This document shows positions 1-64,000 of a stretch of DNA of 64,000 bases, piece after piece; the stretch's first letter is position 1, and every line of letters begins with the position of its first letter. The stretch covers positions 20,916 through 84,915 of the forward strand of contig CAZIWL010000004.1 in NCBI GenBank assembly GCA_964542755.1, given 5' to 3'. The position numbers and the translations under genes were made by a program. The stretch comes from an uncultured Anaerolineales bacterium. Its GTDB lineage: Bacteria > Chloroflexota > Anaerolineae > B4-G1. Under the pieces are notes generated by a model. That model was not told the DNA's origin. It saw only the letters and a list, made by a program, of their open reading frames with translations, and ran no database searches.

Positions 1-160
1 CGCCTACGATAAGGACTAGGTTAGAAAGCCCGAGGGTAGCGGCGAACACCGCATCGTAGATCACCCCGAATAGGCGCGAGAAGAGCACGATCAGGCCTTG
101 CAGCAGGAAGAGAAGGACTGCGGTGGCTTCGACCGAACGGAGATGACGGGGTTCAAGCAT
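1..160 (-). CDS. hypothetical membrane protein, N-terminal fragment (gene continues beyond window start)
   Basis: ATG at 160..158 overlaps the psuG stop in an ATGCTTGA start/stop arrangement. The translated N-terminus MLEPRHLRSVEATAVLLFLLQGLIVLFSRLFGVIYDAVFAATLGLSNLVLIVG is hydrophobic and TM-like, with no stop before the window edge. This ORF is not in the supplied track because it is under 60 aa inside the window. Confidence 0.3.
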   Translation of the reverse strand, partial: MLEPRHLRSVEATAVLLFLLQGLIVLFSRLFGVIYDAVFAATLGLSNLVLIVG

Positions 161-1085
161 GGCTCGTTATCTCAAGCATGGCCACGGCGACGCGGGCGGC
201 TATCCGGGCGTTGTTGACGAGCAAGGCTTCGTTCGCGTGGCGCGCCGCCCCGCCGGTCAAATCGACGATACGAGCCAGCAAGAAGGGAGTGAGGTCCTTG
301 CCTGTCACGCCCTCGGCCTCGGCGCCCTCAAGCGCCCGGGCGATGGCTCGCTCGGGTTCGTGGATCGGAAGCGCGGCCGGACCGGGCACGGGTACGCATA
401 CCAAAAGAGCTGCCGGGAGGTCGAGGCAGCTGCGGGCTGCGGCAAGGCGGGCGACTTGAAGAGGATCGCTCGCGGTGACGTCTACGGGCAAGTCCGAACG
501 CCGGCTGTAGAAGGCGGGAAACCAAGGGGTCTTGTAACCCACGATCGGCACGCCCTTCGTCTCTAAGACCTCCCGCGTACGGGGAAGGTCGAGGATGGCC
601 TTGGCCCCGGAGCAGACCACGACGATGGGCGTTCGAGCCAAAGCGGTCAGGTCCGCTGAGACGTCCTCGGGGTGATTCCGGTGGACGCCGCCAATGCCTC
701 CGGTGGCGAAGACGGTGATGCCGGCCAGGTGGGCTAGGTGCATCGTCGCCGCGACGGTAGTACCGCCGGTGAGGCCCTGCGTCAAGGCGGCGGGGAGGTC
801 GCGCAGGCTGAGCTTCGAGGGCTGTTCAGGAGAATCGCTGGATGTGGCAGCGGCTAGATGTTGGAGGTCGTCGTCCGATAGTCCCACCCGGGGCTGTCCT
901 TCGATGACGGCAATCGTGGCTGGGAAGGCTCCCTCATCCCGCACTGCCGACTCCATGCGGCGCACGACATGCAGGTTGGAGGGGTGGTCGAAGCCGTGAG
1001 TGATGAGAGCCGATTCGAGGGCTACGACGGCCTCTCTCCGCGCAAGGGCGTCGCGGACGGCCGGGAGGAGTGCAAAGGGAACCAC
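153..1085 (-). CDS. psuG: pseudouridine-5'-phosphate glycosidase (IndA/PsuG family)
   Basis: 310 aa. PsuG/IndA-like signature with a glycine-rich GITVFATGGIGGVHR segment and size typical of the family; N-terminal LESALITHGFDHPSN matches the conserved PsuG N-terminus. Confidence 0.85.
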   Translation of the reverse strand: MVPFALLPAVRDALARREAVVALESALITHGFDHPSNLHVVRRMESAVRDEGAFPATIAVIEGQPRVGLSDDDLQHLAAATSSDSPEQPSKLSLRDLPAALTQGLTGGTTVAATMHLAHLAGITVFATGGIGGVHRNHPEDVSADLTALARTPIVVVCSGAKAILDLPRTREVLETKGVPIVGYKTPWFPAFYSRRSDLPVDVTASDPLQVARLAAARSCLDLPAALLVCVPVPGPAALPIHEPERAIARALEGAEAEGVTGKDLTPFLLARIVDLTGGAARHANEALLVNNARIAARVAVAMLEITSHA

Positions 1086-1093
1086 AGGTGGAA

Positions 1094-2281
1094 CTAGTCC
1101 AGAAGACTCGCCGCCAGCCGGGCATAGACGGAGGCGGCGGCATAGACGTCTTCAACGCGGACGTGCTCGTCAGCGGTGTGAGCGAGCTCCTCCTGGCCCG
1201 GGCCGAAGCCAACGGTGGGGATGTTAGCTTGCCCGGCCGTATAAACGCCCTCGGTCGAGAAGCCCCACCGTGTGACCTGAGGTCGGCGCTTCAGCTGCGC
1301 ATGAGCGGCCTGGACGGTCACCTGGACGAGTGGGTGGTCTGCAGCAATGACCCAGGCGGGATAGAACTCGCGGGTCGTGCATTCGTACCCCGTGTGGCTC
1401 GTGGTCTGATATCCTGTCACTTCAACGTCAGCATCGACGCCCTCTCTAGCGATGACACGCTGTACCTCGGATACCGCCTTGGTCTCGTTTTCGCCGAGCG
1501 TGAGACGACGGTCAATGATGAGCGTGCAGCGGTCAGGAACGGCGTTGCGGCTCCCCGCACAGGACGAGATCTCGGTGACGGCGAGGGTACCGGGGCCCAG
1601 GAAGTCGTCCTGGCCCAGCTGCTCGGCCAACAGCTCCAGCCCAAAGACGAGGCGGGAGGCGATGTAGATCGCGTTCTCGCCCAGCTGCGGGCTGGCGGCG
1701 TGGGCCGACTTCCCGTGGGCCACGACGCGCATCTCCAGGCGCCCCCGTTGCCCACGGCTGACATTGAGGTTGGTCGGTTCGCCCAGGACCACCCAGTCGG
1801 GCGTGATGTCGCTCTCCTCCACCAGCGTACGGGTTCCCAATCCCTCGCAGGTCTCCTCCTGGACCACACACGCCACGACAACATTCCCCCTCAAGGCCGT
1901 GTCCGACTCCGCGAGGAGCTTTGCGCCGTAGACCATCGCCGCCAGACCACTCTTCATATCGCAGGACCCAAGGCCGTAGAGCGTCCCGTTCTCGATGTCG
2001 GCCCCAAACGGGTCGCGGTTCCACGTAGCCTCGGCACTGACTCGGATCGTATCCATGTGAGCGTTGAGCATCAGCGTCGGCCCCTCTGCTGGGCCGACCC
2101 GACCGACGACGTTGCCGATGGCGTCGACACGGACATCATCAAATGCGAGATCCTTCATCTCACGGACGATGCGCTCCGCCACAGCACCCTCCTCGCACGA
2201 AGGGCTGGGTGTACGGATCAGGTCCCTGACGAAGGTCAACAGAGCAGCTCGTTGGCGGGAGGAGAGTTGGAATGGTCTCAT
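1094..2281 (-). CDS. M20 family metallopeptidase / ArgE-DapE-like deacylase
   Basis: 395 aa. Has the HMDTI metal-binding motif, the GLGSCDMKSG dimetal motif typical of M20 ArgE/DapE/YgeY-like enzymes, and C-terminal GFGPG...AHTADE. Confidence 0.8.
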   Translation of the reverse strand: MRPFQLSSRQRAALLTFVRDLIRTPSPSCEEGAVAERIVREMKDLAFDDVRVDAIGNVVGRVGPAEGPTLMLNAHMDTIRVSAEATWNRDPFGADIENGTLYGLGSCDMKSGLAAMVYGAKLLAESDTALRGNVVVACVVQEETCEGLGTRTLVEESDITPDWVVLGEPTNLNVSRGQRGRLEMRVVAHGKSAHAASPQLGENAIYIASRLVFGLELLAEQLGQDDFLGPGTLAVTEISSCAGSRNAVPDRCTLIIDRRLTLGENETKAVSEVQRVIAREGVDADVEVTGYQTTSHTGYECTTREFYPAWVIAADHPLVQVTVQAAHAQLKRRPQVTRWGFSTEGVYTAGQANIPTVGFGPGQEELAHTADEHVRVEDVYAAASVYARLAASLLD

Positions 2282-2435
2282 AGCTCAATCTCTAGGCTGG
2301 ATCTTGGGTTTGGTGTGTAGCCAGATGATACTACGAGTTGGGGCGAGAGACAAGCGACGGCGGACACACAACGTGTCCACGCCCCCTCGTCATTGAGCGT
2401 CGGCCGAGGCGCCGTCGGAGTTTCGGCATACTAGC

Positions 2436-2463
2436 TTGACACAGGCTGCTGCTGTGCTATCAT
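2436..2463 (+). promoter_or_regulatory. putative sigma70-type promoter for rnj (TTGACA-N16-TATCAT)
   Basis: TTGACA at 2436-2441 and TATCAT at 2458-2463, about 170 nt upstream of the rnj start. The leader contains the imperfect hairpin ATGAAGTGCGC...GCGCTTCAT and a T6 run. Confidence 0.4.
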
Positions 2464-2631
2464 AGTTGTCGTTGGTTGCGGAATGCAAACTGTAGCGATT
2501 GATTTCAAATGCACCACCGGCCCCCGGTGTGGACGTCGTATGAAGTGCGCTATGGTCGCGCTTCATGGTCGAGGCTGCACTCGGGAGGTCGGACGGTGCT
2601 TTTTTCGTAGATATGGATAGAACAGAGGAGT

Positions 2632-4290
2632 ATGAGGATGAATGACCACTTGAGAATCGTGCCCCTGGGAGGACTTGGGGAAGTTGGAAAGAACATGATG
2701 AGCATCGAGTACGGTGGGGAGATCCTGATCATCGACGTGGGAATGATGTTCCCCATGACGGGGATGCTGGGCATTGACTATATCCTGCCCGACTGGAGTT
2801 ACCTGCGCGATAAGAAAGATCAGGTCCGGGCCGCGATCATCACCCACGGGCATATGGACCACATTGGGGCACTGTCTCACTTCCTGGAGGAGTTCAATGT
2901 GCCGATCTACGCCACACGCCTGACGCGTGGGCTGATTGAGGTCCAGCTCCAGCAGCGGGACATGCTGAAGCACGCGACGGTTCATACGATGTCGCCGCGT
3001 GACGAGCTTGAGATTGGTCCCTTCACTGTCGAGCCTTACCACGTCTGTCACTCGATTCCAGATACGGTAGGTCTGGGTATCACCACCCCTGAGGGATTGA
3101 TCGTGCACAGCGGGGACTTCAAGTTTGACCATACGCCGGTGGACGGCTGGCCGACGGACTACGCCAAGTTGGCGGACTTCACCGGGCGCGGCGTGTTGGT
3201 GCTCCTATCGGACAGCACCAACGCGGATACACCAGGGCGGACTTCGTCCGAGGCTGCCCTTTACGACGCCTTCCATCAGATCATGCGCGAGGCACCGGGT
3301 CGACTTATTGTGGCCACCTTCGCCTCGCTGATCTCACGAGTCCAGCAGATTGTTGACGTCGCCGCGCAGCATAACCGAAAGATCGCCGTGGCCGGCAGGA
3401 GCATGGTGAACAACACCGCCATGGCCCGCGAGCTCGGCTACCTGGACATCCCGGACGATATGATCGTGCGCCTTCATGAGGTGGATAACGTGCCGCCTGA
3501 TGAGCTGGTGATCATGGCCACGGGGGCACAGGGGGAGCCTATGGCGGTGCTGAACCGCCTGGCGACCGGTCGCCACCACACCTTGAGGATTCAGCCGGAC
3601 GACACGGTCGTGCTATCGTCGCACACGATCCCTGGCAACGAGGAGATGATCCACGAAGTGATCAACCGCCTGTTCCAGAGGGGCGCCGACGTCTACTACG
3701 ACCCGGTCGCGGACGTTCACGTCTCGGGCCACGCCAGCCAGGAGGAACAGAAGACGCTGATCAATCTGCTCCAGCCCCGATACTTCGTGCCGATCCACGG
3801 TGAATTACGCCACATGAAGCAGCACGCGAAGCTTGCAAGGGAGGTCGGCATTCCCGAGGAGAATATCGCCGCGGTCGAGAATGGTTTCACGCTCAGCTTC
3901 AAGAACGGCCAGATGACCATTGGGGAGCGCGTGCCCGGCGGGTACGTCTACGTGGACGGCACGCTGGTGGGCGAGATTGGACCTCGCGTGATGCGTCAGC
4001 GCGGCGAGCTTGGAGAGGCCGGGTTTGTGACAGCGGTGATTCCCTTCAATCCGCGGACGGGGCGCCCCAGCGGACACCCACGCATCATCACCCGAGGCTT
4101 TGTGTTCAAGCCGGAGGCCGAGGATTTGCTGACGAGGGCGCAGGACGTGGTCCGGTCAGCGGCGATGGTGAGCCCGGGGACCAAGCCGGCAGATGTAGAG
4201 CAGAACATCGAGCGAGCCCTCTCGAATTTCCTCCACCGGGAGACGAGGCGCGATCCGGTGGTGACGGCCGCTGTGGTGGAGATGACGTAA
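2632..4290 (+). CDS. rnj: ribonuclease J (metallo-beta-lactamase / beta-CASP RNase)
   Basis: 552 aa. N-terminus IVPLGGLGEVGKNMMSIEYGGEILIIDVGMMFP, the HGHMDHIGAL (HxHxDH) motif and a beta-CASP region; length and order are typical of RNase J. The RBS GAGGAG precedes the ATG. Confidence 0.9.
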   Translation: MRMNDHLRIVPLGGLGEVGKNMMSIEYGGEILIIDVGMMFPMTGMLGIDYILPDWSYLRDKKDQVRAAIITHGHMDHIGALSHFLEEFNVPIYATRLTRGLIEVQLQQRDMLKHATVHTMSPRDELEIGPFTVEPYHVCHSIPDTVGLGITTPEGLIVHSGDFKFDHTPVDGWPTDYAKLADFTGRGVLVLLSDSTNADTPGRTSSEAALYDAFHQIMREAPGRLIVATFASLISRVQQIVDVAAQHNRKIAVAGRSMVNNTAMARELGYLDIPDDMIVRLHEVDNVPPDELVIMATGAQGEPMAVLNRLATGRHHTLRIQPDDTVVLSSHTIPGNEEMIHEVINRLFQRGADVYYDPVADVHVSGHASQEEQKTLINLLQPRYFVPIHGELRHMKQHAKLAREVGIPEENIAAVENGFTLSFKNGQMTIGERVPGGYVYVDGTLVGEIGPRVMRQRGELGEAGFVTAVIPFNPRTGRPSGHPRIITRGFVFKPEAEDLLTRAQDVVRSAAMVSPGTKPADVEQNIERALSNFLHRETRRDPVVTAAVVEMT

Positions 4291-4311
4291 CGTTCATCCT
4301 GGGCTAAGTCC

Positions 4312-5142
4312 GTGTTGACAGAAGGGCAAAGTGAGAAGGCTGACCGCCTGCGTCAGTTGATCCAGCGGTTCGAACGGGTTGCCGTCGCCTTCTCGGGCGG
4401 GGTCGACAGCACGCTGCTGCTGGCGGCGTGCCTGGAAGTGTTGGGCTCGGAGAACGTCCTGGCGCTGTCGGTGACGTCCACGCTGGTGCCGGTGGCGGAA
4501 AGCGAGCGAGCTGTCGAGCTTGCTGCACGGCTCGGTACGGAGCACCGCGTGGTGCCCTTTCGGGCTTTGGAGCTGCCAGGGGTGGTCGCTAACCAGCCGG
4601 ACCGCTGCTATCACTGCAAGAAGGCCCTCCTATCGAAGCTGCTCACGATCGCAGAGGGCGAGGGGTACAGTGTTCTCCTGCGGGGCGCGAACGCCGACGA
4701 TAAGGGTGACTTCCGGCCCGGGATGCGGGCCGGGGTCGAGCTTGGCGTTCGTGCGCCGCTTCTGGAGGCTGGTCTGACGAAGGTTGACGTCCGAGCTCTA
4801 TCAAGGGCGATGGATCTACCGACCTGGGATCTTCCCTCGATGGCGTGTCTTGCCTCGCGCATGCCCTATGGGGTGCCGCTCACCGCGCAGGCGCTTAGGC
4901 GCGTCGAAGCTGCCGAGTCGGTGCTGCGGGATCGCTTCGTCTTGGGACAGCTCCGGGTCCGTGATCACTTTCCGATAGCGAGAATCGAGATTCCCGGCAA
5001 AGACATCGACCGGGTGAGCCGGAGCCCCGTCCGGGAAAACGTGGTCCAGGCGCTTCAGGCGCTGGGCTACCGCTACGTGACCCTCGATCTGGAGGGATTC
5101 CGGAGCGGCAGCTTGAACGAGGTGTTGAACCAGAAGGCCTGA
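4312..5142 (+). CDS. larE: PP-loop ATP pyrophosphatase, LarE-family ATP-dependent sacrificial sulfur transferase-like (TIGR00268)
   Basis: 276 aa. The PP-loop AFSGGVDST near the N-terminus and a conserved Cys in the ACLASRMPYG context match the LarE sulfur-donor Cys. There are no larA/B/C neighbours, so the physiological role is uncertain. Confidence 0.65.
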   Translation: MLTEGQSEKADRLRQLIQRFERVAVAFSGGVDSTLLLAACLEVLGSENVLALSVTSTLVPVAESERAVELAARLGTEHRVVPFRALELPGVVANQPDRCYHCKKALLSKLLTIAEGEGYSVLLRGANADDKGDFRPGMRAGVELGVRAPLLEAGLTKVDVRALSRAMDLPTWDLPSMACLASRMPYGVPLTAQALRRVEAAESVLRDRFVLGQLRVRDHFPIARIEIPGKDIDRVSRSPVRENVVQALQALGYRYVTLDLEGFRSGSLNEVLNQKA

Positions 5143-5605
5143 TAGGCGCTCGGCCGGGCTGCCCCGTCGGGCGCATGGGATGCGCTTGCTGCGGATCGCA
5201 CGGTGAACTCATGTAGGTCCGGCGTCCGGGGCTCCGTATTTGCTTGGAGGCACGGGGTCCGCTTGGACTGTGTGCAGTCCACAATGGATGGTCGCCGCAG
5301 GCATGGGGAGCCACCAAGGCGTTGACCATCCTCATAGGGTTCTATCCGTCTCTTCCCCAGTTATCTTCTGGTCCGCCTGTTCTACCCACGCCTTGGCACC
5401 CTGCCCAAACGGCCGCGCTATCGATTGGGATCGGAGAGTCGCGCCGAGGAGCCGATAGGACGTCCACCTGCCGGGTGACAGTGAACACGCCCCGTGCCTT
5501 GCTGGACGCCTGGCTTTTCTCTCCGTACCCGCCGCGACTGCAGACAGTTGGATGTCAAGGGCCGGCGCGTCTCTCTTCGGCTTATCTCCAGACACCGTCG
5601 AAGGA

Positions 5606-6295
5606 TCAGTCAAGCATGGCCTTAGCTCGTAGGCCTTCACGATCCAGGAGACGAATCTCGTCCCGATCTACTTCGATGAGTCCCTCGCGGGCAAGCTTAT
5701 GGAGCGCCCGGTTCAGGACGTCGACCACGGTGCCAAGTCGTGCGGCGATCTCCGCCTGGGTGGCCCACGGACGGCGCCGCAGGGTCTTACCCTCGGCCTG
5801 ATCTAAGAGGCGTCGCGCCAGTCGAGCCTCCACGGTCCTCAGAGAGAGATCCTCCACTATTGAGACGAGGTGGAGGACCCGTTGAGCGAGGCTTTCCATG
5901 ACCCGACGCGCCAGCATAGGATAGTCGTCCAGGAGGTGACGGATGGTGCGGCGGTCGATCAGCCAGAGCGTGGAGGACTCCAGGGCGATAGCGGTGGCCG
6001 GGTTCCGATCACCGGCGAAGACGCCCACTTCGTTGATCACCTCTCCCGGTCCAATGAAGCGGAGCACCTGCTCGCGGCCGTCGGTTGAGGTCCGAACGGC
6101 CTTGAGCCAGCCGTCCTGGACGAGGTAGAGGCCGGGACTTGGCTCGCCCTCGAAGAAGACGATGTCGTCCGCCTGATAGGCGCGGCGCACAGCGGCATTT
6201 GCCACCACGTCCAGGAGGTCGGAAGGCAGGTCAGTGAAGTATGAAACGGATGAGAATACCTGGTCGGGTGTGGACTGGTTCGTCGTTTCGGGCAT
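5606..6295 (-). CDS. Crp/Fnr family transcriptional regulator
   Basis: 229 aa. An N-terminal cNMP-binding beta-barrel (FFEGEPSPGLYLVQDGWLK, GPGEVINEVGVF) and a C-terminal HTH (ATQAEIAARLGTVVDVLNRALHKL). Confidence 0.85.
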   Translation of the reverse strand: MPETTNQSTPDQVFSSVSYFTDLPSDLLDVVANAAVRRAYQADDIVFFEGEPSPGLYLVQDGWLKAVRTSTDGREQVLRFIGPGEVINEVGVFAGDRNPATAIALESSTLWLIDRRTIRHLLDDYPMLARRVMESLAQRVLHLVSIVEDLSLRTVEARLARRLLDQAEGKTLRRRPWATQAEIAARLGTVVDVLNRALHKLAREGLIEVDRDEIRLLDREGLRAKAMLD

Positions 6296-6479
6296 CGGCT
6301 CTCCTATGAGTTAGCGAGCACGGCAGACGACATGGAGCCGGTCTGGCGCCGTGATCCGCTAGCCGAGTTACGCTTGTGCCTGCGGGAAGTCTGGCCCCAG
6401 GGGTCTGGGGAGCCGACGGAGCCTCGGGTTTGGGGCAAGGGGGGCTGCTCCTTGGAGGTCCAGGCACCCGACGGCGGTA

Positions 6480-8168
6480 TCACTCGGCTGCGTCCTGCGC
6501 ATCGGCGAGCAGTCCCAGCTGCTCCAAAGCCTCGATCATCTCTGGCCAATCGCCGCGGCGGACGACCACCGCTGTGGGACTGATGCGCTCCTCTACCAGA
6601 TGCGCCACGCGCCCCGACGCTAGGGCCCGCTCCATGATGGCTTCGTTGGTCGTTCTAAGGAGCACGGCCTGGTGCAAGCTCGCCTCCGTACCGCGTTCGT
6701 CCCACTGGGTCAGGGCTTCCCTCATATGGCGGGGCACGGGTCCCTGAAGGTGGTCCTCCAGGAATGTCAGCACGCGGGGGATGGTGATACGCTGTTCTTT
6801 GGCCCGCTGGAGAGATGCTGGGGTGAGCCGGTAGCGGTACCGTTCACCACTGTCGAGCCATTCGGCCACGCGGCCGACCTGGAAGCGCTCATACCTGCGT
6901 CCGATGGGCACCAGTAGCTGGAAGCCCGAGCGCAGGCGGATGGTCGGCGGCTCGGTAGGGACGGGCTGCTCCCTGAGACCTAGGATAGCCGCTCCTGCAT
7001 CGCTTAGGCGGAAGGCGCGGGGGGACTGACCGGGCTTTTCTGTACCAAGGTCGATGAGGCCCAGCCAGAACAAGGGCCCGGTGAGCAGGTACCGAATCAG
7101 TCGACCCTCGACTGCGTCCCAGCTCTCGAATCCTGACAAGTATGCGCCCGTGACGTCGTCCTTGATGTACCATGTCTCATAGTCCCCCGTCGGACGCTGG
7201 AAGTCTGGATCGACCCGCTTGATCTCTCCGACAAAGCGCTCGATCTCGAGCCAGGACGTGGGCGTGCAGGTGGCGAGATGCGCTAGGATTGCCTCGCGGG
7301 CGAGAAGTGGGTCGTTCCGCCACGCTCCCGTATCCTCAGGCTGCAAGGTAGGGACGTGAAAGAGATCGTTCCACGTCGGATCGTCCCGCCAACTCACGTA
7401 CATGAGCCGTCGCTGTTCGTTGGGCTGACTGGTGAGCCACTCAGTGACTGCGTCGGGTACCAGGCTGGCCCTTCTGGCATTTTGATCGGTGACCCAGCCG
7501 ATCCGACTGGCGAGGTGGCGGAGGAAGTGGAATCGATCTCGAGTCTGGTGCAACAAACGCGGCAACAGCTGCTTGTTGTGCCGGGCGGACCACGTTCCTT
7601 CAGACGAGTAAGCTGGTTGATGGTTGTGGACGTACGACAGGAATGTACAGGCATCTTCGAGGAGCTCGGCCCCCGCCGAATTGACGATGGGAGGAGGCGA
7701 AGCGGGGTCTAGCGAGAGGGCCGCCGTATCCTCCGCCGGCGCCGGGAGAAGGTCTAGGATCTCCGCAGGAATGGCGACGGCCTCGTAGGCCCCATCAGAC
7801 CCCTCGGCGAAGGTCTTGAAGAGGAAGCCGCTGTACCAAAGGGCCTCGGCAGGGGAGACAGGGTTCTCCCAGGGGTGCTCCCTATCCATGCGGCCCGGTC
7901 CCATCACGCGGATGTCTCCCCATTGACGGGCGAAGACGCGCTGCGGCAGCGTGCCTCCGCCGGCGGCGACAGTGCGCAGGGCTTCGCGCTGGTCGTTGGT
8001 CAGCTTTGCTCGGGCTGCGGCGACGGCCTCGGGAGAGGGCATCGCCTCTGCCAATTGTAACGCCATCTCACGGCGGCGGTGGCTCGTCAGAGGAATCTCC
8101 CAGAACTTGGCAATGACGTCCAGACGCAGCCGCTCTGTGTCCAGCAGGCTCTGTTGGAGTACAGGCAT
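6480..8168 (-). CDS. hypothetical protein (562 aa, no recognisable catalytic motif)
   Basis: Long ORF with coding-like composition, no Walker motifs and no TM segments. It reads as mixed alpha/beta with possible winged-helix-like segments (RYRYRLTPASLQRAKEQRITIPRVLTFLEDH). Confidence 0.55.
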   Translation of the reverse strand: MPVLQQSLLDTERLRLDVIAKFWEIPLTSHRRREMALQLAEAMPSPEAVAAARAKLTNDQREALRTVAAGGGTLPQRVFARQWGDIRVMGPGRMDREHPWENPVSPAEALWYSGFLFKTFAEGSDGAYEAVAIPAEILDLLPAPAEDTAALSLDPASPPPIVNSAGAELLEDACTFLSYVHNHQPAYSSEGTWSARHNKQLLPRLLHQTRDRFHFLRHLASRIGWVTDQNARRASLVPDAVTEWLTSQPNEQRRLMYVSWRDDPTWNDLFHVPTLQPEDTGAWRNDPLLAREAILAHLATCTPTSWLEIERFVGEIKRVDPDFQRPTGDYETWYIKDDVTGAYLSGFESWDAVEGRLIRYLLTGPLFWLGLIDLGTEKPGQSPRAFRLSDAGAAILGLREQPVPTEPPTIRLRSGFQLLVPIGRRYERFQVGRVAEWLDSGERYRYRLTPASLQRAKEQRITIPRVLTFLEDHLQGPVPRHMREALTQWDERGTEASLHQAVLLRTTNEAIMERALASGRVAHLVEERISPTAVVVRRGDWPEMIEALEQLGLLADAQDAAE

Positions 8169-8223
8169 GGTTCAGACATTATATACGGAGGGCGAGAGAA
8201 GGAACAGACGGTTCTCGTTATGG

Positions 8224-8251
8224 TTGCCGTTTGATGTGCGAGGGCTATAAT
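8224..8251 (+). promoter_or_regulatory. putative promoter (TTGCCG-N16-TATAAT) upstream of the DUF1232 gene
   Basis: TATAAT at 8246-8251 with a weak -35 at 8224-8229. A 15-bp tandem duplication follows immediately. Confidence 0.3.
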
Positions 8252-8281
8252 CTGGTGGGCATGGTCCTGGTGGGCATGGTC
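8252..8281. repeat. perfect 15-bp tandem duplication CTGGTGGGCATGGTC x2
   Basis: Read directly: 8252-8266 and 8267-8281 are identical. They lie between the -10 element and the DUF1232 start, in a divergent promoter region. Confidence 0.8.
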
Positions 8282-8310
8282 GCTGTTTGTTGAAGGTGAG
8301 GTGTGGTGCG

Positions 8311-8739
8311 ATGAATGAGGATCGACGGTCGATGGAAACGCAGCGAGAGGAAGAGGCGACGGTTCTGACCTGGCTCCGGGAAGGACTGCGGGATTTTCGA
8401 CTGGCCTGGCGTCTGTTCGTGGACAACCGGGTCCCCTTGTGGACCAAGATCGTCCCGCCGGCGGCCCTGGCCTACGTCTTGTCTCCGATCGACATCCTGC
8501 CGGATTTTCCCCCGATGGGGCTCAATCAGGTCGATGACCTGGCAGTGGTCATCCTGGGCGTGAAGCTATTCATCGAATTGGCGCCTCCAGAGGTGGTCCG
8601 CGAACACCTGGAGAAGCTGGGTGCACGGATTGAGGAATGGCGTGTGGTGGACGAGGACGAAGGTCCCGTGGTGGAGGGTCACTACGAGATTCGAGCGCCC
8701 AAACGTGATGACGGGAAGGGCACGCGGGCTGTGGACTAG
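8311..8739 (+). CDS. DUF1232 (YkvA-like) membrane protein
   Basis: Has the DUF1232 motif SPIDILPDFPPMGLNQVDDLAVVILGVKLF. The start is chosen at ATG 8311, preceded by GGTGAGGTG; the ORF track starts at TTG 8287. Confidence 0.7.
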   Translation: MNEDRRSMETQREEEATVLTWLREGLRDFRLAWRLFVDNRVPLWTKIVPPAALAYVLSPIDILPDFPPMGLNQVDDLAVVILGVKLFIELAPPEVVREHLEKLGARIEEWRVVDEDEGPVVEGHYEIRAPKRDDGKGTRAVD

Positions 8740-8766
8740 ATTGAGCGGCCGCGCTGGCTGCTCAAC

Positions 8767-10347
8767 CTACGGTGCCTCCCGTCCGACGTGGTAGAGTTGA
8801 GTTCCGTGCTTGTCGTAGAACGTGAAAGCGAGGGTGGGCGGGGTCTCCCCGGACGAAGGGGAGACCATGATCTCGAGAAAGCCCCCACCAGGCTCCTTCT
8901 GCTGATAGAGTTGGGAAATCCTCCCCTCGGGATCGGTGGATCCTTCATCCCCGGGCTGCGGGCCTAGACGCGAGCTGCCGTCCACCAGGGCGCCAGCGCT
9001 GAACTCCTCGAAGCCCGACGGATGGATCGAGTGGTACTGCCAGTGGCGATCCCCGCAGACAAAGTAGACCTCTTTCTCGTCGAGATCCTGGTCGAGTAGC
9101 CAGTCGAAGAAACCTTCTCCCTCGTCCCGAAAGCCGAAGGGGTTTGTGTGGTTATCTCGCTTCCTTCGATCTCCTGCCTGCCCTACGGGGTTGCCGCCAA
9201 ACAGGGGGGCCAGGAATCCGCCCTGCTTGCCGGTCCATGCGTCGTCGGGACCGACCATTGGCGTGGGGGAGATGATAATCTTGAATGTCGCGTCGCTCTC
9301 CTTCAGCGTACTTTGCAGCCACGCCTTCTGCTCCTCACCCCACATGGTCTTGCCAGGCCCCGGATCGGCTATGTTGGGATCTCGGTGGTCACGTCCCTCG
9401 AGGAGCCAGATCTGCAGGAGGTCGTTGATCCGGTGGGTCCGGTAGGTGACGGCGTCTTGAACAAAGGGGTCGACAACCGGCACCTGCTCCAGGAAAACGC
9501 TTGCACCGACCTCAGGTAGCGGCTCGATGGTTCCGTAGGGATCGGCGTCGTCGTACCGGTAGTCGTGGTCGTCCTTTATCCAGTAACTGGGCACGGCCCG
9601 GAAGAGGGCTCTGAACCGCGGGGTGGCGAACTGCTTGTGCCACTTGGCGCGCATCGATTCTTGCTTTCGAGCACGGCCCAGGGCAGGACAGTCGTAGTAG
9701 ACGCTGTCCCCGGTGCTCACGAAGTAGTCGGGCTCCCTTGCGACGATGGTCTCCAGCGAGGGGAAGCCCAGTATCCTCTGCCGGAAACGGAAGTCCCTCA
9801 GTACTGTGGCTCGGAAGCTGTAACGGTGCATGGAGGTGACGGCGATGAGCCGCGTCTCGCGGGCGACGCCCCTTTCGTCCAGGGTGCGAAACGTGCCGGT
9901 GGGCCCCGCCTGGGCGGAGGACGGGTCGGGCCCCGAGAGCATCCTGTAGTAGTAGCGCGAGCCAGCGTCAAGGCTTTGGATGGCTTGCTTGACGATGAAA
10001 TCGCCCTCATCCGTGGCTTCCGTCCAGTCGGTGAGGAGAGCATCCTGGAAGCCCGGGTCCTTCGATAGGGCGAAGGCTGCCACGCCGGGTTGTCCCTGTA
10101 CATCCCCGAATGCGGCCGTGGGTTTGGTTGCCAGCCGGGCGCGGAGAATGACCGAATGGCGTGTCACCTCGCCAGCCATCTCGCCCTGCCAGTGCAGCGT
10201 AGGCTGGAGCGCGCCGCTCACTGACGGGTCTTCTCCCTGTGTCCCCGCTTCTGGCTGGCCAGGGGAAGCGCACCCTAGCAGTAGGGCGATGGAGATGAAG
10301 AGTGTGACGGGTATCGAGGGATATCTAGGTTGGATTTCACTGGACAT
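8767..10347 (-). CDS. PhoD-like phosphatase / metallophosphoesterase lipoprotein
   Basis: Lipoprotein signal MSSEIQPRYPSIPVTLFISIALLLGC with lipobox LLGC. An AAGGAG RBS sits 6 nt before ATG 10347; the track ORF extends to 10419. PhoD-like motifs STGDSVYYD, WIKDDHDYRY and GDRHWQYH. Confidence 0.8.
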   Translation of the reverse strand: MSSEIQPRYPSIPVTLFISIALLLGCASPGQPEAGTQGEDPSVSGALQPTLHWQGEMAGEVTRHSVILRARLATKPTAAFGDVQGQPGVAAFALSKDPGFQDALLTDWTEATDEGDFIVKQAIQSLDAGSRYYYRMLSGPDPSSAQAGPTGTFRTLDERGVARETRLIAVTSMHRYSFRATVLRDFRFRQRILGFPSLETIVAREPDYFVSTGDSVYYDCPALGRARKQESMRAKWHKQFATPRFRALFRAVPSYWIKDDHDYRYDDADPYGTIEPLPEVGASVFLEQVPVVDPFVQDAVTYRTHRINDLLQIWLLEGRDHRDPNIADPGPGKTMWGEEQKAWLQSTLKESDATFKIIISPTPMVGPDDAWTGKQGGFLAPLFGGNPVGQAGDRRKRDNHTNPFGFRDEGEGFFDWLLDQDLDEKEVYFVCGDRHWQYHSIHPSGFEEFSAGALVDGSSRLGPQPGDEGSTDPEGRISQLYQQKEPGGGFLEIMVSPSSGETPPTLAFTFYDKHGTQLYHVGREAP

Positions 10348-10825
10348 CGACGGGGGCTCCTTGGATGTCTGGGTCAACCACGACTGGGAAGCCAACGCCA
10401 CCATGGCGAGAGATGACAACCTCCGGCTGGTGCGTGCTGCGAGCTGGTCAGCGCCGTCGAAAAGCTGCTCCTGGTCGTCGAAGATGACGGGCGGGAACCG
10501 GCTCTGGCAGGCGGTCTTCGGGCCGACCAGGTCCCGGAGGGGCGGTACCCGATCGGGGCGTTCAGTGTGCCTCGAACCGCCGCCCTGAGTTCCGCAACGG
10601 GGGGCGGCGGCTTGACGTCACTCTCGGCGATAGCGCGCCAGGCTGTCGGGAGGGTCAGGGGCAAGTGGCGGTCCTCAGTCCGTCGGAATGCGATGGGTCT
10701 CATAACGCTGCGCTCGGTGTGCGCTGGTCGGATAATGGGAGATTGATTGACGAACCAACGGGCCGGATTGTACGGTCTTCCCGAGCCATGTCAAGGCGTG
10801 AGCCTTGCATGGAGAAGCAGCCCAG

Positions 10826-10857
10826 TTGTCAGGGCGGGGGGGTAAGAGTATACTCTT
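10826..10857 (+). promoter_or_regulatory. putative promoter TTGTCA-N17-TATACT for the aor operon, with a 14-bp perfect palindrome AAGAGTATACTCTT over the -10
   Basis: TTGTCA at 10826-10831, TATACT at 10849-10854, and a palindrome at 10844-10857 as a candidate operator. This leaves an untranslated leader of about 215 nt before the GTG at 11074. Confidence 0.45.
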
Positions 10858-11073
10858 TCCGAAGGGGACGGTCAGCGGCAAACCTTACGTGAGGATGCGC
10901 GCGATCATCCGTGCTGTACCTGCAACTCTGCGTCTCCGGCGGTTCCGTGTCGATGCTGCCCGTGTCGTTGCCGGTTGACCGCCGTGCTTCGACTCGATAT
11001 CGAAACCGTTTCTGAGACGGGCGGGGCACTGAGGCTTGAAGCGGATCCGAGTGGTGAGAAAGCGAGGTAGATT

Positions 11074-13035
11074 GTGCCTGGAGGATACTTTGGAAGGGTG
11101 CTCGTCGTTGACCTCTCGCGGGGAGTGCTGGGGGTCGAAACGTTGCCCGAGTCCGCCTACCGGGACGTCCTGGGCGGATACGGGCTGGGCGTCAAGCTCC
11201 TTTACGAGCGGATGCCGACTGGGGCCGACCCGCTGGGGCCCGAAAACATCCTCGGATTCCTCCCCGGCTTGCTCACGGGTTCTGGGGTCCTGTTCGGAGG
11301 GCGGTTTATGGTGGTGGCCAAGTCCCCGCTCACCGGGGGATGGGGTGATGCCAATTGCGGCGGTCACTTCGGCCCCGTCCTTCGGTCCACAGGCCTGGAC
11401 GGCGTCCTTGTGAAGGGTGTTGCCGAGCGACCGGTGACCTTGATGATCGATGAGAACGGCGCGTCGATCGAGGATGCGGGACCACTCTGGGGCCTGGATA
11501 CGTGGGAGACCGAGGAACGGCTCAAGGAGAGGACAGGCCGCGGTGCGCAGGTGGTGACGATCGGGCCGGCCGGGGAGAACCAATCGTTGATCGCGGCCAT
11601 CATCACGGACGGGGGCCGCGCCGCGGCCCGCTCTGGCCTTGCCGCTGTGATGGGGGCTAAGCGGCTCAAGGCCGTGGTGGCCCGGGGCAGAGAGCGGGTG
11701 CACCTCCACGATAAGGAGACACTGACCGAGGTCAGCCGGGACTACGGGCGCATCTTCAAGAAGCCATCCTCACCCGTCTCGAGGGTGCTCTTCGGGTGCA
11801 CGAAGACGTTCGCTCCCGTAATCAGAGTGATCGGGATCAAGCCGTCGGGCCCGGCAGATACGATCATCTACCTGTACAAGAAGTATGGTACCAGCGGCGC
11901 CACGGCCTTCACGACCGAAGTGGGGGATGCCCCGGTCTGGAACTGGCGGGGTGTAGGTGCGCGCGACTTCCCGCTCCGCCAAAGCAAGCGCGTCAGTGAC
12001 GAGGCGGTGATCAAATACCAGGTGAAGAACTACGGGTGCCGCTATTGTCCCGTGGCCTGCGGTGGGATCGTCCACATGGACGGGGAGCGGTACCAGGTGG
12101 AGGAGGCGCACAAGCCCGAGTACGAGACACTGGCGGCTTTTGGGCCGCTGCTGCTCAACGATGACCTGGAGACCATCGTCAAGGTCAACAGCTTGTGCGA
12201 CCGCTACGGTCTGGACACGATCTCAACGGGTACGGTAGCTGCCTTCGCGATGGAGTGCGCCGAGTACGGCTTGATCGATCGGGTGCTGGGCGACGGTGTG
12301 GAACTCTCCTGGGGCAACGGTGACGCTGTGGTCCATCTGGTCGGATTGATTGCGCGTCGTGAGGGCATCGGCGATCTTCTGGCGGATGGAGTGAAGCGGG
12401 CTGCCGAGCGGATCGGCGGAGAAGCCCCTTCCTTCGCGATGCACGCCGGCGGGCAAGAGCTGCCGATGCACGATTCGCGATACGAGCCGGGGCTGGGTTT
12501 AGCTTACGCCGTGGATCCGACGCCGGGCCGCCACAACACGGCGAACGGCGGCATCCTGGATGCCCCGATCTTGCGAACGATGCTGGCCGATAAGGGGCTT
12601 TCGCCGCCCAAACGGTATGCATATGAGAACAAGGGCACGGAGTTCGCGTTGCTGAACCGGTACCTCCAGGTGTTGAATTGTGCCGGGCTGTGCATGTTCT
12701 CGCTGGTGATGAGCGAGCCGCCGCTGCTGGACTGGCTCAACGCCGCGACGGGGTGGGGGTGGAGCCTGGAGGATATGCTCGAAGCAGGCCACCGCATCCA
12801 AGTGCTGCGCCACGCATTCAACCTCCGTGAAGGTCTCCCCGCGACTGGCTTCGAGCTGCCCCCGCGAGCGCTAGGAAGGCCTCCGCTCGAAGAAGGACCT
12901 CTGCGAGGTGTCACCCTGGACATGGAGGCGATGAAACGAGACTACTTCAACTGCATGGGCTACGACCCTACCGGCGTCCCCACCCCGGAGCTACTTGCGT
13001 CACTGGGGCTGTCGACCCTCCTCGAGGATCTGTAG
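11074..13035 (+). CDS. aor: aldehyde:ferredoxin oxidoreductase (tungsten/molybdopterin AOR family)
   Basis: 653 aa. The N-terminus MPGGYFGRVLVVDLSRG...GGYGLG is typical of the AOR N-terminal domain; GGHFGP, CxxC...C cluster ligands (CRYCPVAC) and length match AOR. Confidence 0.9.
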   Translation: MPGGYFGRVLVVDLSRGVLGVETLPESAYRDVLGGYGLGVKLLYERMPTGADPLGPENILGFLPGLLTGSGVLFGGRFMVVAKSPLTGGWGDANCGGHFGPVLRSTGLDGVLVKGVAERPVTLMIDENGASIEDAGPLWGLDTWETEERLKERTGRGAQVVTIGPAGENQSLIAAIITDGGRAAARSGLAAVMGAKRLKAVVARGRERVHLHDKETLTEVSRDYGRIFKKPSSPVSRVLFGCTKTFAPVIRVIGIKPSGPADTIIYLYKKYGTSGATAFTTEVGDAPVWNWRGVGARDFPLRQSKRVSDEAVIKYQVKNYGCRYCPVACGGIVHMDGERYQVEEAHKPEYETLAAFGPLLLNDDLETIVKVNSLCDRYGLDTISTGTVAAFAMECAEYGLIDRVLGDGVELSWGNGDAVVHLVGLIARREGIGDLLADGVKRAAERIGGEAPSFAMHAGGQELPMHDSRYEPGLGLAYAVDPTPGRHNTANGGILDAPILRTMLADKGLSPPKRYAYENKGTEFALLNRYLQVLNCAGLCMFSLVMSEPPLLDWLNAATGWGWSLEDMLEAGHRIQVLRHAFNLREGLPATGFELPPRALGRPPLEEGPLRGVTLDMEAMKRDYFNCMGYDPTGVPTPELLASLGLSTLLEDL

Positions 13036-13046
13036 GAGACGGAGAG

Positions 13047-14576
13047 ATGGAGCTAATCTACGACGCAGACGCTGATCTGGGCCTTTTGGACGACAAGACC
13101 ATCGCGGTCATCGGCTACGGGAACCAGGGCCGCGCCCAGGCCCTCAATCTCCGGGACAGCGGTCTCCGGGTCATCGTGGGTAACCGGGATGATGCCTACG
13201 CGGAGAGGGCGCGATCCGATGGTCTCCGAGTCGTGGCGATCGAGAAAGCTGCCGTCGAAGCCGACGTCCTCCTCTTCTTGATCCCTGACGAGGTCATGCC
13301 AAACGCATTCGAGCGGGATGTGGTGCCTGGGCTCAAGCCCGGGGACGTGCTGGTCTTCTCCTCGGGATACGCGATTGCCTTCGGCCTGCTCCGGCCGCCG
13401 AAGGACATTGACGTGGTGCTCGTCGCGCCCCGGATGATCGGCCAAGGGGTGCGCGACCACTACGTGGCCGGGAGCGGCTTCCCATCCTTCTTGGGCGTCG
13501 AGCAGGATTACACGGGCCAGGCGAGGGGGATAGCCCTGGCCATCGCGAAAGGCATCGGTTCGACCCGCGCTGGTGTGGTCGAGGTGTCATTCGCGGAGGA
13601 GGCAGAGCTGGATCTCTTCACGGAGCAGTGCTTCGGCCCCGCTTTCGGAAGGGTGTTGACGACTGCGGTCGAGCTGCTCCTGGAAGAGGGGTATCCGCCC
13701 GCCGCGGTCCTGCTGGAGCTCTACATGTCGGGTGAGTTCGCCTACACGATGGCGAAGATCGCCGAGATGGGCATTGTAGAGCAGAGCCAGCTTCACAGTC
13801 GGACGAGCCAGTACGGATCGATGACCCGCGGCATGCGGTTCCAACTACCGGGGCTGCGGGAGAAGATGTTGGAGGGGCTGGAGGAGATTCGAAGCGGTGC
13901 GTTCGCGCGGGAATGGGAGGCTGAGCAGGAGGAAGGGGCGCCCACGCTCGACATGCTGAAGGCATCGGCTCGATCGCTGCCACTCTACGAGCTTGAGCGG
14001 GACCTGCGTGAGGCACTCCGAGGGAGCCCTGGCCTGGGCCCCCAGCTGCGCCGAAGGGGCGTAGCTCCTGACCGCCGTCCAGAGCGAAAGAGGGACCGGG
14101 GGCTACCTGAGCGCATATTCGGCTTGATTGGGCGGTTGCTGGGACGCGGGAGACGAGTTGAGGGTGGGTACGAGGCATTGGATTCCCTCCCCGCTGATGC
14201 AATGAAGCTTATCTTAGAGCGCTTCGTGGACCTCGCCATCGATGATCCCGCCCTGCGTGGGTTCGCGGACGGGCGCAAGGTGACGACCCAGTACGTGCTG
14301 CGTGACTCCGACTTGTCGTTCTACTTAACCTTCGTGGAGGGCGGCGTGAAGGGTGGCGTCGGGATGCCCCCTGAGCCGGTCGAGGTCCGGTTGGAGATGG
14401 ATGCGGAGGTGTTGGATGGGATGCTGACGGGCACCATCAACGCTGCTCGTGCCGCGATGTCGGGGAGGGTGTCCTTCGAGGGCGATACCCGACGCGCCAT
14501 GACGGTACAGAGGATTCAAGGCGACCTGACCAGGCTCTACCGACAGGCACGGCGCGAGGCGCTGAGGCATGAATAG
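13047..14576 (+). CDS. ilvC: ketol-acid reductoisomerase (class I KARI) fused to a C-terminal SCP2 sterol-carrier-like domain
   Basis: Residues 1 to about 335 are KARI (IAVIGYGNQGRAQALNLRDSG Rossmann fold, knotted C-domain). A basic Arg/Pro-rich linker follows, then about 120 aa matching SCP2 (TQYVLRDSDLSFYLTFVEGGVKGG...MSGRVSFEGDTRRAMTVQRIQ). The gene starts 12 nt downstream of aor, so co-transcription is likely. Confidence 0.85.
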   Translation: MELIYDADADLGLLDDKTIAVIGYGNQGRAQALNLRDSGLRVIVGNRDDAYAERARSDGLRVVAIEKAAVEADVLLFLIPDEVMPNAFERDVVPGLKPGDVLVFSSGYAIAFGLLRPPKDIDVVLVAPRMIGQGVRDHYVAGSGFPSFLGVEQDYTGQARGIALAIAKGIGSTRAGVVEVSFAEEAELDLFTEQCFGPAFGRVLTTAVELLLEEGYPPAAVLLELYMSGEFAYTMAKIAEMGIVEQSQLHSRTSQYGSMTRGMRFQLPGLREKMLEGLEEIRSGAFAREWEAEQEEGAPTLDMLKASARSLPLYELERDLREALRGSPGLGPQLRRRGVAPDRRPERKRDRGLPERIFGLIGRLLGRGRRVEGGYEALDSLPADAMKLILERFVDLAIDDPALRGFADGRKVTTQYVLRDSDLSFYLTFVEGGVKGGVGMPPEPVEVRLEMDAEVLDGMLTGTINAARAAMSGRVSFEGDTRRAMTVQRIQGDLTRLYRQARREALRHE

Positions 14577-14693
14577 GGCCCGGGCAGGGACGCCAGCCGG
14601 ACCGCACGTGTCAGGGGCGAAGCACGAGCGTCATCGATAATGGACCGAGATCAGAATCACTTTTCGCCAGGTCCAATTGGAGAGGAGACCGTA

Positions 14694-15533
14694 ATGGATC
14701 TCGTACCCGGAATTGACGTCTCCAGGTGGCAGAGAGGGATCGATTGGGATCGGGTGGCCGAAGGCGGCCACCACTTCGCGGCTATCCGCGCCACCATCGG
14801 AAACTACTACACGGACCCGCGATTCTACGTCAACTGGGACGGGGCCCAGGAGGCCGGGCTGTTGGTCTCCGCCTACCACGTGGTGGCGCCTGAACGACCG
14901 GCGGACTCGCAGATGGATCGATTCTTCGAGGTTCTGGATGGCCGTCAATCTGACCTGCCGCTCGTTCTCGACGTCGAGCTGAGCCGTGACGTCAGCTCCG
15001 AGGGCATTACTGAGTGCGTCGCTTCGTGCGCCGAGATGGTCGAGGACGAGAGCGGGCGGAAGCCGGTGATCTACACGGCACGCTGGTTCTGGGACCGCCA
15101 CGTCGAGGAACGCCCAGAATGGGGGGACTACGATCTCTGGGTGGCACATTATGGGGTCCAGGAGCCCACCCTTCCACGCGGCTGGAAGACATGGAGGCTT
15201 TGGCAGTATTCGGATCGCGGGCAGGTAACGGGGATCGGTCCCGCGACCGACCTGAACCGATTCAACGGGGACGAGGAGGATCTTCTGGCCTATGTGAACG
15301 CGGAGGCCACCGACCAGGGGCCACCCCTGGAGGGACTCAAGGCCCGGGTCGCCGTGGAGCGCCTCCGCGTTCGGAGCGGTCCCGGGATGAACTACGAACA
15401 GGTAGGGGAGCTGCACGAAGGCGACCGGGTGAACGTGGTCTCCCTGTCGGGAGAGGACATCTGGATCCAGATCGAGCCTGGCAAATGGGCTCCGTATCGA
15501 GCTCTGGGCAAGCGCTACATGGAGCTGGAATAG
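14694..15533 (+). CDS. GH25 family lysozyme (muramidase) with a C-terminal SH3b domain; no signal peptide
   Basis: GH25 N-terminus MDLVPGIDVSRWQRGIDWDRV. C-terminus VERLRVRSGPGMNYEQVGELHEGDRVNVVS is a bacterial SH3. ATG 14694 is preceded by GGAGAGGAG; the track ORF starts at 14640. Confidence 0.8.
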   Translation: MDLVPGIDVSRWQRGIDWDRVAEGGHHFAAIRATIGNYYTDPRFYVNWDGAQEAGLLVSAYHVVAPERPADSQMDRFFEVLDGRQSDLPLVLDVELSRDVSSEGITECVASCAEMVEDESGRKPVIYTARWFWDRHVEERPEWGDYDLWVAHYGVQEPTLPRGWKTWRLWQYSDRGQVTGIGPATDLNRFNGDEEDLLAYVNAEATDQGPPLEGLKARVAVERLRVRSGPGMNYEQVGELHEGDRVNVVSLSGEDIWIQIEPGKWAPYRALGKRYMELE

Positions 15534-15668
15534 CGGGGGCATGGTGGTTCAGGGTCCTGACAGTGCGTCCACGTTTGGCCCCGAATGCCGACCTGACGGT
15601 GGCGTCATCACCTCCCCATCGGCGAGGGAGCCTGATGTGCTCGCGGGAAGGGGAGGGGGCAGGGCAGT

Positions 15669-16586
15669 GTGAAGGCCTTCGCCTGCGATCGACACACGAT
15701 ACTCCTCCCACGGGGCCACCGCTTTCCGATGGAGAAGTATCGGCTGTTGCGGGAGGCCGTGATCGAGAACGGCCTGCTGGGTACGGTCGAAATCATAGTC
15801 CCGGAGCCGGCTACTGACGAGCAGATCCTCCGCGCGCACCATCGATCGTATCTCACCAAAGTCGCCGAGGGCCGCCTCTCTGAGAGGGAGGTGCGACGGC
15901 TTGGTTTCCCCTGGTCACCTGAGCTGGTCCAACGCGCACGATGCTCTGTGGGAGGTACCATCGCGGCGTGTCGTGCCGCGCTGGAGGATGGCGTCGGCGT
16001 CAATCTGGCTGGCGGTACGCACCACGCCTTTCCGGACCACGGACAAGGGTACTGTTTGTTCAACGATGTGGTGATTGCCATTCGGGAGATGCAGGCCGTG
16101 GGTCAAATCCACCGGGCTGTCGTTCTCGATGGTGACGTGCACCAAGGCAACGGCACGGCGGCCATGGTTGCGGACGACCCTACGGTCTTCACCTTCTCCC
16201 TCCACGGCGCGCACAACTTCCCTCTGCGCAAGGAGCGAAGCGACCTGGATATCGGGCTCGAGGACGGGGCGGGCGACGATGTCTTCCTGGCGACCTGGAG
16301 CAGGGGGGTGGACCAGGCGCTCGCGAGCTCGAGTCCTGATCTCGCCATCTTCTTGGCTGGAGCGGATCCCTTCTGGGACGATCGTCTCGGCAGACTGGCT
16401 GTGACCAAAGGTGGATTAGCTGAGCGGGACGAGCTCGTTCTCCAGCGCTGCGGCCAAGTTGGGATTCCCGTGGCGGTCGCGATGGGCGGCGGCTACTCAC
16501 GGGACGTGCGAGATACCGTACGGATCCACCTGCAGACGATACAGATCGCGGCCGCGGTCTCCGCGCGGCTCAAGGCTTGCCAGTAG
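15669..16586 (+). CDS. histone deacetylase-family protein (AcuC/acetylpolyamine amidohydrolase-like)
   Basis: 305 aa. Class I/II HDAC-fold motifs GGTHHAFPDHGQGYCLFND, VLDGDVHQGNGT and FSLHG. Confidence 0.8.
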   Translation: MKAFACDRHTILLPRGHRFPMEKYRLLREAVIENGLLGTVEIIVPEPATDEQILRAHHRSYLTKVAEGRLSEREVRRLGFPWSPELVQRARCSVGGTIAACRAALEDGVGVNLAGGTHHAFPDHGQGYCLFNDVVIAIREMQAVGQIHRAVVLDGDVHQGNGTAAMVADDPTVFTFSLHGAHNFPLRKERSDLDIGLEDGAGDDVFLATWSRGVDQALASSSPDLAIFLAGADPFWDDRLGRLAVTKGGLAERDELVLQRCGQVGIPVAVAMGGGYSRDVRDTVRIHLQTIQIAAAVSARLKACQ

Positions 16587-16838
16587 GGCCAACCTCCGCC
16601 GATTCGCTTTCCTGAATGCCAATCAAGACGCCTGGTCCGCCGCGCGCATGCCCAAGGACCCCCGTGGTTGCCCGCCACGCGGACTCACCCCTTCACCCAG
16701 ATAGCAGCCTCCTTGACGGACGGTGCCTTGGGATAGGCACTTTTCTCGTCGAGCGGATGCCCCCTGGCAGGATTGAGGCTTGGCCCATCAGGCGGGGCTG
16801 GAACGCCTGAGAGATGACGGGGGTTGCCCAAAGCGATC

Positions 16839-16876
16839 GACAAATACTTGACAAATACTAGAAGGTGTGGTATACT
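16839..16876 (+). promoter_or_regulatory. consensus sigma70-type promoter TTGACA-N17-TATACT with two 10-bp direct repeats GACAAATACT
   Basis: TTGACA at 16848-16853 and TATACT at 16871-16876. Direct repeats at 16839-16848 and 16850-16859 are spaced 11 bp apart, with the second overlapping the -35. This is about 55 nt upstream of the DUF3243 gene. Confidence 0.55.
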
Positions 16877-16930
16877 CAGACTAGTGATGGAATGGGACTG
16901 GTAACATGTGCGCGGGGTGAAGGGGGCGAG

Positions 16931-17209
16931 ATGGACGTCAACAAGAAGCTTGAATGCATCAATATGATGGAATACGTGGGGGATTGGGCCGAGTGGCGGA
17001 AGAACCTTCGCCGGGCCGTCAGCGTGGGCAAGAAGGTGGGCATGTCGGAAGAGGAGATGGAGGGTCTAGCGACCCAAATCGGCGATTTCCTGGCGGAGAA
17101 GGTCTGTCCGGCGACGCCGGAGGAAGAGCTCCTCAAGGAGATGTGGGCTGCGGCCTCGCCCGATGAGCGGAGGGTGATCGCAGGGCTGATGGTCAAGATG
17201 TCGGAGTAG
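16931..17209 (+). CDS. DUF3243 (YmfJ-like) small protein
   Basis: 92 aa from ATG 16931, with the RBS GAAGGGGGCGAG. Similarity to Bacillus YmfJ/DUF3243: EEMEGLATQIGDFLAEKV...EEELLKEMWAAASPDERRVIAGLMVKM. Confidence 0.65.
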   Translation: MDVNKKLECINMMEYVGDWAEWRKNLRRAVSVGKKVGMSEEEMEGLATQIGDFLAEKVCPATPEEELLKEMWAAASPDERRVIAGLMVKMSE

Positions 17210-17308
17210 GCCATTCGAGCGCTCGGGTAAGCGCTAGGCGCGGTCGGGGCAGTACGCCGAGGCCGCGCCTTTGCGTTGATGTGATCGGAACAGGTAGGGA
17301 GGTTGCTG

Positions 17309-17941
17309 ATGAAGACGGCGATGGTCTGGGGAGCGAGCGGGGGTATTGGGACGGCACTTGTGGAGCAACTCGCGGCTAGGGATTGGAAGGTCATCGCCCT
17401 GGCCCGTGTTCCTGAAGAGGTGACCGACCGAGCCACCGAAGTGATCGAGATGGACGTGGCGGACGCCGAAAGTGTGCGCCTTGCCGTGGAGCAGGTCAGC
17501 GAGCTGGTCGACAATGTTGACCTTTGGATCTACGCGGCAGGCGATATCCTCTCGCAGAAAGTGGTAGACATGGCGCCTGGGGATTGGGCGCAAATCCTCA
17601 ACGCCAATCTGACAGGGGCCTACCTCGCGGCGCATTTCAGTCTTCCGTTGCTGGGCAACGACGCTCACTTGGTCTTCCTGGGTGGCGTCAGCGAACGGTT
17701 GCGCCTGCCAGGGCTGGGAGCCTATGCGTCGGCCAAGGCTGGCCTTGAGGCCTTTGCCGACGTGCTCCGAAAGGAGGAGCGTGGGCGCCGTGTGACAGTC
17801 GTCAGACCGAAGGCAGTGGATACGGACCTCTGGGAGAAAGTACCGTTCTCGGTACCGCGGGGGGCTGTGGAGCCGAAGGCCCTCGCGGAGCGCGTGCTGG
17901 AGGCTCATGAGGAGGGCGAGAGCGGAGTGCTTGACCTCTAA
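17309..17941 (+). CDS. SDR family NAD(P)-dependent oxidoreductase
   Basis: TAMVWGASGGIGTALVEQL (TGxxxGxG), plus the YAAGD..NLTGAY and YASAKAG (YxxxK) catalytic motif. ATG 17309 is preceded by GGGAGG. Confidence 0.8.
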   Translation: MKTAMVWGASGGIGTALVEQLAARDWKVIALARVPEEVTDRATEVIEMDVADAESVRLAVEQVSELVDNVDLWIYAAGDILSQKVVDMAPGDWAQILNANLTGAYLAAHFSLPLLGNDAHLVFLGGVSERLRLPGLGAYASAKAGLEAFADVLRKEERGRRVTVVRPKAVDTDLWEKVPFSVPRGAVEPKALAERVLEAHEEGESGVLDL

Positions 17942-18117
17942 TCGGATGGTTTCCCCCGTTCCGGCGTTGGCTAGAGTCCGGACGTGGGGCACGTCGCAGC
18001 CAGAAGGACCACGCCCAAGCACCTCCACGCTTGGGGCGTACGTGCATCATCGCCCTTGCTGTCCAGCCTATGTGAGGAGGTAAGTCTTGATCGAAGGATG
18101 GTGCGGGCGACTCTCCT

Positions 18118-18146
18118 TTGACGCACCCTTCCTTTGCTGATACAAT
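18118..18146 (+). promoter_or_regulatory. putative promoter TTGACG-N17-TACAAT upstream of the photolyase operon
   Basis: TTGACG at 18118-18123 and TACAAT at 18141-18146. This leaves a leader of about 190-230 nt with inverted repeats CCGATGGG / CCCATCGG. Confidence 0.45.
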
Positions 18147-18341
18147 CCTCAGACGCTCAGCGCCGATGGGGCGTGGCGATATTCCTCTCTTGCCAACGGG
18201 CACCCATCGCCATGGGTTCCCACCAAGAGCCGCCGCTGGCCCATCGGCCCGCTGGTTCAGAGACGGAGGCGCTTTCAGACACCAGACGACACGAGTACAG
18301 TGGCATCTCCGCTAGGATCGAAGTTCTCAGGGTGATCTAGC

Positions 18342-19931
18342 TTGAGGAGGGACGGCCGAGTCGTGGAGGAGGACGTGCAACAACCCGTTCGAAACCTGGT
18401 GGTTGTCCTTGGGGATCAACTCGACTTGAACTCGGCGGCGTTCGACGGTTTTGACAGCCGGCTTGACGTCGTCTGGATGGCCGAGGTGCCTCAAGAGGCC
18501 GAGCATGTCTGGTCCACGAAACCGCACATAGCCGTGTTCCTCAGCGGGATGCGGCATTTCCGGGACCGACTGATAGGCGACGGGGAGGACTCGGTCACGA
18601 TCGACTACACGGAGATGGACGATCCGACCAATCGCGGAAGCCTCGCATCCGAGCTGCGGCGGGCCATCAAGGCGTGGAGGCCTGAGAAGGTCATTGTCGT
18701 GCGTCCTGGCGAGTGGCGCGTTCAGGAAGCCCTTCAAGAGGCGAGCGATGCCGAGGGGGCGCCCTTTGCGATCCGCCCGGATAGGCATTTCCTCTGCTCC
18801 ACCGAAGACTTCGGGACCTTCGCCGAGGGTAGAAAGCGCCTGATCATGGAGCATTTCTACCGTACCATGCGGCGCCGCAGCGGTGTCCTGATGGAAGACG
18901 ATGACCCGGTAGGCGAATCGTGGAACTATGATGACCAGAATCGGCAAAGCTTCGGCACGGAGGGCCCTGGGCAGGTACTGGCTCCGAAGGAGTTCCCCCC
19001 GGACGAGGTCACTCAGAAAGTGCTCAGGCTGGTGGAGAGGCTTTTTGGGGATCACCCGGGTGATCTGACACACTTTGACTGGCCGGTCACGCCTGAGGAC
19101 GCATCAGAGGCTCTCGAGGACTTCGTGGAGCAGCGACTAACGTGTTTTGGCCGCTTCCAGGACGCCATGTGGGCCGATGAACCGTATCTCTACCACTCGC
19201 GGCTGTCCTCTGCCCTCAACCTCAAGCTGCTGGATCCCCGAGACGCGCTGAAGGCCGCGGAAGATGCTTATCAAAATGGCGTGGCACCCCTCAACGGGGT
19301 CGAGGGATTCATACGGCAGATTCTGGGGTGGCGCGAGTTCGTGCGGGGCGTCTACTGGCTGCATATGCCGGACTACATCGAGCGGAATGAACTCGGCGCG
19401 GACGCGCCGCTGCCCGCGTTCTATTGGAGCGGCGAGACGGACATGGTCTGCCTGCGTCAGTGCATCAATCAGACCATGCGGTACGGCTACGCCCATCATA
19501 TTCAGCGTCTGATGGTGACGGGACTCTTCGCACTCCTGTTGGGCGTCGAGCCGAGGCGGGTGCACGAGTGGTATCTCGCCGTTTACGTCGACGCGGTCGA
19601 GTGGGTGGAGCTGCCGAACACCCTGGGGATGTCCCAGTTCGCCGACGGAGGCGTGATGGCGACCAAGCCGTATTGCGCCAGCGGTCGGTACATTGACCGC
19701 ATGAGCAACTACTGCGCTGACTGCCAGTACGATCCGTCGCGGCGGGTCGGTGAGGAGGCGTGCCCCTTCAGCACGCTCTACTGGGATTTCTTGATGCGCC
19801 ATCGGGAGCGGCTCAGCGGAAACCCCCGGATGGGCCTTCAGTTGCATAATCTCAAGAGGCTGGATGGGGAGGCCCGACAGTCGATTCGCCAGCAGGCCGG
19901 CTGCATACGCGACCGGATTCTGGCGAGCTGA
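18342..19931 (+). CDS. FeS-BCP family cryptochrome/photolyase (PhrB-like (6-4) photolyase, DPRP domain)
   Basis: 529 aa. N-terminus LVVVLGDQLD and C-terminal region with four Cys (CASGRYIDRMSNYCADC...EEACPF) diagnostic of the [4Fe-4S] FeS-BCP/PhrB/CryB group. The true start may be GTG 18375, which follows GGAGGAGG. Confidence 0.8.
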   Translation: MRRDGRVVEEDVQQPVRNLVVVLGDQLDLNSAAFDGFDSRLDVVWMAEVPQEAEHVWSTKPHIAVFLSGMRHFRDRLIGDGEDSVTIDYTEMDDPTNRGSLASELRRAIKAWRPEKVIVVRPGEWRVQEALQEASDAEGAPFAIRPDRHFLCSTEDFGTFAEGRKRLIMEHFYRTMRRRSGVLMEDDDPVGESWNYDDQNRQSFGTEGPGQVLAPKEFPPDEVTQKVLRLVERLFGDHPGDLTHFDWPVTPEDASEALEDFVEQRLTCFGRFQDAMWADEPYLYHSRLSSALNLKLLDPRDALKAAEDAYQNGVAPLNGVEGFIRQILGWREFVRGVYWLHMPDYIERNELGADAPLPAFYWSGETDMVCLRQCINQTMRYGYAHHIQRLMVTGLFALLLGVEPRRVHEWYLAVYVDAVEWVELPNTLGMSQFADGGVMATKPYCASGRYIDRMSNYCADCQYDPSRRVGEEACPFSTLYWDFLMRHRERLSGNPRMGLQLHNLKRLDGEARQSIRQQAGCIRDRILAS

Positions 19932-19940
19932 GGAGGTGGA

Positions 19941-21329
19941 ATGATCCACGGCGAGCGTGTGCAGACTCTCAACGATCGTGAGGCCCGCGGCGACGGCTCG
20001 TACGTGCTCTACTGGATGCAGCGGGCGCAGCGGTCCGCAAGCAACCACGCCCTGGAGTTCGCGATTCGGGAGGCTAACCGAAGAGAGTTGCCGCTGCTGA
20101 CGGTGTTCGGCATCACGCAGCGCTTCCCGGACGCGAACGCGCGCTCGTACGCCTTCATGCTCGAGGGACTGCGGGAGACGAAAGAGGCCCTGGCGAAGCG
20201 CGGCATTCTCCTGGAGGTCCGCCTGGAGCCGCCGGTTGAGGCCGTCCGTGACACGGCAAACGCCGCCGCCATGGTGGTGGTCGACCGAGGGTATCTGCGT
20301 GTCGAAAGGCGCTGGAGAGAGCGGGTGGCGCGACGCGTCGCCTGCCCCCTGGTGCAGGTTGAGACCGACGTCGTTGTGCCCGTTGAGACGGCATCTCCAA
20401 AGGAGGAATACGCAGCGTACACGATCCGCCCGAAGATCCACGATCATCTCGACTCGTTTCTCAGCCCTCTTCAGGAGACGGAGCTCGAGCGAGGCACGTT
20501 GGACATGGTGGACTGCGGGCTGGCGCTGGAGGACGTCGAGGCCCTTCTCGAGAGGATGCGCGTCAACCGCGGCGCCACATGGGTCGACGCTTTCCAGGGC
20601 GGAGCGACCGAAGCCCACAGACTGCTGGATACGTTCATCGAAAAGAAGCTTGACAGGTACGACGAAGAACGAAACGACCCCAGTCAGGACTACCTCTCGC
20701 ATATGAGTCCTTATCTCCACTTCGGACAGATTTCGCCGCTTGAGGTCGCCCTCCGGGTCCGGCACGCTGAGAGGGCCGGACAGGAGAACAGGGACGCGTA
20801 TCTAGAAGAGCTGATTGTCCGCCGCGAACTGAGCATGAACTTCTGTCTGTACAATCCCAACTATGACTCGCTGGATGGGCTCCCGGACTGGGCCCGGGAG
20901 ACGCTCCAAGAGCATGCCGGCGATGGACGGGCGCACGTCTACGACATGGAGTCGTTCGAGAGCGCGGCGACGCACGATCCGTATTGGAATGCGGCCCAAC
21001 GACAGATGGTGCTCACCGGTAAGATGCACGGCTATATGCGCATGTACTGGGGCAAGAAGATCCTGGAGTGGACGCCAAATCCAGAGATTGCCATGCGAGT
21101 GGCCCTGGAGCTCAACAACCGGTATGAGCTGGACGGTCGAGATCCGAACGGGTATGCGGGTGTCTCTTGGTGCCTTGGGAAGCACGATCGAGCCTGGGCT
21201 GAGCGAGAGGTGTATGGGAAAGTGCGGTACATGAGCGCAAGCGGCCTGGAGAGGAAGTTCGACATTGAGGCCTACGTGCGTAAGATAGATGAGCTGAGGG
21301 CGTCAGACACCCCGGGAGGGAGCACTTGA
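19941..21329 (+). CDS. phr: class II CPD deoxyribodipyrimidine photolyase
   Basis: 462 aa. The N-terminus SYVLYWMQRAQRSASNHALEFAI is a class II photolyase hallmark. The C-terminal FAD-binding domain has YMRMYWGKK and GYAGVSWCLGKHD. Confidence 0.85.
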   Translation: MIHGERVQTLNDREARGDGSYVLYWMQRAQRSASNHALEFAIREANRRELPLLTVFGITQRFPDANARSYAFMLEGLRETKEALAKRGILLEVRLEPPVEAVRDTANAAAMVVVDRGYLRVERRWRERVARRVACPLVQVETDVVVPVETASPKEEYAAYTIRPKIHDHLDSFLSPLQETELERGTLDMVDCGLALEDVEALLERMRVNRGATWVDAFQGGATEAHRLLDTFIEKKLDRYDEERNDPSQDYLSHMSPYLHFGQISPLEVALRVRHAERAGQENRDAYLEELIVRRELSMNFCLYNPNYDSLDGLPDWARETLQEHAGDGRAHVYDMESFESAATHDPYWNAAQRQMVLTGKMHGYMRMYWGKKILEWTPNPEIAMRVALELNNRYELDGRDPNGYAGVSWCLGKHDRAWAEREVYGKVRYMSASGLERKFDIEAYVRKIDELRASDTPGGST

Positions 21330-21781
21330 AAGAAAAAGCGTCTGTTGAGACAGCCCTGCGCGGTCTATTCGCCCGGCAGGGGCTGGCAGCGCTGGCCACG
21401 ACCGAAGCTGACGGTCAACCCTATGCCAACCTCATGGCGTTCGCCGCGACCGAGGATCTGATGAGTCTCATGATGATGACAGGCCGATCGACCCGTAAGT
21501 ACGACAATCTTTGCTCGGATCCCAGGGTCGCGCTGCTCATCGACGATCGGTCACACGATCCCTCGGATATCCATCAAGCGATGGCTGTGACGGTCCTGGG
21601 ACGCGCCAGAGAAGTGCCAAAGGAGGAACGAGGCGAGTTGTTGGCTCTCTATCTGCGGAAGCATCCGCACCTCAAGGAGTTCGCCTCCTCGCCCTCTATC
21701 GCCCTGTTCGAAGTTGCTGTACGAAGCTACTACCTGGTGCGCCGTTTCCAGGAGGTCACTGAGCTTCACGTGCAACGATGA
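21326..21781 (+). CDS. pyridoxamine 5'-phosphate oxidase-like FMN-binding split-barrel protein
   Basis: 151 aa. The PNPOx-like fold is inferred from the pattern LAALATTEADGQPYANLMAF...RVALLIDD. It overlaps the phr stop by 4 nt, so it is in the same operon. Confidence 0.6.
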   Translation: MKEKASVETALRGLFARQGLAALATTEADGQPYANLMAFAATEDLMSLMMMTGRSTRKYDNLCSDPRVALLIDDRSHDPSDIHQAMAVTVLGRAREVPKEERGELLALYLRKHPHLKEFASSPSIALFEVAVRSYYLVRRFQEVTELHVQR

Positions 21782-24000
21782 TGCTAGTACTTCCCCTCTC
21801 GCAGGTCAAAGGAATGGACCAGGTGGAGGTCGGAGGGAAGTGCCGCGCCCTGGCGCAGATGTGGGGGCGCGGGATTCCCGTGCCGGAGACCGTATGCATC
21901 CCGACGGAGGCGTACGCACGCTATGTGCGTGCCACGGGGCTCCGCGAGCGCATCCAGCTGGAGTTGAGCCGGAAGGACTTCGCGGATATGCGCTGGGAGG
22001 AGTTATGGGATGCAGCCCTGCGGATCCGGAACATGTTCCTTAAGACGGACATGCCTGATGACCTGCGGCGCGAGCTGTTCGAGGAACTTACGAAGCGGTT
22101 CGGCGAGAGCCCGGTGGTGGTCCGCTCCTCGGCCCCAGGTGAAGACTCGGCGGAGGTTTCCTTCGCTGGTCTCCACGAATCGTTCGTGAACGTCACGGGG
22201 ATACCGGCCGTTCTCGAGCACGTGCGATTGGTGTGGTCGTCCCTGTGGTCGGATGCAGCCCTTCTATATCGTCGAGACCTGGGCTTGGAGGTCACCAAGA
22301 GCACGATGGCCGTCGCGGTGCAGGAGCTGGTGCGGGGCGCTCGTTCGGGCGTGGCGTTCAGCCGGAGCCCAAACGACGACGCTCAAGCGGTGGTAGAGTC
22401 CGTCTACGGGCTGAACCAGGGTCTGGTTGACGGCACCGTGGAGCCCGACCGATGGATCCTAAATCGCGAGAGCGGACGAGTGCTCCATCACGTGGCCGCG
22501 GCGAGGGAGGAGCGGATGGTGGCCGGTGACACGGGCGTGGTCCTCGAGCCGCTGCCCGAACCTCTCTCAGCCCGGCCTCCTCTGTCGGCGGAAGAGGTAG
22601 AACAGGTCTTCCAGCACGCCAGGAAGCTGGAGACGGCTTTTGGACGGCCGCAGGACGTCGAGTGGACCTGGGGGAAGGAAGGCCTGGTTGTGCTGCAGTC
22701 CCGGCCGGTGACGACCCCGGCCGGCAGTGAGTCCGATGATGGACGACGCTGGTACCTGAGTCTGAGGCGGAGCTTCGACAATCTGGCGTCGCTGCGCGAG
22801 AGGATCGAGGGGGAGCTGATCCCAGGCATGATCGAGGAGGCGGACGCTCTCGCCGCGGAGGCCGTGGAGGGACTCTCCGACGCGCGGTTGTCAGACGAGA
22901 TCGAGCACCGCCTGGAGATCTACGAGCAGTGGGTGGACGTCTACTGGGAGACGTTCATTCCCTTCGCCCACGGCATCAGGTTGTTCGGACAGGTCTACAA
23001 CGACGCGGTGCGCCCCGACGATCCCTATGCGTTCCTAGATCTCCTTGCAGGCACCGATATGGCGAGTCTGGCGAGGAATGAGACCTTGGGGACGTTGGCG
23101 TCCATGGTACGCGGGGACGCAGAGCTGCGGGAGGCATTGGAGGAGGGGGCGCCACCTGCGGATCTCGAAAGGATCAACGAGGCGTTCTCCGAGCACGTCC
23201 GCAGCTTCGTGGATGAGTTTGGTGACTTGTCCTGCCCGATGACGGGGAGCGGCACGTGTGACGGCCCGCCCGACAGCCTCGTGCGAGTTTTGCTTGAGAT
23301 GGCGGAGCATGAGCCCCGGCGAACACGTACCCGGCAGCGGGATCGGGAGGCCATGGAGGCCGCGTACCTGGATCACTTCTCCGGGGAGGAACGCACCCGG
23401 GCGGCTGAGCTTCTCGATCTGGCCCGCACGAGCTACAGGCTGCGGGACGACGACAACATCTATCTAGGTAGGATCGAGGCTCAGGTGGAGGTCGCAGTTG
23501 AGGTGGGACTGCGTCGTCTGTCGGACCGCAACAGACTGGCTACCGAAGACCTGAGCCGAGGAGATGTGGCGCGAGCTCTCTCCGATCCTGACTTCGTGCC
23601 GGACGAGGCCGGTGACGAGGAACCGGTGGGCGATATGGTCGTGCAGGCGCGTCAGATCGTGGGACAGCCGGCAGGACCGGGGCTCGCGCAGGGTCGGGCT
23701 CGAGTCATCAAGTCTGCGTCAGACTTGACGACCTTCGAGCACGGTGAGGTTCTCATTTGCGATGCGGTGGACCCCAACATGACCTTCGTGGTGCCTCTGG
23801 CAAGCGCGGTCGTTGAGCGGCGGGGCGGCATGCTCATCCACGGAGCAATCATCGCAAGGGAGTACGGACTGCCCTGTGTGACGGGCGTCCCAGATGCCAC
23901 AGAGCGCATTCAGACTGGGGACCTGGTGACGGTCGATGGGTACCTGGGCATCATCACCATTGCAAAGAGGGGCCAACCCTCAGACGCGAAGGATCGCTGA
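21778..24000 (+). CDS. PEP-utilising enzyme family protein (PEP synthase / rifampicin-phosphotransferase-like: ATP-grasp N-domain plus C-terminal mobile His domain)
   Basis: 740 aa. An N-terminal PPDK_N-like region and a C-terminal PEP-utilisers mobile domain (ICDAVDPNMTFVVPLASAVVERRGGMLIHGAIIAREYGLPCVTGV). It overlaps the previous gene by 4 nt. Confidence 0.75.
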   Translation: MMLVLPLSQVKGMDQVEVGGKCRALAQMWGRGIPVPETVCIPTEAYARYVRATGLRERIQLELSRKDFADMRWEELWDAALRIRNMFLKTDMPDDLRRELFEELTKRFGESPVVVRSSAPGEDSAEVSFAGLHESFVNVTGIPAVLEHVRLVWSSLWSDAALLYRRDLGLEVTKSTMAVAVQELVRGARSGVAFSRSPNDDAQAVVESVYGLNQGLVDGTVEPDRWILNRESGRVLHHVAAAREERMVAGDTGVVLEPLPEPLSARPPLSAEEVEQVFQHARKLETAFGRPQDVEWTWGKEGLVVLQSRPVTTPAGSESDDGRRWYLSLRRSFDNLASLRERIEGELIPGMIEEADALAAEAVEGLSDARLSDEIEHRLEIYEQWVDVYWETFIPFAHGIRLFGQVYNDAVRPDDPYAFLDLLAGTDMASLARNETLGTLASMVRGDAELREALEEGAPPADLERINEAFSEHVRSFVDEFGDLSCPMTGSGTCDGPPDSLVRVLLEMAEHEPRRTRTRQRDREAMEAAYLDHFSGEERTRAAELLDLARTSYRLRDDDNIYLGRIEAQVEVAVEVGLRRLSDRNRLATEDLSRGDVARALSDPDFVPDEAGDEEPVGDMVVQARQIVGQPAGPGLAQGRARVIKSASDLTTFEHGEVLICDAVDPNMTFVVPLASAVVERRGGMLIHGAIIAREYGLPCVTGVPDATERIQTGDLVTVDGYLGIITIAKRGQPSDAKDR

Positions 24001-24017
24001 CAGCCACGGGAGGCGGC

Positions 24018-25043
24018 ATGGGGATCTCAGAGGCTTGGGCAGACGCCTGGATGCAGGTACAAGAGATGGCGATCAACTTCTTGACGGCACTGCCGCAGAT
24101 CACCTTGGCGCTGGTGGTGTTTGGTGTCTTCTACTTCGTGGCCAACTGGGTGAAAGCCTTTGTGCGGCGGGTGGCCCAGGCTGCGGAGCTGACGCCAGGG
24201 GCGGAGATGGTCCTGGCCCGACTGGCGCGTTGGCTGGTTGTTGTCGTAGGGCTCCTCATCGCGCTGACGATCGCGGTGGAGAGCTTCGAACCGGGGCAAC
24301 TCATCCAGCTTCTCGGCATCAGCAGCGTGGCCATAGGCTTCGCGTTCCACGACATTCTCCAGAACTTCCTGGCCGGTATTCTCCTCTTGCTGACCGAGCC
24401 ATTCAAGATCGGCGACCAAATCATCGTCAACGATTTCGAGGGCACGGTGGAAAATGTGGAAACGCGGGCGACGACGCTGAAGACGTACGACGGGCGCCGG
24501 GTCGTCATCCCTAATGCCCACCTCTTCACGGAGTCCGTGATTGTCAACACAGCGTTTCCTGTCCGGCGGTCCGAGTATCGGGTGGGGATCGGCTACAGCG
24601 ACGACATTGCCCAAGCGATGGGACTGATGTTGGACGTGATGGGTGAGGTCGAGGGCGTCCTCGAGCATCCCGCGCCGGACGTGCTGGTGGCCGAGCTGGG
24701 TGACTTCAGCGTGAACATCCGCGCCCGGTGGTGGACGGATTCGGTGCGCTCCAATGTGCTCAAGATCCAGAGCGAGGTGATCGCCAGGATCAAGGAGCGC
24801 CTGATTGGGCACGGGATCGATCTGCCGTTCCCGACGCAGCAGTTGCTCTTCCACGATCAGACGGAGGAGACGGACGGCGATCGCACTCAACAGCGCGAAG
24901 GTTGGCCTGCAGGCGACCAGGCGGTACCCTCGTCGCGCACTGTCGCGGGTTCGCTGGGGCGCCTAGAGGACGTGCTGAAGACCCGTCCGGTGTCAGAGTC
25001 CCTGGTAGGTGGGCTCGCGGACGAGGAGACGGATGAGGCCTAG
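24018..25043 (+). CDS. mechanosensitive ion channel MscS family protein
   Basis: Three N-terminal TM helices, then the MscS beta-domain motif PFKIGDQIIVNDFEGTVENVETRATTLKTYDGRRVVIPN, then an acidic C-terminal tail. Confidence 0.85.
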   Translation: MGISEAWADAWMQVQEMAINFLTALPQITLALVVFGVFYFVANWVKAFVRRVAQAAELTPGAEMVLARLARWLVVVVGLLIALTIAVESFEPGQLIQLLGISSVAIGFAFHDILQNFLAGILLLLTEPFKIGDQIIVNDFEGTVENVETRATTLKTYDGRRVVIPNAHLFTESVIVNTAFPVRRSEYRVGIGYSDDIAQAMGLMLDVMGEVEGVLEHPAPDVLVAELGDFSVNIRARWWTDSVRSNVLKIQSEVIARIKERLIGHGIDLPFPTQQLLFHDQTEETDGDRTQQREGWPAGDQAVPSSRTVAGSLGRLEDVLKTRPVSESLVGGLADEETDEA

Positions 25044-27576
25044 AAGGCAAGGCTGGCTGACTTCTAGCCTCGTCAGCATCGTGGCAATCGCCACCGTGTT
25101 CCTCACGCTCGCGGCGCTTCGCAGACCCACGACGGCGGGTGTGTGGAAGGATAAGGCGTCACGGGACCTCGCAACCGGTGCTGCGCGCGGACGTTCTCCC
25201 GGCACTGGAATCAGGTCGGGCACGTCTCTCGAGGAAGGGTGGCGGACCGTCTTCCGGGAGATCTTCACGGATGACATCACGTCGTGCTGGTCCATTACTG
25301 ACGGAGACGGCGCCCCTTCCTATGGCTGGGGCACGAGTGTGTACACTCACGTCGTCGGTGGTCGCAGCGCCTGGTGTGCGGGGAGCCTCACTGGCACATC
25401 CCACTACACGGACGACATGGACGCGTGGTTGATCTCTCAGCCCGTCGAACTCAACGCACTCGGTGAACGGATTTGGGATGCCGAGATCTCGTTTGAGTGG
25501 TGGCTGGAGGCTGATCGAGGCCTCGAAGGGTCGGCAGCGACCGGGACCACGGGGGGACTGCGGATGGCGGCGTCGCCCCCGAGCTCAGGGGATTGGTTCG
25601 GGTGGGGTGTGGTGAGGGAGGTTAGCGGGGCTGGGAGCGGCTGGGAACCAGCGGGCTCGTGGACGTACGTCTCCGGCGCCACCAGCGGCTGGACGCGGGG
25701 CTGGCTGCCCCTGGCAGACCTTCTGGGCGAACCACAGGGGCTCACAGGGACCGTACGGATCGGATTCCACTTTGTGAGCGACGACGACAGAAGGGTCGGC
25801 CGTGGCGCGTTCGTCGACGATGTCGCCATCCGAGTGAACCGCGGTCATCGGGTGGCCCTGCCCCTGGTTGCAGGGCATAGGGGCGCGTGCGGCCCTGTTG
25901 AGGATCTCCTGGTCAACGGCGGCTTCGAGAGCGATTGGGCTGAGGAGGCGTCCCACTGGGTCAAAGTCTTCCCGGTCGACGGGGAGCCCTACTTGACCGA
26001 GAAGGGGGAGTTCCACACGCCGCCCGGGTGGGTGGCCTGGTATCGGCACGACCCCGGCACGTGGGATCAGCCCGAGCTGGGGGACATACGGAAAGTGCAC
26101 GTCCCTTACCGTGTGCGGAGCGGGGAGAAAGCGGCGCGCCTATTCACGTTCTACCGCAGTCACGACGCCGGTCTCATGCAGCAGGTCAGCGTGGTGCCGG
26201 GCTCGCGACTCACCCTGACGGGGTATGCGCATGCCTGGAGCAACCATCCTTTCTCGGGGCATGGCAACTGTGCCGATGATGGGCACTGCTCGGCCGGCGT
26301 TGGCTGGGGAGGCCATTTCTTGCTGCCGGAGGAGGTCCCTCCTCCAACGGGTGATCCGTGGAATGACGCGGTGGGGAACTTCAGCGTCATAGTGGGCATC
26401 GATCCCACAGGAGGTACCGACCCGTTCGCCGACTCTGTGGTGTGGGGGCCGGAGGCCTTCATCTACAACGTCTACCACAAGGTTCCGCAGGTCCGCGCCA
26501 CGGCCCAAGGACAGACCGCGACGGTTTTCCTCAGGAGCCGGGCACGCTGGCCCCTCAAGCACAATGATGCCTATTGGGACGACGTGGCGCTGCTAGGGAT
26601 TCGAGAAGGGACTGACCCGACACCTCAACCAGCTCCGTGGACCTACAATGTGATCTCGACGGGGAGCAAGATTGGGGTTCACGCCCTGCGGTCCAACGGA
26701 GTGGCCGGATTCTCCCAGGAACTCACCGATGCGGGGGCACGGTTCTCGGTGATCAAGGCGGTGGACGACTTCGGATGGCTTGCGGAGGTGGCGGCGCAGA
26801 GTCCAGACAGCATCGTCATCGGCCGACGGGTGTGGAGTATGGAAGGCTGCGGCGGGGTGGAGGGATGGGATGACGATGACATAGCGTACTGGGCGGCGGA
26901 GGCCATTGAACGCATCTTGAACACGCTTGACGCGAATCCCGGGCTCGACGACACGATCGACTACTGGGAGCCGTACAACGAACCTGACCCACCAGGCCCC
27001 GAGGGCTATGCGGCGCTCGCCGAGCTTCAGAAAGTCACCATGGACACGGCAGAGCACCACGGCTTGCGGTTGGCGTTGTTCAGCCTCAATGCTGGAACAC
27101 CGGAGTGGGACGAAATGGTGGCCATGGTGGAGACAGGCGTTTTCGCCCGGGCTCGCGCCGGGGGCCATATTCTGGCGCTCCACGAAGGCACATTCACGAC
27201 GCACGACCCGACGCAGTACTGGGGCGACAAGATACCGCCCCAGGATGAGGTGCCGGACGTGAACGGGGCGGGCGCGCTCAATTTCCGGTACCGGTATCTC
27301 TATCATCTGCTCAAGGCGTCGGACCAGATCATTCCGCTGGTGGTCAGCGAGTGGTACTGCGGGGACGAGCAGTCGGCCGCCACAGAGACGCTCGTCGGGG
27401 CCCTGACCTGGTACGACGAGGAGCTTAGCGAGGACTATTTCGTGTGGGGCGTTTGTCCCTTCACCCTGGGACCGACCGGGCAATGGAGTCATACCGACTT
27501 CGAGCGCGTCTACCCGGGCGCCGTCGACCATATGATCCAGATCAGGGATCGTCAAAACGCACTTCCGCCCTTCTAG
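25033..27576 (+). CDS. membrane-anchored multidomain protein: N-terminal beta-sandwich region, CBM4/9-like module and a clan GH-A-like TIM-barrel glycoside hydrolase domain
   Basis: TM anchor SSLVSIVAIATVFLTLAAL and a CBM-like LVNGGFESDW start. The C-terminal region has NEP (YWEPYNEPD) and VSEWY motifs, reminiscent of GH5-type acid/base and nucleophile Glu. The start is taken at ATG 25033 to avoid a 35-nt overlap with mscS; the track start is 25009. Confidence 0.6.
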   Translation: MRPRRQGWLTSSLVSIVAIATVFLTLAALRRPTTAGVWKDKASRDLATGAARGRSPGTGIRSGTSLEEGWRTVFREIFTDDITSCWSITDGDGAPSYGWGTSVYTHVVGGRSAWCAGSLTGTSHYTDDMDAWLISQPVELNALGERIWDAEISFEWWLEADRGLEGSAATGTTGGLRMAASPPSSGDWFGWGVVREVSGAGSGWEPAGSWTYVSGATSGWTRGWLPLADLLGEPQGLTGTVRIGFHFVSDDDRRVGRGAFVDDVAIRVNRGHRVALPLVAGHRGACGPVEDLLVNGGFESDWAEEASHWVKVFPVDGEPYLTEKGEFHTPPGWVAWYRHDPGTWDQPELGDIRKVHVPYRVRSGEKAARLFTFYRSHDAGLMQQVSVVPGSRLTLTGYAHAWSNHPFSGHGNCADDGHCSAGVGWGGHFLLPEEVPPPTGDPWNDAVGNFSVIVGIDPTGGTDPFADSVVWGPEAFIYNVYHKVPQVRATAQGQTATVFLRSRARWPLKHNDAYWDDVALLGIREGTDPTPQPAPWTYNVISTGSKIGVHALRSNGVAGFSQELTDAGARFSVIKAVDDFGWLAEVAAQSPDSIVIGRRVWSMEGCGGVEGWDDDDIAYWAAEAIERILNTLDANPGLDDTIDYWEPYNEPDPPGPEGYAALAELQKVTMDTAEHHGLRLALFSLNAGTPEWDEMVAMVETGVFARARAGGHILALHEGTFTTHDPTQYWGDKIPPQDEVPDVNGAGALNFRYRYLYHLLKASDQIIPLVVSEWYCGDEQSAATETLVGALTWYDEELSEDYFVWGVCPFTLGPTGQWSHTDFERVYPGAVDHMIQIRDRQNALPPF

Positions 27577-27639
27577 GGCGTCGGCTTTGCCCCGCGATGG
27601 CCCCCGAGGCGGCGGTACCACCACTGAGGAGTGAACTGA

Positions 27640-28491
27640 GTGAGTATCCTTCAAGCTTTCTTCCTAGGCGTCCTTCAGGGCGCCACGGAGTTCTTGCCCG
27701 TGAGCAGCTCAGGACATCTGGTCCTGGTGCCGTGGTTGCTGGGCTGGCCGGCGCCTGGCCTGGCCTTCGACGCGGTGGTCCATTGGGGCACAGCGGCGGC
27801 GGTGATCGTCTATTTCCGGCGCGAGTGGCTGGCTATGGCGGAGAGCGCTTGGCTGTCCGTGATGGGCAAGCGACGAGACAATGGGCCGGAAGGGGAGGGC
27901 TCCGATTCATCAGAGGGTAGCGAGGCAGACACGACCCTTCTCTGGCTGATCCTGCTGGGGACCGTGCCCGGCGTTCTCGTAGGCTTCTTCCTGGAGGACT
28001 TCTTCGAGGGCATGTTTGCGCGGCCGATGGCGGCGGCAGTGTTCCTTTTCGTCACCGCCGCGCTTCTCACGGCCTCCGAACGGCTGGGGCGCCGGGAGCG
28101 AGACATGGACGACTTGGGTTTCCTAGACGCCTTGTTCATCGGCGTGGGGCAGGCCCTGGCCATCTTCCCGGGCATCTCGCGGTCGGGGTCGACGATCGCC
28201 GCCGGCCTGGCCCGAGGGATGAAGCGACATCCGGCGGCGCACTTCAGTTTTCTCCTGGCGACTCCGATCATCCTGGGTGCCGGCCTCCTCAAGGTCGTCG
28301 ACCTGGTGCAGGCTGGAGGGTTCAGGGCTCAAGCCGCCACGCTCGCCGCGGGTTTCGTGGCGTCGGTTGTGGTCGGGCTGGCCTGCGTTCACTTTTTGCT
28401 CCGCTACCTCAAGAGCCGACGGCTCTACCCGTTTGCGATCTACTGCGTTGCGTTCGGATTCTTCTCTCTTCTCGTCGCTGTGATACGCTAG
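27640..28491 (+). CDS. uppP: undecaprenyl-diphosphate phosphatase (BacA/UppP)
   Basis: N-terminus ILQAFFLGVLQGATEFLPVSSSGHL and FPGISRSGSTI motifs; 8 TM segments. Confidence 0.9.
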   Translation: MSILQAFFLGVLQGATEFLPVSSSGHLVLVPWLLGWPAPGLAFDAVVHWGTAAAVIVYFRREWLAMAESAWLSVMGKRRDNGPEGEGSDSSEGSEADTTLLWLILLGTVPGVLVGFFLEDFFEGMFARPMAAAVFLFVTAALLTASERLGRRERDMDDLGFLDALFIGVGQALAIFPGISRSGSTIAAGLARGMKRHPAAHFSFLLATPIILGAGLLKVVDLVQAGGFRAQAATLAAGFVASVVVGLACVHFLLRYLKSRRLYPFAIYCVAFGFFSLLVAVIR

Positions 28492-28543
28492 ATCGTGCAG
28501 CGAGACCCAGATCCAGCCTATGTGGAGTTGGAGGTGTCGGGAT

Positions 28544-29176
28544 ATGGGTGAGGCGAAAATGCCTGGGCCAGCCTATGGCCTTCGTACGCCGCGGTTGCTC
28601 ATCCGCTGCTGGCACCCGCGTGATGCCGAGATGCTCAAGACAGCGATCGACCAGAGCCTGGAGCACCTGCGGCCTTGGATGCCATGGACGAGCGAGGAAC
28701 CCGAGGAACTCCAGGCCAAGATCGACCGGCTCCGTAGCTGGCGGGCGATGTTCGATCTCGGTAAGGATCTCGTCTACGGACTGTTCACCCCTGACGAGAA
28801 CAAGGTCCTAGGTTCCAGTGGGCTCCATACACGGGTAGGCCAAGGGGCCAGGGAGATCGGGTATTGGATCCACGCGGATCACATCAATCAGGGCCTGGCA
28901 ACCGAGGCGGCGGGAGCTCTGACGCGCATAGCTTTCGAGCTTGACGATGTGGTTCGCGTAGAAATCCACTGCGATCCGCGCAACGTGCGCAGTGCTACGG
29001 TTCCTCGCAAGCTCGGCTTCACGCACGAAGCGACGCTCCGTGACCGGACGATCGACGCGGCAGGTGAGCGTCACGACACCATGATATGGACACTCTTCCG
29101 GCACGAATATGTGGAGAGCCGAGCCCACGACATCACGTTGAGGGCCTGGGACGTCGTGGGGCGGCGAATCCTCTAA
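28544..29176 (+). CDS. GNAT family N-acetyltransferase (RimJ/RimL-like)
   Basis: Acetyltransf_3-like fold: LRTPRLLIRCWHPRDAEML...IGYWIHADHINQGLATEAAGAL. ATG 28544 is chosen as the start; the track start is 28520. Confidence 0.75.
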   Translation: MGEAKMPGPAYGLRTPRLLIRCWHPRDAEMLKTAIDQSLEHLRPWMPWTSEEPEELQAKIDRLRSWRAMFDLGKDLVYGLFTPDENKVLGSSGLHTRVGQGAREIGYWIHADHINQGLATEAAGALTRIAFELDDVVRVEIHCDPRNVRSATVPRKLGFTHEATLRDRTIDAAGERHDTMIWTLFRHEYVESRAHDITLRAWDVVGRRIL

Positions 29177-29264
29177 CGCTGCCGGGACGAAAGGATCGTT
29201 GGCTCCTCGGGCCCCGCCGGCTCCACGAGCCGACCACACCGCACAGAGCGCGCTGCCAGATTGG

Positions 29265-29293
29265 TTGTTTGCGCTGATGAGGCGGGGTATAAT
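29265..29293 (+). promoter_or_regulatory. putative promoter TTGTTT-N17-TATAAT upstream of the aminotransferase gene
   Basis: TTGTTT at 29265-29270 and TATAAT at 29288-29293. The RBS CAGGAGG precedes the ATG at 29354. Confidence 0.4.
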
Positions 29294-29353
29294 CACACAT
29301 GATGGACGCGGACGCTCACAGGCGGCTGCACATCCAGGAGGCTGGGTCAACCG

Positions 29354-30469
29354 ATGCGTCTTTCCCCATTCAAGCTCGAACGGTATTTCGCCCGCTATGA
29401 ATTCGACGTCAAGCACCTTCTCTGCTGCTCCGACTGCGAGTCGCTGTCAGTTGGCGGCGTCCTCGCCCTTGAGCCTGGAGCTGAGGAGGGTTTGTCAGAA
29501 CAGTGGCTAGGATACACCGAGTCGCGGGGTAGCCCGTCACTAAGAAGAGAGATCAGTCGGATCTACACCGGGATCTCAGCGGAGGAGATTCTGGTGCACA
29601 GCGGGGCCGAGGAGGCGATATTCCTCTTCATGCAGGCCCTTCTTGAACCGGGCGATCACGTGATTGTTCACTGGCCGTGCTACCAGTCACTGGCAGAAGT
29701 GGCCTCCGGCATAGGCTGTCGGGTTACCCGCTGGGCAGCTCGAGAGGATCGGGGTTGGGCGCTCGATCTAGACGATCTGGTGGGCCGACTGCGGCCGGAG
29801 ACGAAGGCCGTGGTGGTCAACCTTCCTCACAATCCGACGGGCTACTTGATGGGCCGGGAGCAGTTCCTGGAGATGACTGATATCCTGCGTGCACGTGGCA
29901 TCGTTCTCTTCTCGGACGAAGTCTACCGGGAGTCGGAGTATCACCCTGAGGATCGGCTGCCGGCAGCCTGTGATGTCTATGAGAAGGCAGTCTCTCTGGG
30001 CGTCATGTCGAAAAGCTATGGACTTGCCGGTCTTCGGATCGGTTGGATCGCAACCCGTGCCACCACCATCCTCCACCGGATGGCAGCCTTGAAGGATTAC
30101 ACGACCATTTGCAACAGTGCGCCGAGCGAGTTCCTGGCGGAGGTAGCCCTGCGCCACCGGGAGAGGCTGGCGCGGCGGAGTGTGGAGATCATCACGGCTA
30201 ACCTGCGGCTTCTGGATGCTTTCTTCGAGCAGCACGAAGACGTATTCGCCTGGCAGCGTCCGGTCGCGGGTCCGATCGGATTCCCTCGGCTGTTGACTGG
30301 GGACAGTGAGGCTTTCTGCGACCGATTGGTCAGGAAGGCGGGTGTGCTGCTCCTCCCGGGAACGGTGTTCGACGACGATGGGAACCACGTGCGCATCGGG
30401 TTCGGGCGGGAAGATATGAACATCGGGCTCGCCCGTCTGGTTTCTTTCTTGGAGAGTGCATCAGTGTAG
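29354..30469 (+). CDS. PLP-dependent aminotransferase, class I/II fold
   Basis: 371 aa. The PLP-lysine motif SLGVMSKSYGLAGLRIGW and the NLPHNPTG substrate loop. Confidence 0.8.
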   Translation: MRLSPFKLERYFARYEFDVKHLLCCSDCESLSVGGVLALEPGAEEGLSEQWLGYTESRGSPSLRREISRIYTGISAEEILVHSGAEEAIFLFMQALLEPGDHVIVHWPCYQSLAEVASGIGCRVTRWAAREDRGWALDLDDLVGRLRPETKAVVVNLPHNPTGYLMGREQFLEMTDILRARGIVLFSDEVYRESEYHPEDRLPAACDVYEKAVSLGVMSKSYGLAGLRIGWIATRATTILHRMAALKDYTTICNSAPSEFLAEVALRHRERLARRSVEIITANLRLLDAFFEQHEDVFAWQRPVAGPIGFPRLLTGDSEAFCDRLVRKAGVLLLPGTVFDDDGNHVRIGFGREDMNIGLARLVSFLESASV

Positions 30470-30541
30470 AGTCTCGAGTGAGAGTTCAAACCGCGTGCAG
30501 GAATGTGGGGCATCAGACTGATGTAATGAAAAGGAGCACGT

Positions 30542-30862
30542 ATGAACGTCTTTGACCTGTCGGAGTTGGAGAGCCGGGGACTGCTGGAAGGGACAGAGGC
30601 CCGCTTCGTACACGGCGAGAGAATGACTGTCGCCTACTGGCGGTTTGAGCCGGGGGTCCCTCTACCGGAGCATGCGCACCCACACGAGCAAGTCACGAAT
30701 GTCATGAGCGGAGAATTCGATCTGACCGTGGAGGGGGAGACGCGGCGCCTCGGACCCGGGTCTGTGGTCGTCATCCCTCCCGACGCGCGGCACGCGGGTC
30801 GGGCTGTGACGGACTGTCGGATTATCGATGTCTTCCATCCCGTGCGCGAGGACTATCGGTGA
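30542..30862 (+). CDS. cupin domain protein
   Basis: 106 aa. Cupin motifs PEHAHPHEQVTNVMSGEF and GPGSVVVIPPDARH. Confidence 0.7.
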   Translation: MNVFDLSELESRGLLEGTEARFVHGERMTVAYWRFEPGVPLPEHAHPHEQVTNVMSGEFDLTVEGETRRLGPGSVVVIPPDARHAGRAVTDCRIIDVFHPVREDYR

Positions 30863-31680
30863 TTGGTCGTTTCCAGGGCCTGGGCGCGCGCATCTTGTGG
30901 CAGGCTACGGCGCTCGCAGTCCTTGTGCTGGCTTCGTGCAGTCCCCAGCCCCTGTCGGTTACTCGGGAGCCCACGACACTGAGATTGGCAGCAGCTGCCT
31001 CGTGTGAGACGCTGATCCGAGAGGCTGCAGCACGTTATGAGGCGGATCATCCATGGGTCGCAGTGACCACGGAGGTTCTGAACAACCGGCTGGCCGAGGA
31101 AACCCTACACGATGAGCGCGCGGACATAGGGTTGCTTTCCTGGCGTCCTGCGGCCGAAAACGAGCGGGATGGACTCTGGTCCGAGCCCTTCGTGCGCGAC
31201 GGCGTCGCGGTCGTCGTGCACCCGGATTCCCCTGTGCAGGAGATAGGACTGAGTCAGCTTCGAGAGATCTACCGGGGACACCTTCAGGAGATAGATGGGG
31301 TGGTGCTGACGGTGGTTAGTCGTGAACCCGGCTCGGGCACTCGGGCCGCATTTGAACATTTCGTCCTGGACGGTGAGGAGACATCGCTCAATGCTGTCGT
31401 GTTGCCCTCCGCCGATGCTATGGTCGACTACGTAGCGGAGACGCCGACGGCCATCGGCTACGTTTCGACGTGGTCCCTGGATGACCGGGTTCGGGCTCTG
31501 CCTGTTGATGGGATGCTGTCCGATGCGGAGAGCGTTGCCAATGGGCGTTACCCGATCTCACGGGAGTTCCATCTGGCCTCCGCCGGAGAACCAACGGGTG
31601 AGGCACGCCAGTTCGCTCAGTGGCTGTTGCGGGGAGGTGCTGAGATGAGCGGGGTGCACGGAGGGGATCCGGAGGGCTGA
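30859..31680 (+). CDS. periplasmic substrate-binding lipoprotein (PstS/phosphate-binding-like PBP fold)
   Basis: Signal peptide with lipobox LASC. The PBP-like pattern GSGTRAAFEHFV matches the PstS family SGxxxxF anion-binding motif. It overlaps the cupin gene by 4 nt and the histidine kinase start by 1 nt. Confidence 0.65.
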   Translation: MIGRFQGLGARILWQATALAVLVLASCSPQPLSVTREPTTLRLAAAASCETLIREAAARYEADHPWVAVTTEVLNNRLAEETLHDERADIGLLSWRPAAENERDGLWSEPFVRDGVAVVVHPDSPVQEIGLSQLREIYRGHLQEIDGVVLTVVSREPGSGTRAAFEHFVLDGEETSLNAVVLPSADAMVDYVAETPTAIGYVSTWSLDDRVRALPVDGMLSDAESVANGRYPISREFHLASAGEPTGEARQFAQWLLRGGAEMSGVHGGDPEG

Positions 31681-33458
31681 TGAGGCCGTACACGATACCC
31701 ATACTGATCGCCGCCGGTATGTCGGCGACCATTGCGGTACTGGCCTGGCGACGGCGCCGGATGCGGGGCGCGCGGCTGTTCAGCATTCTCATGCTGGCTG
31801 TGGCTCATTGGACCCTGACGTACGCCATCGAACTGGAGGTGCCGGGACTGGCGGCGAAAGTCTTCTGGGTCAAGGTCCAATATGCGGGGATCGTGGTCGT
31901 CCCGGTAGCTTGGCTGGTCTTCTGCATCGACTACGTGGACGGAAGAGGCTGGCTCAGCGGTTGGAACACGGCCGCGCTCGCGGTCATACCGCTTGCCGTG
32001 GTGGTGCTGACGTGGACGAACCCGTACCATCACCTGATGATGAGGGAGGTTCGTCTCGTTCAGACCGATGCTGGTCCGTTGTTAAGCATATCTCGAGGAC
32101 CGGCCTTCTGGCTCCACATGGCCTATGCGTACGCTTCGCTCCTGTCCGGGACGGTCCTTCTGGTGCAGGCCTACGTGCGGGGTGGGCTCGCGTACCGTCG
32201 TCAGAGTCGCCTGCTCCTCATCGCGGCGTTCATTCCTTGGGCCGGAAACTTGCTCTATGTCTTTGGAGGGGGCGTACTCTCCCGCCTCGACTTCACCTCG
32301 TTCCTCTTCTCGGTGAGCGGGGCCATCATTTTCTGGGCCCTCTTCCGCCACCGGTTCCTGGACCTTATACCGGTGGCACGGAACACAGTGATCGAGAATA
32401 TGCAGGATGGCCTGGTGGTTATCGATGTCGAGAATCGGATGGCGGACCTGAACCCCGCCGCGGAGCGGTTGCTCGGTCTGACAGGTAGAGAGGCTATCGG
32501 TGAGCCCGTACGTGACGGCCTGGCCGAGTGGCCCGATTTAGTGACCGCGTACCGCGCCGTGGGAGAGGGGCAAGCGGAGGTCACTGTGGACGAGGATGGG
32601 GAGAGGAGGACCTATTCTGCTACCTTCTCACCTATCCGGCGGGACGACGTTCGTTCTTCCGGACGTCTGATTACGATTCACGAGATCACGGAGCGGAAAC
32701 GCGCGGAAGAAGCCCTGAGGGAGCGTGCGGCCAAGCTTCAGGCACGGAATGAGGAGTTGGACGCCTTCGCCCACACGGTGGCCCACGATCTCAAGGCGCC
32801 CCTGACGAGTGTGGTGGGATACGCGGAGGTGCTCCAGGACTATGACCTCGGTCCCTCCTCCGACGACGCTCGGGAGTTGCTGGAAGAGATATCGGCGAGT
32901 GGGCGGAAGATGGCAAGCATCATCGACGAGCTCCTTCTTCTGTCGCGCGTCAGACAGACGGAAGAGGTGGAACGGCGGCCTCTGGACATGGAGGCGGTGG
33001 TCGAGGATGCACTCCATCGGGTGGACGAACTTCGGAGGACGCACGGGGCAGTGATCTCCGGTCCAACGTCTTGGCCGTGGGCCCTGGGATACCGGCCATG
33101 GGTGGAGGAGGTCTGGGTCAACTACCTGAGCAATGCGATCAAACATGGAGGACGACCCCCGGAGATAACCATGGGTGCGACGCGAGAGGCCCACGACCGG
33201 ATTCACTTCTGGGTCCGCGACAACGGGCCGGGTTTAACTCAGGAGGAGAAAGAGCAGCTGTTTGCGCCCTTCACCCAGCTCGGCACCCGAGACCCGGGCG
33301 GTCACGGCTTGGGGCTATCTATCGTACGGCGAATCGTGGACAAGCTGGGCGGCAGGGTCACGCTGGAGTCCGAGGTGAGCAAGGGCAGCGTGTTCGGTTT
33401 CGTTCTGGAGGCCGTGGACCCTCTCGGGTCTGAGGCGTTCGAGGCCGGGAAGGATTAG
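31680..33458 (+). CDS. sensor histidine kinase with N-terminal 7TM domain, PAS domain, HisKA and HATPase_c
   Basis: About 7 predicted TM helices in the first 220 aa, followed by a PAS domain. HisKA H-box [13 protein letters not shown]. HATPase motifs N ([10 protein letters not shown]), G1 (DNGPGL) and G2 (GGHGLGLSI). No adjacent response regulator. Confidence 0.85.
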
Positions 33459-33474
33459 AGTGGGAGGCAGTGCG

Positions 33475-35145
33475 ATGGATCACGACAAAGGGGATCTGGA
33501 GCAAGCTCGTGATAGGTGGCGGGCATCCACGCTGCAGGACACGCTGGAACGGCATGCTGAGCGCGCACAGAGCTTCATCACGGCCTCCGGTGAGACTGTC
33601 GAGAGGCTCTACACACCTCTGGACATCGATGGGACTTACGGCGAGAAGCTTGGGCTTCCGGGGGAGTACCCGTTCACTCGAGGGATCCACGCCACAATGC
33701 ATCGTGGGCGGCTCTGGACTATGCGCATGTTTGCTGGGTTCGGAACGGCGGAAGAGACGAATCAGCGTTTCCGATACCTGCTCGACCAGGGGCAGACGGG
33801 GCTCTCTGTGGCCTTCGACCTGCCCACGTTGATGGGGTACGACAGCGACGCGCCCGAGGCGGAAGGGGAGTTTGGAAAATGCGGCGTGGCGGTCTCCTCA
33901 CTCCGCGATATGGAGGTCCTGTTTCGAGGTATCCCGCTGGACAAGGTGACCACCTCGATGACGATCAACAGCCCGGCGGCCGTGATCTGGGCGATGTACA
34001 TCGTTGCTGCCGAGAAGCAGGGGGTCGGTATGAAGGAGCTCGGCGGCACCCTTCAGAACGACATCTTGAAGGAGTACATGGCGCAGAAGGAGTACGTCTT
34101 TCCTCCAGAACCCTCGATGCGTCTGGTCACGGACACGGTCGAGTTCGGCAGCGAGCACCTGCCCCGCTGGAACACGATCTCCATCTCCGGGTATCATATC
34201 CGCGAGGCAGGATCAACGGCAGCGCAGGAGTTGGCATTCACGCTTGCGGACGGGATGGAGTACGTGCGGTGGGGGCTGGACCGTGGCCTGGACGTGGACG
34301 CCTTCGCACCCCGGCTCTCGTTCTTCTTCAACTGTCACAACGACTTTTTGGAGGAGATCGCCAAGTTCCGTGCCTCGCGGCGCATTTGGGCGCGCGAGAT
34401 GCGTGAAACCTTCGGAGCCAAGGAAGAGCGCTCGTGGTGGATGCGATACCACACGCAGACGGCCGGCTGTTCGCTGACGGCGCAGCAGCCAGAGATCAAC
34501 GTCGTCCGTGTCGCGATACAGGCACTGGCCGCTGTTCTGGGAGGCACCCAGTCTCTCCACACCAACAGCATGGATGAAGCACTGGCGCTCCCGAGCGAGC
34601 ATGCCGTGACGGTAGCACTCCGCACCCAGCAGATTATTGGGCACGAGAGCGGAGTGGCGAACACCGTCGATCCTTTGGGTGGAGCGTACGCCGTGGAGGC
34701 CCTAACGGATCGCATTGAGAAGCAGGTCTACGACTACTTCGAGAGAATCGAGGCCCTCGGCGGCGTGATTCCGGCGATCGAGCAGGGGTTCTTCCAGCAG
34801 GAGATTGCCGATGCCGCCTTCCGCTATCAGCGTGAGATCGACGAGCGGAAGCGGCTGGTTGTGGGCGTCAATGAGTACGTAGAGGAGGAACCACCTAGGA
34901 TTCCGATCCTGCGCATAGATTCGGAGGGGTATGCGAAGCAGAAGGCTCGGCTGAAGCAGGTGCGCGAGGAGCGGGACAGCGGGGCTGTCGGTCAGGCGCT
35001 GGACCGCTTGCGGGTAGCAGCCGAAGGCACCGAGAACACAATGCCCCATATTCTGGATGCCGTGCGCGCCTATGCCACGGTCCAGGAGATTATGGACGTC
35101 TTCCGTGATGTGTTCGGCATCTACCGGGAACCGATGGTCATCTGA
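33475..35145 (+). CDS. methylmalonyl-CoA mutase family catalytic (alpha, substrate-binding TIM-barrel) subunit without a B12-binding domain
   Basis: Conserved MCM N-domain motifs [41 protein letters not shown] and [12 protein letters not shown]. It ends before any B12-binding Rossmann module. ATG 33475 is preceded by GGGAGG; the track start is 33460. Confidence 0.85.
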
Positions 35146-35163
35146 CCCCACGCGTCGTTTGGT

Positions 35164-35218
35164 CCCCTGGCTTCAGAGATGCGAGCCCGGATTGGCCTGG
35201 CTCCCCCGAAGCCAGGGG
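35164..35218. terminator. bidirectional hairpin between convergent genes: perfect 11-bp stem CCCCTGGCTTC ... GAAGCCAGGGG with a nested GAGCC...GGCTC stem
   Basis: Read directly from the sequence. It lies in the 78-bp gap between the mutase stop and the pfkA stop and is followed by TTGGTCT. Confidence 0.5.
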
Positions 35219-35223
35219 TTGGT

Positions 35224-36195
35224 CTACTTGTCCATGATCGTGGAGAGATTGTACAGGTCCTTGTCGAGTTCCTTCTGGTAGGTGACCGCCTCGTCAAGGG
35301 GAAGGATGTGGAAATCGCTATTGAGCCATCCGACCATATGACCGGAATTGCCCCCCACGAGTTGTCTGACCGCTTCCGCTCCCAGCCTTGTGGCCAGGAT
35401 TCGATCGAACGCACTGGGGGACCCGCCACGCTGCACGTGTCCCAGCCGTGTGACCCGCACTGAGAAGCCAAGCTCTTCCTCGCGCGCATTTAGCTCCCGG
35501 GCGATCTCGTCCGTACCGGGTTTCCAACCCTCAGCGACCACGATAATAGCGTGGGCCTTGCCCCGAATGTAGGCTTTTTCGACGGTCTCGGCCACATCGT
35601 CGAGCGTCGACTCGATCTCCGGACAGAGCACCAGCTCAGCACCCCCGGCGAGGCCGCTGGCGAGAGCAAGATAGCCTGAGTTCCGTCCCATCGTCTCGAT
35701 AAGGAAGGCGCGGTTGTGGGAAGAGGCCGTGTCCTTGATCTTGTCGATGGCCCCTAGAATGGTGTTCAGGGCCGTATCGACGCCGATCGATATATCGGTC
35801 CCGTTGATGTCATTGTCGATCGTGCTGGGAATGCCCATGGTGGGGAAGTCCAGACGATGGAGCTCCAGCGCACCTGTCAAGGATCCATTTCCTCCGATAA
35901 CGACCAGGCCGTCGATGTCGAAACGGTTCAAGGTACGGAGTGCCTTCCGCCGTCCCTGCAGCGTCTCAAACTCCGGGGCTCTGGCGGTGCCTAGGATCGT
36001 CCCCCCACGACCGAGGATGCCGCCCACGTCCCGGGCATCCATCTCGTCGATCTCTCCCGCGATCAAGCCGGCGTAGCCGCGGCGAATGCCCATCATCTCC
36101 ACACCCTCGTGGAGTCCCATGCGCACCACGGCGCGGATGCACGGGTTCAGCCCGGAGTTGTCCCCGCCACTAGTTAAAACACCTATTCGATCCAT
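35224..36195 (-). CDS. pfkA: 6-phosphofructokinase, ATP-type group with atypical GGNGS / PSTIDND motifs
   Basis: MDRIGVLTSGGDNSGLN, ETMGRNSGYLAL and RVTRLGHVQRGG are all PFK hallmarks. ATG 36195 is preceded by AGGAGG; the track ORF runs to 36282. Asn replaces the Asp of the canonical GGDGS motif. Confidence 0.85.
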   Translation of the reverse strand: MDRIGVLTSGGDNSGLNPCIRAVVRMGLHEGVEMMGIRRGYAGLIAGEIDEMDARDVGGILGRGGTILGTARAPEFETLQGRRKALRTLNRFDIDGLVVIGGNGSLTGALELHRLDFPTMGIPSTIDNDINGTDISIGVDTALNTILGAIDKIKDTASSHNRAFLIETMGRNSGYLALASGLAGGAELVLCPEIESTLDDVAETVEKAYIRGKAHAIIVVAEGWKPGTDEIARELNAREEELGFSVRVTRLGHVQRGGSPSAFDRILATRLGAEAVRQLVGGNSGHMVGWLNSDFHILPLDEAVTYQKELDKDLYNLSTIMDK

Positions 36196-36288
36196 CGTAT
36201 CCTCCTGGTCCTGGTGTCTCAGAACGGGTGCCACAGGTCCGTCCAGTTGACTGTTCGGGCTCCCGTTGGCCAACGCGACCACGTAGGC

Positions 36289-37572
36289 CTAGAACGGGCG
36301 GGGCGCAGTCCCCAGCAGATAACCGAAACGAGTCTTGAACTCTTTCAGAGAGAGCTTGGTGTGATCCGCCATGCGATCGATGAGAGCCTTGTCCTGTCCG
36401 TCCTCTGGGTTCAAGCGAATCATCAGCTTGTACGCGGAGCGATAGATGAAGGAGTCGAGGCCAACCTTTCTCACCTCGGTCCTGCCGGTCTCCGGGTCCA
36501 TCATCTCGTCGAAGGGGATGGGCACTACGCGCGTCCCTTGGATGGTGACCGTGGCGTTAGTGCCGCCGTCCAGAAGGAAGGCGACGGCAGCCTCGCCCAG
36601 GCTGCGGGTGTAGTCGATATCGAAGGCTACTGGATCCGTGCAGCGGAGCTCATAACCCAGATCCTTGCTGGTGACGCGGATGGGGACCCCGAGCTGCTCC
36701 AGCTCGCTGTCGAGCTCGTGCTTGAGGATGTCCGAAAAGTTGATCTCCGATAGGTGGACGTTGCCGAAGGCGTCTCGCTCCACGTACTCGAGCTCACGCA
36801 GGTCCTGGTGCGACATGTGCTCCATCACGCCCTCGGAGACGAGCGCCACACCGTAGGGTTTGTTATCGGCCATCCGCTTGAGGATGGATGTCACCAGGAT
36901 GTCCACCACCTCCTGCATGCGGATCGTCCGTCCCTCCCACTCCTCCGGGATAAGGGTAATGGTCGCACCTGAGCTCTTTCCAATCCCGAGAGCGAGGTGG
37001 CCTGTCTTCCTCCCCATCGTCACCACGACGAACCAACGGAACCCGGTCAGGGCCTCCTCCATCAGACTCATGGTGATCTGGGTGCCGACCTCTCGAGCCG
37101 TCTCAAACCCAAAGGTGTTGATCTCATCTGGGAGCGGCAGGTCATTGTCGATGGTCTTGGGCGCATGGGCGACCTGGATGTCGGCGTCCATATACTCCTG
37201 GGCGTAGCGGGCCACGCGATAGGCTGCATAGGCGGTGTCGTCACCGCCAATCACCAGCAGGTAACCGATATTGGCCTCCATCAGCACTTCGCTGCAGAGC
37301 TTCAGCGAATCCTCCTCCTTGGTGGGATTGGCCCGGGAGGTGCGCAGGATGGAGCCTCCCTTCAGGTAGATGCGGCTCACGTCGTCGATGGTGAGAGGCG
37401 TTGCCACAAGCTCCCCTTCCATCAGATGACTGAAGCCATCGTAGAACCCCAGCACGTCATAGCCGCGGTTGACGGCCTCGATAGCCGCCGAGTGGATCAC
37501 GCCATTGATGCCGGGTGCGGGGCCTCCGCTGACGATGATTCCCAGCTTCTTCTTCTCTGACGACTTGCTCAC
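36289..37572 (-). CDS. pfp: pyrophosphate-dependent phosphofructokinase-type PFK (GGDD and PKTIDND motifs)
   Basis: 427 aa. N-terminus GIIVSGGPAPGINGVI, then IGGDDTAYAA with Asp at the PPi-specificity position, and PKTIDNDL with the Lys characteristic of PPi-PFKs. Confidence 0.8.
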   Translation of the reverse strand: MSKSSEKKKLGIIVSGGPAPGINGVIHSAAIEAVNRGYDVLGFYDGFSHLMEGELVATPLTIDDVSRIYLKGGSILRTSRANPTKEEDSLKLCSEVLMEANIGYLLVIGGDDTAYAAYRVARYAQEYMDADIQVAHAPKTIDNDLPLPDEINTFGFETAREVGTQITMSLMEEALTGFRWFVVVTMGRKTGHLALGIGKSSGATITLIPEEWEGRTIRMQEVVDILVTSILKRMADNKPYGVALVSEGVMEHMSHQDLRELEYVERDAFGNVHLSEINFSDILKHELDSELEQLGVPIRVTSKDLGYELRCTDPVAFDIDYTRSLGEAAVAFLLDGGTNATVTIQGTRVVPIPFDEMMDPETGRTEVRKVGLDSFIYRSAYKLMIRLNPEDGQDKALIDRMADHTKLSLKEFKTRFGYLLGTAPRPF

Positions 37573-37836
37573 AATCTCCTCCTTGGTGCTTGGTCTCAGA
37601 AGCTCTCATTTCGCTCCGTTCGGGGCGTCGGCTAACCATTTCCTCGTTTCGATCTGACGACCCGAACGAGCCCTCCGGGAGCAACCTGAGTCTCATTTAT
37701 CCGTGCGCTACCGGTCGCCGAGATCCACCTTGGTCACGGGTCTCGTGCTGTCCGGCTCGATTCAACTCGTCAGGGCCGCTTCGCCGACCTACGACAGCCG
37801 CCTCAATAAGGATCTCCCTCTTGAGGTCCGTTGCGC

Positions 37837-40800
37837 CTACGGGCCTTCGTCGATGCTCACGGCCCGATCACCGAGCAGGCTTACCAGTTCTTGTACTAGC
37901 TCGGGACAGTAGGCGGTGGCCTGGTTAGGGAACCGCAGCTCGATGCCGCGCCCGGCGCCGTCAGCAAGGTGGATCACGAACGGGTCCACGCCTTCGTAGC
38001 CAACCAACACATCGTGAATTTTCCGAAGGCGCTGTCGGTCGCTGCCCTGCTCCGCAGACCGCTGGAGCGTCACGCGAACCGTCCGCGGCACCGATCCATC
38101 CGCTCCGTCCGAGCCGCTGGACGGAGTTCGAGGTTCTTCGGAGGTGGCGAAGTGAGGCGGCGGAGCGGGTGGTTCGGGAGGGCGTGTGCCGGCACGAACC
38201 CCTCTCGAGTCAGGAGGGCGCGTTGGTCGAGGCTCTTCAGTTCTTGCGTTCACTCCTGCCGCGACGCTGATGTCTTCGGGTCGTTTGACCCAACTGCAGA
38301 GCAGACTTGGTTCGTCCCGACGGCTGGTGTCGACCTTGCCATTGACGACCACAATCTGTTCTGGCTGCCAGAGGCGCTTGGTTTCCTTCCACAGGCCAGG
38401 GAAGACCACCACGTCGCAGCTTCCCTGCGCATCCTCCAGCGTCACGAAAGCCATCTCGTTTCCCTTCTTTGTCGTATGGCGGTAGATGCGCTGGACCATC
38501 CCGGCAACGGTGACCTGCTGCCCGCTCCTCTCCTCGGCCAGCGTGCCCACGGAGCCGGATAGGACATCGTCCAACCGGGTAGTGACCCGCGCGAGAGGAT
38601 GCTCCGAGATGTAGATGCCAACCAACTCCTTCTCCCAGGCCAGGATTTCCTTCCGGGGAATCTCCGGCACCTTGTTAGCTGGGGGAAGGATGGATTCCTC
38701 CGCGGCAAGATGAACACCGGTTGCACTTCCGAACATACTCAATTGCCCGGCATCCTTAGCTTTGTGAATTCCGGCGCTTACACCGAGAATGCGGTCTGCG
38801 ATGGGGAGGAGCTGGGCGCGTCTTCCGAATTGCTCAAGGGTCCCCACCTGGATCAAGCTCTCAAGGGCCCGCCGGTTGACGTCTCGAAGGTCAACACGGC
38901 GGCAGAAATCATCCAGATCCTCGAAGGGGCCTCCCACCTGACGAGCCTCGAGGATGGCCTCAACTGGCCCTTCCCCGACGTTCTTGATCGCGCCCATCCC
39001 GAAGCGGATGGCGGGGGGGTGATCCCCCATGTCCTCAATGGTGAAGCCCAGACCAGAGCTATTGATGTCGGGGGGTGAGACCTCAATGGACATGCGTCGG
39101 CATTCCTCAATGAATCGGCTCACCTTGTCCGTGTTGTTACGCTCGACGGTGAGGAGGGCGGCCATATACTCGATGGGGTATTCGGCCTTGAGATAGGCAG
39201 TCTGACAGGTAAGGACGGCGTAGTCCGCGGCGTGGCTCTTGTTGAACCCGTAGCGGGCGAAGTACTCGATGTCGTCAAAGATGGTCTCGGCGGCCTCACG
39301 AGGCACACCGCTCCGCTCGATGGCCCCTTCGATGAATGTCGCTCGGTGCTTGAGGAGGGCCTTCTTCTTTTTCTTCCCCACCGCCCGACGCACCAGGTCG
39401 GCCTCGCCGGCAGTGTACCCAGCGATATCCGTCAGGATACGAATGATCTGCTCCTGGTAGACGATGATGCCAAAGGTTTCTTCGAGAATCGGCTCCAGGC
39501 TGGGATGTCGGTATTCTACGGCCTTCTCGCCGTGGAGACGAGCGATGTAGTCATCGATGTACTCCATAGGGCCCGGGCGGTACAGGCTGATGGCAGCGAT
39601 GACGTGCTCGAACTTCTGCGGCTGCATCTTCATGAGTGTGCGCCGCATACCCTGGCCCTCGACCTGGAAGACGCCCATGACATCGCCACGCGAAAGCAGG
39701 TCGTAGATGACCGGGTCATCGCGGGAGATGGTGAGGAGGTCGAGGTCAATACCGTGACGCTCCGTGATGAGTTCGCAGGTGACCCGCATTACCGTCAGGG
39801 TGGCCAGACCGAGGAAGTCTACCTTCAAGAGGCCCAACTCCTCGGCCTCAGACATGGTGTATTGGGTGACCGTGCCGATCTGGTCGTCGCTGCTGCTGCT
39901 CGTGGGTCGGCGTAGTGGAGCGTAGTTGACCAGGGGGAGGTCGGAGACGATGACACCGGCTGCGTGGGTACTGGCGTGGCGGATATTGCCCTCCACCCCT
40001 CGGGCGGTGTCAATGAGACGCCGGATGTGGTCCTGCTCGTCATAGTGGCTGCGCAGCTCCGGCACCTTCGTCAGGCTTTCGTCAAGCTTCACGCCGGGGC
40101 CGCCTGGTACGAGACGCGCGATCCGGTCCACCTCTGAGAGGGGATAGTCGAGAGCCCGGCCCGCGTCCCGGATAGCAGCCTTGGCGCCCATCGTGCCGAA
40201 CGTGATGATCTGGGCGACCTGTTCCTCCCCGTACTTGTCGATGGTGTAGCGAATGAGTTGTTCTCGCTGATCGTCGGGGTAGTCCAGGTCGATATCCGGC
40301 ATCGTCACCCGGCCCTCGTTCAAGAACCGCTCGAAGATCAAGTTCTGCTCCAGGGGCTCCAAGTTTGTCACGTAGAGGCTGTAGGCAACGATGGAGCTGG
40401 CTCCCGATCCCCGGACGTTCCACCAGATCTCCTCCTCGCGGGAGAAGCGGCAGAGATCCCAGACAATGAGGAAATAGGTATCGAAACCCATACGATGGAT
40501 CACGTCTAGCTCATAGTCGAGCCTCCCCTGGATCTTGGGCGTGATATCCTCATAGCGCTCCTCCAAGCCCCTTTCACAGAGCCTTCGGAGATAAGACTGG
40601 GCATCGTAACCGTCAGGGACCTCAAAGACGGGCAGATGATAGTTGCCGAACTCCAGTTCAGCATTGCAGCGCTCAGCGATTTCGAGTGTGTTCGTCAAGG
40701 CTTCGGGGAGGTGGGGGAAGAGGGCCGCCATCTCCTCTTCCGATTTCAAGTAGAAGGTGTCCCCCTCCATGCGCATGCGTTTCGGTTCGGTCACCGTCTT

Positions 40801-41478
40801 TCCGGTCTGGATGCAGAGGAGGACGTCGTGAATCGCGGCCTGGTCGCGTCGGGTGTAGTGGACGTCATTGGTGGCCACCAGGGGCAGGTCGAGCTCGTCG
40901 GCCAGTGTAACCAGGTGACGGTTGACCTCGGCGAGCTCCGGGATGTCGTGATCCTGGATCTCCAGATAGTACCGTCCTTCGAAGACATCGCTGTACCAGC
41001 CGGCAGCATCGCGTGCGTTGTCGTGAAGCCCCTTCTTGAGATGATGGGCTAGCTCCGAGGACCCGCACCCTGACAGCACGATCAAGCCCTCGTTATACTC
41101 CTCCAGCACCTGGCGGTCGACCCGGGGCTTGTAATAGAAGCCCTCAAGCTGCGCGATGGTCGCTAGCTTCATCAGGTTGTGATAGCCCGTATTGTTCTCC
41201 GCCAGCAAGACGAGATGGTAGGCTGTGCGGTCGTGCTGGGGATCGCGGTCCTCCCTGCCCCGGGGGGCCACGTAGGTCTCCATGCCGATGATGGGCTTGA
41301 TGTTGGCAGCCCTACAGGCCTTGTAGAATCGGATGGCACCGTACATAGCGCCGTGGTCAGTGAGGGCCAGGGCAGGCATCCCGAGGTCGACAGCTCCTTT
41401 TGCCAGCTCAGCGCAGCTGCTGAGCCCGTCCAGGAGGGAATATTCGCTGTGGACGTGGAGATGGACGAAGTCACTCAT
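37837..41478 (-). CDS. dnaE: DNA polymerase III alpha subunit (DnaE)
   Basis: PHP domain MSDFVHLHVHSEYSLLDG, polymerase core and OB fold. The C-terminus carries a Pro-rich tail. The start is taken at ATG 41478; the track ORF extends to 41559. Confidence 0.95.
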   Translation of the reverse strand: MSDFVHLHVHSEYSLLDGLSSCAELAKGAVDLGMPALALTDHGAMYGAIRFYKACRAANIKPIIGMETYVAPRGREDRDPQHDRTAYHLVLLAENNTGYHNLMKLATIAQLEGFYYKPRVDRQVLEEYNEGLIVLSGCGSSELAHHLKKGLHDNARDAAGWYSDVFEGRYYLEIQDHDIPELAEVNRHLVTLADELDLPLVATNDVHYTRRDQAAIHDVLLCIQTGKTVTEPKRMRMEGDTFYLKSEEEMAALFPHLPEALTNTLEIAERCNAELEFGNYHLPVFEVPDGYDAQSYLRRLCERGLEERYEDITPKIQGRLDYELDVIHRMGFDTYFLIVWDLCRFSREEEIWWNVRGSGASSIVAYSLYVTNLEPLEQNLIFERFLNEGRVTMPDIDLDYPDDQREQLIRYTIDKYGEEQVAQIITFGTMGAKAAIRDAGRALDYPLSEVDRIARLVPGGPGVKLDESLTKVPELRSHYDEQDHIRRLIDTARGVEGNIRHASTHAAGVIVSDLPLVNYAPLRRPTSSSSDDQIGTVTQYTMSEAEELGLLKVDFLGLATLTVMRVTCELITERHGIDLDLLTISRDDPVIYDLLSRGDVMGVFQVEGQGMRRTLMKMQPQKFEHVIAAISLYRPGPMEYIDDYIARLHGEKAVEYRHPSLEPILEETFGIIVYQEQIIRILTDIAGYTAGEADLVRRAVGKKKKKALLKHRATFIEGAIERSGVPREAAETIFDDIEYFARYGFNKSHAADYAVLTCQTAYLKAEYPIEYMAALLTVERNNTDKVSRFIEECRRMSIEVSPPDINSSGLGFTIEDMGDHPPAIRFGMGAIKNVGEGPVEAILEARQVGGPFEDLDDFCRRVDLRDVNRRALESLIQVGTLEQFGRRAQLLPIADRILGVSAGIHKAKDAGQLSMFGSATGVHLAAEESILPPANKVPEIPRKEILAWEKELVGIYISEHPLARVTTRLDDVLSGSVGTLAEERSGQQVTVAGMVQRIYRHTTKKGNEMAFVTLEDAQGSCDVVVFPGLWKETKRLWQPEQIVVVNGKVDTSRRDEPSLLCSWVKRPEDISVAAGVNARTEEPRPTRPPDSRGVRAGTRPPEPPAPPPHFATSEEPRTPSSGSDGADGSVPRTVRVTLQRSAEQGSDRQRLRKIHDVLVGYEGVDPFVIHLADGAGRGIELRFPNQATAYCPELVQELVSLLGDRAVSIDEGP

Positions 41479-41487
41479 CGGGATTGG

Positions 41488-41496
41488 ATTATACCA
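41488..41496 (-). promoter_or_regulatory. extended -10 element TGGTATAAT located 9 nt upstream of the dnaE ATG (leaderless or near-leaderless transcript)
   Basis: Reverse complement of 41488-41496 reads TGGTATAAT. Only a weak -35 (CTAGAA) is present, and there is no room for an RBS. Confidence 0.4.
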
Positions 41497-41683
41497 TACT
41501 GATTGAAGATTTCTAGTTGCTGGGAGCGACAGTCGACCTGGAGGTTGACTCCCCGGCACCCGGCGTAGGGGGCGGTTGGATGCACAAAGGAGGAATCGGC
41601 GCGGCGGGGGTGTGAGTAATGGGGATAGCCGCCGGGGGCGATTCTCGATAGAACACGCCCCCGGCTGGGCTCAACGGTGGGAC

Positions 41684-44503
41684 TCAGTCCCTTGACACCA
41701 GAGGTAGGAAGATCTCGTGGGCCCACGGCTCGACGGATGTGATGACATCGTCCGGAAGCGACGCGAGGCCCTCCGCGTCAGTAACGGTCAGTGTGAACGT
41801 GAGCACTGTCGGTGCTGCCGGAGCTCTGAACGTGGTCGTCATCGCGGTCTCGGCGTCCAGAGGGACAGCAGGGCCTCCGATCTGCGCCCAAAGATACGAG
41901 AGCGGGAGGTGTCCATCAGGATCGGAGCTGGCGGAGCCATCAAGAGTGCCGATGCCTCTCACGCCTACCGTCAGATCGGGCCCAGCAGCCGCGATCGGCC
42001 TTTGGTTGGTGACCGAGAAGGGATGTGTGGAAGTGATGGCACCGCAGGCATTGACTGCGGACACACTGATCGTCTGGAGACCCGCCGTCGTCCAAGTAAC
42101 CACCACCGTGTCCGTGAGGCCCGATGTGTGGGTTGTCGTGTTGAGTGACACGCCGGCGCTGCCGCTCCACGTGTAGGTGATGGGCTGCTGCGACGCCAGC
42201 GGGCTCACCGTGGCGGTCAACCGTGTCGACGAGCGAAGGGCAGGGGGATCCGGGCCCGCGATCTCAACACTTCTCGGGGCGATGCAGTCCGTTAGGCCTC
42301 CCAGTCTGGCGATGAAGATGTCATACTCGCCGCGATTGACATCTTGATAGGCGTTGAACGTCGGAAAGTCGGTGGACCGGGTACCGCCGGTGACGTAGAC
42401 GTCGCCATTGGAATCGAAGGCAATGCCCAGAGCGGTGTCGGCGCCGGTGCCTCCGAGGTAGGTCCCGAAGACCATCGTACCAGTCGGGTCGAACTTTGCC
42501 ACGACGGGATCGCCAGGTCCGTAGTAAGCGAGGTCCACCTCCGGCGCGACCCCGCCCTTGAAGGTTGCTTGGAGGGGGTCCACCGTGGGGAAATTGGTGG
42601 ATCCTGAGCCGCCGGTAACGAAAACGTGGCTCGCTCCGTCGGTGAGGATCCCGCGGAAAGCATCGTTGCCGTCTCCGCCGACGAGTCGGCTGTAGATGAG
42701 GCTGACCGGATCGGTCTCCAGCGCCACCAAGAAGGCATCGAAGTCCCCTCCTCCGTGGGCGGGGCTGCCAGGCGTGGTCGGGAAGTCGCTGGACTCGGTA
42801 CCTCCGGTCCAAAAGACGCGTCCCCCGTCCTCAACGGACACGCCGCCGCTGGTGTCCGAATCCGTGCCACCGAAGTAACTGGCGAAGAGGAGCTGGGCGG
42901 CACCTGGCTGCGCGGGATCGAGCTTGGCGAGATAGAGATCGATGCCGCCCGCATTCGAGGCCTGAAGCGGGTTCTTCGTTGGAAGATTGCTGGAATGCGT
43001 TCGGCCTGCAAAGTAAACGATCCCACTGTCCACGTCTAGCGCCAGACCCTCCTCCGTAGCGGAGCCGCCGAAGCACGTGGAATAGACGAGTGAATCTGTA
43101 CCCGATGCTGTTGTGTCCAGGATCGAAACCGCGGCGTCGACGCCATTGCCGCAGCTTTGATAGGCATCCGGTGTCGTGGGGAAATCGGATGACTGCGTGT
43201 GGCCCACAGCGTAAAGGAGGCCGTTGCGAACGACGCCCTGCGCAAACTCGTCGAAGCTGTTGCCAGCAAGGTATGTCGCATACTCGACGGCGCCCGCGGC
43301 GTCGAGCTGGAAGACCATGCCATTGTAGGTGTCGCCGGGGGCGGTGGACTGGTAAGCTCCTGCGGTCGTCGGAAAGTCATCAGAGAATGTGTAGCCGACG
43401 ACGTAGGCTTTCCCTGCAGCGTCGACGTCGATCCAGGTTGGGTTGTCGAAGTCACTCCCACCGACATAGGTATGATAGACCATCTGATGGAGTCCGGTCA
43501 AGGAGGGGTCGAGCTTGGTCACGAAAGCATCCGAGGTCTCGTAGTCGCCAAGGGCACCGGCAAGGCGTGATGACGGGAAGCTGGCAGCATCCGACACGCC
43601 GGTCACATAGACGTTATCATCTGCATCGACACCGATGCCGCAGCCCTCCTCGCTTCCGCTCCCGCCGACGTAGGTACTGTAGTCTAGGGTGGGATCGATG
43701 ATCAGCGGGTGTTCGTTGTCGTACCTCCCGACGGCGAACTTGATCCCACCGCCTCGATTTCGAACGTATCGGATGTCGACGAACCGTCGTTCGCCGCCCG
43801 CGTCTTGCCAGGCTACGGGCTGCCGCTCCACAAGAGGTGACCTGTCAGGTTCGCCGTCGGGCGTGATGAGGAGCTCGCCGCCGCGCAGGCTGACATCTGA
43901 GGCTCCATCGTAGTGCCATGAGATGGAATCGGGGTTTCCGCCTGGAGCCACCTCGAAGGTTCCTTTCAAGACCCCCGTACGGCCCGTGAAGACGAGATCT
44001 ATGTCTTCGTAAAGGTTCTCGTAGGCCAGGCCGGCGTAGGTCGGGATGCCGAGGTACCAGGCGTCCGGATCGTTCCCGAAGATGTAGTTGACCACTCCAG
44101 GGAGTGCATTCCGACCCACAACGCGGACGCGCTCATTTGCACCCTCGAAGCGCAGCTGGATGGTGGTTCTCTTTGCGGACTCGGACGGCTCGGCTTTCAG
44201 CCCGTTCATGGCTGCACTCAGCAAGTCTGCCGCGCGCCGAGGAAGGCGGAGCGGGAGAACGATCTCATTGCGGGAGAAGTAGAGACGATGGGATGCCTCG
44301 AGCGTGCCGAAGAGGACGTCGGATGCATTCTGTCCCGCGTTTGGGACGAAGACCATCGCCGGTTCGGCTGAGACGCCCTCCAGGGAGGCACTCGAGCGGT
44401 TCTCGGGCAGGGCATCACGGTCGGCGCTCAGCCCCGAGCAGGCGGCCAGAAGACTCAGCATCAAGACGAAGTTGGGTAAGAGGCCCAGGGGTGGGCGGTT
44501 CAT
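41684..44503 (-). CDS. SBBP-repeat beta-propeller lipoprotein with C-terminal PKD/Ig-like domains and the C-terminal IFLPLVSRD tag
   Basis: Signal peptide with lipobox LLAAC. Repeated SDFPTT / SSNLPT / TDFPT beta-propeller blades. Tandem Ig/PKD-like C-terminal domains. It ends EPWAHEIFLPLVSRD. Confidence 0.8.
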   Translation of the reverse strand: MNRPPLGLLPNFVLMLSLLAACSGLSADRDALPENRSSASLEGVSAEPAMVFVPNAGQNASDVLFGTLEASHRLYFSRNEIVLPLRLPRRAADLLSAAMNGLKAEPSESAKRTTIQLRFEGANERVRVVGRNALPGVVNYIFGNDPDAWYLGIPTYAGLAYENLYEDIDLVFTGRTGVLKGTFEVAPGGNPDSISWHYDGASDVSLRGGELLITPDGEPDRSPLVERQPVAWQDAGGERRFVDIRYVRNRGGGIKFAVGRYDNEHPLIIDPTLDYSTYVGGSGSEEGCGIGVDADDNVYVTGVSDAASFPSSRLAGALGDYETSDAFVTKLDPSLTGLHQMVYHTYVGGSDFDNPTWIDVDAAGKAYVVGYTFSDDFPTTAGAYQSTAPGDTYNGMVFQLDAAGAVEYATYLAGNSFDEFAQGVVRNGLLYAVGHTQSSDFPTTPDAYQSCGNGVDAAVSILDTTASGTDSLVYSTCFGGSATEEGLALDVDSGIVYFAGRTHSSNLPTKNPLQASNAGGIDLYLAKLDPAQPGAAQLLFASYFGGTDSDTSGGVSVEDGGRVFWTGGTESSDFPTTPGSPAHGGGDFDAFLVALETDPVSLIYSRLVGGDGNDAFRGILTDGASHVFVTGGSGSTNFPTVDPLQATFKGGVAPEVDLAYYGPGDPVVAKFDPTGTMVFGTYLGGTGADTALGIAFDSNGDVYVTGGTRSTDFPTFNAYQDVNRGEYDIFIARLGGLTDCIAPRSVEIAGPDPPALRSSTRLTATVSPLASQQPITYTWSGSAGVSLNTTTHTSGLTDTVVVTWTTAGLQTISVSAVNACGAITSTHPFSVTNQRPIAAAGPDLTVGVRGIGTLDGSASSDPDGHLPLSYLWAQIGGPAVPLDAETAMTTTFRAPAAPTVLTFTLTVTDAEGLASLPDDVITSVEPWAHEIFLPLVSRD

Positions 44504-44542
44504 TGTATCCTCCTCTCGTTGTCGTAGTGGTCCGACGGGTTC

Positions 44543-45850
44543 CTAGATATGCGGGAGTGAGCCGAGATTCTCCTTGGATAGGGGTGGTCGGTAGGTGAAG
44601 AGCTGTGTGCCGACGACGAAGCATGCGAGGGCGAAGAGCAGGAGCACTGCTGAGGGGCGAAGGACATCGCCAATCGTCCCGCCGTAGAATATCAGGGCGT
44701 TCAGCGCGTCCAAGGCCCAAGCGATAGGTGAGATATGGCCCAGCGTACGCATCCAAGAAGGCACGAAGGCCAGCGGCCACCAAGCACCTCCCAGTGGTGC
44801 GAGCACCATGTACGCGGAGGTGGCAAGACTGCTGGCCTGTTGCGGTGACTGCGCCACCGCCCCCAGCACCAGGGCCAGGGATGCGATGGCCAGGACGTAT
44901 GCCGTGCCAACGATCAACGCACCGAGAGGGGCGGTTCCAAGGTTTGCTCCAAGCAATCCGCCAAAGAGCAGCAGAACAGCGAACTGAAGGATTCCCAGGA
45001 AGCAGGTCGCGAGTAGCTTGCCTCCCAGCAAGTGCGCCCTGTTCACCGGCATCGTGCCGATGCGGGGCAGGATGCCGACCCAACGTTCCTCGGCCAGGGA
45101 CTGCGCCATACCCAGGATGCTTACCATGACAAACATAACGACGATACTGGGCGTCGAGAGCTTGAAGCCGTTTTCGAGGACCTCGGCACCCATGATTTGG
45201 GCCTGGCTCCGTTGGTCAGACGCGGCTGTCATCCGGACCATCGGAGCGCGTCCGAACGCTGCGTCGACGTGGGCCCGCCGGGCTGCTGTGAAGGAAGGTC
45301 CAGTTTCGATCTCCAGCGACTCGGCCGCCTGGACGCTCAGACGGGTAGCCAGGATGGGGCCGCCAATGGTGGCGACGGCGCTCTCCAGCGCGACATACAC
45401 GATCTCGGACGCTGCCGAGGACCCGCGGGTCTCTAAGACGACGGACGTGTCCTGTCCGCCGACCAGCGAGGCCTCGAAATCACGTGGGATACGCACGATG
45501 GCGAACGTGATGTCATCGAGCAGTCGGTGGCGGGCGAGCGAGGGCGACAAAGAGAGGGTACCGACATCGAGTCCGCAGCCTTCGTCGCTATGGCCGCAGC
45601 CTGGGCAGAGCAAGAGCGTTGTGTTGGCGTCCCGGAGGGCGGCCAGAAGGGCCCTGGACGTAGAGGTTCCATCCTCGTCTAAGACGTCCACACGGATCGT
45701 GGCCGGGACGAGGCGCGCCACACCCTGGGCGCCCACGCCGGCCAAGTATATGATCACCATGGGCAGGACGAGGAGCAGGAGCCAGTTTTGCTTCTCCCGC
45801 AACGTCATCTGAAGCTCGTTTCTGGCAACTACCCAGATCTTGAACATCAC
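44543..45850 (-). CDS. ABC-2 type transporter permease
   Basis: N-terminal TM helix plus a large extracytoplasmic loop, then 5 C-terminal TM helices; the ABC-2 family pattern. Confidence 0.75.
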   Translation of the reverse strand: MMFKIWVVARNELQMTLREKQNWLLLLVLPMVIIYLAGVGAQGVARLVPATIRVDVLDEDGTSTSRALLAALRDANTTLLLCPGCGHSDEGCGLDVGTLSLSPSLARHRLLDDITFAIVRIPRDFEASLVGGQDTSVVLETRGSSAASEIVYVALESAVATIGGPILATRLSVQAAESLEIETGPSFTAARRAHVDAAFGRAPMVRMTAASDQRSQAQIMGAEVLENGFKLSTPSIVVMFVMVSILGMAQSLAEERWVGILPRIGTMPVNRAHLLGGKLLATCFLGILQFAVLLLFGGLLGANLGTAPLGALIVGTAYVLAIASLALVLGAVAQSPQQASSLATSAYMVLAPLGGAWWPLAFVPSWMRTLGHISPIAWALDALNALIFYGGTIGDVLRPSAVLLLFALACFVVGTQLFTYRPPLSKENLGSLPHI

Positions 45851-45867
45851 CTATCCGTATTCCAGTC

Positions 45868-47160
45868 CTAGAGGAACGTGGTGCGGCGCCTCAGGAGCAT
45901 GCCGCCGACGAGGAAGGACAAGGATGCCATGGCGAGTAGGATCGACAGGTGTGGAAGCAGGCTGGCTGGGCTGCCACCGTTGGCGGCTTTCAGGAATCCA
46001 TCCATCGCCCAGTACTGGAAGGTCAGTTTCGAGGCGGTATCAAGTGGTCTCGGCAGCAACGAGACAGGGAGGAAGATGCCGCCGAGTAAGCCGCTCAGCA
46101 AGACGACGGCGCGGCCGTAGTTCGCCGCCTGCACATAGGAGTTGGCGAGTCCCGCGATGGTCACTCCAAGGCCTGTTGCCGAGGCCACAGTTGCCCCTGT
46201 CAGGAGCACGAGGCTCAGCCCACACACGGATGCGCCGCCGGGCGAGCCTCCCTGCCATCGCTCCCACAGGGCCACTCCGCCTATCATGGCGACCATCTGC
46301 ACGGTGCCGTTCAGGAAGGTGCCCAACGTTTTGCCTCCCAGGACGACGCCGGGCCATGTCGGCGTCACTTGCATTCTCTGCAGGGTCCAGGAAGCTTCCT
46401 CTTCCAAGAGCGAGGCGCTGCCCATAAGGGCTGTGAGACCCGTGAAGGATATGCCGAGCGCAGCTGCCAGATAGTGCGTCAGGCGTACCTGCGGTGCCGG
46501 GGGCCCGACCAGTAGACGCTTGATCTTGACCGGGTTCGATTCTGGCGAGGCGCCCTTGAAGGCTACCTCTGCGACGAACTCGTCCAACACACCCTCCCTC
46601 AGGCGTGCCCGTGAGTGGGGGTGCTGGGCGAGCCCTTCGACGGTTGCGTAGACGGCGGCCTCGGCGGTCCGTAGTCTCTGCCCCAAGGCCTCGATCATGC
46701 ATGCGAACGCCTCGCCACGGAAGTCGTAGGTGTCGTTGAGGTAGATCTCCATTGGGCTCCGTCCGGTGCTCCACGATGCTGAGAAGTCGGGCGGGATCAA
46801 GACTGCAGCCACAAGTCCTTCTTGCCGCACCAGTTGCCGCGCCTCGCGCTCAGAGCTAATGCGGCGGACGTCGAGAAGGTCGAATGGTTCGCTGTGGCTC
46901 ACAGCCGGTTCCGACGGATCAGCATGGAGGGCTGCGACGATCAGGTCACCGAAGTTGCCCCATTCACCTCCTTGGTCTGAGTTGACTACCCCAACGGGTA
47001 TGCGGGGGTTTGGAATGCCCCGGCTGAGGAACAGGTCCCCGAAAGCAAGATCGATGAGAAGAGTCACCAGCAGGGGCGCAGCGATGGTCAGACACAGAAC
47101 TGCAGGATCGGTGAACCGCAGTGCCACGTCCTTCCAGGCAATGAGGAGTAGCTTTCTCAC
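45868..47160 (-). CDS. ABC-2 type transporter permease (paralog)
   Basis: Same architecture as the downstream permease (N-terminal TM, large loop, C-terminal TM bundle). It overlaps the ATPase gene by 4 nt. Confidence 0.75.
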   Translation of the reverse strand: MRKLLLIAWKDVALRFTDPAVLCLTIAAPLLVTLLIDLAFGDLFLSRGIPNPRIPVGVVNSDQGGEWGNFGDLIVAALHADPSEPAVSHSEPFDLLDVRRISSEREARQLVRQEGLVAAVLIPPDFSASWSTGRSPMEIYLNDTYDFRGEAFACMIEALGQRLRTAEAAVYATVEGLAQHPHSRARLREGVLDEFVAEVAFKGASPESNPVKIKRLLVGPPAPQVRLTHYLAAALGISFTGLTALMGSASLLEEEASWTLQRMQVTPTWPGVVLGGKTLGTFLNGTVQMVAMIGGVALWERWQGGSPGGASVCGLSLVLLTGATVASATGLGVTIAGLANSYVQAANYGRAVVLLSGLLGGIFLPVSLLPRPLDTASKLTFQYWAMDGFLKAANGGSPASLLPHLSILLAMASLSFLVGGMLLRRRTTFL

Positions 47161-48140
47161 TGAGATGCTTCCTCCAGCGTCTCACCGGTAAGCTGCAGAA
47201 AGACAGATTCCAGGCTGGGCCGCTGGACCGTCAATGCGTCGATTGTCAGCCCTGTGGCCCTCACGGCTTCAAGGATAGTCGTCAGTCGGTCGGCAGCGCG
47301 GTGGACGGAGACGAGCAGTGAGCCGTCGGCGGCTTGGACCTGAGTGACATCGGGCAGACGCCTCAGGGCACCCATGGTCGAGTCAGATACGGGGGTTGGC
47401 TGGACGTGTAGGCGCACAGAGTCGGCCACGCTTGAGGACCGGACCAGCTGCTCCGGGGTGTCGAGAGCGATGATGCGTCCGCGATGCATGATGCCGACCC
47501 GCTGGCTGAGCTCCTGTGCCTCGTCCATGCGGTGGGTCGTGTAGAGGATCGTTGTGCCATAGTTCTGGTTCAATCCGACGACGAGGTTGAGTATCCTTCG
47601 TCGGCTGTCCGGATCGAGACCCAACGTGGGCTCGTCTAGGTAGGCGATCTGGGGCTCGTGGAGCACACCCGCCGCGACGTTGAGTCGCCTCTTCATGCCA
47701 TTGGAATAGTGCGCGACCCTGTCGTCCGCCCGTTCGGAGAGTCCAACGGTCTCCAGTGCTGCCTCTATGGCTTCTCGGAGCGCTTTGCCCCGCAAGCCGT
47801 AGAGCAGGCCGAAGTACCTGAGGTTCTGCCTCCCGGTGAGGCGGGTGTAGAGGGCCAATTCCTCAGGAACCACGCCGACGAGACGTTTGACGGCCATTGG
47901 ATCACGCGAGACGCTGTGACCCGCGACGAACGCGTCACCTGCGGTCGGACGGAGAAGGCCGCAGAGCAGGGCGATCAGCGTGGTCTTCCCTGCGCCATTG
48001 GGGCCGAGAAGGCTCAGAATCTCACCCTGTCGAACTACGAGCGAGACATCGTTGACGGCCAAACTTCCGTCTGATGCACGGTACTGCTTGGAGAGATGCC
48101 GCACACGGATTATCTCAGTCATCTGGGCTCTCCTGGTCAC
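47157..48140 (-). CDS. ABC transporter ATP-binding protein
   Basis: Walker A GPNGAGKTT, ABC signature LSGGMKRRL-like (YSNGMKRRLNVA), Walker B LDEPTLGLD, H-loop. Confidence 0.9.
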   Translation of the reverse strand: MTRRAQMTEIIRVRHLSKQYRASDGSLAVNDVSLVVRQGEILSLLGPNGAGKTTLIALLCGLLRPTAGDAFVAGHSVSRDPMAVKRLVGVVPEELALYTRLTGRQNLRYFGLLYGLRGKALREAIEAALETVGLSERADDRVAHYSNGMKRRLNVAAGVLHEPQIAYLDEPTLGLDPDSRRRILNLVVGLNQNYGTTILYTTHRMDEAQELSQRVGIMHRGRIIALDTPEQLVRSSSVADSVRLHVQPTPVSDSTMGALRRLPDVTQVQAADGSLLVSVHRAADRLTTILEAVRATGLTIDALTVQRPSLESVFLQLTGETLEEASQ

Positions 48141-49134
48141 CGATCCGCGGCGGCCAGTCTATCTTCGGACAAAAGGGTTGGGCGAGAACGTCCCGGTCGA
48201 TGGCCGCGTTGGGCCAGCGGCTGACGAGTATCCGTCCCTCCGCGCCCAGGGACGGTCGCGGGTCGACCTGGATAGAGAAGTCAACAAACTCATCCCACGA
48301 GCCCGCGAACCTGCGAGGCCAGTCCTGTGCTGATGGATGATCCAGATCGAGGCGGCCCTCCTCACTAAGACGATCATACGCGTCGTGCATCGCCCACGCA
48401 ATGCTCTCAGCGTCAAGAGCCTCCCAACCTAGAAGAAGCGACCCGTGTTTCCCCCACTGTACGCCGATCCAGGGGCGTCCATGGTGTCGGTTTGCATCGG
48501 CGGCCGCGGTCATGGTGGTCAAGAGGTGACCGTGGAAGTAGGCGTAGACGGCCGTCACCTGGAGGCTGGTCTGGTCGTATGCCACCCAGATGACTTCATG
48601 ATCCGATGGCTCACCATCCCCTGGGTAGTCGATGTCGTCCCCCCAGAAAAGATGATAGCCCACGAGCGGGCGAGTTGGATGCAGTACCGCGACAGCGTCC
48701 TCCAGGGGGAAGTACTCGGTCGGAGTGACGAAAAGACGGGGAGTGTAGCGGAGCGCTCGCTCCCGTTGCTCTGCGGAAGGTGCCGCGGGAGGTTCCAGTT
48801 TCAGAAGGTGCCGGTATGTTTCGCTAGCAGCCTGGAGTTGGCCGCGGTTGTGGTGGGCCGCGGCCAGGCTGTTTAGGGCACCGGGATTGGTCAGATCGCG
48901 GCTCTCGCGGGCTGGGGATACGGGCGTTCGCATGCACCCGCCCAGCGACGAAACCGCCAGTACCGCCAGCAGTGCGATCAACCTGGCTCGACAGGGATGA
49001 CTCCGCGTCCCGCAGCGTGGTGCGCCAGCGCCCGTCCGTCCGCGCCGACCGAGCTGTATTTCGCGAGGCTCGTCTTGTTGCCGGGGCGCGATCACGTCTC
49101 GTAGAACCCTTTCCGGCTCCAGTCCTCTTCCCAT
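48115..49134 (-). CDS. hypothetical lipoprotein (start uncertain)
   Basis: Lipobox segment LIALLAVLAVSSLGGC. The track start at 49134 would overlap the radical SAM gene by 43 nt, so the real start is probably further downstream (candidate TTG). No recognised domain. Confidence 0.5.
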   Translation of the reverse strand: MGRGLEPERVLRDVIAPRQQDEPREIQLGRRGRTGAGAPRCGTRSHPCRARLIALLAVLAVSSLGGCMRTPVSPARESRDLTNPGALNSLAAAHHNRGQLQAASETYRHLLKLEPPAAPSAEQRERALRYTPRLFVTPTEYFPLEDAVAVLHPTRPLVGYHLFWGDDIDYPGDGEPSDHEVIWVAYDQTSLQVTAVYAYFHGHLLTTMTAAADANRHHGRPWIGVQWGKHGSLLLGWEALDAESIAWAMHDAYDRLSEEGRLDLDHPSAQDWPRRFAGSWDEFVDFSIQVDPRPSLGAEGRILVSRWPNAAIDRDVLAQPFCPKIDWPPRIGDQESPDD

Positions 49135-50495
49135 GCCTTGTCTGCAAGGGCCTTGTACGACTCTGCGAAGCCGAGCAGTTGATCAAAGTGGTCGTAGTAG
49201 AGGCTGAGGGCCCCGGGATGGGTCGGATGAGCATCGTGCCTTTCTATCAGGTCCCGGGCAACCCATGGAGAGTCGATGATCATACAGGGGCGTAGGTGAT
49301 TGCTGTCGTAGGGCTGTCGTGCCCTGATGTCCTTGAAGAGCGGGCTCTTGAGAGCCGCAAGAAGGGTCGTGTCGCGAACGTTGTCCGTTGCGAAATGGGT
49401 GAAGACGCACGGCTCGATGTCGCCTCGAGCGTTAATGTGAAAGTACCGGCGCCCGCCGGAGATGCACCCTCGGACATACGGCCCATCGTTCCAGAAATCA
49501 ATGATCAACAGGGGCAGGTGGCTGCGTATGTCCCGCAGTGAGCTCCTAAGGAAGTCTCGTTGATCTGGGGAGAGCATGGATGAGAAGTCTCCGGACCCAT
49601 CCACCGGGACGTACATGAAGTAGTAGTTCACCAAGGCACCTTGGTCGACCAAGAACTCCAAGAAGCGGAAAGAAGTGACCTCTTTGAGGTTCTGTCGGGT
49701 GACGGTTACCGAGGTCCCGAAGGGCACCTTCGCTTTTCGCAGGTGCCCGAAAGTGGTCAGGATTCTCTCGAAGACCCCGGATCCTCGCCTCGTGTCGGTG
49801 TTCTGCTGGAAGCCCTCTATGCTGATCAGGACCAGTACGTTTCCCATCTCTGCCAGCCTCTCCGCGGTCTGCGGAGTGATCAAGGTCCCGTTGGTATAGA
49901 TGTGAAAGAAAAAGTGAGGATACCTTTGGATGACGTCCAGCGTGTGCGGATAGAGGAAGGGTTCGCCGCCGCTGAGGACAATCAGAAAGATGCCAAGTTC
50001 CTCACATTCTTTGAGGATTCTATCTAGGAGGCGATGGGAGAGTTCGTCGACTCGATCGTACCCACTGGCGTAGCATCCACGGCATTTCAGATTGCACGCG
50101 TTGGTCGGGCTCAGAACCAGGAGGATCGGGAAATTGGTGATCCCGTGCTCCGCGGTCAGTCGTTTTCGTCGCTCGTGACCCCAGATCCAGCAGTTGTAGA
50201 GAAGCGTCTGGAAGAGCCGCTGCCGACCGTAAGCGGACATAGAGCCCATTGCTCGCTCGAAGAATGCCGCCGCCGGGTGCTCGGGGTTCTCCAGCATCTC
50301 TAGCACGCCAGCGACGAAGCAATTGAGTTCGTCGTGTCGTGAGAAGGATCGAATCAGTCGCAGCAACTCGGTGATATTCCCGCTCCTCGGGACGGCCAGC
50401 TTGCTCAAGATATGGCCGATAGTCTGATGGCTCAGCTTGACGGAGGCGTCTCGGATATCCTTCAGTGGTTGCATCGTTCGCTCCCGAGAGAACAT
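49092..50495 (-). CDS. radical SAM enzyme with a Cys-containing C-terminal auxiliary (SPASM/twitch-like) region, immediately downstream of the ether-lipid genes
   Basis: CX3CX2C in CNLKCRGCY followed by the GGEPFLYP glycine-rich SAM motif. C-terminal Cys residues at CEELG, GCISGG, GDIEPCVF and LRPCMI. An N-terminal extension of about 125 aa lacks the B12-binding signature. Confidence 0.85.
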   Translation of the reverse strand: MFSRERTMQPLKDIRDASVKLSHQTIGHILSKLAVPRSGNITELLRLIRSFSRHDELNCFVAGVLEMLENPEHPAAAFFERAMGSMSAYGRQRLFQTLLYNCWIWGHERRKRLTAEHGITNFPILLVLSPTNACNLKCRGCYASGYDRVDELSHRLLDRILKECEELGIFLIVLSGGEPFLYPHTLDVIQRYPHFFFHIYTNGTLITPQTAERLAEMGNVLVLISIEGFQQNTDTRRGSGVFERILTTFGHLRKAKVPFGTSVTVTRQNLKEVTSFRFLEFLVDQGALVNYYFMYVPVDGSGDFSSMLSPDQRDFLRSSLRDIRSHLPLLIIDFWNDGPYVRGCISGGRRYFHINARGDIEPCVFTHFATDNVRDTTLLAALKSPLFKDIRARQPYDSNHLRPCMIIDSPWVARDLIERHDAHPTHPGALSLYYDHFDQLLGFAESYKALADKAWEEDWSRKGFYET

Positions 50496-50610
50496 CTTGA
50501 TGGGCCTTGCCCGGCAGGTTCGTAGTCCTCAACTGCATGCCGTCGGCGAAACAGCACCGGGGACGTGGCTCGTTTCCGCCGGTGACCGGAAGCGAGCCAG
50601 CGACTGGGGC

Positions 50611-51375
50611 CTAGGAGCGGCGCCAGTGGATCTGATCGGAGAAGGCGCGCAGGGTGCTTGGCGCCAACGAGCGCTCGATGACTGTCCCGATGACCACCAT
50701 GTCTGCCCCCGCTTCCAACTTCTGTCTCGCAGTTTGCGGATCCCTGATCCCTCCGCCTACCAGGATTGGGAGGCTGACTCGTTCTCTGACAGCAGCAATC
50801 ATAGCGTCCGGCACAGGGTTGGAGGCCCCGCTTCCCGCTTCAAGATAGACGGCCTTCATGCCTAGCTGCTGGGCGGCCAGGGCGTGTACCATGGCGATCT
50901 CGGGCTTGTCCCGCGGGATCGGTTTGACGCCGCTGAAGAACTCGGCGGATGTTATCGTGTCAGACGCGATGAGCAAGTAGGCCGTGGGGATAGACTCAAG
51001 GTTGCATCGGTCGATCCATAGGGCACTTCTGACCTGCTCGCCGATGAGATACTCAGGGTTCCGGCCGCTGACCAGGCTGAGGAGAAGGATGGCATCGAAA
51101 TCTGGAGAGATCTGCGCGGCCGGGCCGGACGCGCCCGGAAAGAGGATCAGTGGGCAATCCACCGACGCACGGATCGTTGCCACTGTCTTGTGAAGCTGGT
51201 CGGTAAATAGAAAGCTACCCCCCACCAGGATGGCATCCGCACCCGCTGCCGCAGCGTGCCGGGCGAAAGCCATGGCGTCATCTCCGGCCTGCTTGTCGGG
51301 GTCGTTGAGGGCCAGGAAGACGGCGCCTTTCTGGGCGATGGCGTCGAGCAGGTACTCGTAGACACTCACAGCCAT
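50611..51375 (-). CDS. geranylgeranylglyceryl-phosphate synthase / PcrB family prenyl-glyceryl-phosphate synthase
   Basis: PcrB/GGGPS TIM-barrel motifs FLALNDPDK, ILVGGS, YLEAGSG and VGGGIRD, aligning with B. subtilis PcrB (LDPNK, IIGGS, YLEYSG, YGGGIKD). Confidence 0.85.
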   Translation of the reverse strand: MAVSVYEYLLDAIAQKGAVFLALNDPDKQAGDDAMAFARHAAAAGADAILVGGSFLFTDQLHKTVATIRASVDCPLILFPGASGPAAQISPDFDAILLLSLVSGRNPEYLIGEQVRSALWIDRCNLESIPTAYLLIASDTITSAEFFSGVKPIPRDKPEIAMVHALAAQQLGMKAVYLEAGSGASNPVPDAMIAAVRERVSLPILVGGGIRDPQTARQKLEAGADMVVIGTVIERSLAPSTLRAFSDQIHWRRS

Positions 51376-52262
51376 CCTCCCAAGTCAATCCCGCGGGAGA
51401 GCCCGATAAGCAGGAAGAGGAAGATGTAGAGGTACATGGCGGCCTTCGTCCAGCGCTGGACGCGGCCGGCGATTGCCGGGGTGCCGAGCGTGAGCCGGGT
51501 TGCCGTCCAGAGGACGAGGATGTTGATGAGCGACGCTCCGACTACGTAGAAGGGGGCGAACGGACCAGGGTAACGCGAGAGATAGGTGACGGGGACGGCC
51601 AATAGGAGGAGCAGTCCTGCCACGCGGCAGGATGACGAGGCGCCAATCAGCATAGGAAGACTGCCGACGCGGGTGGTGCTGTCCCCCGTTAGGTCTTCGA
51701 CATCCTTCACAATCTCGCGGGAAAGGGTGGCCATGAAGATGCACGCGGACCACGGCACGGTGGCCAGGAGATTGTCTTGAGCGAATCCACCGATCATAGC
51801 GTTGTTGGCAGCAAGCGTGGCTATCACGAGGTTACCCAAGAGACCGCTGGATCGCTTGACCTTCCAAGAGTAGAGGAAGAGGAGCATGGCTGCGACGGAG
51901 GCACTGGCGAGCGCCGCCTTGTTGATCGGAAGGAAGAGGATCGGGGCGGTGATCAAGAGGGTTAGGGCGTAGGTGCGCGCGGCCGGGCGAGCGATGAGAC
52001 CGGCTGGAAGAGCACGATCTGGATGGGCGAGTCTGTCCGTGGCGTGGTCGAAGACGTCGTTGAGGGCATAGCCGCCGGCGGCAACGAGCATGGAGCCCGC
52101 GACGGTCAAAGGCACGGAGGTGGGATGCGAGGAACGGCCCATCGCGAGAAGGGAAGAGGCGAGCGCCAGGATCCCCACGCCGAGGCAGTTGAGGGGGCGA
52201 GAGAGCATGATGAGGGGAGGGGCGATGCTACGTATCACGGCGGCGTCCAAGCGAAGGCCCAC
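51366..52262 (-). CDS. UbiA-family prenyltransferase (DGGGP synthase-like)
   Basis: Asp-rich motifs NDVFDHATD (NDxxDxxxD) and KDVEDLTGD. Eight or nine TM helices. It overlaps the GGGPS gene by 10 nt. Confidence 0.85.
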   Translation of the reverse strand: MGLRLDAAVIRSIAPPLIMLSRPLNCLGVGILALASSLLAMGRSSHPTSVPLTVAGSMLVAAGGYALNDVFDHATDRLAHPDRALPAGLIARPAARTYALTLLITAPILFLPINKAALASASVAAMLLFLYSWKVKRSSGLLGNLVIATLAANNAMIGGFAQDNLLATVPWSACIFMATLSREIVKDVEDLTGDSTTRVGSLPMLIGASSSCRVAGLLLLLAVPVTYLSRYPGPFAPFYVVGASLINILVLWTATRLTLGTPAIAGRVQRWTKAAMYLYIFLFLLIGLSRGIDLGGWL

Positions 52263-52720
52263 TGCGCCAGGAGGAGCAGGGAGAGTAGGTGGACGAAGGG
52301 GAAATCCTGCAAGAGCGTCCCGATCGATACCATCTGGCGCATTGTCGAGACCTGACCGGCCCGCAACGCAGACGGGCGTTGACGCGCGGCATATCGGACG
52401 ATCCAGAGCGTCTTGGGGATCACCCAGAGTGTGATGAGCAGGGTGGACAGGGTGCCGGGGTAACTGGCGAAATAGGCCGTGTACACCACGAACTCGGCGA
52501 ACATGTCCATAGCGCGGTCGGTTTGGGGCGAGTCTTGTCCTTGCCTGCGCGCGACGGCGCCGTCAGCGCTGTCGAGAATGAGCGCCATGAAGAGGAGACC
52601 GACGGCGGCCCCCGGTCGATGGAGAAGGATGGTCAGTGCGGAGGCGAAGCACATCCAGCCGCGCAGCCGTGAGATCTCATTTGCCGGCAGCGGAATGAAG
52701 GCGAGGAGTTGGTCGGCCAC
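52235..52720 (-). CDS. CDP-alcohol phosphatidyltransferase family protein (small; start uncertain)
   Basis: The signature DSADGAVARRQG...TDRAMD matches D-x2-DG-x2-AR...D-x3-D with a degenerate middle. The start is placed at GTG 52720 because the upstream part of the track ORF (to 53062) is occupied by the YdjM-like gene. An ATG at 52654 is an alternative start. Confidence 0.6.
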   Translation of the reverse strand: MADQLLAFIPLPANEISRLRGWMCFASALTILLHRPGAAVGLLFMALILDSADGAVARRQGQDSPQTDRAMDMFAEFVVYTAYFASYPGTLSTLLITLWVIPKTLWIVRYAARQRPSALRAGQVSTMRQMVSIGTLLQDFPFVHLLSLLLLAQWAFAWTPP

Positions 52721-52740
52721 CTTCTTGCGCTGACCCGTTG

Positions 52741-53187
52741 CTAGGCTACGGAGATGAGCAAGGATGCTCCGATGACCCCTGCCTCCTGTATGAATCGTAT
52801 CCAGAACTTCCTCCCAAGGGGCTGGTCCGCCGGGTTGCCAAAGTTGATCCTTGTGGGATCCGCGTAGATGAGTCGGAATGGAATACTCACACCGGAGATG
52901 AAGTCCAGAAAGAGGTGCACAGCCACGCAGAGGAGAAAGAGGCTGCCTGTCTGGCGGTGGAGGAGGGTCATGAGCAGTCCCGCAGTGCCATAGATGGTGG
53001 CCCCGAAGAGCCCGTGCATAAAGGTCTGAGATGTCTCGAACCCGTTGACCTGGAGTTTCCATCTCGCGGCGCTCGGCAGATGGTCGAGATCTGGCATCAC
53101 CGAGAAGGCGACGGATGCTGGAAGATAGCCGGAAGGGAAGAATTGGCTCAGTGCAATGCCGACAGCAACGTGGGTTACGATGTTCAC
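52741..53187 (-). CDS. YdjM/DUF457-like membrane-bound metal-dependent hydrolase
   Basis: The N-terminus MNIVTHVAVGIAL...MPDLDHLP is the YdjM family pattern (His/Asp metal ligands in TM-embedded segments). 148 aa. Confidence 0.6.
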   Translation of the reverse strand: MNIVTHVAVGIALSQFFPSGYLPASVAFSVMPDLDHLPSAARWKLQVNGFETSQTFMHGLFGATIYGTAGLLMTLLHRQTGSLFLLCVAVHLFLDFISGVSIPFRLIYADPTRINFGNPADQPLGRKFWIRFIQEAGVIGASLLISVA

Positions 53188-53199
53188 GGGCGATAGGGT

Positions 53200-54339
53200 T
53201 CAGAAAACGTTGAGAACAAATTGAGCAAACCTATCGTGACGACGCATGGCCTGAATCACGCGATCCAGAACGCCAGGAACACTAAGGAGTCGCTGAGCGA
53301 CAGCCTCTCTTTCCAGTTGCCTGCCGATGGCAGCACGGCAGTGACGGTCGAATCGACGGAGTTCCTGGTAGGTGCCTCCATCGCTCCCCAAAGCGTCGTG
53401 AACCACGGCAGCGGCTGTGCGACCGCTCTCAAGAGCGTTGTAGATCCCCCCACCTGTCAAGGGACTCACGAAGAACCCGGCGTCACCGACGATCAACGCG
53501 CCCGGGTAGCTTCTCCGCACTCTTCCCGAGGCGAGAGGCAGCAGTCCACTGGAGGCCCTTCCGATCTGCTCGGCACCAGAGAACCGCGCCGCCAAGTAGC
53601 GGCCGTGGACGAATGTCTCAAAGGCCTTCCTCAGAGACACCCGATCCTTGCGCGCGACGTCAAGACGCAGCCCCACCCCCACGTTGGCCCGGCCGTCGCC
53701 AAGGGGGAAAATCCAGGCATAGCCCGGCAGCGTGGACTGGTTGAAGAAGAACTCCGCACGCCCACGAGATTCCACGCCTTCAAAGTAGGCTCGCCGGGCA
53801 ATGGCCGCGTGTCGCGAACTGGGGCGGTCGGGCTGGAGCCGTCGGGCCAGAGTGGAGGTGGCGCCGTCGGCGATGATTGTGATCCGGGCTCGACGGTCCG
53901 CGGTCTTCCCGTTGGTTGAGCCTCGCACTCCTCGGACGAGGCCGTCCTCCACGATGGGCTGGGTAGCACGAAAGCGCTCAAAACGCGCCCCTTCTTCCAA
54001 AGCCTTCTGCCACAGAATGTGGTCGAGGCGCTGCCGATGCAGGACGTAGCCGTGGCGAGAACGCCCGTTCTTCTGGGGAAACGCGCCCTCATACGTGTGA
54101 CCGGATGGGGATACGCCCAGCACGTGGTGGCAGCTGTAGAGGGCCTCTGTCTGGCCCTCGAGATCGATGTCAAGCTCGGACAGCAGTCGGAGTGTGTTCC
54201 AGCCTATGCCGTCACCGCAGACCTTCGGGCGGGGAAACTCAGCCTGGTCCAGGAGTGTAACCGGAACGCTGTGTCGCGCCAGGACCATGGCCGCCGCGCT
54301 GCCCGCCGGGCCGGCGCCAACAACCAGGACCCCATCCAT
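53200..54339 (-). CDS. geranylgeranyl reductase family FAD-dependent oxidoreductase
   Basis: FAD motif VVGAGPAGSAAA, then KVCGDGIG, and the GGR-family C-terminal motif LIVGDAGFFVSPLTGGGIYNALESG. Confidence 0.85.
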   Translation of the reverse strand: MDGVLVVGAGPAGSAAAMVLARHSVPVTLLDQAEFPRPKVCGDGIGWNTLRLLSELDIDLEGQTEALYSCHHVLGVSPSGHTYEGAFPQKNGRSRHGYVLHRQRLDHILWQKALEEGARFERFRATQPIVEDGLVRGVRGSTNGKTADRRARITIIADGATSTLARRLQPDRPSSRHAAIARRAYFEGVESRGRAEFFFNQSTLPGYAWIFPLGDGRANVGVGLRLDVARKDRVSLRKAFETFVHGRYLAARFSGAEQIGRASSGLLPLASGRVRRSYPGALIVGDAGFFVSPLTGGGIYNALESGRTAAAVVHDALGSDGGTYQELRRFDRHCRAAIGRQLEREAVAQRLLSVPGVLDRVIQAMRRHDRFAQFVLNVF

Positions 54340-54346
54340 GAAGCCA

Positions 54347-54375
54347 TTCTATCATGGGTGCGTGGGGTCGTCAAT
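54347..54375 (-). promoter_or_regulatory. promoter TTGACG-N17-TAGAAT ending 7 nt upstream of the GGR ATG (leaderless mRNA predicted)
   Basis: Minus-strand reading: TTGACG (54375-54370), a 17-nt spacer, TAGAAT (54352-54347), then GGCTTC and ATG at 54339. There is no room for a Shine-Dalgarno sequence. Confidence 0.45.
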
Positions 54376-54490
54376 TGGCAATCGAGGTTGAAGGACAAAG
54401 CGCGGTACCTGGCTCCGCTACTGTGAGGCCGAGATGTCACCGGGTGCTTCTCAACCCCTCAGCTCGGCGCCCTCTTCGGCGCGCAGGAGG

Positions 54491-57400
54491 CTACGTTCCC
54501 CGGAGGACGAGGGGCAAGAAAATGGACGGCTCCAGCGTCTCGATGGTGATCGTGTGGGTCTGACTGACGACGCGGCCAATCGCATTCTGCGCGGTTACAG
54601 TGACTACGTGCTCTCCCGGGACGTGCCAAATAGCCTCCAAGCTGTCGCTAAGGCTGTAGCTCCGTCGTACCCGTCCGGGCCACCACTGGTGGGTGGCGCG
54701 CCAGGTGTAGGTGACAGGGACGGTTGCACTGAGGGGCTCGACCATTGCGCGTAGGGTCAGGAACTGGTCGGCGAGGCCGTCGCGGGGACCCTCGATACTC
54801 ACAGCTGCAAGTGGGACAACGGGCGCGACGGGCGTGTATTCTGTGTATTGATTGTCAAAGGGCGTGGGGTCGTGCTCGTCGGCAGTGGCTTGCAGCAGGG
54901 TGGCGATGGTGCCGGCCGTCGTAATGTGCAGGCTGAGGGTCAAGGTGACCGAGTGGCCTTCAGCAATCCGGCCTATGCGACAGGATAGGGTCCCCTTATC
55001 ACGGCTGCACGAGCCCTGGTCGACCCTGAGCGTAGCGAACTCCGAACCTGTGGGCAGCGTAGCGGTTAGCACGACGCCGGACGCATCATCCGGCCCGCGG
55101 TTGCTGATGACGACGGTGTGCGTCAAGAGCTGACCGGCCAAAGGCTGCGGCGGCACATGGCCGGCGCTTACTGTCAGATCAGCCACCGGCGCGACAATCA
55201 TATCGAACACTCGCGCGCGCGCTGAGGAGGGCTCGGCTTCGGAAGCGACCAGTACCGAGACCGGGTTCGTGGTACCCAGGGGCACATCTGGAGGTACCCG
55301 GATACTGAGCAGACTGAGGGTCTCACCATCGTCGTCCAACGAGACCATCGTTGCCCGGGGTCCAGTCAGCCAGCCGTGGGCGTCGCTGATCGTCAGCACG
55401 GCGGTTCGGGCGAGCCCCGTCCAGTCCAAGACGCGGATGACGGCCGAATCCGAGACGCCCCGCGGCACGTAGGTGGGGTCCTCGTCAGGGACGACAGTGA
55501 GCGAGCGGGGCCCCGGGGCCCACGGCTCGCATTCGACGGAGCCGCGGATCTGGTCTCTTGGGTCGGCGGTCTGACCCCACCAATTGCCCGAAGCCGACAC
55601 CGTGACGCCGCCGTCGGCGTTGACGAGCGCGTATCCCGCATTGTCGAGGAAGTCGCTTTCTTCCACGGCGAGGGAAGTCAAGCCACCAAAGAGTGTGACT
55701 CCGTCGTCGCCATTTTCGGCGATGCGGCAATTGTGGATGCCGGGCGGCATCGAGTCAGCGGCGGCGGGCCAGTTCACCGGGGTGTCCCACTCGCGGCGTG
55801 CTTTTTGCTCGGGCCCCACGTCCGCCCAGTCATCGTGCCACGTCTCGAAAGCTATACCGCCACTGGTATTGCCGGAGACGACGAGGTCGACCAGCTTGGG
55901 CTGGACGGCGGCGGCGTAGACGCCGTAGCCCTCATTGCTGCTGATCTGCCCGTCGCGGATGGACAGCGATCCGCGGCTGAGCATCAGGCCGTGCCCCTCG
56001 TTCAGATTGACAGTCAGACGGTGTCCGAGAAAGTTCACGTCGCTGCCGAGGATGCCGCCGAGCGCATTGCCGTGCAGCGTGGTGCTCGACATAGCTAGGG
56101 GACCCGCGCCGTACGCGTATATGCCCCACCCGTCGTTGTGGGAGATGTCGGCCTGGGTGACGTTCACGGCGCTGGCGTAGGCGCGGAGCCCGTCTCCCCG
56201 ATTGTGCTGGACATCGCTGTCGGTGCCCCGCAGGACGAGCCCGGCCCGCTCAAGATCGATGCCGTGGCCCGCGTTCTTGCGAATCTGAACGTCGGTGAGC
56301 TGGAGGTTGCAGTTCTGCAGCCGGATGCCTGGGCCGCCATTCCCCACCACAAGGAAACCCTCCGGCAGCGAGAGCCCTCCAGAGGCAGAGATTCCGCCCA
56401 GGTCGTTGCCCGTGACCCCCTCGAGGGTATCCTTCAGGACGGTAACCGGACCGGTCTGCGCGAAGATACCCCAGCCTCCGTTGTCCCGGACCTGGGTTCC
56501 CCCGCTGACTAGAATCGCGCCGGGGGACGCGTGGAGCCCATTTCCTTGGTTGCCGACGATCCGGTTGTTGGCACCCCTGAGGATCAGCGAGGGGAGCGCA
56601 TCGGGCCGCCAAGGAGCGCCTCCAGCAATCGTTACGCCGCCGCCGAGGTTGTCCTGGACGATGACATCCGTCAGCTCGGTATCGTCGTCGCCCCAAACGA
56701 CGATTCCGGGGCCCCCGTTCCCCTCGACGGTGAACCCGACCGGGAGGGTCAGGTTACGACCGGCGAACAGGCCGCCGCGCTCGTTGTCCCGCAGGGCATC
56801 CATGGCGCCCTCGGCGATGAAGACCGATCCACCCTCGGCGACGATGCCCCAGCCGCCGTTTCCGGAGATTTCGGCCTGGCCGCGGATGGTGACTGAACCG
56901 GGAGCCGCGACGATCCCGCCGCCCCCGTTGTTTGTGATCTGGTTGTCGTCGCCGCCGAGAATCAGCCCCGGCACGACGGCTTTGCCCGCATGACCGGTGA
57001 CCACGACGCCAATGCCGACGCCGCGGTTGTCTCGAACACTAATATCCTCGAGCCGGGTGTCTCGGCCCGACCAGACGACGATACCTGGTCCGCCGTTTCT
57101 CTCAACTACGAACCCTGAGGGCAGGCCGATGCCCGCGGCTGCGTAGAGACCACCTCCTCCATTAGCGGCAACGGTGTAGACTGCATCCTCAGGCACGCTG
57201 ATAGACCCCTCATCTGCCCGGATGCCCCAGCCTCTATTGCCCACGACTTCGGTGGAGGCCTCAAGGGTGACGTTTCCAGACACGGCTCGGATCCCATCGC
57301 CGCCGTTGTTCGCGATGCGATTCTCCTCGCCGCGAAGTAGTAGACCCTTACCGAGCCCCCCTCCGCCGGGACCCACGGTCAGCAGGAGGCCGTCTTCCCC

Positions 57401-59464
57401 GTTGTTGAGGACCTGGACGTTCTGCATTACCACGTCATCCAGCGTGGAGGCCACAATGGCGGGGCCGTCGTTCCCCTCCACGGTCAGTCCGTCGGCCGAA
57501 AAACTCCCATCCGCGGTGTAGATACCGCCCTCGTTGTCCGTGACTTGACAGTCGTGGAGGGTAACCCCCCGCCGGGCCAGCACGCCCCAGGCCCTACGCG
57601 CATCCCGGATCGTGAGGCCCTCAATGACCGTCATCTCCTCCATCGTCTCAACCACCGGTTGGGCGGTGCTGGCTGCCCGCAGGACTGTCTCCTCTCCTGC
57701 GCGGGCGGAGCTGAGCGTCAGTGACTTGGTCACGCGCACGTTCTCGGTGTGCTCGCCCGGGCAGATGATGAGGGTATGAAGATCCTTCGTCAGCGGGTCG
57801 TCGACACCAACCTGGACGGCATCGAAGGCCCGCAGCGAATGGCTGTTGATAACGGAGCCCACCTGGACATACCCGGAGGCACCGCCGCTGATGGTCCCCG
57901 GTGCATGGCGGACCGGGCTTGCATCGATGAAGCCGCGGTCGACCTCGACAGCGTAACGCGCCAGTGTCATTTGATCGGAGTCTCCACTGCCCGTTCGGTC
58001 GAACCGGTAGTGTGCAGACAATTCGATACACTCACCCGCGTTTACGGTGAGTTCGCTAGGCTCAAAGCGCACCAATCGTTCCCCCGGTTCCACGAGCCTC
58101 GCCCTGTCGAGTGGGCTGCCACCGTGGATCAAGGTGAGTTGGTCCGGTCCTGTTCCGCCTCGCTCATCCCGAGAGGTACGAATGCCAACGGCGTCCACGT
58201 GCCAGTCGTCCGCCTCACTCGCACAGAGGGTGAAAGTGAGGATGGGATGGTCCGCGATACCCCGGGGCGTACACGTGACGCCCGCGTCACGCCCGCGCAC
58301 GTCGAGACGGGGAGCGAAGACAGCCACAACGGGCTCGACGCCACCGTCCGGGCAGGCGACAACGCAGGTGGGGTCGTCTCCACAGGGTTCGGCGTAGCCT
58401 TCCCAGTGGTCAAACACCCAACCCTCCCGGGCGCTGGCTTCAAGCTGAATTGGGCCGTTGCCGCACGGGCATGTGGATGGGTTTGCAGAGACCGTCCCGG
58501 CTGCGTCCAGCGGACGCACGCGCGGGTCCACGCCGCAGACCGTGTCTGCGGATCTCCCAAACCTGACGACGAGATCGGTGCACTCCGGGGCTGGATGCTG
58601 GAGCGTGCCCGGACCTTCCGCCTCCTGAACGGTCCATCCTGGCGCCGCCCGGGCATCCAGAGCGATGGGCAGACCACACCAGCCCTCAGACGGGTCGGCC
58701 ACAGCCGTGCAGCCAGCAGACTCGGCCTCTTCGGGCTCGACCCGTACCGAAGCGCAGCACGTCTCCAGGTCCTCAAAGGTCAATGTGAGTGTCGGCCCGC
58801 TTCGGTCACTGTCTGCGGTCCACCATTCCTGTCTAGCCCCGGCGGCAGCGGCAAGACGGAGTCTGAAACCGATCGTCGGCGACCGGGTCGGGTCTGTGCT
58901 GAGCTGGGACGGTGGAAGGTGGTCTAGAGCGTGCCCAACCAGGGTAGTCACGTCCCAGACGTCACGTTTGCCCGATCCGGCCTCTGAGAGGACAGTGACC
59001 GCCTCACCGGCTCTGGTATCCACGGCCGGCTGCGAGGCCCAGGTAACCGAGGTCTCATCCCAGCGTGCCTCCGGATGCACCAATTCTGCCACAGCGGTCT
59101 CGCTGGCGGCGGTGCTCTCGTCGTGGGGGACCAGCGTCAGGGTAGCAGAGACGAGCTGCGCGCCCCGCGGGATGGCTTGCGTCGGGAATCCGACGAATGC
59201 GTGGGCACCCTCCCAGGCGAAGAGGGTTTCCCACTCTCCGAAGGAGGTGTCAGGTTGAGCGTCCCAGGCGAAGGTGTCGTGCAGGGCCGCGAGTTCAATA
59301 GTCTGCTTCTGGGAGGGGCTGGCGGGAGTCGTGCCGCTCCGTGGGGTGAGGCCTCGATGGAGGAGTGCGAGTGCGGTAAGAACGAGGAGGACGCCCACCG
59401 CGATCAGGGCGATGGAAGCTCGCTTGCCAGAGAAAAGGGTAGCGTGATTTCGCTCTGTCGCCAC
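54491..59464 (-). CDS. giant (1657 aa) signal-anchored surface protein with right-handed parallel beta-helix (PbH1) repeats and C-terminal DUF11 domain(s); ends in the IFLPLVLRGT tag
   Basis: N-terminal TM anchor ASIALIAVGVLLVLTALALL. Dozens of N-x-G-x-G-[IL] beta-helix repeat units. The DUF11-like segment is LTHTVVISNRGPDDASGVVLTATLPTGSEF. The C-terminus is LEPSIFLPLVLRGT. Confidence 0.8.
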   Translation of the reverse strand: MATERNHATLFSGKRASIALIAVGVLLVLTALALLHRGLTPRSGTTPASPSQKQTIELAALHDTFAWDAQPDTSFGEWETLFAWEGAHAFVGFPTQAIPRGAQLVSATLTLVPHDESTAASETAVAELVHPEARWDETSVTWASQPAVDTRAGEAVTVLSEAGSGKRDVWDVTTLVGHALDHLPPSQLSTDPTRSPTIGFRLRLAAAAGARQEWWTADSDRSGPTLTLTFEDLETCCASVRVEPEEAESAGCTAVADPSEGWCGLPIALDARAAPGWTVQEAEGPGTLQHPAPECTDLVVRFGRSADTVCGVDPRVRPLDAAGTVSANPSTCPCGNGPIQLEASAREGWVFDHWEGYAEPCGDDPTCVVACPDGGVEPVVAVFAPRLDVRGRDAGVTCTPRGIADHPILTFTLCASEADDWHVDAVGIRTSRDERGGTGPDQLTLIHGGSPLDRARLVEPGERLVRFEPSELTVNAGECIELSAHYRFDRTGSGDSDQMTLARYAVEVDRGFIDASPVRHAPGTISGGASGYVQVGSVINSHSLRAFDAVQVGVDDPLTKDLHTLIICPGEHTENVRVTKSLTLSSARAGEETVLRAASTAQPVVETMEEMTVIEGLTIRDARRAWGVLARRGVTLHDCQVTDNEGGIYTADGSFSADGLTVEGNDGPAIVASTLDDVVMQNVQVLNNGEDGLLLTVGPGGGGLGKGLLLRGEENRIANNGGDGIRAVSGNVTLEASTEVVGNRGWGIRADEGSISVPEDAVYTVAANGGGGLYAAAGIGLPSGFVVERNGGPGIVVWSGRDTRLEDISVRDNRGVGIGVVVTGHAGKAVVPGLILGGDDNQITNNGGGGIVAAPGSVTIRGQAEISGNGGWGIVAEGGSVFIAEGAMDALRDNERGGLFAGRNLTLPVGFTVEGNGGPGIVVWGDDDTELTDVIVQDNLGGGVTIAGGAPWRPDALPSLILRGANNRIVGNQGNGLHASPGAILVSGGTQVRDNGGWGIFAQTGPVTVLKDTLEGVTGNDLGGISASGGLSLPEGFLVVGNGGPGIRLQNCNLQLTDVQIRKNAGHGIDLERAGLVLRGTDSDVQHNRGDGLRAYASAVNVTQADISHNDGWGIYAYGAGPLAMSSTTLHGNALGGILGSDVNFLGHRLTVNLNEGHGLMLSRGSLSIRDGQISSNEGYGVYAAAVQPKLVDLVVSGNTSGGIAFETWHDDWADVGPEQKARREWDTPVNWPAAADSMPPGIHNCRIAENGDDGVTLFGGLTSLAVEESDFLDNAGYALVNADGGVTVSASGNWWGQTADPRDQIRGSVECEPWAPGPRSLTVVPDEDPTYVPRGVSDSAVIRVLDWTGLARTAVLTISDAHGWLTGPRATMVSLDDDGETLSLLSIRVPPDVPLGTTNPVSVLVASEAEPSSARARVFDMIVAPVADLTVSAGHVPPQPLAGQLLTHTVVISNRGPDDASGVVLTATLPTGSEFATLRVDQGSCSRDKGTLSCRIGRIAEGHSVTLTLSLHITTAGTIATLLQATADEHDPTPFDNQYTEYTPVAPVVPLAAVSIEGPRDGLADQFLTLRAMVEPLSATVPVTYTWRATHQWWPGRVRRSYSLSDSLEAIWHVPGEHVVTVTAQNAIGRVVSQTHTITIETLEPSIFLPLVLRGT

Positions 59465-59796
59465 GGCTTTCCGCCTAATCTCTCTCGCTGATAGGAGAAG
59501 TGTACCAATGAGTCCGGCCGGGCACTCAGTCTGACCAGGAAGGTCCTGGGATCGCCGCCGCGCGGGGTACGGAGGCCGCGCGGCGGAGTCTCCAGCTCGG
59601 ATAGGGGTTGACCAACCTGGGCGTCGCCCACGCGGCGAAGATGCAGCCTGCGCGCCATGGCTGGAACGACAGCGACGACTATATCATCTGGATGCGGGCT
59701 TGTCAACCAGGAGAATCCGCGAGGCGCTCGACATCGTGATCGGGATGGGGCGGCGGTGCCGGATCACGCAACCCTGCCGCCCCACCTCGGAGCCGA

Positions 59797-62700
59797 CTAA
59801 GAGGGTGTCTGCCGTAAGACCAGGGGTAGGTAAATGCTCGGTGAGGTTGAGTCCACGATGGCATAGGCAGCGGCCAGGTTGTTGGATCGGTCCGGGTCGT
59901 GCTCCGCGGCTGCCACCTCGGCGGTTGTGTAGAGGCCATCAGCATTCGGCTGGAGGAAGAGGTGCACGTGTTCGGTGCCGCCGCTGGCAACGGATCCCAG
60001 GCCACAGACGACCTGACCTGGATGTTCCGTACACGTTCCTTGGCTTGCGGTGACCGATAGGACGGTGGTGGTAGAGGGCAGGGTATGCGTGACTGTCGCG
60101 GAACTCGCACCATCGGGCCCTGTGTTGGTGACAAGCAAAGTTGCAGTGATCGTATCGCCCGCTGCGGTCTCCGGCATTTGGTTTGCGATCGCCAGGTCAG
60201 CAACCAGCGCTGTGCTGACCTGGAAGGAGGTGATGCCCTCCGCTGTGGGATCGGATTGTGATCTCGCGGCGAAGGTGACGTGGTCGGTTGTCCCGATGGA
60301 GACCGTTGAGGGGATCGTGAAGGTCACGGGTACCGTGGTATCCGCGTTGAGCGTCGTGGTGAAAGGACCTTGATCCAGGAGCCAGCCCAGGGTGTCAGCC
60401 AATGTCACCGTGACGGTGTCCGTTGGCGCTTCCCAATGGCGAAGGCGAACTTCAGCGGTCGTCGTCACACCCCGAGAGGCGGTCACCGGGTTATCGCGAG
60501 GTACGGCGACGAGGGTCACGGTGACGGGCCTCCAGTCGGCGACGTCCACGGCACCGAGTGCCTCGTCCCCGTTGCCGCTGCCACCGCCACTGGGGCCATT
60601 GGCTGCGCCCCACCAGTTCTCCCTGGCCTCGACGGTCACCGAGGGATCGAGGTTCCGCAGGCCGGCTCCCGCGTTTCCGTAGATGTTCGAACTGCGGACT
60701 GAGGGGTCGGAGCCGCTCTGGGTCCTGATGCCGTCGCCCTCATTGTCGAAGAGAGAGCAACCTTCGAGCACTGGACTGCTGTTCTCCAGCAGGACGGCGG
60801 TGCCGTCGGGGTCGACAGCGCCGCCGGCCAATCCACGGTACGGGACGTGGCAGGCCTCGAAGCGCTGGAGGGTGTAGGCGTTGTCCCGGCTGTCGGTCTC
60901 TCGTACACCCAGGTTGCAGGCGAAGAAGATGTCGTCCTCGAAGTGGATGCTCGAGGAGTTGTCGATCCGCATGCAAACACCGTGATCCACCACTGCGTAC
61001 CTTCTCAGTCGGTTGAGGTGCGATCTGTCGCGGAAGACGATGCCGTAGTCGTCGTTGTCCCGGATCACGGCCTGGTAGTCGGCGAGGATGGGAGCGGCTA
61101 CTCCAACCTCAACCCAGAGCGGTCCCTCGAATCTGTTTACCTGGGATCTTTCCAGGTAGATACCGTGGCCTTCGTTGCGCTCAATCGTAATTTCCCCGAG
61201 CACCTCGTTGTAGTGGGCGTCGCTCAGACGCAGGCCGTCCCGTCCGTTCTCCCGAATGGTATTTTCTCGAATGGTGTTGTGGATTCCCGCGTCGATACGA
61301 ATGCCATCCTCATCATTCTCCTCGATGGTATTGGGCTCTCCTCCGCCCACCGGGATGAAGTTGTAGTGGGATTCCTTGAGAAAGATGCCGGCCATCTTGT
61401 TATCCACGATCCGATTGCCGGCGATGTCGTTCTGCTGCGAGTTGTGGCTCATGTAGACGCCGTGCCACCCGTTCTCCGCCACGTCCTCGTTTCCGTGGAT
61501 CTGGTTGAACATGGAGGCCCGGAGGTGGATGCCGTTCTTGTAGTTGGCTCTGATTTCGTTGTCCTGGACCAGAGTGAACCGAGACCCGAGCAGGAAGACG
61601 CCGTGATTGTTGTCGTCCTTGATCGAGTTGTTGATGATGTTATTGAGCGGGGTTCCCGGGTCGGTGGCAGACGTGCATTGGTCCACGTGGATTCCGTTTC
61701 CGGTGTTGTAGCTGATTGTGTTCACGTCGGCGCCCGGCTCGCCGATCTGCGTGCCTTTCGTATTCTGGAGATGGATGCCGTGGCCCTGGTTCTCTCGGAT
61801 GATGTTGTTCAGGATCCCGTTCTCCTGTCCCGCCTCCGGCTGGCAGCTCGACACCCGAATGCCATTCTCTTGGTTGCTCTTGACGTAATTGCCGCCGATC
61901 TCGATGCGAGACGATGTCTCGATGAGTATCCCATCCTTCTCGTTCTGTTCGATCTCATTCATCACGCCCAAGATCGCACCCACGTCCGTCCCCGCCGAAT
62001 TGGCGATGACGACGCCGTAGGGGTTATGGTGGATCTCGTTTCCAGCGATGCGATTCTCGTTGCCGGCGGAGCACTCGGAGAACTCGACGCGAACGCCGGC
62101 GTCATCGTTGTCGGGGCCGATGGTGTTCTTCTTCACCGTGACCGGACTGTCGACGGTGAACCCGACGCAGGTGTTGCACGCCCGGGATAGGCGGATGCCG
62201 TTCTCGCGGTGACCGTGAAGGGTATTGTCCGTGATCTCGTTGGGGTCGGCATAGCCCCCGGTGACGCCCACGGTGATGCCGTTCTTTTGGCGCCCCCCAC
62301 CGTCGATCGTGTTGCCGGTAACGACGTTCCCGTCGGAGGCGAGAAGGTAGACACCATCCTCGTCATTCTCTGAGATGTCGTTGCCATTCGACACGACACA
62401 ACCGCTCGACTCCTCGAGACGGACGCCGTGTTCCGCGTTGCTCTCGATGGTATTGGCCTCAATCCGGTTCTCCTGGCCCGCCGGCGCTTGACAGTCTTCG
62501 AGGGCAACGCCGCTGCCGTCATTAGATTTGACAGTGTTGCCCTGGTCGGCCCCGCCAACCAGCGAGCCGTAGGACGCTTTGAGGTGGATGCCGTGCCCCG
62601 TGTTCCCCTCAACGGTGTTCGCCGTGAGCTCATTCACGTTGTCGGCTGCGCACTGACAAGCATCGAGTTTGATGCCGTTCCCATTCTCCGAGCCGCAGGA

Positions 62701-64000
62701 GTTCTCTTGGATGGCGTTACCGCACGACGCATGGATGTGGACGCCCGCCTGATCGTTGCTCTCAACGGTGTTGTTGCGAACGGTGTTGTCATCGGAACCG
62801 TTGACCATGCTGATACCATAGCTTGTATGCCAGCGGAAGGTGTTGGGCTTCTCGCTGCTCCCGATCACCGTGCCCGTCGAGTTGTCGAGGTAGATCCCCA
62901 CGGCCTGCTTACTCTGGGGACGATTTCCTGAGATCGTGTTGCCCAGGATCTCGTTCGGGTCCGTGCCCCCTCCCGCGAGGCAGTTGTAGAGGCTGATGCC
63001 TTTCTCTTGGTTTTCCTCTATGCGCGGATTCCCCTCGATCCTAACGCCGGTGGCATTGTCCAGGCTTATGCCGTCTTGGCTGTTCTCAATGATGATCGGG
63101 TTGTCCGCGATCGTGACGTCCTGGGAGTCCTCGACGAAGACGCCGTGGTGCTCGTTCTCGCTCAGGGAGACGTTGTTCTCGATCTCGATTCCGGCGCACT
63201 GCTTGAGATGAATCCCGTGTCTGCTGTTTCGCGTCACGCTATTCTGCTCGATGGTGGTCTCGCTGCCGGGGGCGTCCTGGCAGCCCTCCAGGTAGAGCCC
63301 GTCCTCCTCGTTGGACCGCATCGAATTCACCTTGATCTCGCTCTGGGTGGAGGACTTGAGGAAGACACCGGAGCCGGTGTTGCTTGAGACATAGTTGTCC
63401 TCAATCCTCGTCTGGTCCCCTCCCTGCACGTAGACGCCGTACCGGTTATCGGTGAGGAAGTTGTCCTGGATCACGCTGCCCTGGATCGTGCTGCCCTGTA
63501 CGTAGACTCCAGCGACGTCCGTCCCGGTGGCGCCCTCGATGGTGAGACCCTTGATGGTGACATTGTCCCGCTGTACGTGAAAGACGTGGTCGCTGGAGCT
63601 AGCTGCCTGCACGACGGTCTTGTCCCGTCCCTCCAGCGATTGGATCGTCACCGCTTCTTCCACGTCAACGTTCTCCTCGTACGTGCCGGGGCACAGGGAG
63701 ATCGTAGTCCCCTCACTGGCCCCGTCCACCGCCTCCTGGATGGTGTCGAAGGCCTCCTTCGTCTCCTCGTGTACCACGCAGCCAACGGCCACTGATCCGC
63801 TGGCGGCACCCGAGATGTGGCCCGGCTTGTAGTTCTCCGGCTCCAGGCCGGACGAGAGATTGGTCACGCTGACGTCAAACTGCTTCGCTTCCGCCCCGCA
63901 GGGGTCGAAGCCGGTGAAGTCAAAGACGTAGTCGAGTCGGAAGGTCTGGGGCGATGTGGTGACGATGATGGTGGGGATCTCAAAGGTGACGGTACCGTCG
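59797..64000 (-). CDS. giant (more than 1400 aa, 5' end outside window) parallel beta-helix repeat / DUF11 surface protein; ends in the IYLPLVLRQTPS tag
   Basis: The track ORF starts at GTG 63867, but the frame stays open to the window edge (upstream translation ...DGTVTFEIPTIIVTTSPQTFRLDYVFDFTGFDPCGAEAKQFDVSVTNLSS...). PbH1 repeats (NxxxxNxxxGIxL) run throughout. The C-terminal DUF11 region is GDTITATLLVTNTGPDGASSATVTHTLP. Confidence 0.8.
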   Translation of the reverse strand, partial: DGTVTFEIPTIIVTTSPQTFRLDYVFDFTGFDPCGAEAKQFDVSVTNLSSGLEPENYKPGHISGAASGSVAVGCVVHEETKEAFDTIQEAVDGASEGTTISLCPGTYEENVDVEEAVTIQSLEGRDKTVVQAASSSDHVFHVQRDNVTIKGLTIEGATGTDVAGVYVQGSTIQGSVIQDNFLTDNRYGVYVQGGDQTRIEDNYVSSNTGSGVFLKSSTQSEIKVNSMRSNEEDGLYLEGCQDAPGSETTIEQNSVTRNSRHGIHLKQCAGIEIENNVSLSENEHHGVFVEDSQDVTIADNPIIIENSQDGISLDNATGVRIEGNPRIEENQEKGISLYNCLAGGGTDPNEILGNTISGNRPQSKQAVGIYLDNSTGTVIGSSEKPNTFRWHTSYGISMVNGSDDNTVRNNTVESNDQAGVHIHASCGNAIQENSCGSENGNGIKLDACQCAADNVNELTANTVEGNTGHGIHLKASYGSLVGGADQGNTVKSNDGSGVALEDCQAPAGQENRIEANTIESNAEHGVRLEESSGCVVSNGNDISENDEDGVYLLASDGNVVTGNTIDGGGRQKNGITVGVTGGYADPNEITDNTLHGHRENGIRLSRACNTCVGFTVDSPVTVKKNTIGPDNDDAGVRVEFSECSAGNENRIAGNEIHHNPYGVVIANSAGTDVGAILGVMNEIEQNEKDGILIETSSRIEIGGNYVKSNQENGIRVSSCQPEAGQENGILNNIIRENQGHGIHLQNTKGTQIGEPGADVNTISYNTGNGIHVDQCTSATDPGTPLNNIINNSIKDDNNHGVFLLGSRFTLVQDNEIRANYKNGIHLRASMFNQIHGNEDVAENGWHGVYMSHNSQQNDIAGNRIVDNKMAGIFLKESHYNFIPVGGGEPNTIEENDEDGIRIDAGIHNTIRENTIRENGRDGLRLSDAHYNEVLGEITIERNEGHGIYLERSQVNRFEGPLWVEVGVAAPILADYQAVIRDNDDYGIVFRDRSHLNRLRRYAVVDHGVCMRIDNSSSIHFEDDIFFACNLGVRETDSRDNAYTLQRFEACHVPYRGLAGGAVDPDGTAVLLENSSPVLEGCSLFDNEGDGIRTQSGSDPSVRSSNIYGNAGAGLRNLDPSVTVEARENWWGAANGPSGGGSGNGDEALGAVDVADWRPVTVTLVAVPRDNPVTASRGVTTTAEVRLRHWEAPTDTVTVTLADTLGWLLDQGPFTTTLNADTTVPVTFTIPSTVSIGTTDHVTFAARSQSDPTAEGITSFQVSTALVADLAIANQMPETAAGDTITATLLVTNTGPDGASSATVTHTLPSTTTVLSVTASQGTCTEHPGQVVCGLGSVASGGTEHVHLFLQPNADGLYTTAEVAAAEHDPDRSNNLAAAYAIVDSTSPSIYLPLVLRQTPS

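What the first reader, a model, noticed from the sequence alone, without database searches (positions are those of the whole stretch)
11074..14576. Tungsten-type aldehyde:ferredoxin oxidoreductase co-transcribed with a KARI-SCP2 fusion protein
The KARI-like gene starts 12 nt after the aor stop. It is not next to ilvBN/ilvD-type genes, and it carries a C-terminal SCP2 sterol-carrier/lipid-binding domain joined by a basic Arg/Pro-rich linker.

SCP2 domains normally bind hydrophobic ligands. Their fusion to a ketol-acid reductoisomerase is unusual, and pairing with an AOR suggests a redox pathway acting on aldehyde and 2-hydroxy/2-keto acid intermediates distinct from housekeeping branched-chain amino acid synthesis. 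It could be a paralog recruited to new chemistry.
Basis: partly seen in the sequence, partly recalled or inferred. Interest (0 to 1): 0.55.

Follow-up and report, generated by a model that had tools for sequence, protein, structure and literature searches.

The report
KARI paralog tethered to lipid-carrier domain
A divergent copy of a branched-chain amino-acid enzyme is fused to a sterol-carrier-type domain and sits in an operon with an aldehyde oxidoreductase; this fusion is a conserved, undescribed family in Anaerolineae bacteria and probably works outside amino-acid synthesis, possibly on lipid-linked sugar-like compounds.

Summary
An AOR-family gene (11074-13035) is followed after 11 nt by a 509-aa KARI_N+KARI_C+SCP2 protein (13047-14576). 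SCP2 passes Pfam's threshold.

The fusion is not a one-off. 119 of the 120 best database clusters share the architecture, all named ones from Anaerolineae/Chloroflexota, and no paper in the searchable library describes it.

The KARI domain belongs to the divergent "KARI-2" clade (nearest structure Sso-KARI, 6JCV). Canonical His and Lys are replaced by Ser and Arg, and two residues are inserted between the Glu metal ligands. None of about 90 clade loci has flanking ilv genes.

In 26 fusion contexts the neighbours were:
- exported PhoD-like lipoprotein: 11
- Tat-exported sulfatase: 10
- LarA-like 2-hydroxyacid racemase: 7
- AOR directly upstream: 7

AOR is therefore a recurrent but optional partner.

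The same rare SCP2 subtype (164 hits in 1.84 billion representatives) is also fused to class II aldolase, D-2-hydroxyacid dehydrogenase and FGGY kinase. One KARI is fused directly to the aldolase. Some of these genes, and unfused KARI-2 genes, lie inside hopanoid (shc/hpn) clusters.

Best reading: an accessory reductoisomerase in an aldehyde/2-hydroxy-acid module, possibly acting on amphiphiles. Paralogy and substrate remain unproven.

The parts
11074..13035 (+). Aldehyde:ferredoxin oxidoreductase family gene (653 aa), first gene of the two-gene operon
   Evidence: AFOR_N 1.1e-70 and AFOR_C 8e-107. Nearest solved structure is P. furiosus AOR 1aor, E 1.1e-96. The sequence shows C322-x2-C325-x3-C329 plus C540 (Fe-S ligand pattern), D376RYGLD and E343EAH. 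An identical protein exists in a JGI metagenome (P0279).
13047..14576 (+). KARI-SCP2 fusion gene (509 aa)
   Evidence: ORF; domains; TIGR00465 ilvC 257.5 bits (cut-off 226), NF004017 284.8 bits (cut-off 336). 119 of the 120 best database clusters share the architecture.
13086..14015 (+). KARI catalytic part (Rossmann domain res 14-176 and knotted domain res 182-323) of the KARI-2/Sso-KARI clade
   Evidence: Pfam. Close sequence match to PDB 6jcv 'putative KARI 2' (E 2.9e-75; second in the list after the synthetic 5e4r). Active-site columns: Ser106 for His, Arg129 for Lys; Asp189, Glu193, Glu224, Glu230 and Ser251 kept; 2-residue insertion in ELYMSGE. Cofactor loop G-NRDDAY with invariant Asp49.
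14019..14198 (+). Basic, disordered Arg/Gly/Pro-rich linker (res 325-384)
   Evidence: 14 R, 11 G, 6 P, net +7. pLDDT 29-45. Variable length and sequence across the family.
14199..14573 (+). SCP2 domain (res 385-509)
   Evidence: PF02036 38.3 bits > 21.3. Predicted helix-helix-4 strands-2 helices-strand-helix fold with pLDDT about 90. Rare subtype: 164 hits at E<=1e-3 in 1.84 billion representatives.
8767..10419 (-). PhoD-like phosphoesterase lipoprotein, divergently transcribed; recurrent neighbour of the fusion
   Evidence: PhoD_N and PhoD. Lipobox LLLGC in the N-terminus. Adjacent to the fusion in 11 of 26 contexts.
10548..10679 (-). Remnant (first 44 codons) of a LarA-like racemase gene that is intact at this position in relatives
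   Evidence: tblastn with the L002 LarA-like protein: 66% identity over residues 1-44, E 1e-11. The gene is intact in L002 between PhoD and AOR.
10767..10875 (.). Divergent promoter-like region between the PhoD/larA-remnant side and the AOR operon
   Evidence: Three sigma-70-like matches versus 0.7 expected. These are consensus matches only.

Best explanation
SHOWN. The 509-aa protein combines three parts:
- a class-I KARI-fold enzyme of the divergent KARI-2 (Sso-KARI-like) clade;
- a flexible basic linker of about 60 residues;
- a folded SCP2 ligand-binding domain.
It is translated from the same operon as an AOR-family enzyme. It belongs to a conserved Anaerolineae gene module. In its fullest form the module reads LarA-like racemase > exported PhoD-like phosphoesterase > AOR > KARI-SCP2. 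In other lineages it reads Tat-exported sulfatase <> KARI-SCP2.

INFERRED.
1. It is an accessory paralog, not the housekeeping ilvC.
2. The KARI domain keeps Mg2+/NAD(P)H-dependent alpha-hydroxy-carbonyl chemistry, interconverting 2,3-dihydroxy acid, 3-hydroxy-2-oxo acid and 2-hydroxy-3-oxo acid. The Asp-containing cofactor loop hints at NADH use.
3. AOR supplies or removes the carboxylate by interconverting the matching alpha-hydroxy-aldehyde and 2-hydroxy acid, with ferredoxin as partner.
4. The LarA-like enzyme sets the C2 configuration.
5. The exported esterase frees the substrate from a phosphate or sulfate ester outside the cell.
6. The SCP2 domain holds a hydrophobic part of the substrate. 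The substrate would then be an amphiphile with a sugar-like or hydroxy-acid head.
7. The ribose-derived side chain of C35 hopanoids, or a similar lipid-linked pentose or polyol, is the leading concrete candidate. The reason is that the same SCP2 subtype and unfused KARI-2 genes occur inside hpn/shc clusters.
For: - Domains and operon.
- Family: 119 of the 120 best clusters are fusions. Fusions are monophyletic in an NJ tree.
- Clade signature: His->Ser, Lys->Arg and the ELYMSGE insert, shared with 6jcv.
- No ilv neighbours in any clade locus.
- The PDB name 'putative KARI 2' implies paralogy in Sulfolobus.
- The fusion occurs in only about 24 of 185,579 species genomes scanned, as expected for an accessory gene.
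- Tally of 26 fusion contexts: PhoD-like 11, sulfatase 10 (gaps 11-82 nt, both gene orders), LarA-like 7, AOR 7.
- L071 is a tight LarA>PhoD>AOR>KARI-SCP2 operon.
- Esterases carry lipobox or Tat signals.
- The LarA-like protein is nearest to malate racemase.
- Rosetta-stone links:
  - a stand-alone SCP2 gene directly upstream of unfused KARI-2 in 11 Dehalococcoidia/Chloroflexota loci;
  - a KARI-class II aldolase fusion in L023;
  - SCP2-aldolase, 2HADH-SCP2-aldolase and FGGY-2HADH-SCP2-aldolase proteins.
- The same AOR orthogroup (50-64% id) lies upstream of those giant genes in 6 loci, directly abutting in 3. A decayed KARI sits between AOR and the giant gene in L080.
- Lipid/hopanoid links:
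  - dxs-hpnD-hpnE-shc(+HpnG-like)-KARI2-SDR in Acidimicrobiales;
  - the giant gene next to HpnA (481 bits) and HpnH (549 bits) in L133;
  - the giant gene in SHC-HpnG-like-HpnB... in L146/L150;
  - HpnA/SdmB-like, steroid-5alpha-reductase-family, lipid kinase and PlsY around KARI-SCP2 in L073.
Against: - No hopanoid or lipid gene was found in the window: shc/hpnA/hpnD/hpnE queries gave no hit across all 64 kb, and the ORFs Pfam-scanned up to about 47 kb show none.
- Only one of 26 Anaerolineae fusion contexts (L073) has lipid genes.
- The hpn links come from distant unfused relatives (about 43% id, with Ser251->Gly) or from a different SCP2-bearing protein.
- SCP2's fusion partners (sugar kinase, aldolase, hydroxy-acid dehydrogenases) fit soluble sugar-acid metabolism equally well. 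So do an AOR ortholog in a galactarate-dehydratase-like/PfkB operon and a sugar ABC transporter upstream of Acidianus KARI-2.
- The esterases are extracellular while KARI-SCP2 is cytoplasmic, so their link may be regulatory.
- The protein passes the TIGR00465 ilvC equivalog cut-off. Its closest structural relative is deposited as a ketol-acid reductoisomerase (Sso-KARI), and the literature cited describes it as NADH/NADPH-bispecific. Housekeeping activity is therefore not excluded.
- The presence of a canonical ilvC in this genome could not be tested.
- AOR persists without the fusion in syntenic relatives.
Confidence: 0.45

Rival explanations
1. Housekeeping enzyme with a decoration. The fusion is the organism's ordinary ketol-acid reductoisomerase (branched-chain amino acids, possibly also ketopantoate reduction). 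The SCP2 domain serves assembly, localisation or regulation. The neighbours are irrelevant synteny.
For: - It passes the TIGR00465 ilvC equivalog cut-off (257.5 > 226).
- All Mg2+/substrate ligands except His and Lys are kept.
- The nearest structure, Sso-KARI, is deposited as a ketol-acid reductoisomerase, and the literature cited describes it as NADH/NADPH-bispecific.
- No second KARI lies in the 64-kb window.
- Databases name it simply KARI.
Against: - It is below the NF004017 and NF009940 equivalog cut-offs.
- It is never next to ilv genes in about 90 loci.
- It is present in only about 24 species genomes of the scan.
- Its neighbours are conserved with shuffled gene order, which argues for selection on linkage.
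- The SCP2 link is conserved as a separate adjacent gene in another class.
- The fusion partner is swapped for an aldolase in L023.
- A KARI gene has decayed to a remnant in L080, which is hard to reconcile with an essential gene.
Confidence: 0.2
2. Soluble sugar-acid catabolism. The module degrades a small hydroxy-acid or sugar (tetronates, a branched sugar acid such as apionate, or 6-deoxyhexose products such as lactaldehyde/lactate). The substrate is released from sulfated or phosphorylated glycans by the exported esterases. AOR oxidises an aldose or aldehyde to the acid, LarA epimerises C2, and KARI acts as an oxido-isomerase. The SCP2 domain is a non-lipid scaffold or channeling module.
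For: - The SCP2 subtype is fused to FGGY sugar kinase, D-2-hydroxyacid dehydrogenase and class II aldolase/decarboxylase-type domains.
- L076 has an AOR>galactarate-dehydratase-like>PfkB operon.
- The sulfatase has an SGSH_C carbohydrate-sulfatase-type region.
- A sugar ABC transporter lies upstream of Acidianus KARI-2.
- Known tetronate and apionate pathways use exactly the 2-oxo/3-oxo isomerisation and C2 oxidation with group migration (PMC12994016).
Against: - It gives no reason for a lipid-carrier fold to be conserved in every architecture, including as a stand-alone adjacent gene.
- It does not explain the hpn/shc, HpnA-like, steroid-reductase-like, lipid kinase and PlsY neighbours.
- No sugar isomerase or transporter was seen in the Pfam-annotated fusion contexts, and none recurs in the neighbour clusters of the 80 giant-gene loci.
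Confidence: 0.25
3. AOR adjacency is incidental. The AOR is a general aldehyde-detoxifying or fermentative enzyme that happens to lie upstream, and the KARI-SCP2 module was inserted beside it.
For: - L074 and L075 keep DUF1232>AOR>GH25>HDAC synteny with a 70-72% identical AOR but no KARI-SCP2, PhoD or LarA.
- 19 of 26 fusion contexts lack AOR.
- L001 and L003 have the PhoD/LarA/KARI-SCP2 module elsewhere, without AOR.
Against: - AOR is directly upstream of the fusion (from a 4-nt overlap to a 118-nt gap) in 7 contigs from at least 4 sub-branches with different outer neighbours.
- The same orthogroup lies upstream of the other SCP2-bearing gene in 6 loci, directly abutting it in 3.
- L080 preserves an AOR-KARI remnant-giant gene order.
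- AOR identity tracks KARI identity.
Confidence: 0.3

Closest known systems
Sso-KARI, 'putative ketol-acid reductoisomerase 2' of Saccharolobus solfataricus (PDB 6JCV and related entries)
   Same: - Same KARI-2 clade.
- About 44-45% identity in structural alignments.
- Shares the clade motifs GYGNQGR, FASGY (Ser for His), APRM (Arg for Lys), LLE(L/F)Y(M/A)SGE and HSxTSQYG.
- Asp-containing cofactor loop. The literature describes it as NADH/NADPH-bispecific (reference list of PMC8615647).
   Different: - No linker and no SCP2 domain.
- Archaeal.
- Its physiological role is also unknown.
Canonical class I IlvC (e.g. PDB 7Q03, 1NP3, 4YPO)
   Same: - Same two-domain fold.
- Same Mg2+ ligand set (Asp, 4 Glu) and substrate Ser.
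- E-values from 1e-66 down to 1e-53.
   Different: - Canonical His and Lys are replaced.
- 2-residue insertion between the two C-domain Glu.
- Cofactor loop one residue shorter.
- Not in an ilv operon.
- C-terminal SCP2 extension.
BurG of Burkholderia (PDB 7PCC-7PCT), a KARI homolog in malleicyprol toxin biosynthesis
   Same: A class-I KARI-fold protein (E 1.5e-63; Foldseek hit). Its deposited entries are titled 'Biosynthesis of cyclopropanol rings in bacterial toxins' and include hydrophobic ligands such as 2,3-dihydroxy-6-methyl-heptanoate. This is a precedent for a KARI paralog working outside amino-acid synthesis.
   Different: - No SCP2 domain.
- Different clade and context (secondary-metabolite cluster).
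- No sequence-level evidence of shared specificity.
SCP2-domain fusions: SCPx/MFE-2 in peroxisomal lipid oxidation, the alkylsulfatase C-terminal domain (PF14864), UbiT/UbiJ
   Same: - A catalytic domain joined to an SCP2 fold thought to present a hydrophobic substrate (established knowledge).
- Weak PF14864 co-hits in this subtype.
   Different: - The partner enzymes here are sugar or hydroxy-acid enzymes (KARI, 2HADH, FGGY, class II aldolase), not thiolases, dehydrogenases of acyl-CoA or sulfatases.
- Ligand unknown.
Pyrococcus furiosus aldehyde:ferredoxin oxidoreductase (1AOR)
   Same: - Best structural relative of the upstream gene (E 1.1e-96).
- Fe-S Cys pattern and pterin-binding motifs are present.
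   Different: - About 48 residues longer.
- Bacterial.
- Metal (W or Mo), electron partner and substrate untested.
- No adjacent ferredoxin or AorAC-type subunits.
C35 hopanoid side-chain pathway (HpnH, HpnG, then an unassigned step from ribosylhopane to bacteriohopanetetrol)
   Same: - Unfused KARI-2 genes and the giant SCP2-bearing fusion lie in shc/hpn clusters.
- The step after HpnG has no assigned enzyme in a 2026 review (PMC13459092).
- Ribosylhopane is an alpha-hydroxy-aldehyde on a lipid, which would suit an AOR/KARI/SCP2 combination (inference).
   Different: - No hpn gene was found in the window (whole-window tblastn for four hpn proteins; Pfam on ORFs up to about 47 kb), nor in 25 of 26 fusion contexts.
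- No activity data.
- Anaerolineae are not established hopanoid producers.

Membership tests
Ketol-acid reductoisomerase (class I) | KARI_N and KARI_C domains above curated thresholds | tested here: met
   195.9 bits (cut-off 20.6) and 80.6 bits (cut-off 29.1).
Ketol-acid reductoisomerase (class I) | Scores above NCBIfam/TIGRFAM equivalog cut-offs for ilvC | tested here: inconclusive
   TIGR00465 257.5 > 226.15. But NF004017 284.8 < 336 and NF009940 221.1 < 406.
Ketol-acid reductoisomerase (class I) | Eight conserved polar active-site residues (His, Lys, Glu, Asp, Glu, Glu, Glu, Ser; list recalled from the E. coli mutagenesis literature) | tested here: not met
   His->Ser106 and Lys->Arg129. 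Glu187, Asp189, Glu193, Glu224, Glu230 and Ser251 are kept, and 2 residues are inserted between Glu224 and Glu230. The same pattern is seen in 6jcv.
Ketol-acid reductoisomerase (class I) | Genomic association with ilvBN/ilvD/leu genes (typical, not obligatory) | tested here: not met
   None in the window. None in about 90 loci of the clade.
Ketol-acid reductoisomerase (class I) | Converts (S)-2-acetolactate to 2,3-dihydroxyisovalerate; complements ilvC | not testable with these tools
   Needs an enzyme assay or genetics.
SCP2 sterol-carrier domain | PF02036 above the gathering score | tested here: met
   38.3 bits > 21.3, E 1.8e-9. It is conserved in 119 of 120 relatives.
SCP2 sterol-carrier domain | Alpha/beta fold of five strands flanked by helices | tested here: met
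   The AF2 model of residues 385-509 has helices 386-398, 401-406, 453-461, 466-471 and 481-507. It has strands 411-418, 423-430, 433-438, 447-451 and 475-479. pLDDT is about 90.
SCP2 sterol-carrier domain | Binds a hydrophobic ligand | not testable with these tools
   Needs ligand-binding experiments.
AOR family (tungsto-/molybdopterin aldehyde oxidoreductases) | AFOR_N and AFOR_C domains; four Cys for the [4Fe-4S] cluster; pterin-binding DxxGL(C/D) motifs | tested here: met
   C322/C325/C329/C540, D376RYGLD and N535CAGLC. 1aor at E 1.1e-96.
AOR family (tungsto-/molybdopterin aldehyde oxidoreductases) | Tungsten rather than molybdenum in the cofactor | not testable with these tools
   Sequence does not discriminate. 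No Moco/Tuco riboswitch in the leader.
Hopanoid (hpn) biosynthesis cluster | shc, hpnH, hpnG or hpnA in the neighbourhood | tested here: not met
   tblastn with SHC, HpnA-like, HpnE and HpnD proteins found nothing in the 64-kb window. hpnH and hpnG were not used as queries. Pfam of the ORFs scanned up to about 47 kb also shows none. The feature is met only for distant relatives and for the other SCP2-bearing protein.
LarA (nickel-pincer 2-hydroxyacid racemase) module partner | Intact Lar_N-containing gene next to the fusion | tested here: not met
   Only a 44-codon remnant at 10548-10679. The gene is intact in L001-3, L010, L017, L071 and L072.

The most novel reading that the evidence does not exclude
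KARI-2 enzymes and the SCP2-tethered sugar-type enzymes (FGGY kinase, D-2-hydroxyacid dehydrogenase, class II aldolase), with the associated AOR and LarA-like racemase, form a previously unrecognised toolkit. It would apply pentose and sugar-acid chemistry to a lipid-anchored substrate. Specifically, it would act on the ribose-derived C5 side chain of C35 hopanoids. That would supply the missing enzymology after HpnG: ribosylhopane to bacteriohopanetetrol, its C-34 epimers, or C32/C35 acids. In non-producers such as these Anaerolineae it would instead allow salvage or catabolism of such lipids.
Probability: 0.15. Interest if true: 0.85.

Novelty: new variant of a known kind. Interest (0 to 1): 0.6.

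Why it matters
Databases annotate KARI as a one-function enzyme, and they call every member of this family simply 'ketol-acid reductoisomerase'.

If the fusion is a neofunctionalised paralog, several things follow:
- Automatic reconstructions of branched-chain amino-acid synthesis in Anaerolineae and other KARI-2 carriers (Asgard archaea, Dehalococcoidia, Acidimicrobiia) are partly wrong.
- A new, widely distributed enzyme module awaits a substrate.
- The network of fusions (KARI-SCP2, KARI-aldolase, SCP2-aldolase, kinase-dehydrogenase-SCP2-aldolase) gives a concrete candidate set for the still unassigned steps of hopanoid side-chain formation or turnover. Several of these genes lie inside hopanoid clusters. 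This question matters for interpreting hopanoid biomarkers.

The clade's Asp-containing cofactor loop also marks these enzymes as candidate NADH-using KARIs for biotechnology.

Tried and rejected
- **Literature.** No paper holds both 'ketol-acid reductoisomerase' and 'SCP2' in a relevant sense. 'Sso-KARI' has no hits. The top-ranked 15 of 1,615 papers in the SCP2/Chloroflexota search contained no occurrence of SCP2. 'hopanoid' plus KARI returned only three papers whose titles show no connection; they were not opened.
- **Riboswitch in the AOR leader (e.g. Moco/Tuco).** No Rfam match at E<=1.
- **Domain orientation.** The AF2 monomer gave a confident Rossmann domain and SCP2 domain but a poor knotted domain and a disordered linker. 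Nothing can be said about how SCP2 faces the active site. Foldseek against the PDB returned only KARI chains in the listed top 50.
- **Second KARI or ilv genes in the window.** None. This does not settle the genome-wide question.
- **Hopanoid genes in the window or in Anaerolineae fusion loci.** None, except an HpnA/SdmB-like gene in L073 and a weak one in L019.
- **First reading that SCP2 simply implies a lipid substrate.** This was weakened after its closest relatives turned out to be fused to sugar-type enzymes. It was partly restored by the hpn-cluster contexts.
- **AOR as an obligatory partner.** Rejected.
- **Gene calling.** Longest-ORF gene calling in high-GC actinobacterial loci produced spurious antisense ORFs (e.g. 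clusters c51, c52, c70). These were ignored.

Full report
**1. The observation**

They are separated by 11 nt that contain GGAG motifs. No terminator-like site lies between them, and promoter-like matches occur only upstream of the first gene.

Pfam assigns AFOR_N and AFOR_C to the first protein. It assigns KARI_N, KARI_C and SCP2 to the second. SCP2 scores 38.3 bits against a gathering score of 21.3.

The linker (res 325-384) has 14 Arg, 11 Gly and 6 Pro, with net charge +7. An AlphaFold model built on 31 family members gives a confident Rossmann domain, a disordered linker (pLDDT <40) and a confident SCP2 fold at 385-509.

The ORFs scanned up to about 47 kb encode ordinary housekeeping and envelope genes and no ilv gene. 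No second KARI occurs anywhere in the window. Only 'tungsten-type' is beyond what sequence can show.

**2. The fusion is a family, not an accident**

The 120 best hits in a 5.8-billion-protein collection are all about 500-540 aa and full-length (57-94% identity). Of these, 119 carry PF02036. The few that are named are 'ketol-acid reductoisomerase' from Anaerolineae/Chloroflexota MAGs.

The alignment shows a highly conserved KARI part, a variable linker and a moderately conserved SCP2 part. No paper in the searchable library mentions this architecture.

**3. What kind of KARI**

Among natural proteins the closest solved structure is 6jcv, 'putative ketol-acid reductoisomerase 2' of Sulfolobus (Sso-KARI). 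It scores E 2.9e-75, second in the list after the synthetic domain-duplicated 5e4r.

A genome scan was run with two clade-specific peptides, LDLFTEQC and LELYMSGE, over 185,579 species genomes. It returned 65 loci:
- Fusions occur only in Anaerolineae-type Chloroflexota, in about 24 species.
- Unfused relatives occur in Asgard archaea, Bathyarchaeia, Thermoproteota, Acidianus, Dehalococcoidia/SAR202, Acidimicrobiia, Myxococcota and Planctomycetota.

Two canonical KARIs were aligned for comparison. Against them, nearly the whole clade replaces the active-site His by Ser and Lys by Arg. It inserts two residues between the two C-domain Glu ligands, and its cofactor loop is one residue shorter and contains Asp. 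The fusions keep the substrate Ser. The Dehalococcoidia/Acidimicrobiia sub-branch has Gly there.

The protein passes one ilvC equivalog cut-off and fails two. In an NJ tree the fusions are monophyletic and sister to Asgard sequences.

From my own knowledge, and from the citation in PMC8615647, Sso-KARI is an active, NADH/NADPH-bispecific KARI. The Ser/Arg variant is therefore catalytically competent on acetolactate in vitro. This keeps the housekeeping rival alive.

**4. Neighbourhoods**

I examined 26 fusion contexts.

| Neighbour | Contexts | Loci |
|---|---|---|
| AOR ortholog directly upstream | 7 | window, L002, L004/5, L007, L071, L157, L158 |
| PhoD-like protein adjacent | 11 | see calls above |
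| LarA-like protein adjacent | 7 | plus a 44-codon remnant in the window at 10548-10679 |
| Sulfatase in tight operon (11-82 nt gaps, both gene orders) | 10 | L006, L009, L011-16, L020, L034 |
| No esterase | 5 | L007, L019, L022, L073, L158 |

Two such predictions were tested and both held.

L071 shows the fullest form as one operon, LarA>PhoD>AOR>KARI-SCP2, with gaps of 1-24 nt.

The PhoD-like proteins have lipoprotein signal peptides and the sulfatases have twin-arginine signals. The LarA-like protein is nearest to malate racemase.

AOR is facultative. L074 and L075 are syntenic with the window (DUF1232>AOR>GH25>HDAC>DUF3243>SDR>photolyases) and carry a 70-72% identical AOR, but they have no fusion, PhoD or LarA. 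In another relative the AOR ortholog heads an operon with a galactarate-dehydratase-like gene and a PfkB kinase.

No clade member in any locus is next to ilv genes.

**5. The SCP2 link is functional, and the subtype has telling partners**

In 11 Dehalococcoidia/Chloroflexota loci a stand-alone SCP2 protein of about 140 aa (PF02036, 43.6 bits) is encoded immediately upstream of the unfused KARI-2 gene. This is the classic split form of a fusion.

Searching the SCP2 part alone against 1.84 billion representatives gave only 164 hits at E<=1e-3. Their architectures are:
- KARI-SCP2;
- SCP2-class II aldolase;
- D-2-hydroxyacid dehydrogenase-SCP2(-aldolase);
- FGGY kinase-2HADH-SCP2(x1-2)-aldolase proteins of 1,280-1,485 aa;
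- stand-alone or tandem SCP2.

One named example is from Anaerolineaceae. L023 encodes a KARI fused directly to a class II aldolase domain instead of SCP2.

A metagenome scan with the SCP2-aldolase alignment returned 80 loci, 63 with the full kinase-dehydrogenase-SCP2-aldolase gene. In six of them an AOR 50-64% identical to the window's lies upstream. In three (L080, L082, L109) it directly abuts the giant gene, usually behind a GntR regulator. In L080 a decayed KARI gene (residues 1-56 joined to 294-324) survives between the AOR and the giant gene.

AOR, KARI, SCP2, class II aldolase, 2HADH and FGGY kinase therefore form one associated set.

**6. Lipid and hopanoid contexts**

- In Acidimicrobiales (L049, L050, L054, L057) the unfused KARI-2 follows dxs, hpnD-like and hpnE. 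It also follows a squalene-hopene cyclase carrying an HpnG-like C-terminal domain (TIGR01507, 730 bits), and an SDR follows it.
- In L035 the order is SCP2>KARI-2>unknown>HpnA-like.
- In L133 the giant SCP2-bearing gene neighbours HpnA (481 bits, cut-off 368) and HpnH (549 bits, cut-off 225).
- In L146/L150 the giant gene lies in SHC>HpnG-like>HpnB (396 bits, cut-off 379)>...>B12-radical SAM.
- HpnA-like genes occur in 14 of the 80 loci.
- One Anaerolineae fusion (L073) is flanked by an HpnA/SdmB-like gene, a steroid-5alpha-reductase-family gene, a YegS-type lipid kinase and PlsY.
- A 2026 review still lists no enzyme for ribosylhopane to bacteriohopanetetrol (PMC13459092).

**7. Interpretation**

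*Shown.*
- The gene structure.
- The family.
- The clade signature.
- The neighbour statistics.
- The network of fusions.

*Inferred.*
- The fusion is an accessory paralog. The grounds are its rarity among species genomes, the absence of any ilv context, the conserved non-ilv neighbours, the replaceable fusion partner and a decayed copy.
- The KARI domain retains alpha-hydroxy-carbonyl redox/isomerase chemistry.
- It works with AOR (aldehyde <-> acid) and a LarA-type racemase on 2-hydroxy acids.
- The SCP2 domain supplies a hydrophobic handle.

Two substrate classes remain open. One is a lipid-anchored sugar-like head group, with the hopanoid side chain as the best concrete candidate. The other is a soluble sugar acid, where known tetronate and apionate pathways use the same isomerisation logic (PMC12994016).

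The window itself offers no lipid gene. The hopanoid reading therefore rests on relatives and is given only about 0.15 probability.

The housekeeping reading (about 0.2) cannot be excluded without the complete genome or an assay.

**8. Verdict**

The finding is real.

It is a new variant of a known enzyme kind. It is conserved and unannotated as such, and it connects to a wider undescribed set of SCP2-tethered enzymes.

Interest 0.6.

Noticed in passing
window 10548-10679 (-): A 44-codon remnant of a LarA-like racemase gene (66% identical to the N-terminus of the intact gene in L002) lies in the 650-nt gap between the PhoD-like gene and AOR. The gene has been deleted in this lineage.
   Followed up: yes
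L023 7000-8661 (+): An Anaerolineales MAG encodes a KARI-2 domain fused to a class II aldolase/adducin-family domain (553 aa) instead of SCP2. The aldolase part is sub-threshold for every specific subfamily (FucA, AraD, Ru1P aldolase, OtnC, all about 100-114 bits).
   Followed up: partly
L077-L156 (e.g. L105 1097-5002; L146 6613-10632): A widespread family of 1,280-1,485-aa proteins combines FGGY kinase (best match autoinducer-2 kinase/xylulokinase, sub-threshold), D-2-hydroxyacid dehydrogenase, one or two SCP2 domains and class II aldolase. I found no description of them in the library.
   Followed up: partly
L133 5458-7613; L146 2-6416; L150: The giant SCP2-bearing gene sits inside bona fide hopanoid clusters: HpnA 481 bits, HpnH 549 bits, SHC, HpnG-like, HpnB 396 bits and a B12-radical SAM gene. 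Two conserved unknown genes and a lipoprotein gene (clusters c27, c28, c8) lie there too.
   Followed up: partly
L080 3950-4135: Between an AOR gene and the giant kinase-dehydrogenase-SCP2-aldolase gene lies a frame-shifted, internally deleted KARI remnant (residues about 1-56 and 294-324).
   Followed up: yes
L049 6409-8946; L050; L054; L057: Acidimicrobiales squalene-hopene cyclase carries a C-terminal HpnG-like phosphorylase domain (PNP_UDP_1; TIGR03468 63.5 bits). It is followed by an unfused KARI-2 gene and an SDR, downstream of dxs, hpnD-like and hpnE.
   Followed up: partly
L048, L051, L055, L056, L059, L063, L064, L066, L067 (about 5400-12500): In Dehalococcoidia/SAR202 the SCP2>KARI-2 pair is embedded in a co-directional run. 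By sequence inspection the run reads MTA phosphorylase, rhodanese, SAH hydrolase and SAM synthetase upstream. A phosphogluco/mannomutase (Pfam-confirmed) lies downstream. The reason for this methyl-cycle context is unexplained.
   Followed up: no
L074 and L075 (whole loci): Close relatives of the window's organism keep the same gene order around a 70-72% identical AOR but lack the KARI-SCP2, PhoD-like and LarA-like genes. L075 has a Ni_insertion (LarC-type) gene nearby.
   Followed up: partly
L076 6001-10465: An AOR ortholog (64% identical) heads an operon with a galactarate-dehydratase-like gene (337 bits, below cut-off) and a PfkB kinase. This suggests that this AOR orthogroup can act on sugar aldehydes.
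   Followed up: no
L127 3041-11452; L128 1469-10998: The operon reads GntR regulator > AOR > class-III aminotransferase (best match PigE-type lipid-aldehyde aminotransferase) > (peptidase-like) > HpnA-like > giant SCP2 fusion. Two aldehyde-consuming enzymes sit side by side.
   Followed up: no
L038 9974-12840; L039: In a Thermoproteota MAG an unfused KARI-2 (with Ser/Lys rather than Ser/Arg) is convergent with an AOR-family gene 54 nt away. A Bathyarchaeia locus has an AOR 4 kb away. This may be chance, since L038 itself carries two AOR-family genes within 10 kb.
   Followed up: no
window 25009-27576 (+); 54491-59464 (-); 59797-63867 (-): An 855-aa ORF has no Pfam match. Two very large ORFs (1,657 and 1,356 aa) were not examined. 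The last 4 kb of the window has a strongly negative AT skew (-0.20 to -0.23).
   Followed up: no
window 35224-37572 (-): Two adjacent phosphofructokinase-family genes (352 and 427 aa) lie next to a methylmalonyl-CoA mutase large-subunit gene (33460-35145).
   Followed up: no

Follow-up and report, generated by a model that had tools for sequence, protein, structure and literature searches.

YLP-box tails on three large proteins of an uncultured Anaerolineales bacterium and their possible role in envelope retention

Results

Three tagged proteins and the identity of the tag

Three large proteins encoded on the minus strand of the 64-kb stretch of DNA analyzed here (the window) almost certainly end in the YLP-box, a motif that is already known and of which these proteins are further members. 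We consider it rather probable that the YLP-box is a cell-envelope retention tag of exported surface proteins in Chloroflexota, mainly in Anaerolineae lineages. The three genes (A, B and C), their boxes and the genes lying between A and B are the following:

41684..44503, minus strand: gene A, a 939-aa lipoprotein with DUF7948, SBBP beta-propeller, PKD and C-terminal YLP-box (from the ORF and the Pfam and NCBIfam scans)
41690..41713, minus strand: YLP-box of gene A, I-F-L-P-L-V-S-R, then D and stop; 15.5 bits with NF050076 and 14.8 with NF053834
44543..54339, minus strand: same-strand cluster between the tagged genes, given as context, with geranylgeranyl reductase, YdjM-like protein, CDP-alcohol phosphatidyltransferase, UbiA (DGGGPS-like) and PcrB (GGGPS)
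within 44543..54339, minus strand: same cluster, continued, with a radical SAM/SPASM protein, a ~300-aa lipoprotein, an ABC ATPase and two ABC-2 permeases
54491..59464, minus strand: gene B, a 1657-aa signal-anchored protein with CBM96/DNRLRE, right-handed beta-helix, DUF11, PKD and C-terminal YLP-box
54500..54523, minus strand: YLP-box of gene B, I-F-L-P-L-V-L-R, then G, T and stop; 13.5 bits with NF050076 and 12.9 with NF053834
59797..64000, minus strand: gene C, with beta-helix (NosD-like repeats), DUF11 and C-terminal YLP-box, its N-terminus lying beyond the window end
59812..59835, minus strand: YLP-box of gene C, I-Y-L-P-L-V-L-R, then Q, T, P, S and stop; 15.1 bits with NF050076 and 14.1 with NF053834

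Protein A carries the lipobox LLAAC, conserved among its orthologues, and ends in EIFLPLVSRD before the stop codon; protein B has an N-terminal hydrophobic signal-anchor and ends in PSIFLPLVLRGT; and protein C ends in PSIYLPLVLRQTPS, with its N-terminus outside both the window and the contigs on record. The 1657-aa gene B is likewise called on two metagenome contigs (L234 and L235), and gene C is called as 1580 aa on L234, where the locus end truncates it as well; protein C groups in one cluster with a tagged protein of 1496 aa from an Anaerolineales MAG (L034). In all three proteins the box begins around 10–15 residues beyond the last Pfam domain. In the AlphaFold2 model of protein A the propeller is confident (pLDDT above 90 at around residues 330–620, and mostly 75–95 up to around 830), and residues 835–939, which include the tag, show pLDDT of 31–40 and give no usable model of it.

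The curated description of the tag is found in NCBIfam release 20 as two models, NF050076.1 (sort_motif_YLP, 11 positions, cut-off 15 bits) and NF053834.1 (ultrashort_CTERM, 10 positions, cut-off 10 bits), both named "YLP-box putative sorting motif-containing protein". The isolated tails of A, B and C match both of them over the residues from I/F to R, with the same motif, the same C-terminal placement and no sequence difference. All three tails pass the cut-off of NF053834, and those of A and C also that of NF050076, from which B is 1.5 bits short, bit scores shifting slightly with the length of the submitted sequence. When the full-length proteins were scanned against NCBIfam at E <= 1 the two models remained silent, and the Pfam scan did not report the tag either, so tagged proteins can stay unlabelled; the homologues named by NCBI are labelled "SBBP repeat-containing protein" or "hypothetical protein". 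In the sources searched, no function, partner or paper is attached to the two models, which exist as annotation only, and a literature search with peptide strings, motif names and Chloroflexi sorting signals returned no paper on the YLP-box.

The preliminary description of this DNA had reported the shared C-terminal tag on three large proteins, and the ORFs and their ends were found as it described them; the novelty that it attributed to the signal does not hold, as both curated models match all three tails. Its observation that neither a TM helix nor a basic tail follows the motif was confirmed, with only 1 (A), 2 (B) and 4 (C) residues after the Arg and no basic cluster beyond the box. It also considered the three proteins otherwise dissimilar in their N-terminal architecture; the bodies of B and C are paralogous and fall in one BLAST cluster.

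The consensus of the YLP-box is [Y/H/F/W]-[R/K]-[I/V/L]-[Y/F]-L-P-[L/I/V]-[V/I]-x-[R/K]-N-x, usually located 2–3 residues from the carboxyl end. The whole element comprises 8–12 residues, of which Y, L, P and R are near-invariant, and the extended logo [Y/H/F/W][R/K]-IYLPLVL-RN-[Y/R/H] shows a hydrophobic core of seven residues with aromatic and basic residues on either side. Seven hydrophobic residues are too short to cross a membrane, and such a core leaves unexplained how a YLP-box substrate would be held for processing.

Chance and recent duplication

A six-frame scan of the window with LP[LIVM][VILM]x[RK] gave five matches, and the three extended ones are exactly the ORF ends of A, B and C. 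At the DNA level, the back-translated pattern ATHTWYYTNCCNYTNGTNNNNMG has three matches in the window, versus a mean of 0.00 and a maximum of 0 in 100 dinucleotide-preserving shuffles. The codons of the tag differ synonymously among the three genes (CTA/TTG/CTA, CCT/CCC/CCC, CTG/CTC/CTG, GTG/GTC/GTC and AGG/CGG/CGG), and their last 240 nt have nothing in common except the ~30 nt that encode the tag and the adjoining codons. The combination of synonymous differences and flanks devoid of DNA similarity excludes a recent duplication, and these data support selection of the tag at the protein level. The paralogy of B and C would speak for a shared ending produced by coincidence, or by the recent copying of a single exon-like C-terminal piece between paralogues; against the shuffles, the codon differences and the presence of the same box on hundreds of unrelated proteins elsewhere, the probability of this explanation is virtually negligible.

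Position, lineage and export of tagged proteins

The tag was surveyed through back-translated DNA patterns on genome and metagenome contigs. In metagenomes, a stop codon follows the Arg of IYLPLVLRN within 1–8 residues in 115 of 121 matches, and the number of residues after this Arg in 103 distinct contexts is most commonly 2 (62 contexts), followed by 3 (22), 4 (9) and 1 (5). Among 185,579 species genomes scanned, 22 matches were located at the ends of ORFs of at least 150 codons, 21 of them in Chloroflexota (Fisher p = 2.5e-14), in Anaerolineae/Anaerolineales, Caldilineaceae, Thermoflexus/Thermoflexales, Chloroflexaceae and unclassified Chloroflexota; named homologues are likewise assigned to "[Anaerolineales bacterium]" or "[Chloroflexi bacterium]". 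A signal-peptide-like N-terminus was detected in 70 of 85 complete tagged ORFs (82%) versus 77 of 262 untagged neighbours (29%), which corresponds to an odds ratio of 11 (p = 5e-18). The last 330 residues of 103 tagged proteins match 76 Pfam families, including DUF11, PKD, Beta_helix, CARDB, SBBP, LVIVD, cadherin and TSP3, and in homologues a long PT-rich linker often precedes the box. Several tags may concur in one locus, as with the three genes of the 64-kb window, and at least two were found in 23 of 102 other tagged loci.

These data support that the tag is a genuine and selected C-terminal motif of exported surface proteins, restricted to one lineage and independent of the domain architecture that precedes it. 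The enrichment among signal-peptide proteins that the preliminary description proposed to look for is present, and none of the three patterns that it named as contrary to a sorting signal was found: random positions, an equal frequency on cytoplasmic proteins, or a recent paralogous duplication. A strictly C-terminal reading is not universal, since conserved internal boxes followed by a domain of 140–220 aa exist in several loci (L043/L075/L146, L023/L028, L202 and L150) and one box is located near the N-terminus (L035), both kinds of position being conserved between orthologues.

The box is also carried by a very abundant small secreted protein of ~95 aa, whose gene is always located directly after that of an untagged fibre-like protein. 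This family has more than 2500 members, and the best 120 of them all keep the box, four as near-variants. AlphaFold2, run with 118 sequences, gave pLDDT below 50 for the mature part, without a fold. Its identification as the CPR pilus tip protein PamT was rejected, because the score was 23.7 bits against a cut-off of 240 and the match spans the signal peptide.

Alternative tails and gene neighbourhood

An orthologue of protein A, 54% identical and with conserved synteny, is encoded on CAZNRX010000108.1 of an uncultured Anaerolineales bacterium. Among the closest homologues of A, around 20 end in variants of the YLP-box, and eight others end in GGVVVPVNKLxLLxPWxGLAAL..TVALVRRRGA, a tail composed of a motif, a TM helix and a basic cluster. 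The N-terminal lipobox is present with both types of tail, and one orthologue with the TM-type tail (P0021, on L247) is encoded downstream of the same lipid/rSAM/ABC-2 gene cluster. The YLP-box is thus interchangeable with a TM anchor in SBBP orthologues, one of them in the same gene neighbourhood.

The gene order of this cluster is kept in three relatives (L238, L239 and L247), and the synteny is missing in L241 and on the upstream side of L242, where the contig end truncates the downstream side. The presence of the cluster beside the TM-tailed orthologue of L247 indicates that it goes with the SBBP protein and not with the tag, so the archaeal-type lipid cluster was rejected as a property of the tag. 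The ABC transporter of the window is of the ABC-2 (DrrA/NodIJ-like) type and not a T1SS.

A partner of the tag was searched for in the neighbourhood of tagged genes. The ORFs scanned in the window, which were all except a few short ones, are housekeeping, metabolic or without assigned function, and no protease, sortase or CPBP candidate was detected among them. When 482 ORFs of 103 tagged loci were clustered by BLAST, the only untagged neighbours that recurred were BTAD/AAA/TPR regulators (six loci) and wrong-frame artefacts. In a Pfam census, 89 deduplicated neighbours matched 134 families, and no family occurred in more than four proteins. No exosortase, archaeosortase, rhombosortase or CPBP gene adjoins the tagged genes. 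The preliminary description took the tag to mark a dedicated processing or anchoring pathway, which we can still only infer, no candidate enzyme having appeared beside tagged genes or among the scanned ORFs of the window.

Comparison with known sorting systems

The YLP-box resembles the tags of PEP-CTERM/exosortase, PGF-CTERM/archaeosortase A, GlyGly-CTERM/rhombosortase and MYXO-CTERM/myxosortase in being located at the C-terminus of many unrelated signal-peptide surface proteins of one lineage. As in these tripartite systems, a Thr/Pro-rich linker often precedes it; a tail of this kind replaces it in orthologues; and the PKD region of A aligns to models of myxosortase- and rhombosortase-dependent M36 peptidases, just upstream of their sorting domains. 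Their signals, however, consist of a motif, a TM helix of ~20 residues and an Arg-rich cluster, whereas in YLP-box tails only 1–4 residues follow the box. The PEP-CTERM, PGF-CTERM, GlyGly-CTERM and MYXO-CTERM models gave no match in the three tails (NCBIfam, E <= 10), and the one further line besides the YLP-box models aligned the 52-aa tail of B with a PKD-repeat region at 9 bits, a chance match, in agreement with the earlier statement that the tag is not PEP-CTERM, LPXTG, PGF-CTERM or GlyGly-CTERM.

With the LPXTG/sortase system the YLP-box has in common a Leu-Pro core within a C-terminal motif of exported surface proteins, in a monoderm-type lineage, but its tails read LPLV[LS]R, without T-G, TM helix or charged tail. 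TIGR01167 (LPXTG) did not match the window tails, and the sole LPXTG_anchor match corresponds to the TM and RRR part of an orthologue with the alternative tail. The Por_Secre_tail of the T9SS is a folded beta-sandwich of ~80–100 aa, whereas A, B and C show PKD or DUF11 and then the box, and Pfam and NCBIfam scans detected no Por_Secre_tail in the three proteins or their tails.

Motifs that dock by strand addition are represented by the TonB box and by donor-strand exchange in chaperone-usher and CPR "Pam" pili (10.64898/2026.03.03.709456). By analogy only, the YLP-box is likewise short, hydrophobic, strand-like and located on a flexible end, so that it could complement a partner, and the small box protein is paired with fibre-like proteins; no acceptor domain was found for it.

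Discussion

With moderate confidence, we propose that the YLP-box tethers proteins to the cell envelope. The tagged protein would be exported through Sec by means of its N-terminal signal peptide, lipobox or signal-anchor, and the tag would be the last part to emerge, in many cases carried by a Pro/Thr-rich linker. At the outer face of the membrane, a conserved envelope factor would then read it as a short linear motif, in such a way that the C-terminal end would be held at the cell envelope, the job done in orthologues by the motif, TM helix and RRR tail. Because Y, L, P and R are near-invariant, we infer that the tag would be read by a dedicated factor and not inserted spontaneously into the membrane. 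An N-terminal membrane anchor is already present in A and B, which have no obvious need of a second tether.

Covalent processing and non-covalent docking seem to us about equally likely as ways of holding the tag, and each of them is tentative. In the covalent, sortase-like form of tethering, a putative membrane-associated transpeptidase or protease would cut within or after the box and transfer the protein to an acceptor, either peptidoglycan or a wall polymer or lipid. Such a mechanism agrees with the near-invariant L-P, as in LPXTG, with the tight spacing of 2–3 residues after the R in 84 of 103 contexts, with the exchange of the box for a tripartite exosortase/archaeosortase-type tail, and with PT-rich linkers like those that precede known cell-wall sorting signals; the extra domain after internal boxes would simply be cleaved off. 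It is more difficult to reconcile with the lack of a TM helix and basic tail, which hold the substrate in every known sortase-type system, with the lack of a conserved enzyme beside tagged genes in around 100 loci, and with the N-proximal box of L035, unfit for C-terminal transfer. In the docking form, the box would enter the membrane interface or, like a TonB box or a donor strand, bind in a groove or along a beta-sheet edge on a common receptor, without cleavage. The aromatic and basic residues that flank the seven-residue core suit this form, which requires neither a TM helix nor an adjacent enzyme, none having been found, and which admits the internal and N-proximal boxes conserved between orthologues; the ~95-aa box protein, always encoded after an untagged fibre-like protein, would fit an adaptor that docks partners to the surface, its match to PamT not counting as evidence. 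However, a docking peptide has no obvious need to be placed 2–3 residues from the carboxyl end, as it is in 95% of cases, and no receptor candidate was found.

C-terminal signals direct T1SS and T9SS export in other phyla, and with this precedent the tag might instead guide proteins across an outer layer of the envelope (S-layer, sheath or polysaccharide) or out into the medium. The clients are large adhesin- or enzyme-like extracellular proteins and ABC-type transporter genes lie between the tagged genes of the window, but this transporter is not a T1SS and follows the SBBP orthologue whatever its tail, the TM anchor that takes the place of the box in orthologues argues for retention, and A and B are membrane-anchored at the N-terminus, all of which makes secretion or release unlikely. 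Even less probable is that the tag has no sorting role and either forms the final beta-strand of a common C-terminal fold or signals degradation from the C-terminus. Its sequence is hydrophobic and strand-like, and hydrophobic C-termini can serve as degrons, as in the ssrA tag; yet no fewer than 76 Pfam families precede the box, often with long PT linkers in between, and in A, B and C it begins beyond the last domain; it is restricted to exported proteins and stable over thousands of homologues.

A bolder and rather doubtful version of envelope tethering is that the YLP-box is the handle of a sorting pathway without TM-anchored substrate, in which a new class of envelope enzymes ("YLP-sortase") would read the tag of 8–12 residues at a distance of 2–3 residues from the carboxyl end and, in each cell, link dozens of surface proteins to either the wall or a lipid. 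Its extreme form, attachment to an archaeal-type isoprenoid ether lipid made by the cluster between the tagged genes, is highly improbable, since the SBBP orthologue of L247 has the cluster beside it despite ending in a TM and RRR tail. Lipid anchoring by archaeosortase and PGF-CTERM depends on PssA/PssD (PMC7157517), and such an attachment of YLP-box proteins would be a bacterial parallel.

For this window the result is routine, three more members of a motif curated by NCBI. At a broader scale, many of the big adhesin-like and enzyme-like surface proteins of Chloroflexota, a large share of them, appear to bear the YLP-box, which to our knowledge is far shorter than any sorting signal of understood mechanism. 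Chloroflexota abound in sediments, soils, hot springs and wastewater sludge, and little is known about the assembly of their cell surface. Finding the reader of the tag would explain surface assembly in a major phylum, and could reveal a new way of tethering proteins.

Three Exported Proteins with a Common C-Terminal Tag

Three genes of the minus strand encode products (proteins A, B and C) ending in the same short peptide, I-[FY]-L-P-L-V-[LS]-R, hereafter the YLP-box.

41684-44503, minus strand: gene A, 939 aa, ending in EPWAHEIFLPLVSRD before the stop codon
54491-59464, minus strand: gene B, 1657 aa, ending in LEPSIFLPLVLRGT before the stop codon
59797 to past the window end, minus strand: gene C, ending in TSPSIYLPLVLRQTPS before the stop codon

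All three belong to the exported proteins of the cell surface. The lipoprotein A (lipobox LLAAC) combines DUF7948 with an SBBP beta-propeller and PKD domains. In protein B an N-terminal signal-anchor is followed by CBM96/DNRLRE, a right-handed beta-helix, DUF11 and PKD, and protein C shows NosD-type beta-helix repeats and DUF11, being called as 1580 aa, still incomplete at the locus end, on the metagenome contig L234. BLAST clustering shows B and C to be paralogous, both to one another and to a tagged 1496-aa protein from an Anaerolineales MAG. In A, B and C the tag starts around 10-15 residues past the final Pfam domain, and its Arg is followed by 1, 2 and 4 residues, respectively, with neither a TM helix nor a basic cluster after it.

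The common ending noticed in the preliminary description is real. A six-frame scan of the window with the loose core LP[LIVM][VILM]x[RK] gave five matches, and the three that extended to the longer pattern are exactly the ORF ends of A, B and C; the back-translated pattern ATHTWYYTNCCNYTNGTNNNNMG had 3 matches in the window and none in any of 100 dinucleotide-preserving shuffles (mean 0.00, maximum 0). When the DNA of the gene ends was compared, similarity in the final 240 nt was limited to the around 30 nt coding for the tag and adjoining codons, and the tags differ synonymously at 5 of their 8 codons, in such a way that the recent duplication considered in that description is excluded and the peptide is what selection acts on.

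Two further features of the window were recorded. The segment 60001-64000, over the repeats of gene C, shows a strong AT skew (-0.217), unlike the remaining window, which probably stems from the repeats being biased in amino-acid composition. At 25009-27576 (plus strand), an 855-aa protein with a TM segment at its N-terminus, no Pfam family and no YLP-box has as its sole NCBIfam match a sub-threshold choice-of-anchor J (25 bits for a cut-off of 30).

Identity with a Curated Motif

The isolated tails of the three proteins were scanned against NCBIfam release 20. Two models, both titled "YLP-box putative sorting motif-containing protein", matched them: NF050076.1 (sort_motif_YLP, 11 positions, cut-off 15 bits) and NF053834.1 (ultrashort_CTERM, 10 positions, cut-off 10 bits), with respective scores of 15.5 and 14.8 bits for A, 13.5 and 12.9 for B, and 15.1 and 14.1 for C. 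The other sorting-domain models of NCBIfam gave no score on these tails even at E <= 10. As the YLP-box is already curated by NCBI, the novelty attributed to the tag in the preliminary description is unsupported. With full-length A, B and C the YLP-box models were silent at E <= 1, and this failure on full-length proteins is probably why NCBI-named homologues are labelled "SBBP repeat-containing protein" or "hypothetical protein". Literature searches for the peptide, the YLP-box name, ultrashort C-terminal signals and Chloroflexi sorting signals returned no publication about the motif; what exists as prior art is a database entry without a described mechanism. To our knowledge, this is the shortest C-terminal sorting-type tag, and it has no membrane-spanning part.

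Distribution and Context of the YLP-Box

Metagenomes were searched with IYLPLVLRN, a pattern of around 38 bits and thus expected to give few chance matches, and at least 120 loci were found. Among the matches listed, 115 of 121 had a stop codon 1-8 residues past the Arg, and in their 103 distinct contexts the Arg was followed by 2 residues in 62, 3 in 22, 4 in 9 and 1 in 5. The same contexts showed Y, H, F or W at position -2 (65 of 103), mainly R, K, Y or F at position -1, and mainly Y, R, H or F past the R-N. Variants such as VYLPLIIR, LFLPLVMRNG, LWLPLILRGR and IYLPVVMRNY were also seen, the invariant core being [Y/F]-L-P.

A looser pattern scanned in one genome per species (185,579 species) produced 113 matches, around the estimated chance number. 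Twenty-two of them close ORFs of 150 codons or more, with 21 of the 22 in Chloroflexota (Fisher p = 2.5e-14), within Anaerolineae/Anaerolineales, Caldilineaceae, Thermoflexus/Thermoflexales, Chloroflexaceae and unclassified Chloroflexota; the lone exception, from an Acidobacteriota MAG, has the appearance of a wrong-frame ORF. The tag is also enriched among signal-peptide proteins, with signal-peptide-like N-termini in 70 of 85 tagged complete ORFs versus 77 of the 262 neighbours without a tag (odds ratio 11, p = 5e-18). The rule used was crude, and it overlooked obvious signal peptides in several of the 15 tagged "negatives".

Among the matches listed, the final 330 residues of 103 non-redundant tagged proteins matched 76 Pfam families, the commonest being DUF11 (17), PKD (12) and Beta_helix (11), followed by CARDB, SBBP, LVIVD, Big_9, Chlam_PMP, cadherin and TSP3. 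Two or more tagged genes were present at 24 of the 103 loci, counting the window as one of them. Some boxes away from the C-terminus are conserved between orthologues (loci L043:1084, L075:1416, L146, L023/L028, L202, L150, L174 and L035:2754). In L043/L075/L146, L023/L028, L202 and L150 a further CARDB-like or LTD-like (lamin-tail-like) domain of 140-220 aa follows the box, and in L035:2754, from a Caldilineae MAG, the box lies directly after the signal peptide, ahead of a PT-rich linker.

Among the tagged proteins of metagenomes, the one seen most often is secreted and around 95 aa long.

L159:2491-2805 and L245:8001-8291, both plus strand: genes of the 95-aa protein, found also in L117, L133, L136, L139, L147, L154, L164, L193, L216, L232, L244 and L246

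Besides its signal peptide, this protein is made up solely of a Gly-rich triple GGGYxL repeat, GGFWGG and the box, laid out as QSGGGYDLTWNTVDGGG..YSLGGTxGQPDAG..GGGYTLAGGFWGG and then ..Y[RK]-IYLPLVLRNx. The family comprises 2534 clusters at 90% identity, without any Pfam domain, and the box ends all of its best 120 members, in 4 cases as near-variants. In all of the around 12 loci with enough flank, the gene comes after, usually directly after, an untagged gene for a secreted fibre-like protein (around 400-1200 aa), which in L245 bears a Peptidase_S74 domain; L245 and L246 have two such cassettes each. The small protein may be an adaptor lending the box to box-less proteins, a reading that bears on the docking model given below. 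AlphaFold2 gave no fold for it, and a relationship with the CPR pilus protein PamT was discarded, the NCBIfam match being weak and far under the cut-off.

Replacement of the Box by a Transmembrane Tail

The homologues of protein A form a single DUF7948 and SBBP lipoprotein family, and the named ones come from Anaerolineales or Chloroflexi MAGs, including a 54%-identical syntenic orthologue in assembly CAZNRX01 (uncultured Anaerolineales bacterium). Among the 44 closest, around 20 have a YLP-box variant as their ending, such as ..TPTPFYPLYLPLVVR and ..PTAIHVYLPIVVRQYQ, often after a long Pro/Thr-rich linker. Eight others, one of them named "[Anaerolineales bacterium]", end in GGVVVPVNKLxLLxPWxGLAALxSLAALTVALVRRRGA, which consists of a motif, a TM helix and a basic cluster.

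P0015, P0021-P0024, P0026, P0039, P0087 and L247:10001-12337: TM-tailed Anaerolineales orthologues of gene A

No NCBIfam model scored above its cut-off on this tail, which makes it a candidate for an undescribed tripartite sorting domain. The N-terminal lipobox is retained in both YLP-box and TM-tailed homologues. The TM-tailed P0021 has upstream of it the same UbiA-PcrB-rSAM-ABC-2 cluster that protein A has, and in this member a TM tail replaces the box within one gene neighbourhood. This replacement is the strongest indication obtained that the YLP-box would take the role of a C-terminal anchor or sorting domain for the envelope.

The Lipid Gene Cluster between the Tagged Genes

44543-54339, minus strand, as the tagged genes: archaeal-type isoprenoid glycerol-ether lipid cluster, present also in L234-L239 and L247

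The cluster, which the SBBP lipoprotein gene follows, encodes a geranylgeranyl reductase (passing TIGR02032), a YdjM-like protein, a CDP-alcohol phosphatidyltransferase, a DGGGPS-like UbiA and a GGGPS (passing TIGR01769), together with a radical SAM/SPASM protein of no specific family, an uncharacterised lipoprotein of around 300 aa, a DrrA-like ABC ATPase and two ABC-2 permeases. ENA and JGI metagenome contigs carry a geranylgeranyl reductase identical to that of the window in the same gene order. The order with YLP-box genes on the flanks recurs in L238 and L239 (PcrB 70-71% identical) and does not recur in L241; L242 has no tagged gene upstream of the cluster, its downstream side lying beyond the contig end. 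As the cluster accompanies a TM-tailed SBBP orthologue in L247, it is linked to the SBBP lipoprotein and not to the tag. A lipid attachment of the box, like that of archaeosortase substrates (PMC7157517), would be a distant possibility. Archaeal-type lipid genes are known in bacteria (PMC6431249, PMC7852524); no description of the rSAM and ABC-2 version in Anaerolineales was seen in the literature.

Search for a Possible Reader of the Tag

When 482 ORFs of the 103 tagged loci were clustered by BLAST, the recurrent untagged neighbours were only artefactual ORFs and, in six loci, large regulators.

L102:1215-4703, L115:5319-8627, L210, L216:2-1276, L232:4634-7639 and L155:1-1383: BTAD, AAA and TPR (SARP/MalT-like) regulators adjoining YLP-box genes

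The 89 deduplicated neighbours of tagged genes matched 134 Pfam families, each of them in at most four proteins. Sortase, exosortase, rhomboid and CPBP candidates were absent from the scanned ORFs of the window, which include DnaE, phosphofructokinase-like proteins (by eye), methylmalonyl-CoA mutase, a 7TM histidine kinase, MscS, a PPDK-like protein, photolyases, AFOR, KARI and RNase J, among others. A tag-reading enzyme, if any, is encoded away from its substrates.

In the relative L241 (L241:16558-18027 and neighbours), GGGPS, UbiA and GGR genes lie within a cell-envelope glycopolymer locus, with glycosyltransferases, a Wzy_C/TPR protein, LytR-CpsA-Psr and a TPR-fused Rce1-like/CPBP intramembrane protease. 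The CPBP proteases include myxosortase, which makes this protease a candidate tag-processing enzyme.

Proposed Mechanism

The proposal that the tag is a sorting-type signal was supported by every test run (position, lineage, export, modularity and orthologue tail swap). In the mechanism that we propose, the tagged protein is exported, and the box would be read by a dedicated factor and would retain the C-terminus at the envelope; export, C-terminal placement, modularity, lineage restriction and equivalence to a TM anchor are the steps that we count as established. A dedicated reader is suggested because Y, L, P and R are near-invariant, a constraint that generic hydrophobic insertion would not impose.

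Two ways of handling the box are about equally likely: a covalent, sortase-like processing, for which the invariant L-P, the tight spacing of 2-3 residues to the carboxyl end and the exchange with an exosortase-type tail argue, and a non-covalent docking or interfacial insertion. The latter would fit a box without TM segment, in which a 7-residue hydrophobic core is flanked by aromatic and basic residues, and is also favoured by the conservation of internal and N-proximal boxes between orthologues and by the lack of an adjacent enzyme in the loci searched.

Having in mind that A and B are already anchored by their N-termini, the box would fix the other end of these proteins, or serve a purpose beyond retention.
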